In this document: positions 1 through 64,000 of the stretch, piece by piece
Layout of the letters: each line of letters starts with the position of its first letter
How positions within the stretch are numbered: position 1 is the first letter of the stretch
Assembly: GCF_963921235.1 (NCBI RefSeq)
Contig: NC_086097.1
Coordinates: forward strand, 113,152,001-113,216,000
DNA from: Mobula hypostoma
Taxonomy: Eukaryota
Length of the DNA stretch: 64,000 bases
Direction: 5' to 3'
Notes under the pieces: generated by a model
What the model saw: the letters and a program-made list of their open reading frames with translations, nothing else
What the model was told of the DNA's origin: nothing
Databases searched by the model: none
Program-made: the position numbers and the translations under genes

Positions 1-632
1 ACAGGGGTCACCGGTGCCTTAGCTCTCCTCAGGTCTACCACCAGCTCCTTAGTCTTTTTCACATTAAGCTGCAGATAATTCTGCTCACACCATGTGACAA
101 AGTTTCCTACCGTAGCCCTGTACTCAGCCTCATCTCCCTTGCTGATGCATCCAACTATGGCAGAGTCATCCGAAAACTTCTGAAGATGACAAGACTCTGT
201 GCAGTAGTTGAAGTCCGAGGTGTAAGTGGTGAAGAGAAAGGGAGACAAGACAGTCCCCTGTGGAGACCCAGTGCTGCTGATCACTCTGTCGGACACACAG
301 TGTTGCAAGCACACGTACTGTGGTCTGCCAGTCAGGTAATCAAGAATCCATGATACCAGGGAAGCATCCACCTGCATCGCTGTCAGCTTCTCCCCCAGCA
401 GAGCAGGGCGGATGGTGTTGAACGCACTGGAGAAGTTCGAAAACATGACCCTCACAGTGCTCGCTGGCTTGTCCAGGTGGGCGTAGACATGGTTCAGCAG
501 GTAGACGATGGCATCCTCAACTCCTAGTCGGGGCTGGTAGGCGAACTGGAGGGGATCTAACTGTGGCCTGACCATAGGCCGGAGCAGCTCCAGAACAAGT
601 CTCTCCAGGGTCTTCATGATGAGGGAGGTCAT
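1..632 (-). mobile_element. Rex1/Babar-clade LINE, 5'-truncated, reverse transcriptase region; frame runs off the window edge
   Basis: Manual minus-strand translation is open: MTSLIMKTLERLVL...LDPLQFAYQPRLGVEDAI...FSSAFNTI...STGSPQGTVLSPFLFTTYTSD...LQKFSDDSAIVGCI...LQLNVKKTKELVVDLRR, i.e. Rex1-type RT motifs. Confidence 0.9.
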
Positions 633-960
633 TTGCCTGTGATGTCTGGGCTGCATCCACCACTTTTCCATTCCTGGGCATTGGTGTTTCCATACCAGTC
701 CATGACGCAACCAGACAGGATACTCGACCTTCCTTACTGCAGGACTGCACCTCACCTCCAGAAAACTTCTCATTGCAGTGAAATTATCTTTGGAACTGGC
801 ATGAAAATATTCAGCTACAGCAAAAACATGTCAGAAACAAGGTCACCTGAACCTCAGTGACCAAGCTGCAGTGTTCAGACAAGGCCTGTGTGTGCTAGCT
901 CAAAATCCATGCTCCAAGTAATCACTGATGTTTCCACTTAAGCATAGAAGAAATTGGCCT

Positions 961-1310
961 AAAGTTCAAAGTTCAAAGTAAAATTTATTGTCAGAGTACA
1001 TACATGTCACCACATACAACCCTGAGATTCTTTTTCTGCGGGAGTACTTAGCAAATCTATAGTCGAGTAATTGTAAACTGTAAACATCAGAGACTCTTAA
1101 TAATAAACAAACTGTGCAAATGCAGAAATAAATAATTAGCAGTAAATAACAAACATGAAATAACAATATAACAGAGTCCTTAAATGAGTGTAGTTATTCC
1201 TTTTGTTCAAGAGCCTGATGGCGGAGGGGTAGTAGCTGTTCTTGAACCTGGTGGTGCTAGTCCTGAGGCACCTGTACCTTCTACCTCATGGCAGCAGTGA
1301 GAAAAGAGTA
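961..1310 (-). mobile_element. Rex1-like LINE 3' end with (TTTGAAC)n tail
   Basis: Starts AAAGTTCAAAGTTCAAAGTAAAATTTATT. The same 3' UTR family recurs many times in the window, attached to Rex-type ORF ends. Confidence 0.75.
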
Positions 1311-1588
1311 AGAAACCTAACACACCCATAGCTTTCAAGAAATATCATTGCTATCCTGAACTTCACAAGACTGTTTATACACTGGCAAAGCTTTTTTTTC
1401 CCCCAAAACCATTTTCCTGTCCTTCAAAGCTCACCAAAGCTCCTCAACAACTGAGAATGAAGAACTCATTCTGTTTGATAAAAACTACAACAGTTTATTA
1501 TCAATATTCAACATACTTCAGCCTTCTGAATTTTTAGGTTTAAATGAATATTGACCTACTTGAAACAAAAACTAACCAACATATTTCG

Positions 1589-2080
1589 AGTCATAGAAGA
1601 GTACAGCACAGAAACAGGCCCTTCTGCCCATCTAGTCCATGCTGAATTATTTAAACTGCCTACTCCCATCAACCTGCAGCAGGACCATAGCCCTCCATAC
1701 CCCAACTATCCATGTACCTATCTAAACTTCTCTTAAGCATTGAAATCGAGCTCGCATGCACCACTTATGCTAGCAGATCATTCCACACTCTCACCACCCT
1801 CTGAGTGAAGAAGTTTCCCCTCATATTCTCCTTAAACTTTTCACCTTTCAGCCTTAACCCATGACCTCTCAGTGTACTCCTATCCAACCTTAGTGGAAAA
1901 AGCCTGCTTGCATTTCCCCAATCTACATCCCTCCTTATTTTGTATACCCCTATCAAATCCACTCTCAAATTTCTACATTCCGAGGAATAAAATCCTAACT
2001 TATTCAATCTTTCCTTATAACTCAGCTCCTCCAGACCCAGCAACATCCTTGTAAATTTTCTCTGTACTCTTTCAACATTA
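1589..2080 (-). mobile_element. CR1-clade LINE 3' end
   Basis: ORF 1765..2145(-) contains VERVQRKFTRMLLGLEELSYKERLNKLG...TLRGHGLRLKGEKFK...FFTQRVVRVWN (CR1 ORF2 C-terminus). The 3' UTR ends AAGGGCCTGTTTCTGTGCTGTACTCTTCTATGACTC. Confidence 0.9.
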
Positions 2081-2109
2081 TTTTGAACAATTAAGAACAA
2101 AGCTGTTTC

Positions 2110-2190
2110 AAACTGCTCAGCAGATGCAGCGGCATCTATTGTCATAGATGCGCCCTAACTTGAAGAGTACCTCCAGCATTGTCTGCTTTC
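2110..2190. mobile_element. Mini-palindrome of the PLE terminal repeat, with the hammerhead portion deleted
   Basis: GCATCTAT-TGTC-ATAGATGC flanked by CTCAGCAG... and ...CCTCCAGCATT, matching both orientations of the repeat at 4628-5166. Confidence 0.5.
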
Positions 2191-2474
2191 ATGTCAAGCT
2201 TTGCTTCTGTGTTAAATGTTAACACTGTTGAAATTTTGCTGATGTCACTTTGAGCTGGATGAAAATGGGTGACTTAATTAAAGATTAGCTTTATTTGTTA
2301 TACGTACATCAAAACATACAGTGAAATGCATCATTTTGCATGAAATCAGATCAGCAAGGATTGTGCTGAGCAGGCTGCAAGTGTCATCACACTTCTAACA
2401 TCAACAGAGCATGGCCACAATCCCCTAATCTGAACACAAACGTGTTATTATTTAACACATTGTTAACCTTGGCG

Positions 2475-3060
2475 AAAAAACTCCTACTCCTCCGTCTAAA
2501 TGCATGTCTGTACAACTGGTTAGTGGACTTCCCAGCCAAAAGACCTCAGATAGTCAAGATGCACCAGCCCTCCTCCCTCCCCATCATTCGCAACATAGGT
2601 GCCTCCCCCACCCCCCAGGGCTGTGTGCTAAGCCCACTGCTGTACACTCTGCTCACACATGACTGCTCGGCCACGGCTAAACACCCAAGTAATCACATTG
2701 TTACGTTCACCAATGGCACGACGATGATGGAGCTCATCACCAACAATGATGAGATGGCCCACAGAAAGGAGGTGGAAGAGTTCAAAGCCTGGTACCAGGC
2801 AAATAACCTCTTCCTCAATGTCAGCAAGACAAAAGAGATGGTTATCAACTTGAGGAGAACTCACAACACTCACAACCCTCTTTACATCAGTGGCACAGCA
2901 GTGGTAACCACGAGCAGTTTCAAACTCTTGGGAGTGTTCATCAAGCACAACTTCTCATGGTCCCAGGACACATCCTACACAGTCAAGAAAGCTAGCCAAC
3001 ATCTTTAATTTCTGAGGAGGCTGAAGAGAGCTGGACTATGCACATTAATACTCACGTCCT
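2475..3060 (+). mobile_element. Rex1-clade LINE RT fragment (degenerate)
   Basis: ORF 2442..3008: YNWLVDF...PQGCVLSPLLYTLLTHDC...NNLFLNVSKTKEMVI...FKLLGV. The FADD motif has decayed to FTNG. Confidence 0.85.
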
Positions 3061-3450
3061 CCCACACTCACCGCTCTGTGTAAAAGACTTACCTTGGACA
3101 TCGCCCCATACTTTAATCATCTAAAATTATGCCCCTTGTATTAGTAAGTAAGGTTACACCTCAGTACTCTAAACTCCAAGGAATTCAGACTCAAACTGTC
3201 TAGACTTTCTTGATGGACAACCCTCTCATCCCAGGAACTAGCTTCTCTCCTGGCTTCAAGGCCTATTATGAAAATGTACAGTGTATACAGTGACAAATTA
3301 GATTTTCCAAATTCTTTCAGCCAGATTCAGAACTAACCCTTTTTAACAATAAACAAACTATTTTAACACAAAATCAGAAGTTGAAGTATTTCACCTGAGT
3401 AGTTTTCTGTGGGAATAGAGGATGGAGGAAGGTATTTGCAGGAAATTGAA

Positions 3451-3855
3451 GTGTCATGACCTGGGATGGTGAAGTTGGGTTGGTCTACCTGATGTGAGAA
3501 GTGTATAGGGTCCATAAGGCAGCTGACTCACTTCTGGTCCCCACCAGACACGCATCTCTCATCTGTGGCTACAAGTAGTTGTTTGCATGTGTCAGCAGTC
3601 ATACCCTTTCGTACACTTTGACAGGCAGGCTAAAGCGGGTGAGCGTAGCCAGCTTACTACATCCCGCAGTGAAATAGTGACATGCCTGCGCTATGCATGA
3701 AAAGTCATCTCTGGCAGGCTTGCCTTATGAGATATAAGGACAGCAATTCTTGCAATTCTGCAGCGCTTTGTGGAGAACAAAGGGCATGACAAGGCACAGA
3801 GGATATCATGGTCATCCACTGCAACCAAGGACGACCCAGTTGTAACAACTAACCT
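3451..3855 (+). mobile_element. Non-coding RTE-related short retroposon (degenerate)
   Basis: No ORF. Contains the CTCATCTG/CGGGTGAG pairing with GGCTAA just before the 3' strand, and an RTE-like 3' end (..GGTCATCCACTGCAACCAAGG..GTAACAACTAAC). Family assignment is by recognition only. Confidence 0.4.
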
Positions 3856-4439
3856 TACCACTGTTCTGCAACTCTAACTCTTTCCTCTTCCCCCACCATT
3901 TAATTCAGGCTAACCATGATGAATTCTGAGCCACCCTACTGCTCCAGTGGAATTGTGGAACCTAGCTGGAGCCAACCTATGAGCACTAAAAAGTGATTGT
4001 TACTGAAGAGGATTATTTGAAGATAGGCAAAGTAGAATACTTTGTAGATTCATCTACAGTGGGTTGGTTCTTCCCTCAATTAATAACCTTGTGATAAAAA
4101 AGCTAAAAATTGGAACTATTCATCAAAATAAATGTTGCATAATTTCATGTTTACTGCCATTTTTACATAATGAAAAACATGGAGATTAAAATCACCCAGA
4201 ATAAGTGGTGAAACAAATTCCAAATCATGAGAATTTGTCACAGTCCAACTATAATATGACACTGCATCTCAAGAGAAAAAAATAACTGCCAATTTGTCTC
4301 AGATCTACCGTCAATCAATCATACTACAGTAGTGCTGTCAGTTGCAAAGCGTTCTATGAGCAGAGATTCAGTGGGGTGCCAGTGCCAAGATCACTAGAAT
4401 TTCTCCAGAAGGATGGCCAAGGGAGGGAAAAGAATACTC

Positions 4440-5645
4440 AGTTAAATTGAATTTATTTCAATACATGAGGATTAACAGGTGAAACAGATTAACTCAGAGC
4501 ATGGATTCACTCTGGAGGACTGGTATGTTATAGCCATGGCTGAGAGAAGGGGAGCTCAGTGTTCCAGGATACAGATATTAAGTCATGACAGATGAGCAGG
4601 TAAGCGAGGAGGGAGTGTTGGGTAAAGCACACACAATGCTGGAGGAACTCAGCAAGTCAGGCAGCATCTATGGAGGGGAATAAACAACTCACGTTTTAGG
4701 TCTAGACCCTTCGTCAGGACTGGAAAGGCAAGGAGGCAGAAACCAGAATTAGAAGGTGGGGAGAGTGGGAGAGTTCAAGCTAGCCGGTGAGCCTCTTGAG
4801 GGGGAAGGCATGTGGGTTGGGGGAGGGGGAATGAAGTAGGAAGCTGGGAGGAAACAGAAGCCCCTTCTTCTTCAGCCCTTTACCTCTTCCACCTATCCCT
4901 TCCCAGTATCTTACTTCATCAGCCTCCCCTACTCACCCACCTACCTTTCCCCTCACCTGGCCTCCCCTATCAGCTGCCAGCGTGTACTCTGTCCCCTCAC
5001 CACCTTTTTAGTCAGGCTTCTGTCCCCTGTTCCAGTCCTGAGGAAGGGTCTCGGCCCAGAACATCAACTGTTTTCTCCCCTACATAGATGCCGCCTGACT
5101 TGCGGAGTTCCTCCAGCATTCAGTGGGTGTTGCTCTGGATTTCCAGCATCTGCAGAATATCTTGTGACTGTTGCCATTTTGATAAGAAAGAATGCAGCAG
5201 CAGCAATGCTTAGAGATGACATCCTTGGGGGCGTGTCCATTACAGACATGAATAGAATTTAGGAAGAAGAAGTGGAGGGTGGTCACTTTGGCGTGGCTGT
5301 ATTATGGATACTACCACATGAGGTGACAGGAATTTGAGGAACGGGCATGCAGAGGAATTGCTCTGTGTTGCAAGAATAACAGGGTGGTATTAATTGGAGA
5401 TATTAACTTTCCTGGCATTGACTGGGTCACCCAGACCAAGAGTGTTAAGGGCCTGGGCAGAGTAGAATTTGTGCAATGTACCCTGGAATGTTTCCTGAGC
5501 CAATTTAAAGAGGACCCTACATGGGAAAGTGCAATATTGGACCTCCTCTTGGGACATAAAGCAGGGTGCATAACAGAGTTTCCAATCATGGAGCACTTTC
5601 ACTCCAGTGACTATAAATCTATTTGTTTTAAAATTACAATGAAAA
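4440..5645 (+). mobile_element. Older CR1 LINE, ORF2 apurinic endonuclease region (5' part; continues at 10450)
   Basis: ORF 5384..5692: VLIGDINFPGIDW...DPTWESAILDLLLG...EHFHSSDYKSICFKI (APE motifs GDFN and SDH, decayed). Interrupted by the 4628-5166 insertion. Confidence 0.8.
4628..5166. mobile_element. Palindromic Penelope-like terminal-repeat insertion with two hammerhead motifs
   Basis: The left arm (ACACAATGCTGGAGGAACTCAGCAAGTCAGGCAGCATCTATG..., purine-rich) is the imperfect reverse complement of the right arm (...CATAGATGCCGCCTGACTTGCGGAGTTCCTCCAGCATT). CTGANGA cores lie near 4712-4718(-) and 5038-5044(+). Confidence 0.8.
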
Positions 5646-5997
5646 ATTGCACCCAGTGGGCGGCGTTGAAGTGTAAAATGGGGCAAAACTGAAAAGGGTG
5701 ATGAATACAGGATTGATGGTGTTATATTTGAATGCACACAGCATACGGATTAAGGTAGATGATCTTGTTGCACAGTGAGAGATTGGCAGCTATGATGCTG
5801 TGGGCATCACTGAATCATGGCTGAAAAAATATCATAGTTGAGTGCTTAACATCCAAGGATACAAACTGTATCGAAAGGATAGGCAGGTAGGCAGAGGGGG
5901 TGGGGTAGCCTTAGAAAGAGGTGACGTAGGATCGAAAAAGGGAGAATCCTTCTAGAGTTATGAAACTACAAGGGTAAAAAGACCTTGATGGAAGTTA

Positions 5998-7552
5998 CAG
6001 TACCTTGTAAAGATATTCATCCGCCAACCCTTTGTTCACATAAGTAAGTATTACAACCAGGGATTTTGATCAATTTAACTGAGAACTTTTATTTGTGAAT
6101 CGCTAGCTCCTTTTTTTCCACAGAGGAGCCCAAAAAAATGGGGGAAATTGTAAAACATAAAAAACTAAAAATTCAGAGACTGAGTATCAGCACTTCAAAA
6201 GTATTCATTCTCCTTTACTCAGTATTTAGTTGAATCACCCCTCACAGCCAGCAGTCTTTTTGGATTAGCTTTGTACAATGTAGTGGAGCAAGATCTGGCC
6301 ATTCCTCCCTGCAAAATGGCTCAAGCTGTGCCAGGTTAGTTGAGGAGTGATGGTAGACTGCAGTCTTGAGATCTTTCCACAGACGTTCGATCAGGTTAAG
6401 ATCAGGGCTCTGACTGGGCCACTCAAGGACATCAATTTTCTTCATCTGGAGTCACACTATAGTTGCTCTGGTAGTGTGTTTTGTGTCTGAAAGACAAACT
6501 TCCTCCCCAGTTTAAGCTTTCTGGAAGAGGCTAGCATTCATCTTCCCATCAATCCTGACCAAATTTCCAGTCCCTGCTGCTGAAAAGCATCCCCATAGTA
6601 TGATGCTACCTCCATCATACTTTACAGTAGGGATGGTATTACCTGACTGATGCACAGTAGTAGATTTATAGCACATGTACCACTTAGCACTGAGGTCAAA
6701 AAGCTCCTCGGTAGTCTCATCCAACCACAAGACCTTCTTCCACATCTTTACACTATCTTCTAAGTAACACTTTGCAAAGTCTTTATGGGCAAGGATATGA
6801 TATTTTTTTCTAGCTAAGGCTTCTCCTTTGTCATTCTTCCATAAATACCTTTTTTGTGCAAAGCCTTAAGAGATTATGGAGCCATGAACTTCATCTCCAC
6901 TTGCTGCCACTGACCTCTGTAGATCACTCAGAGTGACGGCTGGAATCATAGCAGACTCTGTTATAAGAGCCATTCTTCTCTGGCAATTAAGATTAGAGAG
7001 ACAGCCTGGCCTAAGCAGTGTGGCTGTGATTTCATTTTTTTTCCACTTTTTCACGATGGACTCCACAAGCTCCAAAGTATGTTCAATGCCTTTGAGAAAC
7101 TTATACCCTTTCCCAAATTTGTGCTTCTCTATAATCATTTCCCTGACTTCCCTTGAATTCTCTTTTGTCTTCATTTTGGTTTGGTCTGCTGAAAATCTAC
7201 CAGAAAGAGGGGTTACTTATTCTTATGAATTCCTTGAAAACAGGTGATCCTCCAATTTTCTACATCAGCAAATTGGGTGAATTGTAATAGAAAGTAATAC
7301 ACAGTGTTGCACCTGCAGAAAGTTAGTATAGTAATTACAAAGGCAATTAACACTTTTTCAGCCTCACAATTTTGATTTTTAACTTTAAGTAGATTGTTGA
7401 CAGGTTTTGAAATATTTCTTTTGATTTGACATGATGCTAAATGTTTTGCAGATTATCTCAAAAAATTCTACTTCAATATATTTTAAATTTAGAAAATGAG
7501 GCAGCAAATTGTGAAAATAGTTGTGGGGGTTGAATACGTTTTCGAAGCTCTG
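5998..7552 (-). mobile_element. Full-length Tc1-family DNA transposon, transposase pseudogenised
   Basis: TA|CAGTACCTTGTAAAGATATTCA ... TGAATACGTTTTCGAAGCTCTG|TA (degenerate TIRs, TA TSD). Minus ORFs MKTKENSREVREMIIEKHK (paired/HTH), [40 protein letters not shown] (DD34E motifs). Confidence 0.93.
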
Positions 7553-7654
7553 TATATACAGGCTTCAGAACAGTAGCCAGGATGTGGGCTAAAAATTACA
7601 AGGGGAGATAGAAAAAGCTTGTAAGAAGAGCAATGTTGTGATGGTTATGGTGGA

Positions 7655-7878
7655 TTTCAAAGTTCAAATTTCTAAGTGTATTTATTACCGAAGTACATAT
7701 ACATCACTACATACAACCCCAAGATTCATGTCCAGTAAATTCAAGACTCAACAGAATTAATGAGAGTCCATGTTCATAAGGACAGACTAACAACCAATGT
7801 GCAAAAGACAACAAAATGGTGCAAATAAAAATTAAAAAAAGAAAGAATACTGTAAATAAATAAGCAATAAATATCAAA
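7655..7878 (-). mobile_element. Rex1-like 3' tail nested in CR1
   Basis: TTCAAAGTTCAAA...TTTATTACCGAAGTACATATACATCACTACATACAACCCCAAGATTCA. The CR1 GDFN|MQIDW sequence resumes after it. Confidence 0.75.
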
Positions 7879-9656
7879 ATGCAGATAGATTGGGAAAATC
7901 AGGTTGGTGCTGGATCCCAAGACAGGAAAATTGGAGAATACCTATAAGATTACTTTTAGAAGCAGCTCATGCTGAGCCCACTAGGGAAACAGCAACTCTG
8001 AATTGGGTGTTATGTAATGACCCAGATTTGATCAAGAGGCTTAAGGTAAAGGAACCCTAAGGAGACAGTGATCATCATTTGATAGAATTCACCCGCAATC
8101 TGAGAAAGGGAAGCTAAAATTGGTTGTATCATTATTACAGTGGAGTAAAGGGAATTACAGAGGCATGAGAGAGGAGCTGGTCAAGTTGATTGACACTAGC
8201 AGGGATGATGAGAGAACAGCAATGCCTGGAGTTTCTGGGAGCAATTCAGAAGGTGCAGGAAAGATACATCCCAAAGATGAAGATGTCTTCTAAAGGGAGG
8301 ATGAGGCAACTGTGGCCGATAAAGGAAGTTAAAGACAGCATACAAGCAAGAGAGAGGGCATATAATAAAGCAAAAATTAGGAGGATTTCAGAGGGTTGGG
8401 AATCTTATAAAATCAAACAGAAGGTAACTAAAAAAGCCATAAAGAGAGAAAAGATGAAATCTGAAGTAAGCTAACCAAGTATATAAAAGAAGATACAAAA
8501 AGTATCTTTCAAATTTGTAAAAGAGAGGAAAGAGTGAATATCGAACCACTGGAAAATGATGCTGGAGAGGTAGTAAAAGAAATGGCGGACAAACTTAATA
8601 AGTATTTTGTGTAAGTCTTCACTGAGGACGACACTAGCAGAATCCCAGAAATGCAAGAGTGTCACGGGGCAGAAATAACTGTCATTGCTATTACTAAGGA
8701 GAAGGTGCTTGGGGAGCTGAAAAGTCTGAAGATAGTTAAGTCACCTGGACCAGATGGACTACACTCCAGGGTTCTGAAAGAGGTAGCGGAAGAGATTGGA
8801 AATGCATTAGTAATGATCTTTCAAGGATCACTAGATTCTGGAATGTGTCCAGAGGACTGGAAAATTACAAATGTCAATCCACGCTTTAAAAAGAAAGGGA
8901 GGCGGTAGAAAGAAAACTGTAGGCCAGTTAGCCTGACTTTGGAGTTTGGAAAAATGTTGGAGGTTTCATGGTGCTTGGAGGACTAAGAGGAAATCTTGCC
9001 TGACAAATCAGTTGGAATTCTTTGAGGAAATAACCAGCAGGATAGAACAAGGACAGTCAGACAAGGTGCTTAACAAGATAACAGCATATGGTATTACAGG
9101 AAAGACACTATCATGGATAGAAGATTGGCTGTCTGGCAGGAGGCAAAGAGTGGGAGTAAAAGGAGCCTTTTCTGGCTGACTGCCAGTGACTAGTGGTGTG
9201 TTGCAGCGGTCGGTATTGGGACAGCTTCTTTCCACGTTTTATGTCAATAATTTAGATGAAGGAATTGACAGATTTTGGCCAAGGTTGTGGATAATGCAAA
9301 TATAGTTGGAGGGGAAGGCAGTGTTGAGGAAGAAGAAAGACTAACACAGACTGGAAAAATGAACAAAGATGTGGCAGTTGGAGTTTAGAGTAGGGAAGAG
9401 CATTATTATGCACTTTGTATAAGTTTTCTGGGGAGAAAATTTTAAAAACTGGGAGTCCTCGTGCAGGATTCCATAAAGGTTAATTTGCAGGTTGAGTCTA
9501 TAGTACGGAAGGCAAATGTAATGTCAGCATTCATTTCAATACAAGAGCAAAGATGTAATGTTGAAGCTTTATTACGCACTTAGAGTACCATGAGCACTTT
9601 TTGGCCCCTTATCTAAGAAAAGTTGTGCTGGCACTGGAGAGGGTCTAGAGGAGATT

Positions 9657-9980
9657 CAAGTCAAGTCAAGTTACTTTTTAGTGTAATTTCGACCATAACT
9701 GCTGGTACAGTACACAGTAAAAATGAGACAACATTTTTCAGGACCATGGTGCTACATGAAACAATACAAAAACTACGCTGAACTACGTAAAACAACACAA
9801 AACTACACTAGACTACAGACCTACCCAGGACTGCATAAAGTGCACAAAACAGTGCAGGCATTACAATAAATAATAAACAAGACAATAGGCACAGTAGAGG
9901 GCAGTAGGTTGGTGTCAGTCCATGCTCTGGGTATTGAGGAGTATGATGGCTGGGGGAAGAAACTTTTACATAGTCTAGTC
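9657..9980 (-). mobile_element. Rex1-like 3' end with (CTTGA)n tail nested in CR1
   Basis: CAAGTCAAGTCAAG terminus. Host CR1 ...GAGGAGATTCA / TTCACAAGAATGATCCAGG resumes on the other side. Confidence 0.75.
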
Positions 9981-10804
9981 TTCACAAGAATGATCCAGGA
10001 ATGAAGGTGTTAGCATATGATGAGAATTTGATATCTCTGAGCCTGTACTTGCTGAAGTGTAGAAGAATGAGTGGGGAATCACATGGAAACTTATTAAAAG
10101 GCCTAGCTACAGTGGATGAGGAGAGCATGTTTCTTGTAGTGGGGAAGTCTAGGACAGGGGACACAGCCTAGAATAGAGTCACACTAATTTAGAACAGAGA
10201 TGAGGAAAGGTTTAGTTAGACAGAGGATGGTGAATCTGTGAAATTCATTGCCACAGACAGATGTGCAACCCAAGTTATTGGGCATAAGGTGGAATTTGAT
10301 AAGTTCTTGATTAATCAGAGTGTCATAGGTTGTGGGGAGAAGGCAAGACAATGGGGTTAAAAGAGATAATAAATCTGCCATGATGGAATGGCACAGCAGA
10401 CTCGATGGGTCGAATGGCCTAATTCTGCTCCTACGTCATATGGTTTTATCTAGCAGAAGTTGATTGTGTGATTCATTTTAATGGGAAAGGAACAAATGAC
10501 AAGTGGGAGGCTTTTAAAGGTGATTTACTAAGAGTCCAAGGACAGAATATTCCTGTTAGGGGGAAGGATAAACCCAGCAAGCTTAGGAAACCCTGGCTGC
10601 TGACAGATATCAAGACCGGTCAAATATGAAAGAATGCATGTATTGGGCTTATGAGGTTGTAGATGAGTGAATCCCTCAATAACTATAAAAAGATTAAGAA
10701 TACAATTAAGAGGGAAGTTAGGAAGGCAAGGTGAGAGTATGAGATGGATATGGCAGGTAAGGTTATGTAAAATTTCATGAGGCTCTATATATAATATACA
10801 GATA

Positions 10805-11010
10805 ACTTGTTCTGTACCCTACAATATTTAATTTATGTACTTTACTTTGTTTATCCATGGATAGTTCATTTGTAAATTTAATTCTTACTTTTCTAAGTTA
10901 TATGTGTGTTATGTGTTCTACTGTGCTTTACATCCTGGTCCAGATGAATGTTTTCTCGTTTGATGGTATAAATGTATACTGTTAAATGACAATAAGCTGA
11001 CTCGACTTGA
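10805..11010 (+). mobile_element. Rex1-like 3' tail nested in CR1
   Basis: Ends GTTAAATGACAATAAGCTGACTCGACTTGA; related to the 9657-9980 tail. Confidence 0.6.
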
Positions 11011-12100
11011 TATATTAAGAACAAAAGGGTGGCTATGGAGAGAATTACATTTAGAGATGAATACTGGAGATGGGTGGGATTTTTAACACATTGTTTACCA
11101 AGAAGAAAATTGTGGTTGCTTAAGAGATGAGAGAAACAAATGTTGTGTTTGGAGGACAATCCTATTACTATGGAGGAGGTATTTGCAATCTTACAGTACA
11201 TTAGGTGGATAAATCACCAGTTCCTACCTAGATACATCCTTAGACTTGTGAGAGGCTAGACTGGAAACGGTGGAGACCCTTGCAGAGTTACTTGCTTCAT
11301 CGTTCGTCACTGCTGAACATCCCAAAGACCGGAATGACTGATAGTCCTTTGTTTAAGAAGGGTAGCAAGGACAAACCAGGAAGGTAGAGGCCATTCCACC
11401 TGATATTAATAGTGGGGAAGTTACTGAAGGGAATTCTGAGGGACAGGATCTACTAGCACTTGGATTAGGAGGCTTTGTGCATGTTAAGTTGTATTTGATG
11501 AACCTCTAAGAGTTTTCATAAGAGGCAACCAAAAGAATAGTGGATGCTTTCTTTTTGGACTTCAGCAAAATCTTCAACAAGCTCCAACAAGGCAGGCTGG
11601 TCTGGAAGGCTGGTCCCACGCAATCCAGGGACAGCGAGTCAGGTAGATTCAAAATTGACCCAGAGGTAGGAAGCCGAGAGTGATGGCTGAAGTCTGCTTC
11701 TCGGAATGGAGGGTGGTGACTAGTTGTGTGTTGCAGGGGTCGGTGTACAGACTCATGTTTGTCATCATCTATATAAATGATTTGGCTTCATCAGTAAGTT
11801 TACAGATGACATTAAATTTGGAGATGTTGTTGATAGTGAACAAGGTTATTGTAGGTTACAAGACAATCTTGATCAGTTAAGAAAGTGGGCGGAGGAATGT
11901 CAAATAGATGCCAATATGGAAAAACATGAGGAGATGAATTTAGGAAAATCAGGCCAGAGTAGAAGTTTAGTATCAGTGGTCAAGACTAGGAAGCGTGATA
12001 GAACAAAGGGACCTAGTGCATAGCTCAATGAAAGCAGTGCAGCAGGTAGACAGGGCATTGCATATAGGAGTTGGGATAATATGTTACAGTTGAAGAAGTC

Positions 12101-12308
12101 ACAGGGGGATGGGTGAGTCCAGGGATGGATGTCCTGCTTACTTAAGGAAGGTGACGTGTCTTCCATAGCCTCTCCTTTCTAGGCGTAGTTTTCACTGTAG
12201 GACCACTGATTGGCTTGCCAGGCAGGAAGTCACTCGCATACGACCTCTCCTACTGTTCCCATAGCAATGCCTTCACGTGGCGTCCCTGTTCTTACTAAGT
12301 TTGCTATG
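12101..12308 (+). ncRNA. HDV-like self-cleaving ribozyme candidate
   Basis: P2 CATAGCAA(12260-67)/TTGCTATG(12301-08); P3 GCC/GGC around L3 TTCACGT(12272-78); P1' GTCCCTGT(12282-89) pairs with the element's first bases ACAGGGG or with CAGGGAT(12120-26); J4/2 CTAA(12295-98). P1.1 and P4 are not evident. Confidence 0.6.
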
Positions 12309-12677
12309 TCACGGCACAACCGAATGTTCAGCGGTATAACTGGGCGGGCAGGCTGGCTGGGCTCATCAGCCTTGGCTGGCAGCCAGTCTAGGAGAAAGAC
12401 AACTCTGATGCCAAACCTGGGTAGATGGGTCTCGTTAGCTTTGTCAGGCAGTCTGTCTAGAAGAAGGAAAACTCTGATACTCAACCCATAGCCTCGGGGT
12501 TGCCGAAGTCATCGCAGCTCACTGTGCCATTGTGGAATGCCTCCCGGCCTAAAGAGTGGAATCAGTGCACACGCAACAATCCTCACTATAAACCTGTGCA
12601 GTGCAGACGAAAAGAAATGACTTTTCTTCCCTCCTGATCTTCGCAAGTGTAGAACCCTGCATTATCATTTTTATCAA
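12102..12677 (+). mobile_element. Non-autonomous RTE-derived retroposon (5' UTR-like head + short tail)
   Basis: Inserted in CR1 with AAGTCA on both sides (12096-12101, 12678-12683). Two tandem copies of the RTE 5'-UTR-type motif GGCAGCCAGTCTAGGAGAAGGAAAACTCTGAT, and a CATTATCATTTTTATCA tail. Confidence 0.7.
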
Positions 12678-13329
12678 AAGTCATTGGTGAGGCTGCACTT
12701 GGGGTATGGTGTACAGTTTTGGTCACCTTGTTATTGGAAAGATGTGGTAAAATGCAAAAGAGTGCAGAAAAGGTTTATGAGGATGTTCTCAGGACTAGAG
12801 AGCCTGAGTGAAATAGAGAGGTTTGCCAAAGTAGATCATTACTCCTTGGAACGTATGAAAGGCAGAGGTAAGGTGGGTGGTAACAGCGTTTTCACCAGGG
12901 TAGGGAGTCTAAAAATAGGGGTCATGGATTTAGGGTGAGAGGGAAACGAGTAAGTTTTCACATAGTCAGGTGGTGAGTATATGGAACGAGCTGCCACAGG
13001 AAGTGGTTGAGGTAACTACAATAATGTGATTAAAGAAGAGTTGGATAGGTACATGCAGGGGAGGGTCCTGGTGGGATTTGGACTGAATGCAGGAAATTAG
13101 GAACTCTGGGTGGACAATGTGATCCACTAAAGAGTTTGTAACCATACTGTATTGCTCTAGGCTTAAAAACTTATTTTCAAACAATATCTTTCAGGAACAT
13201 TTCTTTAATCATAATAGTAAAGCCTCACCACTAGTGGTTAAAATTACAATGTAATTCAACAATTTATACTGCAAATAGTTTTTACATTTAGTTTAAAGTG
13301 TGAACTGTCAGCTGAGTTTGCTATGTCCA

Positions 13330-13705
13330 AAGTCGAAGTTCAAAGATCAAAGTAAATTTATTATCTAAGTACATATATCTCAACATATACTGCCCTGAGA
13401 TTAATTTTCTTGCAGGCATTCACAGTCAGTACAAAGAAGCACAATAGAATAATTGAGAAAATGGATACAAGACGGGCAAACAACCAACATGCAAAAGGCA
13501 ACGAACTGTACAAATACAAAGAACAAAATAATAACAATTGATAAATAAACAATAAATATTGAGAGCATGAGATTAAGAGTCCTTGAAAGTGAGTCCATGG
13601 ATTGTGGGAACAGTTCAGTGTTGGGCTGAGTGAAGTTGAGTGTAGTTATCCCCTCCGATTTAAGAGCCTGATGGCTGAGGGTTAATAACCTGTTGATGGT
13701 GGTGG
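13330..13705 (-). mobile_element. Rex1-like LINE 3' end
   Basis: AAAGTCGAAGTTCAAAGATCAAAGTAAATTTATTATC...CCCTGAGATTAATTTTCTTGCAGGCATTCAC, the same family as 961-1310. Confidence 0.75.
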
Positions 13706-14519
13706 TATCATATACTTGATAGGAAAAACTCATAAGCAGCCCACCCGATTGCTCAGAAATCACAATGGTTCAGTATCTGCCTCACCAAGTACTGACTACA
13801 CTTTGGCAATCTCAGTTCCCCTCTTCTATAGAACATATCAGGACCCCGATTGCCCTGCTGCATTTAAATTCACCAGGGTCCTGAGTTGGATCCTGATGCT
13901 TTTACGATTCAAAAGTTCTTTTCGAAGTCGAGAATGAGGCTAAAACTTGATGCTTACAGCAATTTTATTAAGTGTTCCAGCAACGAAAAACGAACAGTAG
14001 TCGTGGTTGGCTCATACTCAGACAAGAGATAGGGGGTTATAAAAAAATACAAGCATGTATAGGAAAGTTAAACTACAAGCAAAATAATAATTTCACACCT
14101 CAATCCAACACTTAGTTCCAAAGCTCCTTTTGAAATCACCTGGGCCATTTTCTGTGCTACCTTGATGCTTAACTGGTTTACTAAAAAATAATATAATTGT
14201 ACTGTGCAACATACAGCATATAACGAAAGATTACAAGTTGTTGAAATATTAATTAGAATAATGACTCAATTGTACTTAAAATCTGCCAGTCTAGCATCGA
14301 AGTCCCCAGTGAGCTGGATTAATGGAGTTTTACTGCACATCTTCTCTAGTCATTATCTTCATCTTCTTTGCATTATAACAATATTACCGGGAAGTAGAGC
14401 TTAGAAATTCTTTTCCTTGTATTTAGCAACATTAAAATAGTGCCAGCACACTGCACAATGCTACTTTAATGATTTTCAATTATTTAATGATTCTCAAATG
14501 ACTCAATTTGGTTCAGAAT

Positions 14520-14722
14520 GCTGTTGTTTGCTTCTATTGTTTGTATGATATGTGTGTGGGTATTTTTTTCCTCTTTCTCTGTATAGTGTTTATGATCTTT
14601 CTTATTCTAAATTGGGTTCTTCAGGTTTCTTGCTCTGTGGCTACCTGTGAGCAAACAAATCTCAAAGTGTGTAATTTATACATTCTTTGATAATAACTGT
14701 ACTTTGAATCTCAATTCTTTGA
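14520..14722 (+). mobile_element. Rex1-related 3' tail
   Basis: GTGGCTACCTGTGAGCAAACAAATCTCAAAGTGTGTAA...GATAATAACTGTACTTTGAATC. Confidence 0.55.
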
Positions 14723-14891
14723 ACAGAGGAAAGTTGTAATCTTCCTTCACTATCCTCATGCAAAACATTCCAGGCAATTGTATCCCTCGGTATACTGCCT
14801 TACTCAGTTGCACAATATGTTTTAAATGCTTCAAGATCCTGCATAGCTGACATCACTTAGCTACAAACCTAAAATCAGGGCCACTGTTCTT

Positions 14892-15240
14892 CAAAGTCTA
14901 AAGTTCAAAGTACATTTATTATTAAGGCATCTATATATTATACAACCTTGAGATTCGTCTCCTAACAGGCAGCCAGAAAACAAAGAAATCCAAAAGAACC
15001 CATCGAAAAGACCATCAAACACCTCAATGATCAGAGAAAAGAAAAACAAAACTAATCTTGCAAACAATAACCGCTAGTAAATAGTATTCTGAACTGTAGT
15101 CCACAAGCAGAGTCTGAGATGCATAGTTCAGCGCAGAGCCGAGTAAATGTCATGGAGCAGCAAGCTGAATTGTCCCACACCTTGCCTTGGGCCTCGACAC
15201 CCTGACCTTCTCAAGCCAGCCAGTGCTTAAGTCATCATCC
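14892..15240 (-). mobile_element. Rex1-related non-autonomous element, 3' part
   Basis: TTCAAAGTCTAAAGTTCAAAGTACATTTATT terminus, then ACAACCTTGAGATTCGTCTCCTAACAGGCAGCC. Confidence 0.55.
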
Positions 15241-15391
15241 AGAAAGGACAGGGGCCACCCTGAGAGAAGTACGGTTGCCATATAAGTGGTGCTGTGTGCA
15301 GAATGGCTGGCAAAGAGGCAGGAGAATGGAGGGAGCATGCACCAAGAGTTGCGAATGGGAACCTGGAAATAATGGAAGGTTAGTCATGGCC

Positions 15392-15785
15392 CATAAGACC
15401 ATAAGACATTGATGCAGAGTTAGGTCATTCAGCCCATCGAGTCTGCTCCACCATTCCATCATAACTGATTTACTAGCCCTCTCCACCACATCCTCCTGCC
15501 ATCTCCCCATAACCTTTGACACCCTTACTAATCAAGAACTTAACAACCTCCACTTTAAATATACCCTTTGTCTTGGCCTCCACATCTGTCTGCACAATGA
15601 ATTCCACAGATTCACCACCTTCTGGCTACAAAAACTCCCCTCCATCTCTGTTTTAAAGGGTTGTCCTTCTCCTCGGAGGCTATGCCCTCTGGTCCTAGAC
15701 TCCCCACTGTAGGAAACATCTACTCAATGTCTACTCTATCTAGGCTTTTAAATATTCAATAGGTTTCAATAAAATCCCTCCCCCC
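15392..15785 (-). mobile_element. CR1 LINE 3' end
   Basis: (CATAAGAC)2 tail and CAGCCCATCGAGTCTGCTCCACCATTCCATCAT; the reverse complement of the 3' end at 10150-10445. Confidence 0.85.
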
Positions 15786-16404
15786 CCCATGGAAGAAAGT
15801 TCCTGCATTCCAAGGGCCAAAGGAAGTCATTCAGAGTACTGCCAGTTTTGCCTGGGATTGGGCGAATGGGAATAGAGTGAGACTGTGTGAGCGACATCAA
15901 GGAACATGGAGTGGCTTCAGTAGAGCTACCTCACAAGAGGTTAGACTTTTACTTTAATACTTTGACCACTCAGGCAACAGTTCTCTCTCACTCATTCATC
16001 CCTCCCTCTCCTCCAAAATACTCACTTCTGATCACCCTTTACCCCATCCCCAAAGATTCAAATTTGCATATACTGTATGAATAAATGAAAATGGATACTG
16101 CATGGACTTCACAATTAAGGCCATAAGACCTTAAGATCTAGGAACAAGGATAAGTTAGTATGAATCAGAAATAAGGCTTGTCAGATGAATAGCTTCAGAT
16201 TCTGACTGCAAGTCTCTATGAAGAATGCAAGGATTGCTGTGAGGATCATCAGGGTCTCAGATTCATGATGAATCCAGAGAGGATTGTAGCATTATTGCAT
16301 TATAACACAATTGCAGCTGATTTAATGAATGAGTTTTGAGAAACAATAAAGAGTACAATGTATTTAAGTGAAAGACAGGATAGCAAAAGTTCTGGAACAA
16401 TAAT

Positions 16405-16630
16405 GGGAGATCTCGATGAAACTTATCAAATGTTGGAAGGACTTGATAGAGTGGATGTGGAGAGGATGTTTTCTATGGTCTGAATTCTAGTAAGTACAGA
16501 CCTAGAGCCATCAAACGCTCTTCGTATGATAAGCCTTTCAATCCCGGAATCGTTTGCAGGAACCTCCTTTGAACTCTCTCTAATTTCAACACATCCTTCC
16601 TTAGATAAGGGGCCAAATATTGCTCAAAAT
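16405..16630. mobile_element. CR1 fragment with an internal inversion
   Basis: 16483-16630(-) reads ..APYLRKDVLKLERVQRRFLQTIPGLKGLSYEERLMALGLYLLEF. The segment that normally follows (GDLDETYQMLEGLDRVDVERMF) lies at 16405-16480 on +. Confidence 0.65.
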
Positions 16631-16659
16631 TTTTTTAAATAGTTTGCACGCCAGAACTT

Positions 16660-17460
16660 TTGCAATCAAACTGAATCATTAAGTTCTCTGAAGACACAAC
16701 AGTGGTTGACCTCATCAAGAACAACAATGAGACAGCGTACAAAGAGGAGGTAGAGTGGCTGGTAGAATAGTGAGAACAACACCTTGAGTTTCAATGTGGA
16801 CAAGACCAAAGAGGTGACTATGGACTTTATGAAGGTGCAGGCTGGCCACGCCTCATTACACATAAATGGTTGCTCCATGGAGAGAGTTCAGAGCACCAAG
16901 TTTCTGGGAGTACACATAATGGATGATCTCACCTGCTCCCACAACACCTCTTTAGTCAAGAAAACTCAGCAGAGTCTCCATTTCTTGAGGAGATTGAAGT
17001 GAGTGAGGCTCTCCACCCCATCACTCGAACAAGTTTTTGCAGGAGCACCTTTGAGAGTGTTCTGACCAGCTGCATCACCATCTAGTAAGGGAATAGCAAG
17101 TCATCTGACTGCAAGTCCCTATGAAGAATGCAAGGATTGCTGTGAGGATCATCAGGATCTCTCTTTCATTCATCAGAGATATTTAACAGGAGCGCTTTAT
17201 ATCAGGGCCTCCCATCTGTCCAGCAATCTCTTTAACCCTCTTCCATTAAACATGAGCTACTGTAGCATTAGGTCAAGAGCTGTTAGGATAGCAAACAGCT
17301 TTTTCCTCCAGGCCGTATATGGCTACTGAACTCCCTGCCACCACCCGGTCTCATCATGTATGAGGTGGCAGTAGCGTTAAACTGGTTACTTGTATGTTTG
17401 GTGGTATACATGTGTATGGTTGAGTGGCAGTGCACTGAACTTGAACATGAACTTGAGTTC
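16660..17460 (+). mobile_element. Rex1-clade LINE RT C-terminus and 3' end
   Basis: SFNVDKTKEVTMDF...INGCSMERVQSTKFLGVHIMDDLT...LHFLRRLK; tail TGAACTTGAACATGAACTTGA. Confidence 0.85.
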
Positions 17461-18034
17461 CTGCGCATTGGAGTCTCCTTATAATTCATATTAAAAGATT
17501 CATACTTTCTGCTTTTATCAGCCTAATCTGTACTGTATGTGTGCTACCTCTAAGAATCATCTTAAGATGAAATGTTTATAATTACTTGGTACTTTTCTAT
17601 TTTTTTTTTTGCTATCAAGGAAGTGATACAGCAGTCCATTGGTGCCTTGGCTTTAAGTACCGCATTGGAAGATCATTGCTATTGATGGCATAATTTCCAG
17701 GCAAGTCTCTTAGCAGAGCCAGAAATACATTTCATAGGTCACTGACATATCATACAATCCTATCTCAATGATCTATAATAGGAAAGATATCCTAATATTA
17801 CTTGGCACCATTTGAGGATTGCTATGAAATTCAATGATAGTCATTGATTGCAAATACCAACTATGTCTCATATAGCTTCATCCCTCTTCATTTCACTTTG
17901 CTAATTGTACATCCACAGTCTCCACCACTCAAAACTTTCTGTAATATCATATTATGTGAGCTACTTACAAAATCTCCTACTGCTACATAAAGATATTTCC
18001 TACAAAAAATCATTTCCATCTGACTTTGGAACTA

Positions 18035-18535
18035 GCTACAAGAGATTCTGCAGGTGCTGGGAATCTTGAGCAGCACACACAAAATGCTCAGACAGTGTCT
18101 ACAGAGGTGAATAAACAGTTGATGTTTCAGAGTGAGACCCTTCATGAGCACTGGAAAGGAAGGGGGCAGAAGCCAGAATAAGGAGGTGGGGATAGGGGAA
18201 GGACTACAAGCTGGCAGGTGATAGATGAAGCCAGCTGAGGGGAAAGAGGGTGGGTCTGTCGTGGAGGGATGATGAAGTAAGAAGCTGGAAGGTGATAGGT
18301 GGAAGGGCTGAAGAAGGAGGAAACTGATAGGAGAGGACAGTAGAACATGGAAGAAAGAGAAGGAGGAAGGGCACCAGAGGGAGGTGATGGGCAGGTAAGG
18401 AAAAGTGCAGGGGTTAGAGGTAACCAGATTGGGGGAATTGGAAAAGAGAGAAGTTGGGGGGGGGGGGAGAATCAGTGTATATTCCCCTGCTTTGATGCTG
18501 CTGCATGACCTGCTGAGTTTCTCTTGCACTATGTA
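18035..18535 (-). mobile_element. PLE terminal repeat with a short inverted copy at the right end
   Basis: ACAAGAGATTCTGCAGGTGCTGG...GATGTTTCAGAGTGAGACCCTTCATGAGCACTGG followed by a purine-rich tract. 18475-18535 is the same tail on + (GATGCTGC..TGACCTGCTGAGTTTCTC). Confidence 0.75.
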
Positions 18536-18754
18536 TAATATGTGTTGGAAATAGATATGAAAGACTGGTAATATGCTCTTTTCTACTATTGGGACTTATC
18601 ATTGCTGATAAATGTTTGATGCTTGGTATAACTGTGTAATGTCAGGCAGAATGATGTTTGTTGCCTCTATGACACTTTCCATTGGCATTTTTCCATCCAA
18701 ACACATTAAAGTGCAGAAGCAGATTCCTGTTCTGGTGTGTTGTCTATGTTCTAA

Positions 18755-19040
18755 TATAAGAACATAAGATATAGGAGAAGAATTAGACCATTTGCCCACT
18801 GAGTTTGCTCTCACTATTTCATCATGGTTGATCCATTTATCTCTCAGCCAAAATCTCCTGCCTTTTCCCTGCATCCCTTCGAGCCCTGACTAATCAAGAA
18901 TCTATCAACTTCTACCTTAAATATACCCAGTGAGGCCTGCACAGTTGCCAGTGGCAATGAATTCCACAGATTCACCACTCTCTGGCAAAAGAAATTCCTC
19001 CTTATTTCCATTCCAAATGGATGCCTCTCTAATCTGAGGC
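18755..19040 (-). mobile_element. CR1 LINE 3' end
   Basis: EIRRNFFCQRVVNLWNSLP...IFKVEVDRFLISQG within ORF 18844..19308; (ATAAGAAC)-type tail. Confidence 0.85.
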
Positions 19041-19335
19041 TTTCTTGACTAAAGAGGTGCTGTTGTGGGACCAGGTGAGATCGTCCGTTATGTGCAATCC
19101 CAGAAACTTGGTGCTCTGAACTCTCTCCACGGCAGCAGCCATTTATGTGCAATGAGGAGTGGTCAGCCTGCACCTTCGTGAAGTCCACAATCATCTCTTT
19201 GCTCTTGTCCACATTGAGACTCAAGTTGTTGTACTCACACCAGTCTACCAGCCACTCTACCTCCTCTCTGTATGCTGTCTCGTTGACACTGTTGATTAGA
19301 CCAACCACCGTTGTGTCATCAGAAAACTTAATGAT
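19041..19335 (-). mobile_element. Rex1-clade RT fragment
   Basis: KFSDDTTVVGLINSVNETAYREEVEWLVDWCEYNNLSLNVDKSKEMIVDF; same family as 16660-17460. Confidence 0.85.
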
Positions 19336-20902
19336 TCAAGATATGGGATCATGTGGTTAGTGGTGGGATCATATTGTAGCAGGCAGAAATTCTGAAGAAT
19401 TCACAAGAGGAGACAGGGACCCCCATTTTCTGAAAAAGCAAAACATTTCTTGGATGCCTTCGAATGGAAATGTCTAAGATGTCCAGGATGTTCTCCATAA
19501 TTTGGTATGTTACTTCCATTGAGCAGAAATGTAGTCCATGGTGGGATGCTGATTAAAAGCATTCGATCATGGTTTCTCTGCAGTCAAAAAGAAGTCTCGT
19601 ATTGTGGTGTGCTGAAGCACTGTCTGAAATGGAAGTTTAGTCATCTGGTCTCTATGTACTCAAAACAGCTTTTCACAAGTAGTGAAGCACCATAATCTGA
19701 ACGCCATCCGATCTGCCGCTAAGAAGTTGGAGCTAAGATCTCCACTGTTTCCATCATTGTGATGATGGGCCATTGACGCTCCTTGTATTCATGTTCATGC
19801 TTATAATTCAATGATATTCAATTCATGATATGGCACTTCAGAAGTAGAAATGTGTATTTTTCTGGAAAACTTTCTGTGTCATATCCATAGGATTTCTGCC
19901 AAAATCTGTTTACAATAAACTGGTAGCTGAATTACTGTCAACTGGTTATTAGTTTAATAAATGACAATAATAGGGATTCCTTGTTCAGCAGTAAAATATC
20001 TTTACTTGATTTAGAGATTACAATTATTACAATGTATCATCTGCCAGTGGAATACCCTTCCTTTTCTTTATCCTTCTATGCTTTGAGCTGAGCCATGCAT
20101 TTACTTACAACCAGTCAGGGTCTGACTGACTGAAAATAATTCATGACTCTGGTGCCTAATCAGGTTATCCTTCCCTAATGCAGTCCTCATTCACCTCCTA
20201 ACATGCCCCGGTAACTGGTAGTTCAGAGGTCTTCATTTTGAGGGAAATCCTCATAGACAATTGACACTGCTACTTCTCCTTTGTTCTGAGACAAAGTTTC
20301 ACCCTTTCCTTCCCACCTGGCTTCTGCAGCTGAAGAGCTTATCCGTGTTGATCTCCAGTGAGAGCATGCCGAAATCCACAACTGAGGCAGCTCACTGGGG
20401 TCTACAACTTCCCTGAGGGAGTATGTAGGTGTTCCTGGAAGATGTTCACTATGGTTGGTGGGGCTCTAGAAATTCTAGATCATGGTAAATCCTCATATAT
20501 TGTCTAACCAGTCCCCTGAAACTCCTCAAGGCAACATGGCAGCAAAATAGTCTGTTGTCTATTCAGATATTTCCTTTAGTCACTGATTGGCAGGACGGCC
20601 TTTACCCAACCCCACAGTCAATTCACTCGCATCACAGGCACTCCTCCTCACTGTCCCGGGGCAGGAGCTAATCATGTATATCCATCAATGGTATCAACTC
20701 CCTCCCGCCTGGAAGAAAGGTAGCTCACCTTTCAGTGGACAACTTTCTGATATAATGATAGTACCGTTTGGTCTAACCTGAAAGATCATGAAAGGGAATG
20801 GTTCTGATGATGGTTGAAGAGGTAATGGGATCTGTGGAAGTCAGAAGAATGCATTTGAGCTACCCCGTCACCGCACAAACCACTGAATCCATGATTGGGA
20901 CT

Positions 20903-21140
20903 GTGACATAGTAGTCAGTAGAATGTTATCCCAATGCCAGCAACCCAGGTTCAATTCCCAACACCGTCTGTAAGGAGCTTGCACACTCTCCCCATGACCG
21001 TGTGGTTTCCTCTGGGTGCTTCAACTTCTCCTACCTTCCAAAGATGTACGGGTCAGTGGGTTAATTGTTCATATGGGTGTAATTGGATGGCATAGGCATG
21101 TTGGGCAGGAAGGACTTGTTACCATGCTGTATCTCTAAAA
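20903..21140 (+). mobile_element. tRNA-derived V-SINE (HE1-like) with CR1-type tail
   Basis: B-box GGTTCAATTCC, then CTCCCCATGACCGTGTGGTTTCCTCTGGGTGCTTC (V-domain-like), ending GAAGGACTTGTTACCATGCTGTATCTCTAAAA. Confidence 0.75.
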
Positions 21141-22629
21141 TTGTAGTGGGCTGAGGGCCTGGAAGAATTTTGCATTCAGCCCCTCAGCTTTATATCAGAC
21201 ATGGCTGCTGTATAAGTGGTGATTCCTCGATTGGGAGTCATTGAACTTTACTATAATGCTAACCTCAGGTTAAATTTTCTTAACATTTATATTTTTATTA
21301 CTCGCCTGTAGTTTCATTTATCATTACATAATCTTTATTATGTTTATCTTCAATCATCTTGTGATTTTTAAAAAGATATTGGACGTTGTCTAAACTGTTT
21401 GAAATGTGTGAATAATCCTCCTACAATGCTTGCAAGGTCTTCCTTCAGGAATAGACTTTTCAAGGTTGAAGGAAGTATAATTCAATATATTGTTGCTAAA
21501 TGGATACTCACATATCATTAATATCAAAGCACAAATTATTTGAAAATAAAGCTAATTATTGTGAGAGAATCAAAGTTGGACCAAACTAGTAGGGCTTTTT
21601 CCATTATAAGAAGATGGCTAATCAGGTGTAACCATAATTTTCAATAGTACATGACATACCAATGCTCCGTTAATCCTGTCCTTATTACTTCTCCTTAGAA
21701 AAAAATGGAGCACTCAGATATCACTTTTGGCAAACCCTTTATTTTAATGATATGTTTCTTTAAGCACATCCAAAGTCAACAAGAGAGCATCTTAATTCCC
21801 CCGTAGGTGGCTCCTTACGCAATCTTATTTGTGTGTCTGTTTGGCTCTCTGTTCCAGTGTACACAAATTTAATTCTGTTCTAATGTAGAAAATAAAAAAA
21901 ACGAGTAACTTGAACCTGTACAGCTACCCTCCACATCCACATGATCCCTTACTATTATCAATGAGTTCAGTACCATGCTATCAAATTCCCCCATGTCTCA
22001 GCATAGTGCTACTTCGAGATACAAATTTTCAGAGGCCCTAAATCGTATTGCAATGGACAGCCCTGCACTCGCGGATATCTCAGGGCAAAAGATCAATGAA
22101 GGAAATTGACTGGAAGGAGCTTAAGTGGACCACTTGATCTCCATCTGGAAGGCTACTTAATGAGAAGAAATTAATTATACCATCAGCAGGTGGTTCCATC
22201 CAGTGAAATATGAATACAATCCAGCATTTCAAATTGTTACATTAGTGTGGTTATAATGGATTAAGATCAAACTAGGAAACTGCTGCTGTGCTTTCTTCAT
22301 AGTCACACTTATGTGCTGGGCAGAGGACAGTTCCTGTGAAATAATAACACCTAGGAATTTAAAGCTGCTAACCTCCTTCACCTCTGATCCTTCCTTCTCC
22401 TAAAGTCTATAATCAGCTCCTTGGTCTGACTCAAAGCAATCCATAGCCACTCTTCTGCCTCCCACAACCACCTCTTTGTTGTCCTAATTTCTACAGCCTT
22501 GCTCTTTAGCTTCTGTCTGTATGCAGGTAGGTGAAGGACAGCCAAGTGATCAGATGTACAGAAAGTGGTCTAGGCATGGAAAGGTAGGAATTCCTTATCT
22601 TAGTATAACAGTGGTCTAGTACGTTGGGT

Positions 22630-22863
22630 CCTTATATTTCGTTTGTTTATTTATTGTTGTTTTATTATTATTATTTGTTTTTTTTCAATTGCACAGTTTT
22701 TCTGTTTACACATCAGTTATTTTTCAGTCTTTGTGTGTTTTTTAATTGATTCTATTGCATTTCTTTGTTCTACTGTAAATACCTGCAAGAAAATGAATCT
22801 CAGGGTAGTATTGTATACAGTGATATATACATACTTTGATCATAAATTTACTTTGAACTTTGA
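22630..22863 (+). mobile_element. Rex1-like 3' tail
   Basis: CCTGCAAGAAAATGAATCTCAGGGTAGTA...TAAATTTACTTTGAACTTTGA. Confidence 0.75.
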
Positions 22864-23519
22864 GGTGCTATTCGTTCATTCTTGACGGCAAAGCTTATTC
22901 CATGGAGAAGGCAACTTCTAGAACAGGGTTTCTCAACCAGGGTTCTGCGGAAGCCTTGGGTTCTGCAAGTGGCTGCTAGGAGTTCTGCGAGAGATCATGA
23001 CTAAAAAAAATAAACATCATTTTTTGAATGTCATGCAACACACGAAGCTAGTGCTCGTAGTGGTGCGAAGTGACCGAGCAGCCCTATTAGCAATCCTGTT
23101 AGAAGTCTCTCAGCCCAGTATGGCAGTGCACAGTAGGATCATCTTTATTTGGTTGAATCCGGAAGGGAGGATTGTAGGCTGATGAGACCTGTGAAGTGTA
23201 TTTTCTGAGCATTGAATGGACTTGCCCAACATGGGCTGTGACATTGGCCTCTCCCTGTGTAAAATACACAGGGGTGTTTTATTAACCCCTGTATTTTACA
23301 GACATATCTGACGGTCCAATGTGGTGATTTTTGAAGTGGAGGGGTAATATGCAAGAGGAGGATTCTAGGCCAAGACCTACAGGTTAATGGTGAAGTATTA
23401 CAATCTTCTGAGTCATTTCACTGCACTAGTGAAATAACGGACACATAAAAACTTCCGTCTTTACAATGAAGGCTACTTATCAATGTGTTTTACATGGACT
23501 GGTGATCCAAGTTGTCCTA

Positions 23520-25600
23520 TTCCATTTTGCCTAGTCTGTGGCAAACAACTTACAATTGCAGCAACAGCTCCAGCAAAATTGAAAAGTCACTTAACTACAA
23601 ATCACAGCCATATGACATATAAAAGTGCTGATTATTTTAAACAGCTATTGGAATCTTAAAACAAACAGATTAAAGCTTATGTTAATAAAGTCACAGTCAA
23701 TAAAAGGACTCAGGAAGCAAGTTATTTAGTATGGGAACTTATCATCCAGGAAAAGAAAAGTCACACAGTTGGTGAGAAAGTAATAATGCCAGCATGTAAA
23801 ATTATAGTAGGTAAAATGCTAGGACAAGGTGCAGTATGAAAATTTGAAAAGATTCTCGGAATCAGAATCAGAATCAGGTTTATTACCACTGGCATTTGAC
23901 GTGAAATTTGTTAGCTTAGCAGCAGCAGTTCAATGCAATACATAATCTAGCAGAGAGAAAAAAATAAAATAAAAATAATAATGATTATAATAATAAATAA
24001 ACAAGTAAATCAATTACATATATTGAATAGATTTCTTAAAAAGTGCAAAAACAGAAATACTGTATATTAAAAAAGTGAGATAGTGTCCAAAGATTCAATG
24101 TCTATTTAGGAATTGGATGGCAGAGGGGAAGAAGCTGTTCCTGAATCGCTGAGTGTGTACCTCCTACCTGATGGAGACAGTGAGGAAAGGGCATGCCCTG
24201 GTGCTGGAGGTCCTTAATAAAGGACACTGCCTTTCTGAAGCACCGGTCCCTGAAGATGTCCTGGGTACCTTGTAGGCTAGTACCCAAGATGGAGTAGCCT
24301 ACAAACAATATGATAAGTCGACATATCGATAACATGTCACATGACACTGAAGAGGTTTTGTGCCATCAGCTGAAAAACAACAGCTTCTCTACCCAAGTTG
24401 AAAAGTCAACATATTTTACCAATAAATGTCATTTTGTGGCATTCATAAGATTTGTAAATTAAGAAAACTGCTTCTGTTGCAAAGAGCTACCCAAAAACAA
24501 GCAAAGGCTGAGATATATTTAATACTGTGTCTTCATATCTGGAAACAAGATGTCTGTATTGGAGAAACTGTGTTGGCATCTGGACTGATGGTGTCCCATC
24601 AACTCCATGAGAGGTTTTGTTTCTCGTGTAAAAAAATGAAAATCCTGACATTGTCAGAACACTTTGCTTTCTTCACAGAGAGGTGCTGATGTCAAAAATT
24701 CTTGGGAGATGAAATGAAAAAAGCTCTGGATGATGCTACTTTATTAAACAAAGACCAGTTCACTTCAGAATGTTTTAAAAGCTGTGTGAAAACCTGGACA
24801 AAGAGCACCCCAATCTCCTGCTACATACAGAAATCCGGGGGCTTAGCAGGGGAAGAGTTCTCAACAGGATGTTTGAGTTGAAAGGGGAATTGCAGGAGTA
24901 CTTTCAAGAAAACAGTAGGCCAGATTTCACTAAGTGCTTCAAAGATGATGAATGGCTGCAGAAACTAGCCTGCTTAGCACACATATTTCATCACATGAAC
25001 CAGTTGAACAAGATGTTTTGACGTCAAGTGACAAATTCTTGGATTAAAAGGAAACTGAATCTTCAGAAAAATTATGTTGCAAAAGGAAATCTTGAAATGT
25101 TTCTGCTGCTGCTTGGGCTTGAGAGTGAGGAAGGATATCAGAAAGTCGCAAGTCTTATTGAAAACCACCTGGAAGAACTGCAGAACAAAATTGAACAGTA
25201 TTTTTCCTCCCTTTCAACACAAGTGTATGACTGGGTGAGGGACCCTTTCTCTGAGTCTTCTGCTCAGTCTGAGAAATTGACTTTGAGAGAAGAGGAAGAA
25301 CTTTGTGAGCTGCACTCTGATCATGCAATCAAGATGAGATTTACTGGTCTGCCCCTGGACAAGTTCTGGATTTCTGTGAAAGAAGAGTATCCTGCCATTC
25401 ATAGGAAAGCAATAAACATTTGGCTAAAGTTTTCAACTTCTTACTCATGTGAGTAAGTTTTTTCTTGTTTAACAAGCATCAAGAGCAAGGATAGAAATCA
25501 TCTCATTTCAGTTGAAGGTGAAATCCGTGTCTGCTTATCTCAAGTTCGACCCAGAATTAAGTATTTGTGCAGCAAAAAACAAGCACAGGTTTCACATGCT
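23520..25600 (+). pseudogene. Degenerate hAT transposase (ZBED8/FAM200/SCAND3-like family)
   Basis: CLVCGKQL..AKLKSHLTTNH (BED-type finger), KKSHTVGEKVIMPAC, LLLHTEIRGLSRGRVL, WLQKLACLAHIF, FWISVKEEYPAIHRKAINIWLKFSTSYSCE*VFS..KQAQVSH (dimerisation domain). Multiple stops and frameshifts. Confidence 0.88.
23859..24297 (-). mobile_element. Rex1-like 3' end with (GATTCT)n tail, inserted in the hAT transposase
   Basis: GAATCAGAATCAGAATCAGGTTTATT terminus; ORF 24102..24347(-) GTSLQGTQDIFRDRCFRKAVSFIKD. Confidence 0.85.
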
Positions 25601-25787
25601 GGGCCTACATTTGAGCCTGATCATATCACTTAGTAAGAAAATGTTCTTTCATAGTCTTGTATAAAGTTGTGTCTTAGGCTATATTTTTATTCATTTTTGC
25701 TTTGGCTTATGGTTTTTAGTAAATTTACTATTTAACATTGTCAATAAATTTTCATTAATTAAGATCAATTTACAACCTTCAGTTAAA

Positions 25788-27271
25788 TTAATTGCTGAAC
25801 CTCTGGCTAGGATCTTTAAGTCCTCGTTGTCCACGGGAATGGTACCAGAGGATTGGAGGGAGGTGAATGTTGTGCCCTTGTTCAGAAAAGGTAGTAGGGA
25901 TAGTCCGGGTAATTATAGACCTGTGAGCCTTACGTCTGTGGTGGGAAAGCTGTTGGAAAAGATTCTTAGAGATAGGATCTATGGGCATTTAGAGAATCAT
26001 GGTCTGATCAGGGACAGTCAGCATGGCTTTGTGAAGGGCAGATCGTGTCTAACAAGCCTGATAGAGTTCTTTGAGGAGGTGACCAGGCATATAGATGAGG
26101 GTAATGCAGTGAATGTGATCTATATGGATTTTAGTAAGGCATTTGACAAGGTTCCACATGGTAGGCTTATTCAGAAAGTCAGAAGGCATGGGATCCAGGG
26201 ATGTTTGGCCAGGTGGATTCAGAATTGGCTTGCCTGCAGAAGGCAGAGGGTCATGGCGGAAGAAGTACATTCGGATTGGAGGGCTGTGACTGGTGGTGTC
26301 CCACAAGGATCGGTTCTGGGACCTCTAATTTTCGTGATTTTTATTAATGACCTGGATGTGGGGGTAGAAGGGTGGGTTGGCAAGTTTGCATCAACACAAA
26401 GGTTGGTGGTGTTGCAGATAGTGTAGAGGATTGTCAAAGATTGCAGTGAGACATTGATAGGTTGCAGAAGTGGGTTGAGAAGTGGCAGATGGAGTTCAAC
26501 CTGGAGAAGTGTGAGGTGGTACACTTTGGAAGGACAAACTCCAAGGCAGAGTACAAAGTAAATGGCAGGATACTTGGTAGTGTGGAGGAGCAGAGGGATC
26601 TGGGGTTACATGTCCACAGATCCCTGAAAGTTGCCTCACAGTTAGATAGGATAGTTAAGAAAGCTTATGGGGTGTTAGCTTTCATAAGTTGAAGGATAGA
26701 GTTTAAGAGTCGCAAGGTAATGATGCAGCTCTATAAAACTCTGGTTAGGTCACACTTGGAGTACTGTGTCCAGTTCTGGTCACCTCACTATAGGAAGGAT
26801 GTGGAAGCATTGGAAAGGGTACAGAGGAGATTTACCAGGATGCTGCCTGGTTTAGAGAGTATGGATTATGATCAAAGATTAAAGGAGCTAGGGCTTTACT
26901 CTTTGGAGAGAAGGAGGATGAGAGGAGACATGATAGAGGTGTACAAGATATTAAGAGGAATAGATAGAGTGGATAGCAAGTGCCTCTTCCCCAGGGCACC
27001 ACTGCTCAATACAAGGGGACATGGCTTTAGGGTAGGGGGTGGGAAGTTCAAGGGGGATATTAGAGGAAGGTTTTTCACTCAGAAAGTGGTTGGTTCGTGG
27101 AATACCCTGCCTGAGTCAGTGCTGGAGATACACTAGTGAAATTTAAGAGACTACTAGACAGGTATATGGAGGAATTTAAGGTGGGGGGGTTATATGGGAG
27201 GCAGGGTTTGAGGGTCGACACAACAATGTGAGCTGAAGGGCCTGTACTGTGCTGTACTATTCTATGTTCTA
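25788..27271 (+). mobile_element. Comparatively young 5'-truncated CR1 LINE (RT + 3' UTR) inside the hAT element
   Basis: VPEDWREVNVVPLFRKG..NYRPVSLTSVVGK..QHGFVKGRSCLTSL..YMDFSKAFDKVPH..GVPQGSVLGP..FINDL. Frameshift at KFA(DD)TK plus two stops; tail CTGTACTATTCTATGTTCTA. Confidence 0.95.
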
Positions 27272-28159
27272 ACTCTACTGAGACTACCTTTAGAAAAATT
27301 GTCCCATTCTGGCTTAAGCCAGTTATTTAACTGAAATTTATTATGTTTGCCTTATGAGTTCTTAAAATTTATGAAAGAAAAAGAAAGAGATTGATTTCAA
27401 GAAAGGTTAATTACCTATTTTATTTTCAAGAAAGGTTGGCTAAAAGTTCATTCTCTCTTCAAAAGAGCATTGACAATTATTTTTGGATGATTATATCTAC
27501 AACTTACTGATCACGCAAACGTATCATGAGCTGTAGATATAACAAGTTTTACACAGGGGTTCCCTGAGACCTGAAAGTTATTTCAAGGGCTCCTCCAGGG
27601 CAAAATGGTTGAGAAAGGCTGCTCTAGATGGTGTACCCACTAGATGGCTTCTTTAAACTAGCTATCGACTGCCAGCCGTGCCCAGCTCAGTGCAACAATA
27701 GCAATTTTGAATTTTTGAGTTCACAGGCTACGAGAACAGCCCAGCCTCCAGATCTAGCACTGTTGGGATTGTCCATGAAGCTCATGACATTCCAAGTCCC
27801 AAAATTCATGCTGTGGTGGAAATAGCCTGTATGTTTTTTTTCTGTGAATATGCATTAGGTGTTGTTCAGCAACTACCACATGGACATCAGTGAGCAAGGT
27901 TTTGATCCAGTGGCGATAGAGACAAAAATAACTGGAGACTAGATTCTGCTGTATGGTCAGTAATAGTCAGTCATAAATGGTGGGCACACACACAGATACC
28001 ACCCACATGTGTGCACTTGTTCATTCGCAAATGCACGCACACTCCTGATAACTGCCCCATATTCCAGATCCTCAGTTCAGACTGCAGAAGTGGCACAAAT
28101 TCCTTAAGGCACCACATTGATTGGCCAATAAGTAACTAATGTCAGCCCTGTTTGGAATA

Positions 28160-28326
28160 ATGTGAATCAATTTCCAATGCTGCAACACTGTAAAATAGTT
28201 TTGAATGTCTAAAGCTTCTGGATTCCTATGGGTTTGAGAAGGATAATAAATCAGCCATGATGAAACAGCGAGCAGATCCAATGAACCAATTGGCTTAATT
28301 CTGCTTCTATGTATTATGGTCTAATA
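28160..28326 (+). mobile_element. CR1 3' UTR fragment
   Basis: GGATAATAAATCAGCCATGATGAAAC..GCAGA..CTTAATTCTGCTTCTATGTATTATGGTCTAA. Confidence 0.7.
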
Positions 28327-28406
28327 CAGGGGTTCCCAACCTCTTTTATGTCACGGAGCTGTACCATTAACAGAGGGGTCTGTGGACACCAGGTTGGGAA
28401 CCACTG
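28327..28406. mobile_element. 80-bp hAT-Charlie MITE
   Basis: TIRs CAGGGGTTCCCAACCT / AGGTTGGGAACCACTG; perfect 8-bp TSD GTCTAATA on both sides. Confidence 0.93.
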
Positions 28407-28497
28407 GTCTAATATATCACTCATGCAAGTGCAACTCCCAACATGTTATATTATCCACTAAAGAACTATGACACTGCTTGAGTAAACATTAAACTGA

Positions 28498-28630
28498 CAA
28501 TTGATGAAGGATCTTGGCCCGAAATGTCAACTATTTATTCCCCTCCATAGATGCTACCTGACCTTGTGAGTTCCTCCCGTATTTGGTCTGTGTTGCTCTG
28601 GATTTCCAGCATCTGCAGAATCCCTTGTGG
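28498..28630 (+). mobile_element. PLE terminal-repeat fragment with a decayed hammerhead
   Basis: TTGATGAAGGATCTTGGCCCGAAATGTCAACT...CCATAGATGCTACCTGACC...TTCCAGCATCTGCAGAATCCCTTGTG. Confidence 0.8.
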
Positions 28631-28664
28631 TTATGGAAGCTGACAATTGTAATGTCTAACAAAC

Positions 28665-28862
28665 ATGTTGTGGCAGGTTCCAAGTCATTAGGTATATTTA
28701 AAGCAGAGGTTAATAGGTTATTGATTAGTAAGGGTGTCAAAGGAGAGAAGACAGGAGAATGGAGTTGAGAAGGATAATAAATCAGCCGTGATGGAATGCC
28801 AGAGCAGACTCAATGGGCCAAATGATCTAATTCTGCTCTTATGTCTTATAGTTTGATGGTAT
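28665..28862 (+). mobile_element. CR1 3' end
   Basis: KSLGIFKAEVNRLLISKGVKG plus the same 3' UTR as 10270-10445. Confidence 0.8.
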
Positions 28863-29615
28863 TATCTACTCAGTCATCTATTGTTTCGAATAGAAGGCTT
28901 ATTACTGGGAAAATGACTGAATACCCCACCATCAGCTATATCATTCATGATGGTTAACATAATCTAAGTAACCAAATAATACCTTACCATTGGGAACTCC
29001 AGCCTACAACTAAATTAAAAATGGAAAATGGGGACCAATAATTTATAATTCCTTTACTAAGTTTATCTTCTATCGTAAATTTTATAGTCAGGTTCTCTTT
29101 AAAAAAAATTCAACAACATCTGAATAATTCTCTTATTGATCATCTTTATACAGCTTGTGGGGGGGTGGGGGTCAAATACGACCTGCTTCCAATACAGATC
29201 TGTCTATTCTGATTTGGCTTCTGAGGCCTATATGGGACTCTCAACGGTTTAGAGGCACAAGAGGCCTAGTGGGATCAGTGGGTTGCGAGCCTGGGAGGCT
29301 CTACACTCCCTCTGCTATTGCTATATGGGCTCCACATGCCAGTCTGAAAAAATTCAGGAGTCAGAGCTTATATTATTCTCCACATTAAATGGCGATGGAC
29401 TAGGATTCCTAAGAGTTAATGAGGATATATTGCATTTTATCAAGGAGGCTTCCATTTGTCCCTGTCGTCATCTCTTAGAATGACAGAGATCAGTTTAATG
29501 TGCATACAAGTGTTGTCTCCTTTCCTCACATGGAATGGAAGATCTTGCAGAGTCAGGTGTACTTGTCCAGTGCTTTGAGTTCTTGATCTGTGAACACATT
29601 TTTCCTGCTGTCCAC

Positions 29616-29616
<1 letters not shown>

Positions 29617-29665
<49 letters not shown>
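29617..29665. repeat. (AC)n microsatellite expanded from the ACACACAA seed of a PLE tail
   Basis: Perfect AC run leading directly into ATGCTGAAGGAACTCAG. Confidence 0.97.
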
Positions 29666-29667
<2 letters not shown>

Positions 29668-29822
29668 GCTGAAGGAACTCAGTAGGATAGGCAGCATCTA
29701 TGGAGAGGAATAAACATTCAATGTTTCAGGCTGACACCCTTCATTAGGACTGGAAATGAAGGGGGAAAAAGCCAGAATAATAAGGTGGGAGGAGAGGACG
29801 GAGTACAAGCTGAAAGATGATA
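29660..29822 (-). mobile_element. PLE terminal-repeat fragment with a decayed hammerhead
   Basis: Minus strand reads CAGTC-CTAATGA-AGGGTGTCAGCCT-GAAACATTGAATG. Confidence 0.8.
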
Positions 29823-30192
29823 CTCACTGAGAGGTGACTCCTGAGATGTGAAAAGAGATTAACAGTCTTGTTGTGGACTATTATTGTTGAACAGCCAGTC
29901 TTGCACAGCAGGAACATTTCTCTTAAAGATGTTTAGAACCAAAACCCTTTCTTCCTTAGGCTTCAGTAAGTAAGTTAATAATTTCGAGCATGGCCTCCAA
30001 GTTATCAAGTACTTATATGATGGCATAACATGATGTTTAAGGTAGGAGTGACTTTGGTTATGCAGCGAAGGTGATGAAGACTCATCAGTTTATATATGAC
30101 AAGGTGAACAGATACAAGCCTTCAACCACCAGGCCCCTGAATCAGCATTTATAACTTCACTCACCTCAACTCCAAACTGATTCTACAACCTA

Positions 30193-30412
30193 TCCCTCCC
30201 CCTCCTGTCTTCTCCTATCATTTTGGATCTCCCCCTCCCCCTCCCACTTTCAAATCTCTTACTAGCTCTTCCTTCAGTTAGTCCTGACGAAGGGTATCGG
30301 CCCAAAACTTCGACTGTACCTCTTCCTAGAGATGCTGCCTGGCCTGCTGCGTCCACCAGCAACTTTGATGTGTGCTGTTTGAATTTCCAGCATCTGCAGA
30401 ATTCCTCATGTC
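30193..30412 (+). mobile_element. PLE terminal repeat (second subfamily) with a near-intact hammerhead
   Basis: TAGTC-CTGACGA-AGGGTATCGGCCC-AAAAC-TTC-GACTG at 30279-30316; CAACCTAT is repeated on both flanks. Confidence 0.8.
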
Positions 30413-30499
30413 TGCAACCTATGGACTCACTTTCAAAAACTCTACAATCATGTTCTCAGTATTATATCTTTATTATTATCATTGTATTTTTATTTTTTG

Positions 30500-31025
30500 T
30501 CAGCTCAAGCTGGTAAAACCTGAGCTACGGGCATAGTCAAGCACACTCATTTCTTAAATGCTAGGAACTTTAGGACTATTGTACTGGTGTTTAGCACTGT
30601 GGCTTTCTGAAGTTTTATATGAATATTTCTGTGTAAGCCTAATTGTTTCATGCTATTGTCTAATAACTTTGGGACAATGCCAGTTGTAGATGTACTATTG
30701 GAACAATGTATACCCTGTTCATGGTCCATAGTCTTTCAATTTCCTCTTTTAGTTCAACATATTTCTGATGTTTTTCACTTATTTTCACTTATGTTGTGTG
30801 TGTTTGGAATGGCTATATCTATTAAGTTATTTGTTCTCGCTTGCTTATCCTGTATTATTATATCCAGATGGTTATTATGGATTGTTCTATTTGTAATAAT
30901 GGATCATAATGTAATGTGTAGGATTCTGACTCTAAAACTGAATCATTCTTGTATTTATAGCAAGGCATAGTGTCTTTTTTGAGTTTGTATTTTAAAAAAA
31001 TGGTGAATGATGTTTTCCATTTGAT
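30500..31025 (-). mobile_element. R4/Dong-clade non-LTR retrotransposon 3' fragment (restriction-like endonuclease)
   Basis: Across frameshifts: YKYKNDSVLESESYTLHYD / IITNRTIHNNHLDIIIQDKQARTNNLIDIAIPNTHN / KHQKYVELKEEIERLWTMNRVYIVPIV / TTGIVPK..LQKATVLNTSTIVLKFL, i.e. a decayed RPD..D..EK.KY RLE with an R4-type C-terminus. Confidence 0.8.
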
Positions 31026-31838
31026 TGTACATATGTAAGTAATTACTATCGTATTTTGTACAGGTTGTCTTCTTTTGCGCATTGGTTGTTTGTCAGTCTA
31101 TGTGTGTAGTTTTTCATTGAATCTATTGTATTTCTTTGTTCAACTGTGAATGCCTGCAAGAAAATATATGACAACAAATATGTACTTTGATAATAAATTT
31201 ACTTTGAACTTTGAGCAATATTTGTGGAAAGCTGCAAATACTGTATAACATGCTACTGTATAATTGAACAGTTTGTTGTGCATAGAATCTAAGTTGCAGT
31301 CTGTTGGCATGTAAAATTTTTCCTCTATATTGGAGGTTTCCATCTAGTACTTGAGAAATTAACTTACAATTCTGAGCTGAAGCGTACAGATATTACCTCA
31401 AGGATTTGCACGCAGTATTAAAATGGCCAGAATCAATCAACAGTCTTCTTCGATGTTACTCTTAACAGAGTCAAGAAAGTAACGTGTCAAAATTCAATGA
31501 GTCCAGGTAGTTAAGGTCAAAATGTGTAAAATTTTAAAGATTTATAGTTGTTATGGTATTCAATTCTATGGTGGAACACCTAATTCCAAATGTTCATTAC
31601 AGCATTCATCTGGATTTCAATTTCCAGAAACTTCCATTTTCACCACCACCAGCATATAAGATAAATATGCTAATAAGAACATTGGAGAAAACAATTCTTA
31701 TTTGGTTACAAGTTAACAGACATGATAGTACCATGCAGTCTCCCCCACTGTAATATTTCAATCAGTTGCCTTCAACATGATAGAAGTTTCCCTTTGACTG
31801 GATAACTGCAGCTCAAAATAAAACAATGAATTGATACT

Positions 31839-32257
31839 TTTGTACTTCATTCTCTTTCAATATAGTCAATATTGCCTTCTTAATTATTTGTTCTAACTGC
31901 ATAATAACTTTGTGTTTCTTATAAATGGATATTTAGATAAATTAATTTAAGTAATATTTTTGTTTTGCATTCTTCCTATCAAACTGGATAACTTTACATA
32001 TTTCATTGTAATCCAACATCCTTATTTTGCCAACTCACTTAACTTATGCAGACACATTACTTCACAAATATTCTCCCATGCATCTTTTTATGTATAGTCT
32101 TTGATTATGTGTAGTTTTTTAATAAATTCTAATGTATTCCTCTGTTTTCTCGTATCTGCCTGCCTGCAAGAAAATGAATCTCAAGGCAGTATATGATAGC
32201 ATTTGATACTTAGATAATAAATTTTACTTTGACTTTGGATAAATCGTGCTTATTCTG
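31839..32257 (+). repeat. Local duplication, copy A (copy B at 34254-34687)
   Basis: Near-identical text from TTTGTAYTTCATTCTCTTTCAATATAGTCAA to GACTTTGGATAAAT..GCTTATTCTG, with a few small indels. Confidence 0.95.
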
Positions 32258-32510
32258 GCAACTCATTCCACACTTTCACCAACCTCTGAGTGAAGAAGTT
32301 CCTTTCATTTTCCCCTTAAATATACTTTTCACCCTTCACCAACAACCTCAAGTTCTAGTCTCACCTGCCCTCAGTGGTAAAAACCTACTTGCATTTACCC
32401 TGTCTATACTCTTCAAATTGTTGTACATATACCTTTATCAAATCTCTCTTCATTCTCCTATCCTCTTCAACCTTTCCCTATAACTCAGGTCCTCAAGTCC
32501 CGGTTACATT
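32258..32510 (-). mobile_element. CR1 ORF2 C-terminal fragment lacking its 3' UTR
   Basis: CTCATTCCACACTTTCACCAACCTCTGAGTGAAGAAGTT...CCCTATAACTCAGGTCCTC, homologous to 40660-40930. Confidence 0.8.
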
Positions 32511-32825
32511 CTGTTGATGTCACTTGATGAATACTGACTTGCTGGTGATGCCCACATCCTTTGAGTAAATTAAAAATAAATAACTATTCCTTTCTGTTCC
32601 TGAAAACTTTGCATCCACTTGATCACAGGTCATGAATATGATCCACTTATCATTCAATGCATTAACCACCCACCCAATTAAGTATAAAGCCTCACAGCTG
32701 ATGACTAGACAATTTTAATTGCTTGTGTGTCATGTCACCCTTGAAGTTCTTCAAACACTGGTGACAGCAATCTGATCTTCTGGTACTCTCCTTCACATTG
32801 TATTTGTACCTGAGCTCCCACTCAC

Positions 32826-32948
32826 CAGAAGCTGCGTGATGTTTGGATTGAGTACTGTTCAAACGAACTGCTCGCATGTTCTGTGCTGGAAAGGATAGAC
32901 TCCAGGTTTGCGCTAGGTTCCCTTTTAAAATCCTTGACCTTTTATATA
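32826..32948 (-). promoter_or_regulatory. Candidate TATA box + short first exon, or alternatively a 60-nt internal exon
   Basis: Minus strand: TATATAAAA (32948-32940), AACATG (ATG at 32877), open frame MRAVRLNSTQSKHHAAS, donor CTG|GTGAGT at 32826/32825. Alternative acceptor TATCCTTTCCAG| at 32885. Lies in non-repetitive sequence; peptide not recognised. Confidence 0.3.
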
Positions 32949-34253
32949 GGCGTAAACATTGTCCCAATTTTAGATGCTGTGCTTATTCATAAGCATTCAG
33001 ATACTGTATGGACTGCTCCATTGAAGCCCTCACCTGACATAGCACTTAGCTTTCAACAAGCTAGTACCTGGGTTAACCCCTCTCCTGGCTCTATGTCTGA
33101 AATGTAGATCCTACAATTAAGTTTCACTTCATAAAAAAGAAAATACTCGCTAGTGGCTGTGAGAAGCACTTCAAGTCATGGCGTGCCTCTTTAAAGGATA
33201 AGAATGTATGAAACAGGGGCAAGTATGACCCCTTGAGTTTTCTCCACCAGCTGATAAACTCTAGCCTCAACGCTTGTTTTCCCAATTCCCATAATGCCAT
33301 AGTGCAAAAGTTCATTTATTTCAATTTTCAATATATAAAATAATTTACCACCCACAGCTCGCCCGGACAAAAAATCCAGAAGACTCACAATCTTTTGTGA
33401 GACGAAATTTCCCCCTTTATTCAACATGTAGTTAATCCTGTATCTTCAGAGCATGTTATTATTTCTAGATTTCATCACCAAAGGAATCATCCTAACATCT
33501 TAACCCTGTCAACTCCCCTCAAGATCTGTTGTATTCAAAATTCCTGAGAGTATAGTTTAGAATTTGGCCATTTTCAATGTGCAAGATGCACATAAATGCA
33601 ATTTTACCCTTTCTAACTTCATTTCTGTGTCAAATCTCGGCTGCAGGAATATTATTACAGCCATTTCTGATGCACATTTCCCTGAGCATAGATAATATCT
33701 TCCCATCACTTATTGAGTAAATAACAATGCCACTGCTTATGTGCCTTGTGATCACCCTTACCTACATAAACAGGAGCTTTAGGTGTAACTTTCCACCTTC
33801 TTTGAGCATTCATACAAAACCTAGGAGTCCGTAGTGCTGATATTAGCAAAAGAATGCCAATTAACAGATTGGCATTACATCATCAATTTCTTGCATCTAG
33901 CAATTTTCTGTCTCAGCTTTCAATATTTAGAATACTCAGCTTCTGAGGGAAGGTCCTACTTCAGCACATGATTCTCTGTACAAGCCACAATCATGTTGTT
34001 GAGCTATTACACAACTGATTGGGAAAATGCATTTGGATTGGTTTAGATGGCAAAATAAAAGGTGAAATCCACTTTCTTGGCATATAACCTCAATCTCTTT
34101 GGATATAACAGGGTTCCCGTTCCAAAAAATCATTCTGTGCACCTTTATTGCACCATATCCAAACTAAACCTGCCTTTCCTTAAGTAAGAATGCTAAGACT
34201 GTATTCAGCATTTCTGAAATAGCGCTGCATAGTTCTGACCATCCTTTCTTACA

Positions 34254-34687
34254 TTTGTATTTCATTCTCTTTCAATATAGTCAACGTTCCATTTGCCTTC
34301 TTAATTATTTGTTCTAACTGCATAATAACTTTGTGTTTCTTATACATGGATATTCTGATAATTTAAGTAATATTTTTGTTTCGCATTCTTCCTATCAAAC
34401 TGGATAACTTTACATATTTCATTGTAATCCAACATCCTTATTTTGCCAACTCACTTAACTTATGCACATCCCTTTGCAGACACATTACTTCACAAATATT
34501 CTCCCATGCATCTTGTTTATGTATTGTCTTTGATTATGTGTATTTTTTTTAATAAATTCTAATGTATTTCTTTGTTTTCTTGTATCTGCCTGCCTGCAAG
34601 AAAATGAATCTCCAGGCAGTATATGATAGCATTTGATACTTAGATAATAATTTTTACTTTGACTTTGGATAAATTGCGCTTATTCTG
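34254..34687 (+). repeat. Local duplication, copy B
   Basis: See copy A. This copy is contiguous with decayed CR1(-) sequence on its left. Confidence 0.95.
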
Positions 34688-35214
34688 ATTGCCCCTGCAC
34701 TTGCCCTGCAGCCACACTAACATCTTGTGACTGGGTAGCTACTAAGAACTTCAACCACTTGAATTGCCAAAGGCCTTTTTCATTATTCTTGTGTGCTGGA
34801 TAATCAGAGACATTGAAAAACATTAAAATTGACTTAAATAACTTTAAAATGCACACTATATTCTTTAGAAATTCAGATTAACAAATTTATTTAAAGAGAT
34901 GAATTAATAAAATAAATATAAAGCAAAATAAAAAGGAATTTAAAGAAATTGCTGAACTTAGCTTTTAATGAGGGTTAGTGATCTCATCCAAACAAATGAT
35001 TCACTTCCTATGGCTGTTATAAAGCTGAGCCACCAGATAATAATGGTGATCAAACATTCAGACCAATATATACTACTGTCCTTCAGTGGGTAGGTACAGA
35101 AATCTAGAATGTAAATCACCTTATCACATTCAGTTCCTCAATCCATCAATAGCATAAATAGTTGAGGTCCTAGCAATGATTCCAAAGTCAGCCAATCTGT
35201 TACAATGTTCCATG

Positions 35215-36000
35215 TTGAAGATATTCATCTATTTATTATACTCTACCTCCTTGGTCTTTACCAATAATTGTAATCTTTTATGTGGCCTCACCTCTGTCTG
35301 GTTGTTCAACATGGGTATATCATCAATATTTTATCCTGCTCCAATCACAGAGATGTCATGACCAAGAAAGCACACCAATGCCTTTACTTCCTCAGGATAT
35401 TTGACATGTCCCCATTGACCATATTTATAGATGCACCATTGGAAGTATCCTATACAGATATCCAGATGCATCACAGCTTGGAATGCCAACTGTACTGCCC
35501 AGCACCACAAGAAATTCCAGAGAGTTGAGGACACAACCCAGTCCATCATGGAAACCAGCCACCCCTCTGTGGATTCTGTCTACTTTCTTGCAGACTTGGG
35601 AAAGTAGCCAGGATAATCCAAAACCCTGCCCAAATTTTGCATTCTCTCTTCTCCCCCAATTCCATCAAGCAGGAGATACAAAAGCTGGAAAACATGTGCC
35701 ACCAGATTCAAGGACTGCTTCTATCCCACTGGTGCAGGACTCTTGAATGGATATCTTGCCTGCTGAAGATAAACTCTTGATCTCAAAATCTACCTGACCA
35801 TGGCCCTTGCACCTTTTGTCTATGTGCACTGCACTTTCTCTGTAACTGTAACACAATATTCTGCTCTCTGTTATTGCTTTTCCCTTTGTACTATCTCACT
35901 GTATTTATCATAATGAGGTGTGAAATGATCTGTGTGAATCGCATGTACAATGAAGTTTCTCTCTCACCTTAATACATTTAACAATAATAAACCAGTACCA
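35215..36000 (+). mobile_element. Rex1-clade LINE 3' portion (degenerate)
   Basis: DVMTKKAHQCLYFLR, ACCAGATTCAAGGACTGCTTCTATCCC; 3' UTR ending ACAATAATAAACCAGTACCAA. Confidence 0.75.
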
Positions 36001-36919
36001 ATATCCATCAGTTGGTCAGGTGAGAGAATTGGCTATCCACCACAAAGAAGATAGTGTAGAAGTAACGGTGAGGTAGAAGATTAGTAAGCGCTGAATCGTC
36101 ACACCATCTACAGTTCATGAATAACACCCCATTATGGTTTGTGGGTAGGTTTAAGCCTCAATGCTCTCTGCATGGTTGTCAATCACAGAATCCCCGGCAG
36201 CACACCAATAATGGATCGCACCCTCCTCCAAGTCACTAATCTGATGGATATGCTATTGTTAGTATTGATTTTGAAAGGAAAGCATATTGGTGAATCTGCT
36301 GCAACATGTCTGGTTGCTGTGGTTGCAAGAGTTGAGACTGTGGAAGCTGCAAGATGAGGATAGGAATCTCGGAGCACTAAAGGGATGAGAATGTGCTGAA
36401 TCATAGGATTATCAGCTAAGAATCATAATTGACGGAGATTGTTAAGTAAGCAAAAGAGAAGTGTTGCATTGTGCATTGCTTGAGCTTTGGCACAGATTTT
36501 ACCAGATATAATTTGATTTTGTTCTCGCTGATGGATGAAATCACCGAGATTCAAACTGCATCCGCATTCTTGATGCTTAATCCCAGTATTACAGAAAATG
36601 CAGGTTTTCTCCCCCCACTTCCACTTGACTATCTTCCTGGATAGGTTCCAGATGGAAGGCCTGTCCATCTTTATCTCACTCACCAATGTGTCCCATGTTG
36701 TGTCTGAACCATGAGCGCCCATTTTTGTCTGTGATTATTCATGGTGTCATCAGTTGCTGGAAAGGAGATTTCTGAAGTGCCTTGACAGCTTCACTTGCTT
36801 CAAATCATGTCAGCCACTTGAATAGATACCTGCTGAGTCTCTAACACTTGATCTTCATTGGACAGAGGTGCTGTCATAAGACTATAAAACCAAAAACTAT
36901 AAACTATAAAAACTATAAA

Positions 36920-37565
36920 ACTACCCGCCATCAAGGACATATATACAGAAAGATGCCGGAAAAATACCAGCAATATCATGAAGGATCCCACCCACTCTGC
37001 TCATAGTCTGTTTGTAGGAAAGTTAACTTCTACAGATCCGTGCAGAGCATTCCGACTGGTTGCATCACCATCTGGTTTGGGGGGAGGGGGGCTACAGCAC
37101 AGGATCGAAATAGGTGGCAGAAAGTTGTAAAGTTAGTCAGTTCCATCGTGGGAACTAGCTTCCATAGTATCCAAGACATCTTCAAGGAGAGGTGCCTCAG
37201 GAAGGCGGTGTCGACCATTAAGGGTCCCTCTACCCAGGTTATGCCTTCTTCTCATTGTTACTGTAAGGAAGGAGGTACAGAAGCTTGAAGGCATACACTC
37301 AATGATTCAGGAACAGCTTCTTCCCCTCTGCCATCCCATTTCTAAATGGATATTGAACCCATGAACACAACCTCACTCCTTCTTTCTTGTTTACTTCTGT
37401 CTTTGCAATACTTGTTTTAACTTAACTATTAAATATACATATATATACTTACTGTGATTTAGTTTTTTCTGTATTTATCTGTATGAATTGCACTGTACTG
37501 CTGCTGCAAAGTTATCAAATTTCACAACGTATAGTATGCTGGTGATATTCAATCTTAGGCTGATC
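36920..37565 (+). mobile_element. Two adjacent Rex1 3' fragments
   Basis: LPAIKDIYTERCRKNTSNIMKDPTH, then SIPTGCITIWFG..QDRNRWQKVVKLVSSIVGTSFHSIQDIFKERCLRKA; the latter is homologous to 23859-24297. Confidence 0.8.
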
Positions 37566-38339
37566 CTGACTTGCCAGAGTTGCATGTTTGTGAACATGAT
37601 GCAAGGCAAGAAGTAGGTTTATCTGTGATGCCCCTGTCTAAATGACCATCAACGCTGATCATCAGACTAATAGGCCAGGGTCAATTGGGCAGAACTTACA
37701 GGTAGCCAAACACCAGAATGGAATCAGCTTGAAAAGGGGAGAGGCAGAAAACTGACAGTCAAGAAAAGAAAACTTTTAACGATGTCAAATATGAATCCAT
37801 CCCCTTAAAAGTGACCACTAGATGGAGTCTGCATACTAACTTTTTAAGAGATTTTTCAGGAAACAGTAATAATAATAGTTGATAAACTCAGTGACAATAA
37901 TACCAATGCAAAATAAGTCATTAAATACAATATATGCATCAATATTATGAATTTCTAGATTATTAATTTCAGAAACAAATAAGAAATCAGGTGACCCAAT
38001 CAAATACTTTCAACCCATATTTTCCCAGACTGCACTAATCCATATATTTTCTATTTTAAAAAATGGGCCTTCACACGTGCATTGGGAGTATGTACTGAGT
38101 TGCTAAAGTGCCCAGACGATATCTCCATCAAGCAGATGATTGCTTCAGAGAGTGCACAATCACACCAGACTTATAGCTTTCATTCACCAAAACTGATACC
38201 TCAGTGGGTCCAGTTTGGTGGAGAGATAGAGTTTCACTTAGTGGCTTAGCCCATAAGTGATAACCAGCACCCAACAGTGGCAGGAACACCTACATCAGAG
38301 GGCATAACTCTGCCCTATAGCTGTCAATGAATGTCAAGC

Positions 38340-38802
38340 CTCAAGCCCTCTCCACCATTGAGCATATTGACAAGAAGGGCAGCCACGAGGGAGCAGCATC
38401 CGTCGCCAATGACCCCCAGCATCCAGACAGTGCTCTCTTCTTGCTGCACTCTATCAGGAAAGAGGAACAGGAGCCACACCACCAGATTCAGGAACATCTA
38501 TTACCCTACAACCTTCAGGCTTCTGAACTTCACTCACCTGAACTCTGACCTGATTCCACAACTAAAGGACTCACTTTCAAGGACTCTGCAACTCATATTC
38601 TCAGTATTATTTATTTACTTTTTTATTTGCATAGTTTGTCTTCTTTTGCATATTGGTTGTTTGTCAGACTTTATTAAGTGTAGTTTTCATTGATTCTATT
38701 GCATTTCTTTATTTTCCTGTGAATGCCTGCAAGAAAATGAATCTCAAGGCAGTATATGGTGACATATACACACTTCGATAATAAACTTACTTTGAACTTT
38801 GA
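38340..38802 (+). mobile_element. Rex1-like LINE 3' end
   Basis: RSHTTRFRNIYYP, then 3' UTR ending GATAATAAACTTACTTTGAACTTTGAA. Confidence 0.8.
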
Positions 38803-39424
38803 ATAGAAGTTCTGCAACACAAAGAAGGACAAGAGAAGATCTGCAGCATACTGGAAGGCATCCAGACACACTTCCCAAAGGTGCAGAGTCAAAAGTTGTG
38901 GTTGGTGTAAAGCCATAGCCTTTGAGGCAAAGTTCATCCAGCTCTTTATCTCCATGAACCCATGGTTTGCACTGATCTTATTTAGATATGGTGGAGCATA
39001 AGTCAGAGGCAAGCTGACCTGTAAGGAGACTCTCACTGTGGGTTCTCAGTGGAACTGCTGGCCACAAGCAATATATCTTGACCCAATATCATATGGTGTT
39101 CTTCTATTGCTCGAACGAGAGAAGCAGCATCCTTCTTTAAGGCACACATGTTCTAGGCAAACTTAGATGACTTGGGTGTACTGAAAATCAAATGCCTAGT
39201 TTTTATCTACTGTTAACAGCTGTGCAGTTCATGCACGGTAGTACTATGATAAACATTAATGTTATAATAAATTCTCCCAGTAGAAGTTTTATGACTTCAG
39301 TATTAATATTTATGTGTCACATCAAGCGTCTGAAATGTAAATTGACATCATACAAAATGTAAATACTGATGATACATGGAACTAGGAAATCCAATGATGA
39401 AGCTTAGAATCTTGCAGTGCATTA

Positions 39425-39985
39425 ACAGGGACTTTGGCCCATCAAATCCATACTGATCATCAAGCACCCAATTACATTATCAATCCCCATAGGTTCCCAT
39501 CAATTCTGCCTCAGATATTACCACTCCCCAACACAAAAGGCACAATTTACAGTTGCTTATTGAACTACAAACCTGCACATTTTAAGATAGTCATTTATTT
39601 AGATGCAGCAGGGCCCTTCTGGCACGTCGAGCCACGCCATCTGTCAGTCCCCCAAATTAATCCTAGCCTAATCACGGGACAATCTGCAATGACCAATTAA
39701 GCTACCAACCGGCACACCTTTGGACTCTGGAAGGAATCCGGAGCACCCGATTACGAGCAGTGGCCGGAATTGAACCCGGTTTATGCGCACTGCAAAGCGC
39801 TGTGCTAACCACTACGCTCTCATGCCACCCTGCAGGATGGTGAAGGAAACTGGAACACCCAGGGCCAACACACATGGTCATTGGGAGAACATGCAAATCC
39901 CACACAGACAGCACCGGAGATCTAAATTGAATCCAGATCTGGAACTGGGAGGCAGTACTTTCACTAATTGTGCCATGGTGCAGGG
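39425..39985 (-). mobile_element. Older V-SINE interrupted by a younger SINE
   Basis: GGAAACTGGAACACCCAGG..ACACATGGTCATTGGGAGAACATGCAAATCCCACACAGACAGCACC (V-domain-like, minus); CR1-type tail near 39430. Confidence 0.65.
39595..39830 (-). mobile_element. tRNA-derived V-SINE, internally deleted
   Basis: Minus strand: A-box-like AGCGTAGTGG, B-box GGTTCAATTCC, GGGTGCTCCGGATTCC; tail GCTGCATCTAAATAAA. Confidence 0.75.
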
Positions 39986-40473
39986 ACAATCAACTATAAT
40001 CCATCTCTGTCAATGATCCTATAAATCTTAGTCTATGCAAAAACCTAGTAGCCCAACAATCCTAAATATAAACTGCCTTCTTTGCTCTGAACATCAGTAG
40101 TTATTGAAGGTGCGTATTTTATTCAAGTTTAACATCAAATTTAAAGTTAAATTAAATAAATGTAATTTAATTTAATTACTGCCCAATACTTAAAACATGT
40201 AAGGTACATACAGCTTGCTCTTTATCAGAACTCAATGGATGTAAAGTACTTTCAAGGATGATTAGATGTAAATCCTTTACAATTTAGGCATTATAGCTAG
40301 ACAATTAATACCCATCACATCTTTATCTATTTTTCTCCATTATTTAAGAAATTTTATATCTCAGACACTAAACTGTGAGAAAGTATATCCTATAATTATG
40401 AACACATACAACAATGTACCGACTCTGTCCATTCTGGAAAAGCCCTTTCAAAAATTGTCTCAGCAGTCACTGA

Positions 40474-43400
40474 GTCATAGAAAAGTACAGCACGGAAACA
40501 GGCTCTTCAGCCTATCTAGTCCATGCCGAACCATTTAAGCTCCCTTGTCCCATCAACCCACACTGGGACCATGGCCCTCCATACCCCTACCATCCATGTA
40601 CCTATCCAAACTTCTCTTAATTGTTGAAACCAAACAGGGATACACCACTTGCGTTAAAAGCTCATTCCACACTCTCACCACTCTCTGAGTGAAGAAGTTT
40701 TCCCTCAAGTTTCCTGAAACATTTCAACTTTCACCCTTAACCCATGACCTCTAGTTGTAGTCCCACCCAACCTCCGTGGAAAAAAGCCTGCTTGCATTTA
40801 CCCTATCTAAACCCCTCATCATTGTGTATACCTCTATCAAACCTCCTCTGAAGCTTCTATCTTCCAAGGAATAAAGTCCTAACCTATTCAATCTTTCCCT
40901 ATAACTCAGGTCCTCCAGACCAGGGAATACCCTCGTAAATTTTCTCTGTACTCATTCAACCTCATTTACATCTTTCCTGTAGGTAGGTGACCAAAGCTGC
41001 AAACAATACTCCAGATTAGGCCACACCAATGTCTTTTAACAACTTCAATTTAACATCCCATATTCAAAACTTTGATTAATGAGGGCCAATGTGCCAAAAG
41101 CTATCTACCTGTGACGCTACTTTCAACAAATTATGGACCTATGTTCCCAGATCCCTTTATTCCACCACACCTTTCAATGTTCACTGTGTAAGTCCTTCCA
41201 AAGTGCAACACCTCACATTTGTCTGTATTAAATTACATCTGCTATTTTTCAGCCAATTTATCCAGCTGGTACGGATCCTGATGCAAGCCAGGATAATCTT
41301 CTTCGCTGTCCACTACACTCCCGATCTTGGTGTTATCCACAAATTTGTTGATCCAGTTAACCACATTATCCATCCAGATCATTGATATAGATGGCAAACA
41401 ACAATGGACCCAACACTGATCCCTGCCGCTTTCCACTAGTCACAGGGCTCCTGTCAGAGAGGCAAACATCTACTAACACTCTCTGGCTTCTCCCACAAAG
41501 CCAATGTCTAATCCAATTTACTACCTCATCTTGACTGCTAAGCAATTGAACCTTCTTCAACAAACTCCCATGAGTGACCTCGTCAAATGCCTTACTGAAG
41601 TCCATGTAGATAACATCCACTGCCTTGCCTTCATCAGCTTCCTGGTAGTTTCCTTGAAAAACGGTATAAGATTGGTTAGACATGATGTACCATGTATGAA
41701 GCCATGCTGACTATCCTTCATCAGTCCAATACACCTTTTTTTTTGCTTAACTTCAGCTTCAGTATCTTTTGAACACAAAGGTTCTGTACACCTGTTATAT
41801 TTACCTTTTATTCTGACAGGCACACGCAAGCTTTGTACTCTGAAAATTTCACTTTTGAAGGCCTCCCACTTACGAAGTACACCTTTGCTAGGTGTCCCAA
41901 TCCACAGTTACCAAATCCTTTCTGATGTCATCAAAATTGGCCTTTCTCCAATTTAGAATCTCAACCTGCGGGCAAAACCTATCTTTTTGCGTTTTTACTT
42001 CGAAACTATTGGAATTGTGATCACTAGATGCAAAATGTTCCCTTATACAAACTTCTGTCACCTGCTCTGTCTCATTCCCTAACAGCAGATCGAGTGCTGC
42101 ACACTCTCTCATTGGGACTTTTACGTACTGATTAAGGAAACTTTCCTGAACATATTTGACAAACTTTATCTTATCTAGTCCATTTACAGTATAGGAGTCC
42201 CAGACAATATATGCAAAGTTAAAATCGCCTACTATAACAACCTTACATTGCTTGCAACAGTCTGCAATCTCTCTATAAATTTGTTCCTCTTAATCCCTTA
42301 GACTTTTGGGTGGTCTGTAATATAACTCCATTAATATGGTCATACCTTTTTTAATAATCAGTTCCACTCATAACACCTCACGTAATGAGTTCCCCAATCT
42401 GCTCTGACTGAGCAGCCATGATATTTTCCTTGACTAGAAACACCATCCCTCCTTCTTTCATCCCTCCTGCTCTGTCACATCTAAAACAACAGAACCCTGG
42501 AATACTGAGCTGAAAATCCTGCCCCTCCTGCAACTAAGTCTTAATATCATAATTCCAGGTGTTGAACCATGCCCTGAGCTCATCTGCCTTTCCTGCGATG
42601 CTTCTTGCATTGCAGTAAACGCAGCTCAATACATTAGTTGCATCATGCTCAACCTTTTGATTCCTGACTTTGTCTGAGCTCCGAACGAGATCTGTCTCCA
42701 CAACCTCCCCACTATCTGCTTTGGCACTCCAGTTCCCATCCCCCTACAACTCTAGTTTAACCCCATCCTGTGCAGCACTAGCAAACCTTTCCACTAGGAT
42801 ATTAATCCCCTTCCAGTTCAGGTGCAAATGGTCTCTTCTGTACAAGTCCCACCTTCCCTGGAAGAGAGCCCAATGATCCAAAACTCTGATGCCCTCTCTC
42901 CTACACCAACTCATTAGTCACATGTTAAACTGTATAACATTCCTACTTCTAGCCTCACTAGCAGGTGGCGTGCATAGCAATCCTGAGATCAGAACCTTGG
43001 AGGTCCTGTTCTTTAACCTAGCACCTAGCAGCGTGCGTGGACTTTCCGGTGATGAATATCTGTTACCTGTCAAGTAGGGGACCGTGCACAATCCTGATTT
43101 GATGGAGACAGACGTGAGAGTATGGAGGAACATCTGTAAAACTTCTGAAATGCCCGCTTCACTGCCGCTGCTACTGTGTGGTAACCGGAATCTCCGGAGC
43201 AGAAGGCCCCAAAATCCTCGGCTTTGCGTGTTTCAGCGGCCAGGGCGAGGTCAAAGGCGCTCGGCAGAGGATGGCACTCGGGAGGCTGTATCGGAGGGGC
43301 TGTATCGGAGGGGCTGGTCGGAGGCCCGAAGTTTTCGGATGGATGGACTTAGTGTCGGCTGTTGTTGGCTGCTTCCAAGGCATCGGCAAGTCGACGGTGC

Positions 43401-43858
43401 CTGGAGGTTTATGGTAGAGAGTTTCTCCCTTTCGTCGCCACTATCGGGGACTCGGGCGTCAATCGACTCGGGGACTTTTGAGACTTTTTTTTACCATGCC
43501 CATGGTTTGTTCTTCATCAAATTATGTTATTGCTTTGCACTGCTGTATCTATATGTTATAATTATGTGGTTCTATCAGTGTTAGTCTTTGGTTTGTCCTG
43601 TTTTCTGTGCCATCACTCTGGAAAAACATTGTATCATTTCTTAATGCATGTATGCATTTGTAAATGACAATAGAAGAGGACTCACTTTGGCAAACGTTGT
43701 CACTCTTCTATCTATGTCATTCGTACATATATAGACCACACCCTCTGACTGTTCCCCTTCCCACTGAAGAATGCTGAGGACTCGATCTGAGATGTCTCAG
43801 ACCCTGGCACCCAGGAGGCTACCTACCATCTGGGAATCCCGTTCTTGTCCACAGAGAC
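40474..43858 (-). mobile_element. CR1 LINE spanning ORF1 esterase, APE, RT and 3' UTR, with large internal deletions
   Basis: ORF1 RLKNRTSKVLISGLL; APE ALDLLLGNETEQV..EHFASSDHNS; RT AVDVIYMDFSKAFDEV..QGSVLGPLLFAIYINDL, KFVDNTKIG; tail GAGTCATAGAAAAGTACAGCAC. Confidence 0.9.
43031..43681 (+). mobile_element. CpG-rich non-coding retroposon with a Rex1-type 3' tail, inserted in CR1 ORF1
   Basis: GC/CpG-rich body, T-rich 3' part ending TAAATGACAATAGAAGAGGAC; host CR1 sequence resumes on both sides. Confidence 0.6.
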
Positions 43859-44074
43859 CTGATAAATGATCACAGCCTTGTAACTCCTTTATCAAAACAT
43901 TACCCAGCTTCCCCAGTAAAAACTGTAGTTTTTTTTTTACTTTGCTAATTTTGTATTTTTTCTATTTTATCTATATTATCACAAAGTTAATATCCTGGAA
44001 TTCCTTACTTAACACAACAATTACTTTATGATTCAGTGTAAATGCAGATGCTGTATCTCAGGCCAATTAAGGTT

Positions 44075-44465
44075 AGAACAGGGAAAGGCTGAATAGGTTA
44101 GGATGTTATTTCCTGAAGCATTGAAGAATTGCCTGGGGTATAAAAAGTTATGAGGTGTATAAAAAGTTATGAGGGGTATAAAAACAGAGTAAATGCAAGG
44201 AGGCTTTTTCCACTGAGATTGGCTGTGACTAGAACGGGATGTCGTAGGTTAAGGGTGAAAGGTGATATACTTAAGTTGAAACTGAGGGGAACTTCAGATT
44301 GTCATGTTGGTGTAAATTCGATGACAACATTTAAGAGCAGTTTGGATCGTTACATGGGTGGGAGGGGTATGGTCCCGGTGTGTCGATAGGACGAAGCTGA
44401 GTAATAGTTTGGTATGGACTAAATGGGCTGAAGGGCCTGTTTCTGTGCTGTAGTGCTCCATGATG
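44075..44465 (+). mobile_element. CR1 3' end
   Basis: RVNARRLFPLRLAVTRT..TFKSSLDRYM; GGGCTGAAGGGCCTGTTTCTGTGCTGTAGTGCTCCATGA. Confidence 0.8.
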
Positions 44466-45079
44466 AGCTCAGTCTATCCAGTGCCTTAGAGTTAGCCAGT
44501 TACTCGGTAGGGCCAAAGGTCATACATTCAAAAGACAGCTTTATTTGCGTAGCAACAGTCCCTGGCATGTTTGCTCTTCAAATTCTTCAAATGTGGCACA
44601 ATGAGAACATAATTACAGTTTCCTGTACAGAAGTCAATGACGTACACAATCTATAATTAGATAGCACTTTTGGTAATTGTATGGAAGTTCTGATGAAAGA
44701 TCATTGGATGCAAATTATATTATTTTGAGCCAGATGCACTCTGGCTTGATGGGTATTTCCAGATTTTCTCTGCTATGTCAGATTACCAACATGTACAGTA
44801 TTTTTGCTTTGGGATTATGTATGAAAATGCCTGTCTTGTTTGTTTCAAACGGAGCTGAAATGAGGAAGGCATTTCTCCTTGCCAACATTTTGCTTAACAC
44901 TTCCTGGATGTGTGCACTAAAGACACTGGATATTGAATTTTAGGAACTGACAACATAAAGGTTCACAATCACTTAAAGTGACTTCTTGGTTCTGATATTT
45001 TTGAAGCATCTTACTGCAGATACACCAACAACATAATGGTCTTTCTTGTGAGATAGGAGTGTGTTAATCTACAAGAATA

Positions 45080-45700
45080 CGAGGGGTGATTAATAAGTTC
45101 GTGGCCTAGGGTAGAAGGAGTCCATTTTAGAAAACCTAGCACATTTATTTTTCAATATAGTCCCCTCCTACATTTACATACTTAGTCCAGCGGTCGTGGA
45201 GCATAGGATCTTGGACCTTCAGAAGGTGCCCACAGCAGGGGTGATTAATAAGTTTGTTGCCTGAGGTAGAAGGAGATAAGTTATACAGCTCTCGTTACAT
45301 GCATGTGCAGTTCAACTCTTTGAGTGATTATGCAGAAAGTTTGAGGTTAATAACTCTTCAGGGGTGATTGATAAGTTCATGGCCTAAGGTAGAAGGAGAT
45401 GAGTTATTAACTTCAAACTTTCTGCATAATCACTCAAAGAGTTGAACTGCATGTGCATGTAAAAAAGCTGTATAACTTATCTCCTTTTACCTTAGGCCAC
45501 AAACTTATCAATCACCCCTGCTGTGGACCATTTTCTGGAGGTCCAAAACGCTGACTTCTACAAAGAAGGGATCCATATGCTCCATGACTGCTGGACTAAG
45601 TGTGTACATGTAGGAGGGGACTATGTTAAAAACAAATGTGCTAGGTTTTCTAAAATTGACTCCTTCTACCTTAGGCCACAAACTTATCAATCACCCCTTG
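45080..45700. mobile_element. Foldback mariner-derived MITE with five TIR copies
   Basis: TA|CGAGGGGTGATTAATAAGTTCGTGGCCTAGGGTAGAAGGAG ... CTCCTTCTACCTTAGGCCACAAACTTATCAATCACCCCTTG|CA. The right arm encodes the mariner C-terminus DFYKEGIHMLHDCWTKCVHVGGDYVK. Confidence 0.9.
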
Positions 45701-45729
45701 CACATGAAGAGATCTCTACATGCTGCTTT

Positions 45730-46200
45730 TGGGACAGTGATCTCAAAGAGCGCTATCACAAGAAGGCAGCATCCATCATCAATGACCTCCAACATCGAGG
45801 CCAAGCTCTCTTCTTGGTGTTGCCATCAGGAAGGAGGTACAGAAACCTTAGCTCCCACACCCCCAGCTTCAGGAACAGTTATTACCTTTAACTCATCAGC
45901 CTCTTGAACCAGCTTGTGTAACTTCACTCAACTCAATACTGAACTGATTTCACAACCTGTGGGCTCACTTTCAAGGATTCTCCAACTCAGTACTTTTGTT
46001 TAATATTTTTTAAAAAAATTTTATTTGCATAATTTGCCTTCTTTTGCACATTTGTTGTTTGTCTTCCTTTGTTGGGTAGTTTTCATTGATTAAATTGTAT
46101 TTCTTTACTCTTTTCTGAACACCTGCAAAAAAATGAATCTCAGGGTAGTATGTGATGACATATATATATTTAGATAATAAATTTACTTTGAACTTTGAAC
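45730..46200 (+). mobile_element. Rex1-like LINE 3' end
   Basis: KERYHKKAASIINDLQHRGQALFLVLPSGRRYRNLSSHTPSFRNSYY; tail TTTGAACTTTGAAC. Confidence 0.85.
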
Positions 46201-46614
46201 CTCAAATGATTCAGGATGCAAGCTTACAATCATCCTAATAGTTAATGAGAAGATATATTGGAACAGTACTGTCACTCATGTGGAAGTTAATCTGTACAAT
46301 CCATCATTAGTTTTCCCATAATCACTATCTAACTAACTCTAAACAGTAAAAAGGCAATGAGATGAAAATACAAATCCTCAGCCATTCATTTTTTCTTAAA
46401 TTTGTGCTTAGAAGAATGAATTTTCAAATTGTCAGATCCTTAGAGAAAATATTCACAGTTCTTATTTCACTGGATGGCAATGGAAAGAAAAATAAAGTTG
46501 TTTTTTTCCTCTTTCATACCACCTTAATGAACAATAGGTTGAAAACCACCCCAATGATATCTAAAGAATTAAATGGAAATCATCCAGTCTTCTCTTACAT
46601 AGGTTAGGCTCATT

Positions 46615-47510
46615 TGTTCATTTTATTGTCAAAGTATGAATGTACAATACATCTCTGATAATTGTCTACTCCAGGTAGCCATTAAATACAGAAAGACCAT
46701 GGGTGTTGATGAAAGAAAAGTCATCAACTTCCCCCTTTGACATGAAAAGGAAAAGAAACAAAACTTGCAGACCCCAAAATCCCCCCTCCCCTGCAGTAAA
46801 ATACAACCATAACAATCACCGACTCCCTCCACATAACATTCCCTTGACAACCCCCCCCCGCCATTCACAGAAAAGCACAGCGACAGTTGCAGCAAACCCT
46901 CACACACAAAATTAATAGATCAACCACCTGCTAATCATCCACAAGAAAGAAAACACTGAAAACCAGAAGGAAACTAATACAAAGCACAGTCCAACACGAA
47001 TCTCAGAATGCGGGAAACGAGGAGAGCAGGGGCACGAACTCACTCCTTCCGGAAAGAAAGACCACTGACCGGGTCCGAATGTTGTCTACCCGGGGCCGCC
47101 CACACCGACCTGGATTCAATCGCTGCCAACCTGAGTGTGATCGCATCCATCTGGCTGCTGACCATCTCTGTTGGGAGCCGTCGCTGACCCCATCTGCATT
47201 CACCGGGATGCTTCACCCTTCCTTGCCGCTTTGAGATGACCCCACGCTTCATCTCTGGTCTTTTCCATGAGTCAGCTTGTGTTCCCGGACATTTTCTGTT
47301 CCCCCTTCTCTGATTTCCATGAGGCAACTCTCTGGACACAGCAAAGCACCGATCGAGTTCCAAGCTGTACGTCACAGGCTCCAACAGTTTCCGTAACTCA
47401 AACAAGACAAAAAGAGCAAGCAGAAAATGTGGAAAAAGTGAAATAATTGGATTGATTTGGCTATTTGAAAGATGTCACCTGAGGAATCGTTGTTCACTGA
47501 CACTATCTTA
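46615..47510 (-). mobile_element. Non-coding Rex1-related retroposon (GC-rich head + Rex-type tail)
   Basis: Minus strand begins AAGATAGTGTCAGTG (a plausible CpG-decayed AAGATGGCG head) and ends GGCTACCTGGAGTAGACAA..ACTTTGACAATAAAATGAAC. Confidence 0.55.
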
Positions 47511-48828
47511 TAACTTTATGTTAGGTATTAGAATTCCCATTCAAATTCAGAAAAAAATACAATGATTTCAGATTCTGAAGCTCTGATTCTGGCATCTACA
47601 AATTTAATGTATAGTTTGCATTGGGGAAAACAACACACAGAAATCAGGCTATCTTTAAATGCTTTATGTCTGACCTGATTTCTAGAAAGCCACTCAAGTC
47701 TACTATAAAAGGTTAAAATCACTTCTGTTGGAATGGATTCCCTTCAGATTCAATGACGGGCACTAGAATGACAGCACACATAGAGGAATAACATTATTTA
47801 AAAGAAATGTACAAAGAATAGAATGAATACGGTAAGGGGTAATAAAAAGAATCAAAATCTAAAACTTCATTCAATTGGGTAGTTGAACATTCACTACTTT
47901 CAACATTGTTCCACTAAAAATGAACTCTATTTCATTATAATTTTACAATCATGCTGCTAGTTCTTAATGGGGCATATCTCCCAATGGTCCATCAACAGTT
48001 CTTTTCAGAACCAGTCACATTTCCAGGTATCTCCGACTGGAAGGCAGGAAAGTTTAATTAAGTGCTTGTTTTTTCCTTCTTCTGATTGGCCCCCCATTTA
48101 TCCATGGAGCCCAAATAAGTCAGTTGAGCCTTCTGCATCTGCAGATGGCCTCCACCACTGCCAATCTGAATCAGCACACCCAAACTTCTGGAACTGTACA
48201 GCAAGTGACGCAATCCAATTTAAATGATTTAGTGAGGTTTGCTCATGACTTCACACAGTGGTTCTTTATAAGCAGAAAAAAACAATTATAATGTGCTCTA
48301 TAAAGAATGAGCAACAGAATCCTGTTTGTTACTAGAGCATATTCTTAGCCTATGTGATCCCAATGTCATCCATAAGTTGCTTCCTGTACAAGTACAAAAT
48401 GCTAAACATTGCTCAAATTAGGATCTAATGTACATTCTATTAAGCTCCATTCCACAACACTACCCAATTATTCTTTTCAAGGATACTTGGACAGCCCTGA
48501 CCTGTAAGGCTACAAAATTAATTTGAGAAGATGGAATTAAGCTGGTTAGTTCTTTCCTGCCTGGCAGATCCACAGTTTGGGTATGATTCCATGAAATCTC
48601 ACACAGTGGAAGTCAGTCTAGATGTGTGTGCCCATCATAATGAGATGCTGCTTTGACAGTCAATGCACTGGATGTTGAGGGAGAGCCTTGAAATATCATA
48701 TGCAAGGAATAATCCAAATATCTCGCTACCTGCTAATGGTACCATACTAGCCATTGGAAAGTTAGGGCCTGTGAATTATGTCACCCTTGGCTTGTTAATT
48801 TTTATTTTCCAGGGAATGTGTGTGTGGG

Positions 48829-48830
<2 letters not shown>

Positions 48831-48884
<54 letters not shown>
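48831..48884. repeat. (GT)n microsatellite
   Basis: Perfect GT run. Confidence 0.97.
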
Positions 48885-48886
<2 letters not shown>

Positions 48887-49191
48887 ACAAAATTGACCAT
48901 CTCGTTCTTATCAATTTAGAACTGTATGCATGTTTTACATCCCATGTTCCAAGTTTACTGACACCTTCTTAGATGTTGGAACACTATTTCCTAATTAAGA
49001 AAATGGTTGCCATCTAGTTATTCAAAATTGTGCTTCAGTTCTCTGAGTTCTTCTCTTGCTTGTCCCTGCAGTAGGTCTCTGCATAATGCTGCTTCCTCTC
49101 TCTATCAAAATGTAATTACACTTAATTTTCTTCCTCGGCTATGGCTATGATTTGTAACATGACTTCTGACTTCATATAGTTAGTTACAATG

Positions 49192-49268
49192 AGTAAACCT
49201 TATCAAAGACACCTTATCAAAGTAAACCTTATCAAAGTAAACCTTATCAAAGATACTTTATCAAAGTA
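49192..49268. repeat. 14-15 bp minisatellite, 5 copies (ACCTTATCAAAGTAA)
   Basis: TTATCAAAG occurs five times in tandem. Confidence 0.92.
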
Positions 49269-49789
49269 TATTACATCTACTACATTACCCTTTTCAATTT
49301 TTTTATTGTTTTATGAAAGGATTGAATCAATTTAGCTAGATATACTCTTCCTTGGAATTCTTAACATCTTTTCCAGTTAAGTTACATTTATATTTGACTA
49401 AACATTTTATTACTTTCTACATTGCTGCATTTAACAAATTGCACTGTAATTCTCTGAACTTGTTCAATATCCCTTTTCAAGTGAATAACATTGACTACCA
49501 TTCAGTCTTCTAATACTAAACATTTTTCCAGTGATAAACTTAATAAAATGCAGTTACCTCTTTTTGAGTATATATTATGTAACCCTTCAAGACCATGGGT
49601 TTCACCTTACTGATGACATACAAGGAGGCCATCAAGTTTATGCCAGCTCTCAGAGAAGTCCCACCACCCGCACTATTTTTTACCCATAAACTATCCTCCC
49701 CATAGCCCCATCAGATCTCTTCAGATTTTGCCATTCACCTTCTGTACAGACTTGGAGTATTTTCAATGACAAATTAACCAATCAAAATA

Positions 49790-50190
49790 CCTGTACACAG
49801 GTATACGGCTAAATTAAACAATGTTCCTCCAGACCATGATGCAAAACACAGTACACACAGCACATATAGGTACAATAGCACATGCAGTCATAAAAATAAG
49901 ATTAGCCCAAGTCCCTGAGCAGCATGGCCTGAAGATTGATAGGGCATGGGATTTTGTCCTGGAGCCAAGTTTCTGCAAGAACAAGTACACAGCAGTTCCA
50001 CATTTCGTGCTGGGTCAGCCATAGATGAACACAACCTAGCTTGTCTTCCACAGAGCGAACACTGGAGAGCAGCACCAACAGGAGAGCCGGCCTGCAGGCA
50101 CCAGCCACTCCTCAACCCAGCATGGATCCCAGCGCCCCCACCACACCTCTGTCCTCTCCCACACCACCTTCCCTGGGTGTTCAGCACCTG
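49790..50190 (-). mobile_element. Internally deleted Rex1 derivative: APE N-terminus fused to 3' tail
   Basis: ORF 49902..50108(-) VLLSSVRSVEDKL..CCVLVLAETWLQDKIP (Rex1 NVRSL..ETWL), immediately followed by a tail homologous to 9700-9780. Confidence 0.65.
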
Positions 50191-50904
50191 TATGAGCAAT
50201 AAGCCTGTCACAATGCCACTGAAATGTGCCTATGCTCTCACAACATAGCCAGAACCATTCAGGGACTTACAGGGGGATTGCAGGTGGAGCAGAGATGGAG
50301 GTTGTGCCTAAACCCTGCAACATCTCTGCAATCCCACCTCACAAGTCACCAAACAATCACAATGCTCAACAGTATCTTGCATGGAGATAGCATGCACCAC
50401 CGTCCAACATCCATGCAATCTTAGTGCCACCTTTGACAGTTCATCAACCTTTTGAGACCATCCATGGAAGTTTGCAGGGAAAACCAAGGCATGAGTGAAT
50501 ATATGCCTCACACTCGGTATCTATCTGGCACACCACCATCCTCTATTCTCACACCCACATATTCCACTGCTATTAGTTGTGCTCCTGTCTGCTTGGCAGG
50601 CCACCATATAAAGCATATTTGTCATGACAAAACTAACCATGCACACAGGCACCTGAAACTTGAAGTCAAGCCTAAGTCCATAGTTCCTGATGCTGTCAAT
50701 CATCATTCCTCCTCATGTCCATCAAGATGCTGTGACACAGAGAGGTTCTGCTATCACTGGAATCTCACACTAATCTACCACCATTTTCCCCAACTCACTG
50801 TGTGGCTTCAGTATCAATCTTGAGATAAAAAGGAAGAAACTTTAAACCCTGAAAATCAGGGAACTCATACAAGACATTAGAGCAGGGATTTCTGACTTCA
50901 CCTG

Positions 50905-52735
50905 GTAAATTGGTAAACTGTTTTATTTTAGTCTCATGTACCGGGTACAGAGGAAAATGTCTTACTGTTCCTATAGATCAATTCATTACATCAGTGCATT
51001 GAGGTAAATCAATAACAATAAAGTAGAACAGTTACAAAGGAAGTGCAGTGCAAGGTAGACAATAAGGTACAAGATGATAACTAGGTAATGAGGTAGGTTG
51101 TGATGTCAGGAGTACATCGAATCATAACAGGGAACTAGTCAATAGTAATATTACAGCAGAATGGAAGCTGCTGTTGAGCCTGGTATCTTCTGGTTGATAA
51201 ATGAGGGAAGAAGAGAGAGAGTACAGAGGGGTCAGGTCTTCGATTACGCTGCTGTTTTACCAAGGCAGAGGGAAAAGCACAGTTCATGGAGATGAGGCTA
51301 GTCTCCATGATGAGATGAACTGAGTCCACAACTCTCTGCGGTGTTATGGGGAGAGCAGCTGGCATACCAACCCATGATGCTTTCTAGGGTGCATCAATAA
51401 AAATTAGTGATGGGCGATGGGGACATGGCAAATCTGTTTAGCCTCCAGAGGAAGTAGAGGCACTGATAAGCTTTCTTGGCCATGGCATCCACATAGTTGG
51501 ACCAGAACAAGCTACTGAAGAGTTTCACTCTTAGCATCCTGAAGCTGTCAACCCTCTTGACTTCAGCACCAGTGATGTAAACAGGAGCATGTGCACCACC
51601 CCATGTCCTGAATTCAATGACCAGCTCTTTTGTTTCACTGACATTGACGGAAAAGTGCCATAACATCATTGTCAACACTGGGCTCTCTATTTCCTTCTTG
51701 GACTTTGACTCACCGTTATTTGAGATATGGCCCACAGCAATTGTATCATCTGCATACTTGTAGAGTTAGAGTAGGATTTGACCACACAGTTGTGAGTTTA
51801 TATTGAGTAAAGTGGGGAGCTGAGGACACAAGGTTGTGGGGCATTAGTATTGACGACAATTGTGGCAGAAGTTTTGCTGCCTATCCTAATTGCAGACATG
51901 GATTCAGTTGCAAAGAAAAGTGCTGAGTCCTAGGTCTATGAGTCTGGAGCTCAATTTTCTTGGAATTATACTATTGAAGTCAGAGCTGTGGTCAATAAAC
52001 AATTGCCTAACATCCATCTTTAGTGTCCAGATGTTCCAGGGACAAGTGTAGGGCCAGGGAGATGCTGTCAGACATAGACCTGTTTCAGTGATAGGTGAAT
52101 TGCAACGGTCAAAGTTATCTGGGAGGCTGGAGTTAATGTGTGCCATGACCAGCCTCTCAAAGCTCTTCACGTTGGTAGATGTCAGAGTCACTGCACACCT
52201 TGCTTTTCTTAGGTTTCAGGATGGTAGTCATCTTCTTAAAGCAGCTGGGAACTTCAGAATGAAGCACGAAGAGGCTAAAATTATCTGCAAATAACCCTTG
52301 CACAGAAACTAAGAACGTGATATTTGAAAGCAGCCAGGGTCGCGATCCAGTCTAGATGCTTTCTGTGGATTCACTTTCTGGAAGACTGTGGGTTTGGATG
52401 CATTGCAGGTTGGTGGGCTGGGCACTGACATTTCAATCCCCTTCTGTTCAACGCATGCATAGGACACATTAATTTCATCCAGAAGGGATGTGCTGTTGTC
52501 ATCAATGCAGCCCAACTTCATTTTGTAGACCACCTGATGACTAGTTAGGGACATTTGACTGGCACTGTCTTTTGGCAACCTTGACAACTTTACGATGGTT
52601 GTATCTCAATTTCTTATACAGTTCAGGGTCACCTGATTTAAACACTCCTATCCTAGACTTCAATAAGAAGTGGATCTCCTGGTTCATCCAGGGTTTCCAG
52701 TTTGGGAACATCTGGCTTTCCTTCTTTAGTACACA
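50905..52735 (-). mobile_element. Rex1-clade LINE, degenerate RT region and 3' end
   Basis: FPNWKPWMNQEI, LTSTNVKSFERLVMAHINSSLP, VRQLFIDHSSDFNSIIP, VNVSETKELVIEFR, AKKAYQCLYFLWRL. Confidence 0.88.
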
Positions 52736-52969
52736 TGGACAGTTTAGGAAAAGGGGAAAGTGATACATGGCGGAAAATCATGTCTTCCCCTACCTGTGAA
52801 TATGATAACTTGGATCAAACAATGGACTTGCCACCACATCCTGCCATCAATAAATATTCTGTGAAGATTTCTGTGCATTAAATATCCACCAAGTGGCTTA
52901 TGAATCATAACTCAGATTACAAATGTTGCTCCTATCATATCTATGAAATAGTTTATTAATATTAATAAC

Positions 52970-53110
52970 TCTCCCACATTTTATGCTGGTGTCTTCCTCC
53001 TTCCTTCCTAGTCCTGAAGATGTGTCTCAGTCTGAAACATTGACTGTCTATCCAATTCCATGGATACTGCCTGACCTGCTGAGTTCCTCTGACATATTGT
53101 GTATGTTGCT
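52970..53110 (+). mobile_element. PLE terminal-repeat fragment; hammerhead core intact, stem II decayed
   Basis: AGTC-CTGAAGA-TGTGTCTCAGTCT-GAAAC-ATT-GACT at 53010-53045. Confidence 0.75.
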
Positions 53111-53296
53111 TTTTATTAAAGTCAACTATCTTTCCCAATTTTAGTTTAAACATCTTGATATTTTTTCTATTCATCTTATGAATTGTACACCCCTCATAAT
53201 TTTCCAAGTAAATATATTGACCACTGGTTCCAGATTCCTCAGCCAAATGAAATATCTCTCTTGCATCTAGTCCATCAAAGCCTTTAAGGATCTTGC

Positions 53297-53430
53297 AAGT
53301 CAAGTCAAAGTATATTTATTATCAAAGTATTTATACTTTATGCAACCTTGACATTCATATTCTTACAGGCAGCTACAAAACAAAAGAAGGTTGTCTAACA
53401 CCCAATGTGCAGAGAAAAAAAAGAAAAAAA
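53297..53430 (-). mobile_element. Rex1-related 3' tail
   Basis: CAAGTCAAGTCAAAGTATATTTATTATCAAAGT..CAACCTTGACATTCA..ACAGGCAGC. Confidence 0.6.
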
Positions 53431-53619
53431 ATGTTAATGAAAACTCAGATTTGTCTGAAGTCTAGAGAACACATTTCTGTCTACTCTGTCTCTTGACATG
53501 AAAACAGCAGTCTCACATCCCACCATCTCTGGAGATAGGGAAGTCAATCTTTGCTACACTTCCACTATGCACAGTACATCCTTCTTTTGGTAAGGAGGTC
53601 AAAACTGTACACTTGGAGA

Positions 53620-55385
53620 TATGGCCTCTTGACATGAAACTATGTGGTAGAATGGTCCAGAGAACTAAGGTACAGGGGATCTGACATGTGTTGGCAAATT
53701 GAATCCACAGTTGGCTTGTGAAAAGAGACACAGGGTAGTGGTGGGTGCGTGTTTCTTCTGATTGGAAGTTAGAATTGTGCTGGATCTTTTGTTGTTTGTA
53801 AAGTGACTTAGATGAGCATGTAAGTGGTCTGATTATGAAGTCTGCAGACAACACTTAATTATTCAAGTCAAAGATAGTGAAAAAGATTGCCTGAGGGTAC
53901 AGTAGAAGATCAGTCAGCTGCAAAGCTGGGCAGACTAGTGGCAAATGGAATTTAGTCTAGCCAAGTTTGGTGATATACATATAAGTTAAATTCTTCTGGG
54001 GCATATAGAGCAAATGGTACAGAATGTAGAAGCAAGGTATGTAGAAGGACCTTGAAGCACAAGTCCATAGCGTGATGGTGGTATGAATAGCTAAGGTATG
54101 CTTGCCTTCATTAACTGTGTTGGGACATCACGTTCAGAGTTCAGAGTAAATTTACTATCAAAGTACATATATATCACCATATGGAACCCTAAGATTTTTT
54201 GTGGATATTCACGGTAAATCAAAGAAACATAATAGAAGCAATGAAAAAACACACAAAACAAGTTGGACAAACCACCAGTGTGCTAAGGACAACCAGCTGT
54301 CTGGCCCAGATGCTTTCCATGAGTTCACCCTGCTGAAGGGTGCTCTCATGTCAGCCTCAGAGACTGAAGTCAAAGGGTCGTTGAGGGAGTAGGGAGTTCA
54401 TGAAGCTGCCTCCATGTTTTGTCAGTCAAAGCAAGCATAAAAGGCATTGAGCTCATCTGGGTGTGAAAACTTGTCACATATATCACTTGGTTTTACTTTA
54501 GAGTAGATAACAGCACTCAAGCAGTGCCAATGCTGTCAAGCATCCTTCTGTGATTCCATTTTGATGCAGAATTGCCACTTTGCATATGAGGTGACCTTGT
54601 GGTGGTCATACCCAGACCTCTTGTATTTAATTGGTCACTAGTCCTAAACGCCACTGATCTGACCCGCAGCAGATTACATATCTCTCAGCTCATTCAGGTC
54701 TTCTAGTTGTGGAAGACTCTAAATGATTGTGTGGGGACACAATCAGGTTGCAGCTTCAAAACATTGTTTAGACTTTATTCGACTGAGTGCAGAACTGACC
54801 ACCAAACTCTAGGAAAAATATGGCAGCAATAGAGAGAGTGCAGAAGAGGTTCATTGGGTGGTCACATGGAATGGAGGGCTGTTGTTATAAGGGGAGAGTA
54901 GATAGGCTGGGTTTTCTCTCCCTGGGATGGAGGGCTGTCATTATTAGGAGAGATTAGATAGGCTGGGTTTTCTCTCCCTGGAATGGAGGGCTGTCGTTAT
55001 TAGGAGAGATTAGATAGGCTGGGTTTTCTCTCTCTGGAATAGAGGGGGCTAAGTGGAAACCTTATGGAGATCTCTAAAATCATGTGAGGCAGAGAAAATA
55101 TAGCTAGTGTGAGCCTTTTTCTGAGGGCAAGGGAGAAGAACAGGTTTATGGTGAGAAGGGAGAAATTAAATGGAATGAGAGGTAGTTTTTTTTTAACAAA
55201 GAGGTTGATGGTTTTCTAGAATGAGCTACCAGAGAGGTGGTAGAGAATGACAAAGTGACAATGTTTAAAAGGTATTTGCAGAGGCACTAAGGAATATAGG
55301 CATAGTGCAGGCATAGGTAGACATCACAGTTGCTGTGGACATGGTGAACTATGGGAGTAATTTCTTTGCTATGCAATTCTACAAA
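53620..55385 (+). mobile_element. Old CR1 RT and 3' end, interrupted by Rex-derived pieces (~54133-54745)
   Basis: AAGTCTGCAGACAACAC (K.AD.T), TGGCAAATGGAATTT (WQMEF), GAGAGAGTGCAGAAGAGGTTCA (ERVQKRF); heavily decayed. Confidence 0.7.
54867..55047 (+). repeat. 56-bp tandem triplication inside CR1
   Basis: Unit TGGAATGGAGGGCTGT..GATAGGCTGGGTTTTCTCTCCC starting at 54867, 54923 and 54979, with a partial fourth at 55035. Confidence 0.92.
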
Positions 55386-56127
55386 CATGACAATATTTCA
55401 AGTATAGTCTAACTTAAATAATTGAACTAAGATTTCTTTACCCTTTCATAATAAGGCAAAGGTTCAAAGTACTGTAGTGCTCAGGGGAGGATGGGGGGTT
55501 TGTGGTCGACAGTCATAGTAGCCAGTACTATCTAAAAATGCTTTCATGGTGGGATGTTCATCTTGATCTATTGTTACATTTTAGCTTGGGTACACAATTA
55601 TTCACTTGTGTGTTTGTGGGTGACCCTGACTGTAATAATCACCTCGCCGGTCTGTATGTGACTGAGAAGGTTCTGTCCCCGGGTCACAGTGCCTGGTCTG
55701 TTTTTGTGCTTATTGCAACAAACATGGCTGTTGAGTAAAATGGGTTTTCTTGCCTGTCATCATGGACAGAATGCTCGCCATATTTGTGTCAAGAGTAAGT
55801 AGAAATTGATGGCGAGATTAAAGAGCTACAACATCAGATGAAGCACCTTACGACTCGGCGAATAAGTCAAGGGACAGCATCCACGGGTTGGGCTCTCGAA
55901 GTTGGGACGCCATCCCGGAGAGAAGACCCGAGACCCGAGCATGGTGCCTTCCCATAATTACCTTGTCTCCCTACCATGTTTCATTTCCCAATAGGAGATC
56001 TGTCTCGGAATGAGACTTCTATGTCCTGAAATGTGCTCCTCGAACACATTTGACAAACTCTTTTCAATCCATCCCTTTTATACAATGTTAGTCCAACCGA
56101 TAACTGGAAAGTTAAAATCACCCACCA

Positions 56128-56275
56128 CCACAAGAAAATCTGCAGATGCTGGAAATTCAATCAAAAAATGCTGGTGAACGCAGCAGGTCAGGCAGCACCT
56201 ATAGGAAGAAGTATAGTCGATGTTTCGGGCCCAGTCCCTTCATCAGGACTAACTGAAAGAAGAGATAGTAAGAGA
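56128..56275 (-). mobile_element. PLE terminal repeat (same subfamily as 30193-30412) inserted in decayed CR1(-)
   Basis: CACAAGAAAATCTGCAGATGCTGGAAATTCAA..GCAGCAGGTCAGGCAGCACCTATAGGAAG..CATCAGGACTAACTGAAAGAAGAGATAGTAAGAGAT. Confidence 0.85.
56214..56251 (-). ncRNA. Minimal type I hammerhead ribozyme motif with all core nucleotides
   Basis: Minus strand UAGUC CUGAUGA A GGG ACUGGG CCC GAAA CA UC GACUA: 5-bp stem I, CUGAUGA core, 3-bp stem II, GAAA, vestigial stem III, UC cleavage site. Confidence 0.8.
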
Positions 56276-57087
56276 TCTTGCTTTTCTTTCTGTGCACCAA
56301 AGTGGATGACATCACATTTTTCTATCTACGATGTTTTGATTCACACACTCAACTTGTATATATTGCCCCTTCTCCCGTGTCAGCAAAGCCTCTTTACATT
56401 TTTTTGTACTCAAAATTCCACCTAGCTTAGTATCATAGTAAACTTCCAAATACGGCATTTGAGAAAGATTGCAAGTAGCTGGGACTGGAGTACCAATGCC
56501 AGCAGTATACCTGCCCTGCAAGTTCCCATTATAAATTCTCCAGTCTTCGTGTAAAAGTGACCCACATTTGCCCTCACTAACCCTTACCATTTTATATAGC
56601 AAACAGATTTTTTACAGTATGTCCTTATGTGTCTTGTCCTCGACTCTCATATTCCACCTTCCATTTTTTAATCAATTTTTTGATCCTCCTTCATCAAGTT
56701 CTAAAATGCTTCCAATTTTCAAGCTTAAACTATTTCTAGCGATTTATAAGCTTTTGATTTAATGCTATATATAATTTTTCTTGTCAGCTACAAATGAGTC
56801 ACTTTTCCTTTTGTATTTTTCTGTCTTAAGGGATTTTCCTTTGCCATTTCTGTGTTATTTCAAATGCTAAACACTGCCTAAGCACCTTCACACCTCTCAT
56901 TTCCTACTCTACCAAAGCTAACACTTGATTCTTTATAATTACGTTTTCCCCTACTTTTAGACTGAATCATACTTCCAAATTCAATGCAAATCCAAGCATG
57001 TTTCTTCAATTATTATCATTACTGTACCTTTCATATTTGTTAACAGAACAATTTTGTAGTTCCTCTTCTTTCATATGGTTTTATATA

Positions 57088-58284
57088 CACTCAGTGGCGG
57101 CTTTATTAGGTACCTCCAGTACATTATAAAGTGGCCACTGAGCGTATGCTTGTGGTCTTCTGATCCTGTAGCCCATCCACTTTAAGGTTCAATGTATTGT
57201 GCATTCAAAGATGCTCTTCTGCACACCAGTGTTGTAACACGTGGTTATTTGAGTTACTGTTGCCTTCCTGTCAGCTTGAACCAGTCTGGATTTTCTCTTT
57301 TGACCGCTCTCATTAACAAGTGATTTGCCACTCACTGTATGTTTCTTTTTTACCACCGCACCATTCTCTGTAAACTTTCTAGAGACTGTTGTGTGTGAAA
57401 ATCTAAGGGGATCAGCATTTTCTGAGATACTCGAACCTCCAGTACCTTATAAAGTGGCCACTGAGTGTATGTTCATGGCTTTCTGCTGCTGTAGCCCACC
57501 ACTTCAAGTTTTGACATGTGTATTCAGAGATGCTCTTCTGCACACCACTGTTTTTAAGATTAAAGTCTGTGACGAGCCTTATGGCCCATCAGGCCAGTGC
57601 TTATGCCGGTTTCCGTGACGTGAAGCAACTGAGAGTACGAGACTCTCCCCCCGCCCCACCCCCCCGGATAGGACACCAGTCTATCGTGAGGTTAACCCCC
57701 AGCATTTTTACCGGTACCCATTCTCAGCTGGGTAGACTGAAGCATTGTGTGGTTAAGTGCCTTGCTCAAGGATACACACGCTGCCCCGGCCGAGGCTTGA
57801 ACCCATGGGTTCGCTAGTCCAATGCCCTAACCACTTGGCCACGTGCCACACACACATCACTGTTGTAACACATCGTTATTTGAGTTACTGTCACCCTCCT
57901 GTCAGCTTGAACCAACCTGGTCATTTTCCACTGACTTCTCTTATTAACAAATTTTTTTTCCGCCACAGAACTACCACTTACTGGATTTTTTTTTCCTTTT
58001 GTTTTTGCACCATTCTCTGTAAACTCTGAAGACTGTGTTGTGCGTGGAAATTCCAGGACATCAGCAGTTTCTGAGATACTCAAACCACCCCACCTGGCAC
58101 CAACAAGCATTCCACAGTCAAAGTCACTTAGATCACATTTTTTCGCATTCTAATGTTTGGTCTGAACAATAACTGGGCCTCTTGATCATGTCTGCATGCT
58201 TTTATGCATTGAGTTGCTGCCACATGACTGATCTTCATTAACAAGCAGATGTACAGGTGTAACTAATAAAGTGCCCACTAAGGA
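57088..58284 (-). mobile_element. Non-autonomous Tc1 derivative with an internal tandem duplication
   Basis: TA|CACTCAGTGGC..TTTATTAGGTAC at left; inverted copies ending at 57144, 57467 and ~58284. Minus ORF MLVGARWGGLSISETADVLEFPRTT..RLVQADRRVTVTQIT is a Tc1 DNA-binding domain; no DDE domain. Confidence 0.85.
57553..57852 (-). mobile_element. tRNA-derived SINE with CORE-like and V-like central parts
   Basis: Minus strand: A-box TGGCCAAGTGG, B-box GGTTCAAGCC, CCTTGAGCAAGGCACTTAACC..CAGTCTACCCAGCTGAGAATGGG. TSD CACACCACTGTT(57541-52)/CACATCACTGTT(57853-64). Confidence 0.85.
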
Positions 58285-58869
58285 TAGATGCTCATATTCA
58301 AAAATAGGCTCTTTTGAATTTGCAAGCCTCGCACTTAAACTCAGTACTGTCATATGTTTCTGATAGAGTTGTTGTCTTGAAGCTTACCTGTTTCTTCCTC
58401 CAAAGACCCTGCCCGACTTTTTTGATATTTCCAGCAATTGCCGTTTTATTTCGTGATCCAATATCCACTAGTAAAGCCATCATGGTAGACAGAGGAGGAT
58501 GGTGGATCCATTGCCACTCTGGGATGAGTAAACTAAGAGCCCTGTTGTTACAGTGAGCCTTTTGAACAAAATCCTCTCCCCCACCCAAACTCCCATCCCC
58601 CAGCATGCAAAGTTAGCTTCATCACTGCTAATGTTGGTTGTATTTTGTCTTTGGAAATAATTAATGTTTATTCAGATTTTAAAATGAACAATCGAATACA
58701 ACAGAGTAACATTAAAAATAAGGCCAAAGTGATGTACAATAAATTGAAATGAGTTGGTAAGCAGAATAACTGACAGTGGAGATTTTCACTTATTTCAGCA
58801 TTCTGTACGCAAATACAGATGACAGAATAAATAATATTCTAATTGAAAATTAGTAAATACAGACTTGCC

Positions 58870-59430
58870 AAACGTAGGCCCTCCATTGATCAGGGTCGGT
58901 CATGGATGCTACATCTTTGCTGTCTATGCAAGTCAGGGCAGTATGATATGGAGAGCAGACTGTTGCCCAAGTCACAGGCTCCTCCTCTCCATGTAGCTGA
59001 TGAATCCAAAGGAACGGCAGAGACCGATACAGTTTGGCACCAGTGGCTTTGCAGGAGCTGCCAGTCAGGGTTGAACTCAACGTAGGACTGCCTTAGGGAC
59101 TCCGGCTCTGGATTTTTTCCTCAGCACTTACTCCCAAAGACTTCCCCAAGGAAGCGGAGGTTTGGGATCAGAGTTTTCCTTCTCCAAGATGAGCTGTCAG
59201 TCATGAGCTGCCTGAAGCGACTGGTTTTAAGGTGCCAGTAACCTGCCTTTGGCCCTTCTCCTGTCAGTAGACACCAGGTTTAGTAGCTAAGCCACATGTA
59301 AAGGCCAGGAGCTGGACCTGGTTGTCAGAGGCTATTTCAGATGCATGCTGTTGGGAGCATTGAATAGGTAGTGGGAGCTTATTCCCACTTACCCCACTCC
59401 CCGCCCCCGGCTATGACAACCTTAAGGGAC
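58870..59430 (-). mobile_element. Non-autonomous RTE-derived retroposon with an HDV-like ribozyme candidate
   Basis: Minus strand has GGAGAAGGAAAACTCTGATCCCAAACC (motif shared with 12102-12677) and CTCCTG-GCC-TTTACATGT-GGC...CTGA-CAGGAG. Confidence 0.65.
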
Positions 59431-59741
59431 CAAGTTTGCTGATAAAAAAAATTACTGATTCATGCTATGGGAGAACTAAGAACATATGAAATAGAAGCAA
59501 CAATTGGTGATCTATCCCAAATACCTTGTCCACAATTCAGTAAAATCACACTGATCCTTTATCTCAATCTAACCTAACCACAGGTGCTTTGATTTCCTTA
59601 TTACCTATGTAACAGGAACATGAAAGAAAGAAAATATTCTAAGAAATATAACATTAACTCCACAAGGGAAACCAACTAGATTCAGTATCTGTGAAAGAGT
59701 AGTAATTGTGATAAGATTGAAGGCTGAATACTTATCAGGAT

Positions 59742-60012
59742 TTTTATTTATTTATCGAGCTACAGTATGGTACAGTAAGCTTCCAACCCTCCAATCCATG
59801 CCGCCCTGCAATCCCTGACCTAACCCTAACCTAATCATGGGGCAATTCACAATGACCTATTAACCTACCAACCGGTATCTCCTTGTTTGGGACGAAACCC
59901 ATGTGGTCACGAGGAGAATATACAACGTCCTTACAGGCAGTGACGGGAATTGAACCTGGGTCACCTGTACTGTGAAGTGCTGTACTAACCACTATACTAC
60001 CCCGCCGCCCAC
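59742..60012 (-). mobile_element. tRNA-derived V-SINE
   Basis: Minus strand GGCGGCGGGGTAGTATAGTGGTTAGTACAGCAC..GGTTCAATTCCCGTCACTGCCTGTAAGGA..; tail (TAAA)n. Confidence 0.8.
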
Positions 60013-60347
60013 ATATTTGTATCTAATCAGACCTACGTACATACATAGGTGACAAAATCTAAGTAATTGTTCCAAACATTGGGATCACAAATTTCTCTTC
60101 ATTCAGCTTTTTATATTTCATTTACATGAACTTCCATAAACCATTTAATAAATTTTAGCAAAAAAGATGAAAATATATAAAATTGGTGACAACGTTTTAA
60201 CAATGCTTATAATGTAGAAGTGAGAGTAAAGATAAGGGACACATTCGTTTTGGCATGATGCAACTATTGAACTCTTCCAATTCACTATATTTAAAATAAT
60301 TTAAATTAAGGTATGAAGGTTCCGTCATCAAAGCTTAATGAAAAAAA

Positions 60348-60445
60348 TCACACACACAAAATGTTGGAGGAACTCAGCAGGTCAGGCAACATCTGTGGAA
60401 ATGAATAATCAGCCAACATTTTGGGCCAAGACCCTTCATCAGGAC
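60348..60445 (-). mobile_element. PLE terminal-repeat fragment with a decayed hammerhead
   Basis: Minus strand GTC-CTGATGA-AGGGTCTTGGCCC-AAAATGTTGGC. Confidence 0.8.
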
Positions 60446-60504
60446 AAAAAAAAATTAGATGTTTTAAAAGTAAAGCTGATGGGAACATACACTTGCAAAG
60501 GTTA

Positions 60505-61385
60505 TTTTCTCTGGAGCAGCAGAAACTGGGAGGAGATCTGATAGAGGTTTATAAGATCATAATTAGTAGAGAGCAGACAGACAGTAACTATTTCCCAGGA
60601 TTGAGGTGACTAATACCAGAGGGCAGCATTAAGGTGACAAGGAGTAATTTTGAAGGAGATGATAGAGGTAAGTTTATTTTTAACACAGAGAGTGGGGTGC
60701 CTGTAATTTGCAGCCTGGGGTGACGGTAGAGTAGGGTTGCCAACTGTCCTGTATTAGCCGGGACATCCCGTATATTGGGCTAAATTGGTTTGTCCCATAC
60801 AGGACCGCGTTAGTCCCGTATTTCTCCCGCTAAGGTAGAGCGTTCCGATGAAACCAATCGTAAGCCGAAATGGTGTAAAGTGAAGAAGCAATTACCATTA
60901 ATTTATATGGGAAAAATTTTTGAGCGTTCCCAAACCCAAAAAATAACCTACCAAATCATACCAAATAACACATAAAACCTAAAATAACACTAACATTTAG
61001 TAAAAGCAGAATCGGGAAGGTTAAGCCAAAACCGATTTGTAGAAAAAAACCAGCATGTACACGCAAGCGCACACAGGTGCCCGCGCAAGTTCTCATGGTC
61101 ATGGTAGTTCTTCTCGGGGTAAACACAAGTGTCCTGTATTTGACTGCTAATTTTGTCCCTTATTTGGGAGTGAGAAAGTTGGCAACCCTACAGTAGAGGC
61201 AGGTACATTAGGGACTTTTAAGAGATGTTTCGATTAGCACACGAATGTGAGGAAAATAGAAGGATATGAATACTGTTGGCCAATGAGGAATTAGTTTAAT
61301 TGGCCATTTGAACATTAATTTACTTGACTCAGTACAACACTGAGGACCGAAGGGCCTGTTCCTGTGTTGTACTGTTCTTTGTTCA
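60505..61385 (+). mobile_element. CR1 3' end interrupted by a hAT MITE
   Basis: FSLEQQKLGGDLIEVYKI; 3' UTR GGACCGAAGGGCCTGTTCCTGTGTTGTACTGTTCTTTGTTC. Confidence 0.85.
60732..61190. mobile_element. hAT-superfamily MITE
   Basis: Perfect 14-bp TIRs TAGGGTTGCCAACT / AGTTGGCAACCCTA; 8-bp TSD CGGTAGAG / CAGTAGAG; subterminal GTCCCGTAT-type repeats. Confidence 0.92.
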
Positions 61386-61536
61386 AAGTTCTAAAGAAAA
61401 ACATGGTTTAAGTGCTTGCATAAAACTATCAGGTTGAAGTCAAAGTTAAGAAATAGAAGATCATTCACTTTTGATCTGAGCTCAGTGTATTATCTCCCTG
61501 CAGAGATATTAAGAACTCTTGAGAAATAGATAAATA

Positions 61537-62146
61537 CAGTGCCTATAAGAAGTATTCACCACCCCAGCCCCCCTCCCCCCCGCCTTGGAAGTTTTCATGT
61601 TTTATGCCGGAGGAATATTGAATCACAGTGAATTTAATTTGGCTCTTTTTGACACACTGATCAACAGAAAAAGACTCTTATGTGTCAAAGTGAGCTAAAT
61701 TAATCGCACATATAAACCACAAAATAATTGATTGCATAAGTATTCACTCCCCCCCTTAAGTCAATATTTAGTAGATGCACCTTTGTCAGCAATTATTGCC
61801 TTGAGCCATGTGGATAGGTCTCTATTAGCTTTGCACATCTGGACACTGCAATTTTTCCCCCATTCATCTTTACAAAACTGCTCAAGCTTTGTCAGATCGT
61901 GAGTGAGCAACCCTTTTCAAGTCCAGCCACAGATTTTCAATTGGATTGAGGTGTGGACTCTGACTTGGCCACTCCAGGACATTAACTCTGCTGTTTTTAA
62001 GCCATTCCTGTGTAGTTTTGGCTTTATGTTCGGGGTCTTTGTCTTGCTGGAAAACAAATCTTCTCCCAAGTCACAGTTCTCTTTTAGACTGCATCAGGTT
62101 TCCCTCCAGGATTTCTCTGTATTTTGCTGCATTTATTTTATCCTCT
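61537..62146 (-). mobile_element. Tc1 transposon 3' part (IR/DR type), interrupted by CR1
   Basis: TA|CAGTGCCTATAAGAAGTATTCACC with an internal repeat TAAGTATTCAC at ~61737; minus translation [33 protein letters not shown]. Confidence 0.88.
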
Positions 62147-62500
62147 AAAAAAAAAAGAAGAAGGAAGTTGCAGACTTCTTCTCTTCGGATCAAGAAGACA
62201 GCGGTAAGAGGCTAAGGTTTTCCAGCAACAAGACATTTTATTTCTTGGAGTAGGAGAGAGGACAGACTGCACAGGCGCATGACGTCAGCCAGTTGAGTGC
62301 GAACAGTTTAAAAAGAAAACCGCCATATCCAGCGGGCAGCGTCGGAGCGGGCTGCGGAGTGAAAGGGTGCAGAGTGAAAGGGCTTTGGCTCAACGGGCTT
62401 CGGCGGAGACGGGAAGAGGCTTCCTGCGACCGTTGAGTCTCATAGCAATGGAGTAAGTTACAGTTTTTTGCTATTTAGTACAAACAGTAGCATTAGAGGT

Positions 62501-63358
62501 ATGCATCTAGGATTAGTGTTGTGCTTGGAGTGCCAGATGTGGGGACCCTGGGAGACTCCCAGCCTCCCCAAGGATTACATCTGCACCAGGTGCACTGAGA
62601 TGAGGCTCCTGAAGGACCGTGTTAAGGAGCTGGAGATGGAAATTGATGACCTTTGGCTAATTAGGGAAAGTGAGGAGGTGATAGATACTACCTATAGAGA
62701 GGTAGTGGATAGCACCCCTGTGACAGTCCCCCTCAGAAATCGATACATCGTTTTGGATACTGTTGAAGAGGCAGACCTGACAGAGGAGGACCACAGTGAA
62801 TGAGACTCTGGCATTCTGCCCAGTGCTGAAATCAAGAGAGCAAGAAGAAATGCGGTAGTTATAGGGGATTCCATCATAAGGGGGACGGACAAGAGGTTCT
62901 GCAAGCCAGACAAGGATACTTGGATGGTGTGTTGCCTCCCTGGTGCCAAGGTACGGGATGTCTCAGATCGAGTCCAGAGTATTCTGAGGAGAGAGGGCGT
63001 GCAGCTGGAAGTTTTGGTACATGTTGGTACCAATGACATAGACAGAAAAAGAGAGGAGGTCCTGAAGAAAGATTACTGGGAGCTAGGAAGAAAATTGAAA
63101 AGCCGGACCTCCAGAGTAATAATATCAGGATTGCTGCCTGAGCTGCATGCTGATGATGGGAAGAATAGCAGAATTAAGCAGATGAATGTGTGGCTAAGTA
63201 ACTGGTGCAGGGGGGAGGGCTTCAAATTCTTGAATCATTGGAATCTATTTTGGGGAAGGTATGACATATACAAAAAAGATGGATTACAGCTGAACTCAAA
63301 AGGTACTAATATCCTGGCGGGATTGTTTAATATAGCTGTTAGGGAGGGTTTAAACTAA
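62501..63358 (+). pseudogene. CR1 ORF1: zinc finger/leucine zipper + SGNH esterase-like domain
   Basis: CLEC..ICTRC..LLKDRVKELEMEIDDL; stop at 62801-03; then VVIGDSIIRG, VCCLPGAKV, VHVGTND, DGLQLN (DxxH His lost). Confidence 0.88.
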
Positions 63359-63459
63359 GTTGGCAAGGAGAAGGAAACCAAGGTGCTAGGGTCGAAGAAG
63401 AGGAGAATAGAAATAAGTCAAAAATACTGTGCAGCAAAGATGGCAAGAAGGACAGGCCG

Positions 63460-64000
63460 GTGAATATACAGGATAATTTGCTGCAAAATAGAAATATAGC
63501 AAAATCGGCAACAGATACTGATCTAAATATACTGTACTTAAATGCACGCAGCATTAGGAATAAAGTGGATGACCTTGCTGCAAAGCTGCAGGTTAAAAGA
63601 TATGACATTATGGCCATCACCAAGTCATGGCTAAATGATGGATGTGATTGGGAGCTGAATACCAAGGATACACAATGTATAGGAAAGATAGGAAGGTAGG
63701 TAAAGGGGGTGGCGTGGCCCTGATGGTAAGTAACGATATCAAGTCAATAGAAAGAAGGGACATAGGATCAGAAGAGGTAGAATCCTTATGGGTAGAATTA
63801 AGAAATGGCAAGGGTAAAAAGACACTAATAGCAGCTATATACAGGCCTCCAAACAGCAGCCGGGATGTGGACTACAAGTTGCAGCTGGGAATAGAAAAAG
63901 CGTGTCAGAAGGAAAATGTCAAGATAATTATGGGGGATTTTAATATGAAAGTGGATTGGGAAAGTCAAGAAGGTAATGGATCTCAGGAGAGGGAGTTTGT
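63460..64000 (+). pseudogene. CR1 ORF2 apurinic endonuclease N-terminus
   Basis: LNILYLNARSIRNKVDDL..AITKSWL (conserved E replaced by K), frameshift near 63660, then GYTMYRKDR..GGGVAL..ESLWVEL..IYRPP..IIMGDFN. Confidence 0.9.

Follow-up and report, generated by a model that had tools for sequence, protein, structure and literature searches.

What kind of element left the hammerhead motifs that lie dispersed over this 64-kb stretch of DNA (the window, meaning the whole stretch analysed), each within a short non-coding repeat? Very probably, these repeats come from endonuclease-bearing Penelope-like elements (PLEs), of which they are dead 3' ends truncated on the 5' side, and they fall into two subfamilies. 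The assignment to PLEs is based on the anatomy of the insertions, with no parental ORF linked to the copies. The repeats look like a known and ordinary kind, as PLE ends with a minimal hammerhead were already published in 2014 (PMC4209133).

The first-pass annotation had listed ten hammerhead copies, nine of which proved genuine and are no more than 2-3 nt away from the positions it gave (Table 1). The tenth, at ~44690, was not confirmed, as it gave no covariance-model match at an E value of ≤10 and its GAAA/UH half is unrecognisable. The nine copies measure ~105-445 nt and match the family HMM with E values of 9e-48 to 2e-30, which is partly by construction, the model having been made from these nine; the best match in the reversed window, used as a control, had an E value of 1.7. 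Pairwise blastn links all nine independently of the HMM, and the model also matched two tail-only fragments beyond the listed copies. An Rfam scan of the window at an E value of ≤1 gave six matches with no hammerhead among them, so that Rfam misses the motif entirely. Contigs of organism B also span both junction regions of the longest copy. The copy at 30195..30410 sits inside another repeat, of which a paralogue without the interruption is found at 38526-38617.

Table 1. Copies and fragments of the hammerhead-bearing family in the window, with their flanking direct repeats (null, null fraction among random flank pairs).
Positions	Strand	Feature	Hammerhead or HMM match	Flanking direct repeat
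2105..2185	+	Tail-region fragment without hammerhead; short inverted piece apparently before it (by eye, unscored)	HMM match 2141-2185, E 1e-5	
4628..4859	-	5'-truncated PLE-type 3' end, tail-less short end; left arm of head-to-head inverted unit	4722-4685; G12>A, C17>G	
4863..5168	+	5'-truncated PLE-type 3' end with ~40-nt tail; right arm of inverted unit	5033-5070; G12>A, A13>G	TSD not clear
18036..18475	-	Longest copy, ~440 nt; pyrimidine-rich upstream region, 17-nt deletion, tail	18153-18116; G5>C	10 bp, one mismatch, from 18026 and 18545, flanking the whole 18036..18544 inverted unit; null 0.044
18476..18544	+	Inverted tail-less fragment joined to 5' end of longest copy	HMM match 18476-18536, E 1e-6	
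28502..28636	+	Copy truncated within catalytic core (without stem I 5' strand, C3), tailed	~28502-28533	TSD of 13 bp, one mismatch, from 28491 and 28637; null 0.003
29613..29830	-	Tail-less copy, 3' end running into (GT)27 microsatellite	29752-29715; G5>A, C17>U	
30195..30410	+	Second-subfamily copy, tailed	30279-30316; G12>A	TSD of 12 bp, one mismatch, from 30182 and 30411; null 0.005
44690..44801	+	Possible much older relic	Downstream part 44732-44801 weakly similar, HMM E 0.058	
52968..53111	+	Tail-less copy	53009-53046; invariant core kept, C17>U, stem II weakened, stem III broken	Possible AT-rich 8-bp TSD
56128..56278	-	Second-subfamily copy, tailed	56251-56214; best preserved; core, C17 and stem I intact; G16.2>A breaks dimer stem	
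60345..60447	-	Tail-less copy truncated at stem I	60447-60410; G12>A, C17>U	Possible A-rich 8-bp TSD

In structure, the motif belongs to the minimal type I hammerheads: it consists of a stem I of 5 bp, CUGANGA, one additional A, a stem II of 4 bp, GAAA and a palindromic stem III that has no loop. The original hammerhead call stands, as CUGANGA, GAAA and UH occur in type I order at the level of the family majority, with G5 restored by the contig pool. All nine copies carry an extra base that sits between 9 and 10.1 (A in eight) and G10.1, whose partner, at a CpG, is C in five copies and U in four. The stem III tetramer is ACGU in one copy, AUGU in two, ACAU in five and ACUU in one, with no loop 3. 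Eight of these nine are thus either ACGU or one CpG transition away from it, which suggests a palindromic ancestral state at 15.2-16.2. The same architecture was described in 2014 for the minimal hammerheads (min-HHRs) of metazoan PLEs by Cervera and De la Pena (PMC4209133), which share the type I topology, the 5-bp helix I, the extra base at 9/10.1, the G10.1-C11.1 pair and a palindromic 15.2-16.2 stretch without loop 3; helix II is of 4 bp here and of 7-8 bp in the Schistosoma motifs given in that text. The accessible text of that paper makes no mention of cartilaginous fishes, and our literature search recognised no report of the motif in this group, although the supplements of PMC4209133 and bioRxiv 10.64898/2026.07.22.740005 may list a chondrichthyan family.

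Preservation of the motif is poor. All invariant bases are kept in only two of the nine single copies, the core being broken or truncated in the other seven, and G12 is lost in four. Judged from their sequence, the copies in the window are relics and not ribozymes, because none of the nine retains both the catalytic core and stem III, the stem through which a dimer would form. In the alignment of the stems, 87% of the cells are paired against 21-48% when slid, and covariation is not significant, with a single two-sided change (carried by the 56251-56214 hammerhead) that 297 of 500 shuffles also reached; nine related copies give little power. When six sites were folded as single copies, z-scores ranged from +0.6 to -2.0, and the minimum-energy fold consisted of the hammerhead stems alone only at 30279. 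It is extremely unlikely that individual copies are maintained as working ribozymes of the host, given the core losses just described and the failure of Pfam to detect any host exon in the window. The copy at 56214 does retain the core and stem I, and non-CpG core positions differ in 4 of 70 cases against 47 of 368 downstream, but the contrast falls short of significance (p=0.11) and comes from copies that were chosen for a recognisable core.

Decay has been concentrated at CpG positions, 31 of 72 of which are changed (27 of them C>T or G>A), compared with 13-14% of the other positions. The two subfamilies proposed at first reading are borne out, the copies at 30279 and 56214 being 82% alike and 52-73% similar to the other seven. 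Different loops had been offered as a subfamily trait, which does not hold: only 3 of 30 comparable hammerhead columns differ, two of these three at CpG positions. The expectation that the core would be better conserved between subfamilies than its flanks holds against the upstream sequence (27 columns same and 3 different in the hammerhead, 5 and 19 upstream; p=2e-7), a contrast that may partly reflect poor alignment, but not against the downstream tail region (58 and 14; p=0.38).

The copies share their 3' end, and their 5' ends are scattered over positions 1-335 of a model of ~467. Two classes of 3' end lie ~35-40 nt apart, with five of the nine copies ending ~100 nt past the cut site and four ~62-70 nt past it. 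This segment corresponds to the PLE "tail", which is called unique to PLEs in the accessible text of PMC11167929. In the Poseidon element PAc of Anolis carolinensis (Frangieh et al. 2024, PMC11167929), as described there, we likewise find two 3'-end positions, set apart by a tail of 30-40 nt and located ~60-100 nt past the hammerhead cut site, and dispersed truncated copies. Two of our loci are head-to-head inverted units, starting at 4628 and 18036, with only one arm tailed in each; an inverted, 5'-truncated copy with a one-sided tail of 30-40 bp is also on record (bioRxiv 2021.04.23.441226). By eye, a third small inverted case can be seen at 2105-2185. The divergent pair at 29655 and 30195 was rejected as a single inverted unit, as its members belong to different subfamilies, lie ~360 nt apart and the second has its own TSD. 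At five of the nine loci the flanks carry direct repeats that exceed the 95th percentile for 1,500 flank pairs drawn at random, giving TSDs of 8-13 bp, two of which are AT-rich low-complexity repeats; at the other four loci this test revealed no TSD. The variable 5' ends, the two 3'-end classes, the inverted units and the TSDs together support one of the two readings initially proposed, that of extremely truncated PLE ends. The accessible text of PMC4209133 likewise presents min-HHRs as motifs that for the most part occur singly and dispersed and are regarded as truncated PLEs, with opposite-strand pairs 100-700 bp apart.

The other initial reading, a retrozyme-like family, fares worse. Here the repeats would be monomers of non-LTR retrozymes spread through self-cleaved circular RNAs, and they do resemble animal retrozymes, as described in the available text of PMC7229834 and bioRxiv 10.64898/2026.07.22.740005, in being non-coding, PLE-related, very numerous and equipped with a type I hammerhead. 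Dispersed retrozyme monomers have been reported, and one chondrichthyan genome contains retrozymes. However, what defines retrozymes in these sources is tandem units of 150-450 bp joined head to tail, together with canonical hammerheads and a circular RNA, whereas the copies in the window are solitary or inverted, of variable rather than unit-like length, and carry a minimal motif. None lies in a tandem array (10 TRF rows in the window, none with this unit), and they are therefore not retrozymes as defined. Insertion in the manner of PLEs suits both the variation in length measured from a fixed 3' end and the inverted units in which one arm is tailed, and we consider the retrozyme origin highly unlikely.

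With truncated PLE ends as the preferred reading, the lack of an RT or GIY-YIG ORF in the stubs is expected because of their 5' truncation. That no such coding sequence is visible agrees with the first-pass annotation: among 274 stop-free frames of at least 62 aa, Pfam matched no GIY-YIG or other PLE-type family. Four RVT_1 matches were obtained in the window, none adjoining a hammerhead copy, and two of them we take, from their motifs, to be non-LTR (LINE) reverse transcriptases. We regarded Pfam matches below their cut-offs (Deltaretro_Tax, TT_ORF2-like and others) as chance. A direct-repeat pLTR-ORF-pLTR unit, a trait of long copies, is likewise absent from the window, where no long copy occurs. 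Scans with the hammerhead pattern found no locus in viral contigs and none in metagenome contigs, and the 10 single matches that a 21-nt tail pattern produced in contigs of prokaryote genomes were also taken for chance. One UTR reading frame searched against 1.84 billion protein representatives had two matches, both repetitive and unrelated, and a second frame compared with longer proteins had none among 1,056 candidates. The ORF of PAc begins at stem II (PMC11167929, accessible text), whereas here the frame opened by the core ATG closes after ~20 codons, and the ATG is not present in all copies.

From assembled contigs of public runs, the family is seen to be very large, with the core restored at the level of the majority. 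At sites of deviation in the 18117 copy, contigs of the DNA run X1 restore G5 at 93% of the summed depth, the stem I C at 89% and two stem II bases at 85% and 88%, and X5 agrees; 1,027 X1 contigs depart from the reference at one place, 18038. Runs X22 and X23 yielded 2,988 and 1,989 family-like contigs with no depth in 10 of 30 bins, which, as contigs only and of guessed RNA origin, reveal neither transcript ends nor level and speak neither for nor against expression. The copy number of the family appears to be of the order of 10^5. The initial inference that the genome holds a very large number of hammerhead motifs is thus correct in order of magnitude, with the reservation that the motifs in the window are decayed. 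Extrapolated from nine copies in 64 kb, the number of motifs would be well above the 4,000-9,000 that the accessible text of PMC4209133 reports for coelacanth and Xenopus, but those are intact and these are not.

The contigs also bear on a SINE-like origin, in which a short non-coding master (UTR, hammerhead and tail) without a coding parent of its own would be mobilised in trans by a PLE protein. Non-autonomous PLE derivatives have been described for Chlamys and argued for animal retrozymes; all nine copies are below 450 nt, none extends to coding sequence, and the contig depth drops beyond 18412. Nevertheless, this drop falls at a C-rich stretch, and the copy there may be too diverged to recruit contigs; one X1 contig of 1,531 nt runs ~1,250 nt past the 5' part of the copy, and the 5' ends are scattered rather than fixed. 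We regard this origin as unlikely.

Under the truncated-PLE reading, masters elsewhere would encode RT and GIY-YIG and carry the minimal hammerhead in a pseudo-LTR. Their protein would nick both target strands 8-13 nt apart, the spacing seen in the TSDs, and reverse transcription may begin inside the RNA at two sites, ~62-70 and ~100 nt past the cut site; the two 3'-end classes are seen in the copies, and internal initiation is suggested by the Anolis Poseidon. Copying would usually halt after 100-450 nt, the lengths observed. As the hammerhead would lie within the first ~100-140 nt copied, it is carried by nearly every stub, and its density would be a by-product of position. Priming at both nicks may produce the head-to-head units with one tailed arm present at two loci. 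Decay after insertion is fastest at CpG, striking G12, C15.2/G16.2 and C17/G1.1. According to published work, cleavage by the master motif probably requires either a dimer joined through the palindromic stem III or help from the element's protein. Lunse et al. reportedly described such dimer cleavage in 2017.

Since activity of the motif would depend on dimers formed through a 4-nt palindrome, and the family seems so numerous, an intact minority in host pre-mRNAs could be cleaved in trans by pairing with each other or with active PLE transcripts, as a genome-wide RNA-cutting burden or regulator. This is very unlikely, and nothing in the window shows it; if true, intact sense-strand copies would be depleted in introns. 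The family would carry more weight only if intact copies proved to cut transcripts of the host, or if its very large pool of copies served for mapping the hammerhead positions that active lineages conserve. As it stands, the known association of PLEs with minimal hammerheads gains one further, very abundant family, and the occurrence of PLE tail, inverted-unit and TSD signatures together in one window is an aid to repeat annotation.

The window is repeat-rich animal DNA, its repeats being of a kind that suggests a cartilaginous fish, with Pfam identifying remnants of reverse transcriptase, AP endonuclease and Tc1-type transposase and no host gene within the 64 kb. Nine of the ten sites that the first-pass annotation had listed as one dispersed family do belong together: pairwise blastn links them, and both an HMM and a covariance model trained on the family's own copies recover them (best match in the reversed window, E 1.7). 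Their coordinates proved accurate within 2-3 nt. At the tenth, 44690, no hammerhead was retrieved, and a match (E 0.058) is confined to its downstream part. We also found two additional fragments (18476-18536 and 2141-2185) made up only of the tail, the stretch added at the longer 3' end. Weak family-model matches at 58375-58419(+) (E 0.064) and 48137-48211(-) (E 0.009) are possibly older relics.

Read column by column, the family has stem I CAGUC, the core CUGANGA, an extra A, a 4-bp stem II with a 4-nt loop, and then GAAA, C, G/A, U and the cut-site C, after which GACUG closes stem I. The proposed hammerhead identity is supported at the level of the family majority. Rfam does not detect the motif. 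Stem cells are paired in 87% of cases versus 21-48% when slid, and a covariation check on the stems gave one two-sided change, not above shuffles. The extra base between 9 and 10.1, G10.1-C11.1, the palindromic 15.2-16.2 and the short helix I are shared with the minimal hammerhead of Penelope-like elements (PLEs), as listed by Cervera and De la Pena in the available part of PMC4209133.

The 5' ends are scattered between positions 1 and 335 of a model of about 467, and the 3' ends fall into two classes, with five copies ending about 100 nt past the cut site, once internal deletions in two of them are allowed for, and four ending about 62-70 nt past it, in a GU-rich run that continues as (GT)27 in one copy. 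The inverted units (see the table) have the arrangement given for PLEs in the accessible text of bioRxiv 10.1101/2021.04.23.441226, an inverted 5'-truncated copy with a 30-40-bp tail on one side; PMC11167929 explains the tail by reverse transcription starting at either of two internal sites and regards it as unique to PLEs. Compared with 1,500 random flank pairs, five of the nine loci lie above the 95th percentile for flanking direct repeats, which are 8-13 bp long and AT-rich at two of the five; the other four loci show none. The copy at 30195 splits another repeat, whose uninterrupted paralogue is 38526-38617; the split repeat belongs to a second dispersed family, also abundant, whose members end in short repeats of the TTTGAAC type. 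The longest copy, 18036-18475(-), is enclosed by inverted repeat arms (16672-16946 and 19061-19338, 84-92% complementarity) about 2.1-2.5 kb apart.

Between the two origins suggested in the first-pass annotation, truncated PLE ends agree with the scattered 5' ends, the two 3' ends, the inversions and the target-site duplications, whereas retrozyme monomers are highly improbable, as no tandem array holds any family copy in the window. We consider it very likely that master PLEs with RT and GIY-YIG leave 5'-truncated, hammerhead-bearing stubs that decay. Such masters would be transcribed into RNA with the hammerhead near the copied 3' end, and the PLE protein would nick both strands and prime reverse transcription from either of two internal sites, usually halting within 100-450 nt; priming at both nicks would give head-to-head inverted units, and the inserted copies would decay afterwards. 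As copying would start near the hammerhead, any stub exceeding about 100-140 nt should carry the motif. Pattern scans and protein searches for the ORF of a coding parent gave nothing or irrelevant matches; that the copies come from a non-autonomous PLE derivative seems unlikely. Cleavage in the masters may be dimeric or protein-assisted. Schistosoma minimal hammerheads show weak cleavage that requires dimers or trimers (PMC4209133), and that of an Anolis element cleaves only with protein and is dispensable for insertion in vitro (PMC11167929).

At least two subfamilies exist, as had been proposed, with the copies 30279 and 56214 being 82% alike and 52-73% alike to the others. Over columns in which these two are identical and the remaining copies show a majority base, the subfamilies differ in 3/30 hammerhead columns (two at CpG), 19/24 upstream and 14/72 downstream. 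The hammerhead is thus better conserved than the upstream flank (p=2e-7) but not the downstream one (p=0.38), in a comparison where some of the aligned upstream sequence may not be homologous and one subfamily has two members only. By these counts the lineages retained hammerhead and tail but not the upstream region, which is what cis elements of active masters should show.

The invariant core is changed or truncated in seven of nine copies (G12>A in four, G5 in two, A13 in one, C3 lost by truncation in one). It is intact in 53010 and 56214, both without the stem III palindrome, so that no copy is a complete hammerhead. The motif has four CpG dinucleotides per copy; 7 of these 36 remain intact, and 27 of the 31 changes at the 72 CpG positions are C>T or G>A. 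Within the larger subfamily (seven copies), differing cells amount to 4/70 in the non-CpG core, 18/129 at other motif positions, 24/178 upstream and 47/368 downstream (core versus downstream, p=0.11). The pattern is one of decay, with at most an ascertainment favouring the core; ribozymes kept by the host are the least probable explanation, given this p value and the lack of complete motifs.

Four public sequencing runs, all as contigs, were aligned to 17900-18700 at 80% likeness. In the DNA run X1, 37,380 contigs align, with a summed depth that peaks at 5x10^5 within the repeat versus about 5 in the flanks, which is no copy number but agrees in order of magnitude with nine copies per 64 kb. 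The very high genome-wide number predicted earlier is supported to that extent, although the copies in this window are relics. Among the listed positions at which the longest copy departs from the pool, G5 is restored by 93% of the summed depth in both X1 and X5; in X1 the same holds for 18149 in stem I (89%) and for two bases of stem II (85% and 88%). Since 18323, which lies outside the core, reaches 95%, what the pool shows is a canonical ancestor and not special core conservation. The tailed 3' end, at 18038, is where 1,027 X1 contigs depart from the reference. As contigs of organism B span 17900-18067 and 18375-18700, the longest copy was probably inserted before organisms A and B split. 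X22 and X23, guessed to be RNA, each have single contigs (depth about 3,000-4,400) over the hammerhead at 18123-18145 with several indels; they may come from a diverged family of hammerheads, or the alignment may be loose and due to chance.

The first-pass observation was a correct one, and this kind of motif is already in print: PMC4209133 describes single motifs left dispersed by truncated PLEs as well as pairs on opposite strands. Our search turned up no publication that treats this family in cartilaginous fishes; tandem retrozymes are reported in one chondrichthyan in the accessible text of bioRxiv 10.64898/2026.07.22.740005.

The RVT_1, AP-endonuclease and GDSL/SGNH-esterase remnants are as expected for non-LTR retrotransposons. 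The RVT_1 remnants at 3-830(-) and 2370-3005(+) are, by their motifs, presumably of LINE type. Rfam miRNA matches at the MITE-like repeats are far under gathering scores, and we take the tRNA-like sequence to be probably the head of a tRNA-derived SINE.

Coordinates of inverted units and other elements in the window
Feature	Coordinates	Remark
Head-to-head inverted unit	4628-4859/4863-5168	extra 35-40 nt on one arm only
Head-to-head inverted unit	18036-18475/18476-18544	extra 35-40 nt on one arm only
TTTGAAC-ending family	960-1032, 7657-7729, 13333-13405, 22684-22878, 31050-31229, 38526-38817, 45920-46213, 54127-54199	
RVT_1 remnants	3-830(-), 2370-3005(+), 25665-26423(+), 41369-41710(-)	Pfam
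AP-endonuclease remnants	5327-5689(+), 41891-42289(-), 63648-63998(+)	Pfam
GDSL/SGNH-esterase remnant	62804-63355(+)	Pfam
Tc1/mariner-type transposase remnants (DDE_3, HTH_SB)	6245-7216(-), 61885-62070(-)	Pfam
Nested inverted repeats (93-94% arms) and short hairpin, MITE-like	45082-45698, 57083-57149	
tRNA-like sequence	59935-60006(-)	below Rfam cut-off
56-bp tandem repeat	54867-55046	3.2 copies

Follow-up and report, generated by a model that had tools for sequence, protein, structure and literature searches.

A decayed, probably inactive minimal hammerhead within the pseudo-LTR of a Neptune-type Penelope-like element that is very abundant in Mobula hypostoma

Results

The motif and its surroundings

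The window, a stretch of 64,000 nucleotides of Mobula hypostoma DNA (contig NC_086097.1), carries on its minus strand a 38-nt minimal hammerhead motif of type I, set in the remnant of a Penelope-like element (PLE) that borders on non-PLE DNA (Table 1). The minus-strand letters from 56251 to 56214 (UAGUC CUGAUGA A GGG ACUGGG CCC GAAA CA UC GACUA) are exactly those given by a first-pass annotation of the window, and the cut that it predicted between 56219 and 56218 agrees with hammerhead numbering, in which C17 falls on 56219; the position is deduced from the sequence only. The core (C3 U4 G5 A6 N7 G8 A9, G12 A13 A14, A15.1, U16.1 and H17) is complete, the bulged A is present and the G10.1-C11.1 pair is kept (G56238-C56227), three points that speak against inactivity. 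Stem I was rightly called perfect, with five Watson-Crick pairs out of five, and together with the 3 bp of stem II it gives the motif the stems of a type I hammerhead. The same word, when applied to stem II, fits the three pairs that are left but not the family form, which has four; a U-G pair has been lost through a U-to-A change at 56235. At positions 15.1 to 16.1, where the family has the palindrome ACGU that would form a dimeric helix III, the window copy has ACAU, with two pairs out of four. The A at 16.2 is not a loop letter: it is the partner of C15.2 and adjoins the cut site.

The fold of the 38-mer alone is unremarkable (z of -1.56; 14 of 200 shuffles were equally stable), and an Rfam scan of the whole window at E<=10 gave 11 matches, among them no ribozyme and no hammerhead model. 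Rfam hammerhead models expect a helix III. The reality of the motif rests on its family: it occupies a fixed place in intact PLEs and the window copy is collinear with their 3′ ends, which bears out the first-pass reading of a type I minimal hammerhead within the terminal repeat of a PLE.

Table 1. Features of the motif, its host remnant and related copies in the window (hammerhead numbering as in PMC4209133)
Feature	Position	Strand	Basis or remarks
Minimal type I hammerhead motif	56214..56251	-	sequence and family alignments
Stem I	56251-56247 with 56218-56214	-	sequence
C3-A9	56246-56240	-	sequence
Bulged A, unpaired between A9 and 10.1	56239	-	sequence
Stem II	56238-56236 with 56229-56227	-	sequence
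G12-A14	56226-56224	-	sequence
A15.1	56223	-	
C15.2	56222	-	
A16.2	56221	-	family letter G
U16.1	56220	-	
C17	56219	-	
Predicted cleavage site, after C17	56218..56219	-	sequence position and hammerhead numbering
Pyrimidine tract just upstream of motif	56252..56266	-	predicted alternative hairpin with catalytic core; MFE folds
5′-truncated 3′ end of Neptune-type PLE, 144 nt	56133..56276	-	architecture from full-length elements
Non-PLE flank, 184 bp, old LINE endonuclease fragment	55949..56132	-	common to contig C2 locus at 145.31 Mb
Nearest same-strand copy, 4.1 kb away	60328..60486	-	G12 to A, AUGU; no intact dimer partner
Sole other window copy with all core letters	52970..53131	+	ACAU; stem II broken
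Copy of the same subfamily as 56214..56251	30240..30399	+	G12 to A, G16.2 to U; core broken
Older copy with ACGU at 4691-94	4597..4762	-	G12 to A, C17 to G

A profile search found 10 related copies in the window (9 with a single query, 12 with a looser profile). The core is intact in two of the ten, and none combines it with ACGU. The copy at 56214..56251 is the best preserved of the ten, so that its description as the best candidate here holds, for the window only. The ACGU reported at 4691-94 is indeed present in that copy, a member of family D7, although the copy has lost G12 and C17.

The host element

The 144 nt of PLE sequence consist of the last 25 nt of the 3′ UTR, the hammerhead, a spacer and a “tail” of about 35 nt. 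They are approximately 81% identical to the pseudo-LTRs (pLTRs) of two full-length elements (L082 and L085) and 86-90% identical to the nearest dispersed copies; the majority of genomic copies are 5′-truncated 3′ ends of the same sort. In longer genomic copies, the C-terminus of a GIY-YIG endonuclease is encoded upstream of the motif. A protein search of the genome yielded 135 scored matches from 234,227 candidates, and 14 of the longest loci were examined. Five of the scored matches have an open frame of 1043 aa. Four of these (L081, L082, L083 and L085) show the full-length pLTR-ORF-pLTR structure, with one motif about 80 nt before the frame and a second in the 3′ repeat about 3.5 kb downstream, while the fifth (L084) is truncated at the 5′ motif. 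The five frames are separated by 29-75 differences in 3,132 nt, and the autonomous subfamily is therefore young.

Pfam finds RVT_1 (E 6e-5) and GIY-YIG (E 1e-3 to 2e-3) in the right order on the 1043-aa protein, both below the curated cut-offs; fragments of 290 aa and 252 aa gave no Pfam match, and the full protein gave none in PDB or NCBIfam. Between the two domains lies the linker CKRNKCYTC, which has the CX4CX2C form described as a mark of Neptune or Nematis PLEs and thereby fits the Zn-finger-like pattern CX2-5CxxC of the Neptune clade (PMC8557442). We assign the element to the Neptune type by this motif, which Nematis shares. Copies of the element stop at either of two 3′ ends, about 35 nt from each other, and include partial tandem pLTRs, 5′-truncated forms and inverted partners; the two 3′ ends, the truncation and the inverted partners are standard traits of PLEs. 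Assembled RNA contigs from three runs, whose type was guessed, cover the PLE along its length. At the 56214..56251 locus the same contigs contain essentially the repeat only, no listed piece bridges the unique junction, and ends, strand and level are not readable from them.

Origin of the window copy

Positions 55949-56276 of the window are 92% identical, without gaps, to a 328-bp stretch of contig C2 (G000:C2:145308612-145308939, loci L002/L096), which is made up of PLE sequence (144 nt) and flank (184 nt). The LINE fragment in this flank we take to be CR1. The two copies share the stem II U-to-A change and a tail deletion found in no other locus compared. The C2 copy extends further on both sides than the 328-bp piece, and a paralog 67 kb away from it (L097) has the flank and no PLE; it still keeps the old LINE sequence, about 415 bp long, that the PLE replaced at C2. 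The C2 locus is therefore the likely donor of the window copy and its flank. This sister copy retains ACGU; hence the change to ACAU postdates the duplication, in keeping with the first-pass proposal that ACGU is ancestral and ACAU a product of CpG decay.

One could envision that the piece was made by the PLE enzyme in an event of 3′ transduction, with reverse transcription starting 184 nt beyond the C2 tail and stopping 25 nt upstream of the hammerhead. The piece is truncated at its 5′ side within the PLE and continues into flank of the donor, which itself extends further in both directions and has a PLE-free paralog nearby; capture of host DNA by PLEs is known (PMC3846280). However, no target-site duplication and no empty site came to light for the 328-bp piece, whose two flanks are unrelated repeats; PLE reverse transcription is described as starting at two internal sites (PMC11167929); and only one derived copy turned up among 40 scored of 680 candidates. 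We put transduction forward tentatively, and as somewhat doubtful. Insertion by DNA-templated repair is the alternative. Downstream of the duplicated piece, at 55546-55957, lies a repeat that adjoins a gag-like frame in a relative (L122) and is presumably the end of an LTR retroelement.

Abundance and decay of inserted copies

In the 3.48-Gb genome, the C11.1/ACGU form has 6,478 exact matches when the loop is held to its usual sequence. Core and ACGU together have 59,673 when the loop may vary and 11.1 may be either C or U, and the ACAU defect of the window copy has 2,853; reversed control patterns gave 0. Since so many copies keep core and ACGU, and thousands share ACAU, the copy at 56214..56251 is, judged by its letters, mediocre genome-wide. 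Forty evenly chosen 10-kb stretches (400 kb) contained 62 copies; scaled up to the genome, this gives about 540,000; 15 of the 62 have an intact core, 11 have ACGU as well and 8 have both stems in addition. Decay was followed in 36 of the 62 copies, a set limited to those that match at 24 to 35 of the 38 letters and do not start inside the motif. Survival was 0.61 for G12, 0.64 for G16.2 and 0.50 for C17, as compared to 0.61 and 0.64 for the loop CpG. By this measure catalytic CpG positions are lost as fast as loop CpGs, and inserted copies decay neutrally.

Selection on the fold

Covariation of stems I and II across genomic copies, which the first-pass annotation had named as a check, is evident across motif families but weak within the family. 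In a within-family alignment of 11 hand-picked rows, 92.9% of cells are paired versus 14-41% in slid controls; only two pairs show double-sided changes, a number matched by 49 of 500 shuffles. A search pattern that excluded the second stem II pair of the main family matched 154 times, versus 13 times for its control. A-U double changes at that pair are frequent among these matches; since both changes are transitions, they were not counted as covariation. The 30 loci inspected comprised 13 main-family mutants and 17 members of five other motif families. The latter keep the core and ACGU while having wholly different stem II sequences of 6-8 bp (L170-L179, L183-L196), mostly still pairing, and A, U or C as the bulge. 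Stem I, which lay outside the search pattern, forms 2.9 of 4 pairs within copies versus 1.7 across families; this signal is carried by families B and C, which use different letters, while D and E pair poorly. One of the 17 loci (L183) has a GIY-YIG of its own, a divergent GIY-YIG-like sequence upstream (E 1e-7). The changes across families point to long selection on a fold that would be cleavage-competent.

5′ ends of young copies and the G10.1-U11.1 subfamily

If it is cleaved RNA that is copied, the cut site should be where young copies begin. Their 5′ ends were counted with patterns demanding two non-family letters before a given base. The cut site had 61 ends, the control 5 nt downstream 13, and the purine-matched control 8 nt upstream 56; moreover, 22 of 30 inspected cut-site matches were fold-back junctions. 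The apparent excess (61 vs 13) was rejected on these two grounds, and the 5′ ends of young copies thus display no clear excess at the cut site that could be taken as a cleavage footprint. Ends pile up instead at the front edge of stem I (362). Unrelated, non-PLE flank was found upstream in 8/30 inspected cases at the cut site and 4/30 at the control 8 nt upstream, and in 2/10 at the control 5 nt downstream and 5/10 at the front edge; the remaining inspected cases were mostly fold-back junctions. Within the motif such fold-backs account for many of the 5′ junctions, with short microhomologies at the join (L237-L246, L197-L226, L247-L276).

In the youngest autonomous subfamily the pair at 10.1-11.1 is G-U: it is found in 21 of 22 repeats from the long-ORF loci (the L081-L085 set) and, by hand count, in 79 of the first 100 core-plus-ACGU matches listed. 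G10.1-C11.1 is highly conserved in PLE minimal hammerheads (PMC4209133). An alternative register, with the bulged A paired to U11.1, is possible; in either register the most successful lineage departs, as far as its letters tell, from the G10.1-C11.1 consensus.

Predicted folding of the window copy

ViennaRNA predicts a dimer helix energy of +3.4 kcal/mol for ACAU/ACAU, with its two of four pairs, versus -1.7 kcal/mol for ACGU/ACGU, which sides with the earlier suggestion that ACAU weakens dimerisation. The double-hammerhead fold is predicted at -5.8 for the window copy and at -16.7 and -11.5 for intact copies. In a heterodimer with an ACGU copy, the window copy serving as the enzyme half, A15.1 and C15.2 are predicted to pair correctly and three pairs out of four to form. 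As a monomer, the RNA is predicted to adopt a rod in which G5-G8 pair with 15.2-17, with a probability of 0.70 for the window copy and 0.98 for intact copies. This rod matches the AUC/CUGAU trap modelled in PMC1636495, which also shows AUC to be a good, fast triplet when 16.2 is properly paired. Inclusion of the upstream 25 nt leaves stem I of the window copy with a predicted pair probability of <=0.04; in the family 3′ copy, the corresponding value is 0.0 with the upstream pyrimidine tract and about 0.4 without it. ViennaRNA takes no account of tertiary contacts or of assistance by the protein, and for the intact family, too, it ranks the dimer above the monomers; the energies therefore serve to compare copies and do not prove inactivity.

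Discussion

We interpret the copy at 56214..56251 as a decayed, likely inactive minimal hammerhead in the pLTR of a very abundant Neptune-type PLE, with a probability of about 85%. The first-pass annotation had singled it out as a candidate for a still-active self-cleaving RNA; the C15.2-A16.2 mismatch, the shortened stem II, the lack of an intact partner in cis and the predicted locked fold argue against this. In an intact element, by analogy with published PLE hammerheads, ACGU/ACGU pairing would join the two motifs into a double hammerhead, probably aided by the protein of the element, and the cut would fall after GUC. The master element, and not the inserted copies, would then be under selection for this. 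The solo copy in the window would form inactive rods or, with two of four dimer pairs and no intact partner nearby, a poor dimer, and so would not be expected to self-cleave.

A working ribozyme that cleaves a host transcript, either in dimeric form or assisted by the PLE protein, is nonetheless conceivable, given the intact core, the 5-bp stem I and the retained G10.1-C11.1 pair. Some natural hammerheads tolerate weak stems (PMC3088659), and protein-assisted cleavage has a precedent in the anole PLE hammerhead, which is reported to cut only with the protein (PMC11167929). In the Schistosoma PLE motif, single units gave no cleavage and dimers cut weakly (PMC4209133). Against activity of the window copy stand the mismatch right beside the cut site, the loss in stem II, the broken state of the nearest same-strand copy and the upstream tract, which is predicted to lock the fold. 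What separates the window copy from its sister locus, moreover, is ordinary decay (11/144 in the PLE part, 14/184 in the flank). We consider this alternative very unlikely. Even less probable is that the window copy is a non-LTR retrozyme, a tandem non-autonomous element propagating through circular RNA. Retrozymes likewise carry a type I hammerhead that goes back to PLEs, having arisen from PLE pLTRs, and one chondrichthyan is known to have them, yet they need at least two consecutive tandem units (bioRxiv 10.64898/2026.07.22.740005). The window has no tandem array of head-to-tail units, and the copy is a solo, truncated 3′ remnant collinear with the ends of autonomous PLEs; on these grounds the retrozyme reading was rejected. 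Chance resemblance to a hammerhead, which the silent Rfam scan and the ordinary fold (z -1.56) might have suggested, has a negligible likelihood: it is refuted by the 59,673 matches against 0 in the control, by the fixed place in PLE repeats and by the stem changes across families, and the bulged nucleotide and palindrome are as published (PMC4209133).

A more serious question is what the motif does in active elements. It could be kept for another role, such as RNA start, folding or protein binding, or be a passenger, with cleavage rare even there. This would fit the G10.1-U11.1 pair of the youngest subfamily and the distribution of 5′ ends, which are about as many at the cut site as at the upstream control (61 vs 56; non-PLE flank in 8/30 vs 4/30) and most numerous at the front edge; in addition, hammerhead mutants are reported to leave insertion in vitro unchanged (PMC11167929). 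However, five other families keep the core and ACGU with a different, mostly pairing stem II, families B and C pair stem I with different letters, and cleaved RNAs may not be the ones that are copied. We view a role other than cleavage as a possibility to be taken seriously, if not as the one we favor. It is tempting to speculate further that the family hammerhead is a position-dependent switch and not a steady cutter: the pyrimidine tract would lock the 3′ copy, RNA would start at the front edge, only the 5′ copy would open with protein help, and weak or delayed cleavage would be selected, the window copy being the outcome of inter-contig 3′ transduction by the PLE enzyme. Taken as a whole this scheme is unlikely; were it true, the replacement of G-C by G-U in the most successful young subfamily would represent selection for weak or delayed cleavage.

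Motifs of this kind have been known since 2014 (PMC4209133), and by its sequence the family described here is a further member. As in the PLE minimal hammerheads covered by that work, including fish Xena, Poseidon and Neptune, the motif is of type I with a 5-bp stem I, an unpaired nucleotide between A9 and 10.1 and a palindromic 15-16 junction without helix III; it lies in both pLTRs, and its copies are mostly solo. The differences concern stem II (7-8 bp in Schistosoma, 4 bp in the present family, 3 bp in the window copy), the G10.1-U11.1 pair of our youngest subfamily and the missing palindrome of the window copy. Core-intact copies number about 60,000 here against about 9,000 in Xenopus and about 4,000 in the coelacanth (PMC4209133), figures obtained by different search methods. 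The Poseidon element PAc of Anolis carolinensis (PMC11167929) has the same pLTR-ORF-pLTR layout, the same two 3′ ends about 35 nt apart and a hammerhead likewise placed at the pLTR/ORF junction, and it too gives no sign of cut-site ends. Its motif overlaps the start codon, whereas ours lies upstream of the frame; the present family also has the Neptune-type Cys linker. EN+ PLEs of the Neptune clade (PMC8557442) resemble it in the single ORF with RT, CX4CX2C linker and C-terminal GIY-YIG, as well as in partial tandems, inverted 5′ copies and tails. As for the possible transduction, PLE capture in Adineta vaga (PMC3846280) likewise moved non-PLE DNA with a pLTR; there, however, pLTRs enclose the cargo and a target-site duplication surrounds both, whereas here the flank follows one pLTR end on its 3′ side and no duplication is visible. 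Among the 20 papers listed of 1,282 found outside subscription journals and Repbase, none dealt with hammerheads in shark or ray PLEs; the alignments of PMC4209133 may include close relatives.

The flagged copy in itself matters little: of roughly half a million remnants it is one, and apparently dead. The family, on the other hand, is well suited to asking what PLE hammerheads do. Its full-length elements are nearly identical, its core-intact motifs number about 60,000, its older and youngest subfamilies differ naturally at 10.1-11.1 (G-C versus G-U), and its insertions are numerous enough for base-by-base mapping of 5′ ends.

Other features of the window

Fragments of LINEs lie at 25665-27136, with an RVT_1 frame (E 1e-26), and at 62378-63699, with an esterase-like, GDSL-like ORF1 frame (E 1e-7). 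Nested inverted repeats at 45081-45698 have arms of 61-71 nt that are 93-94% complementary and resemble stacked ends of small DNA transposons. Longer inverted arms, at 16672-16946 and 19061-19338, are 84-92% complementary and enclose about 2.1 kb, and a 56-bp unit is repeated three times in tandem at 54867-55046. A hairpin at 57083-57149 gave a sub-threshold match to mir-9256 (40.5 bits against a cut-off of 80); it lies at the end of a common repeat and is probably a transposon terminus.
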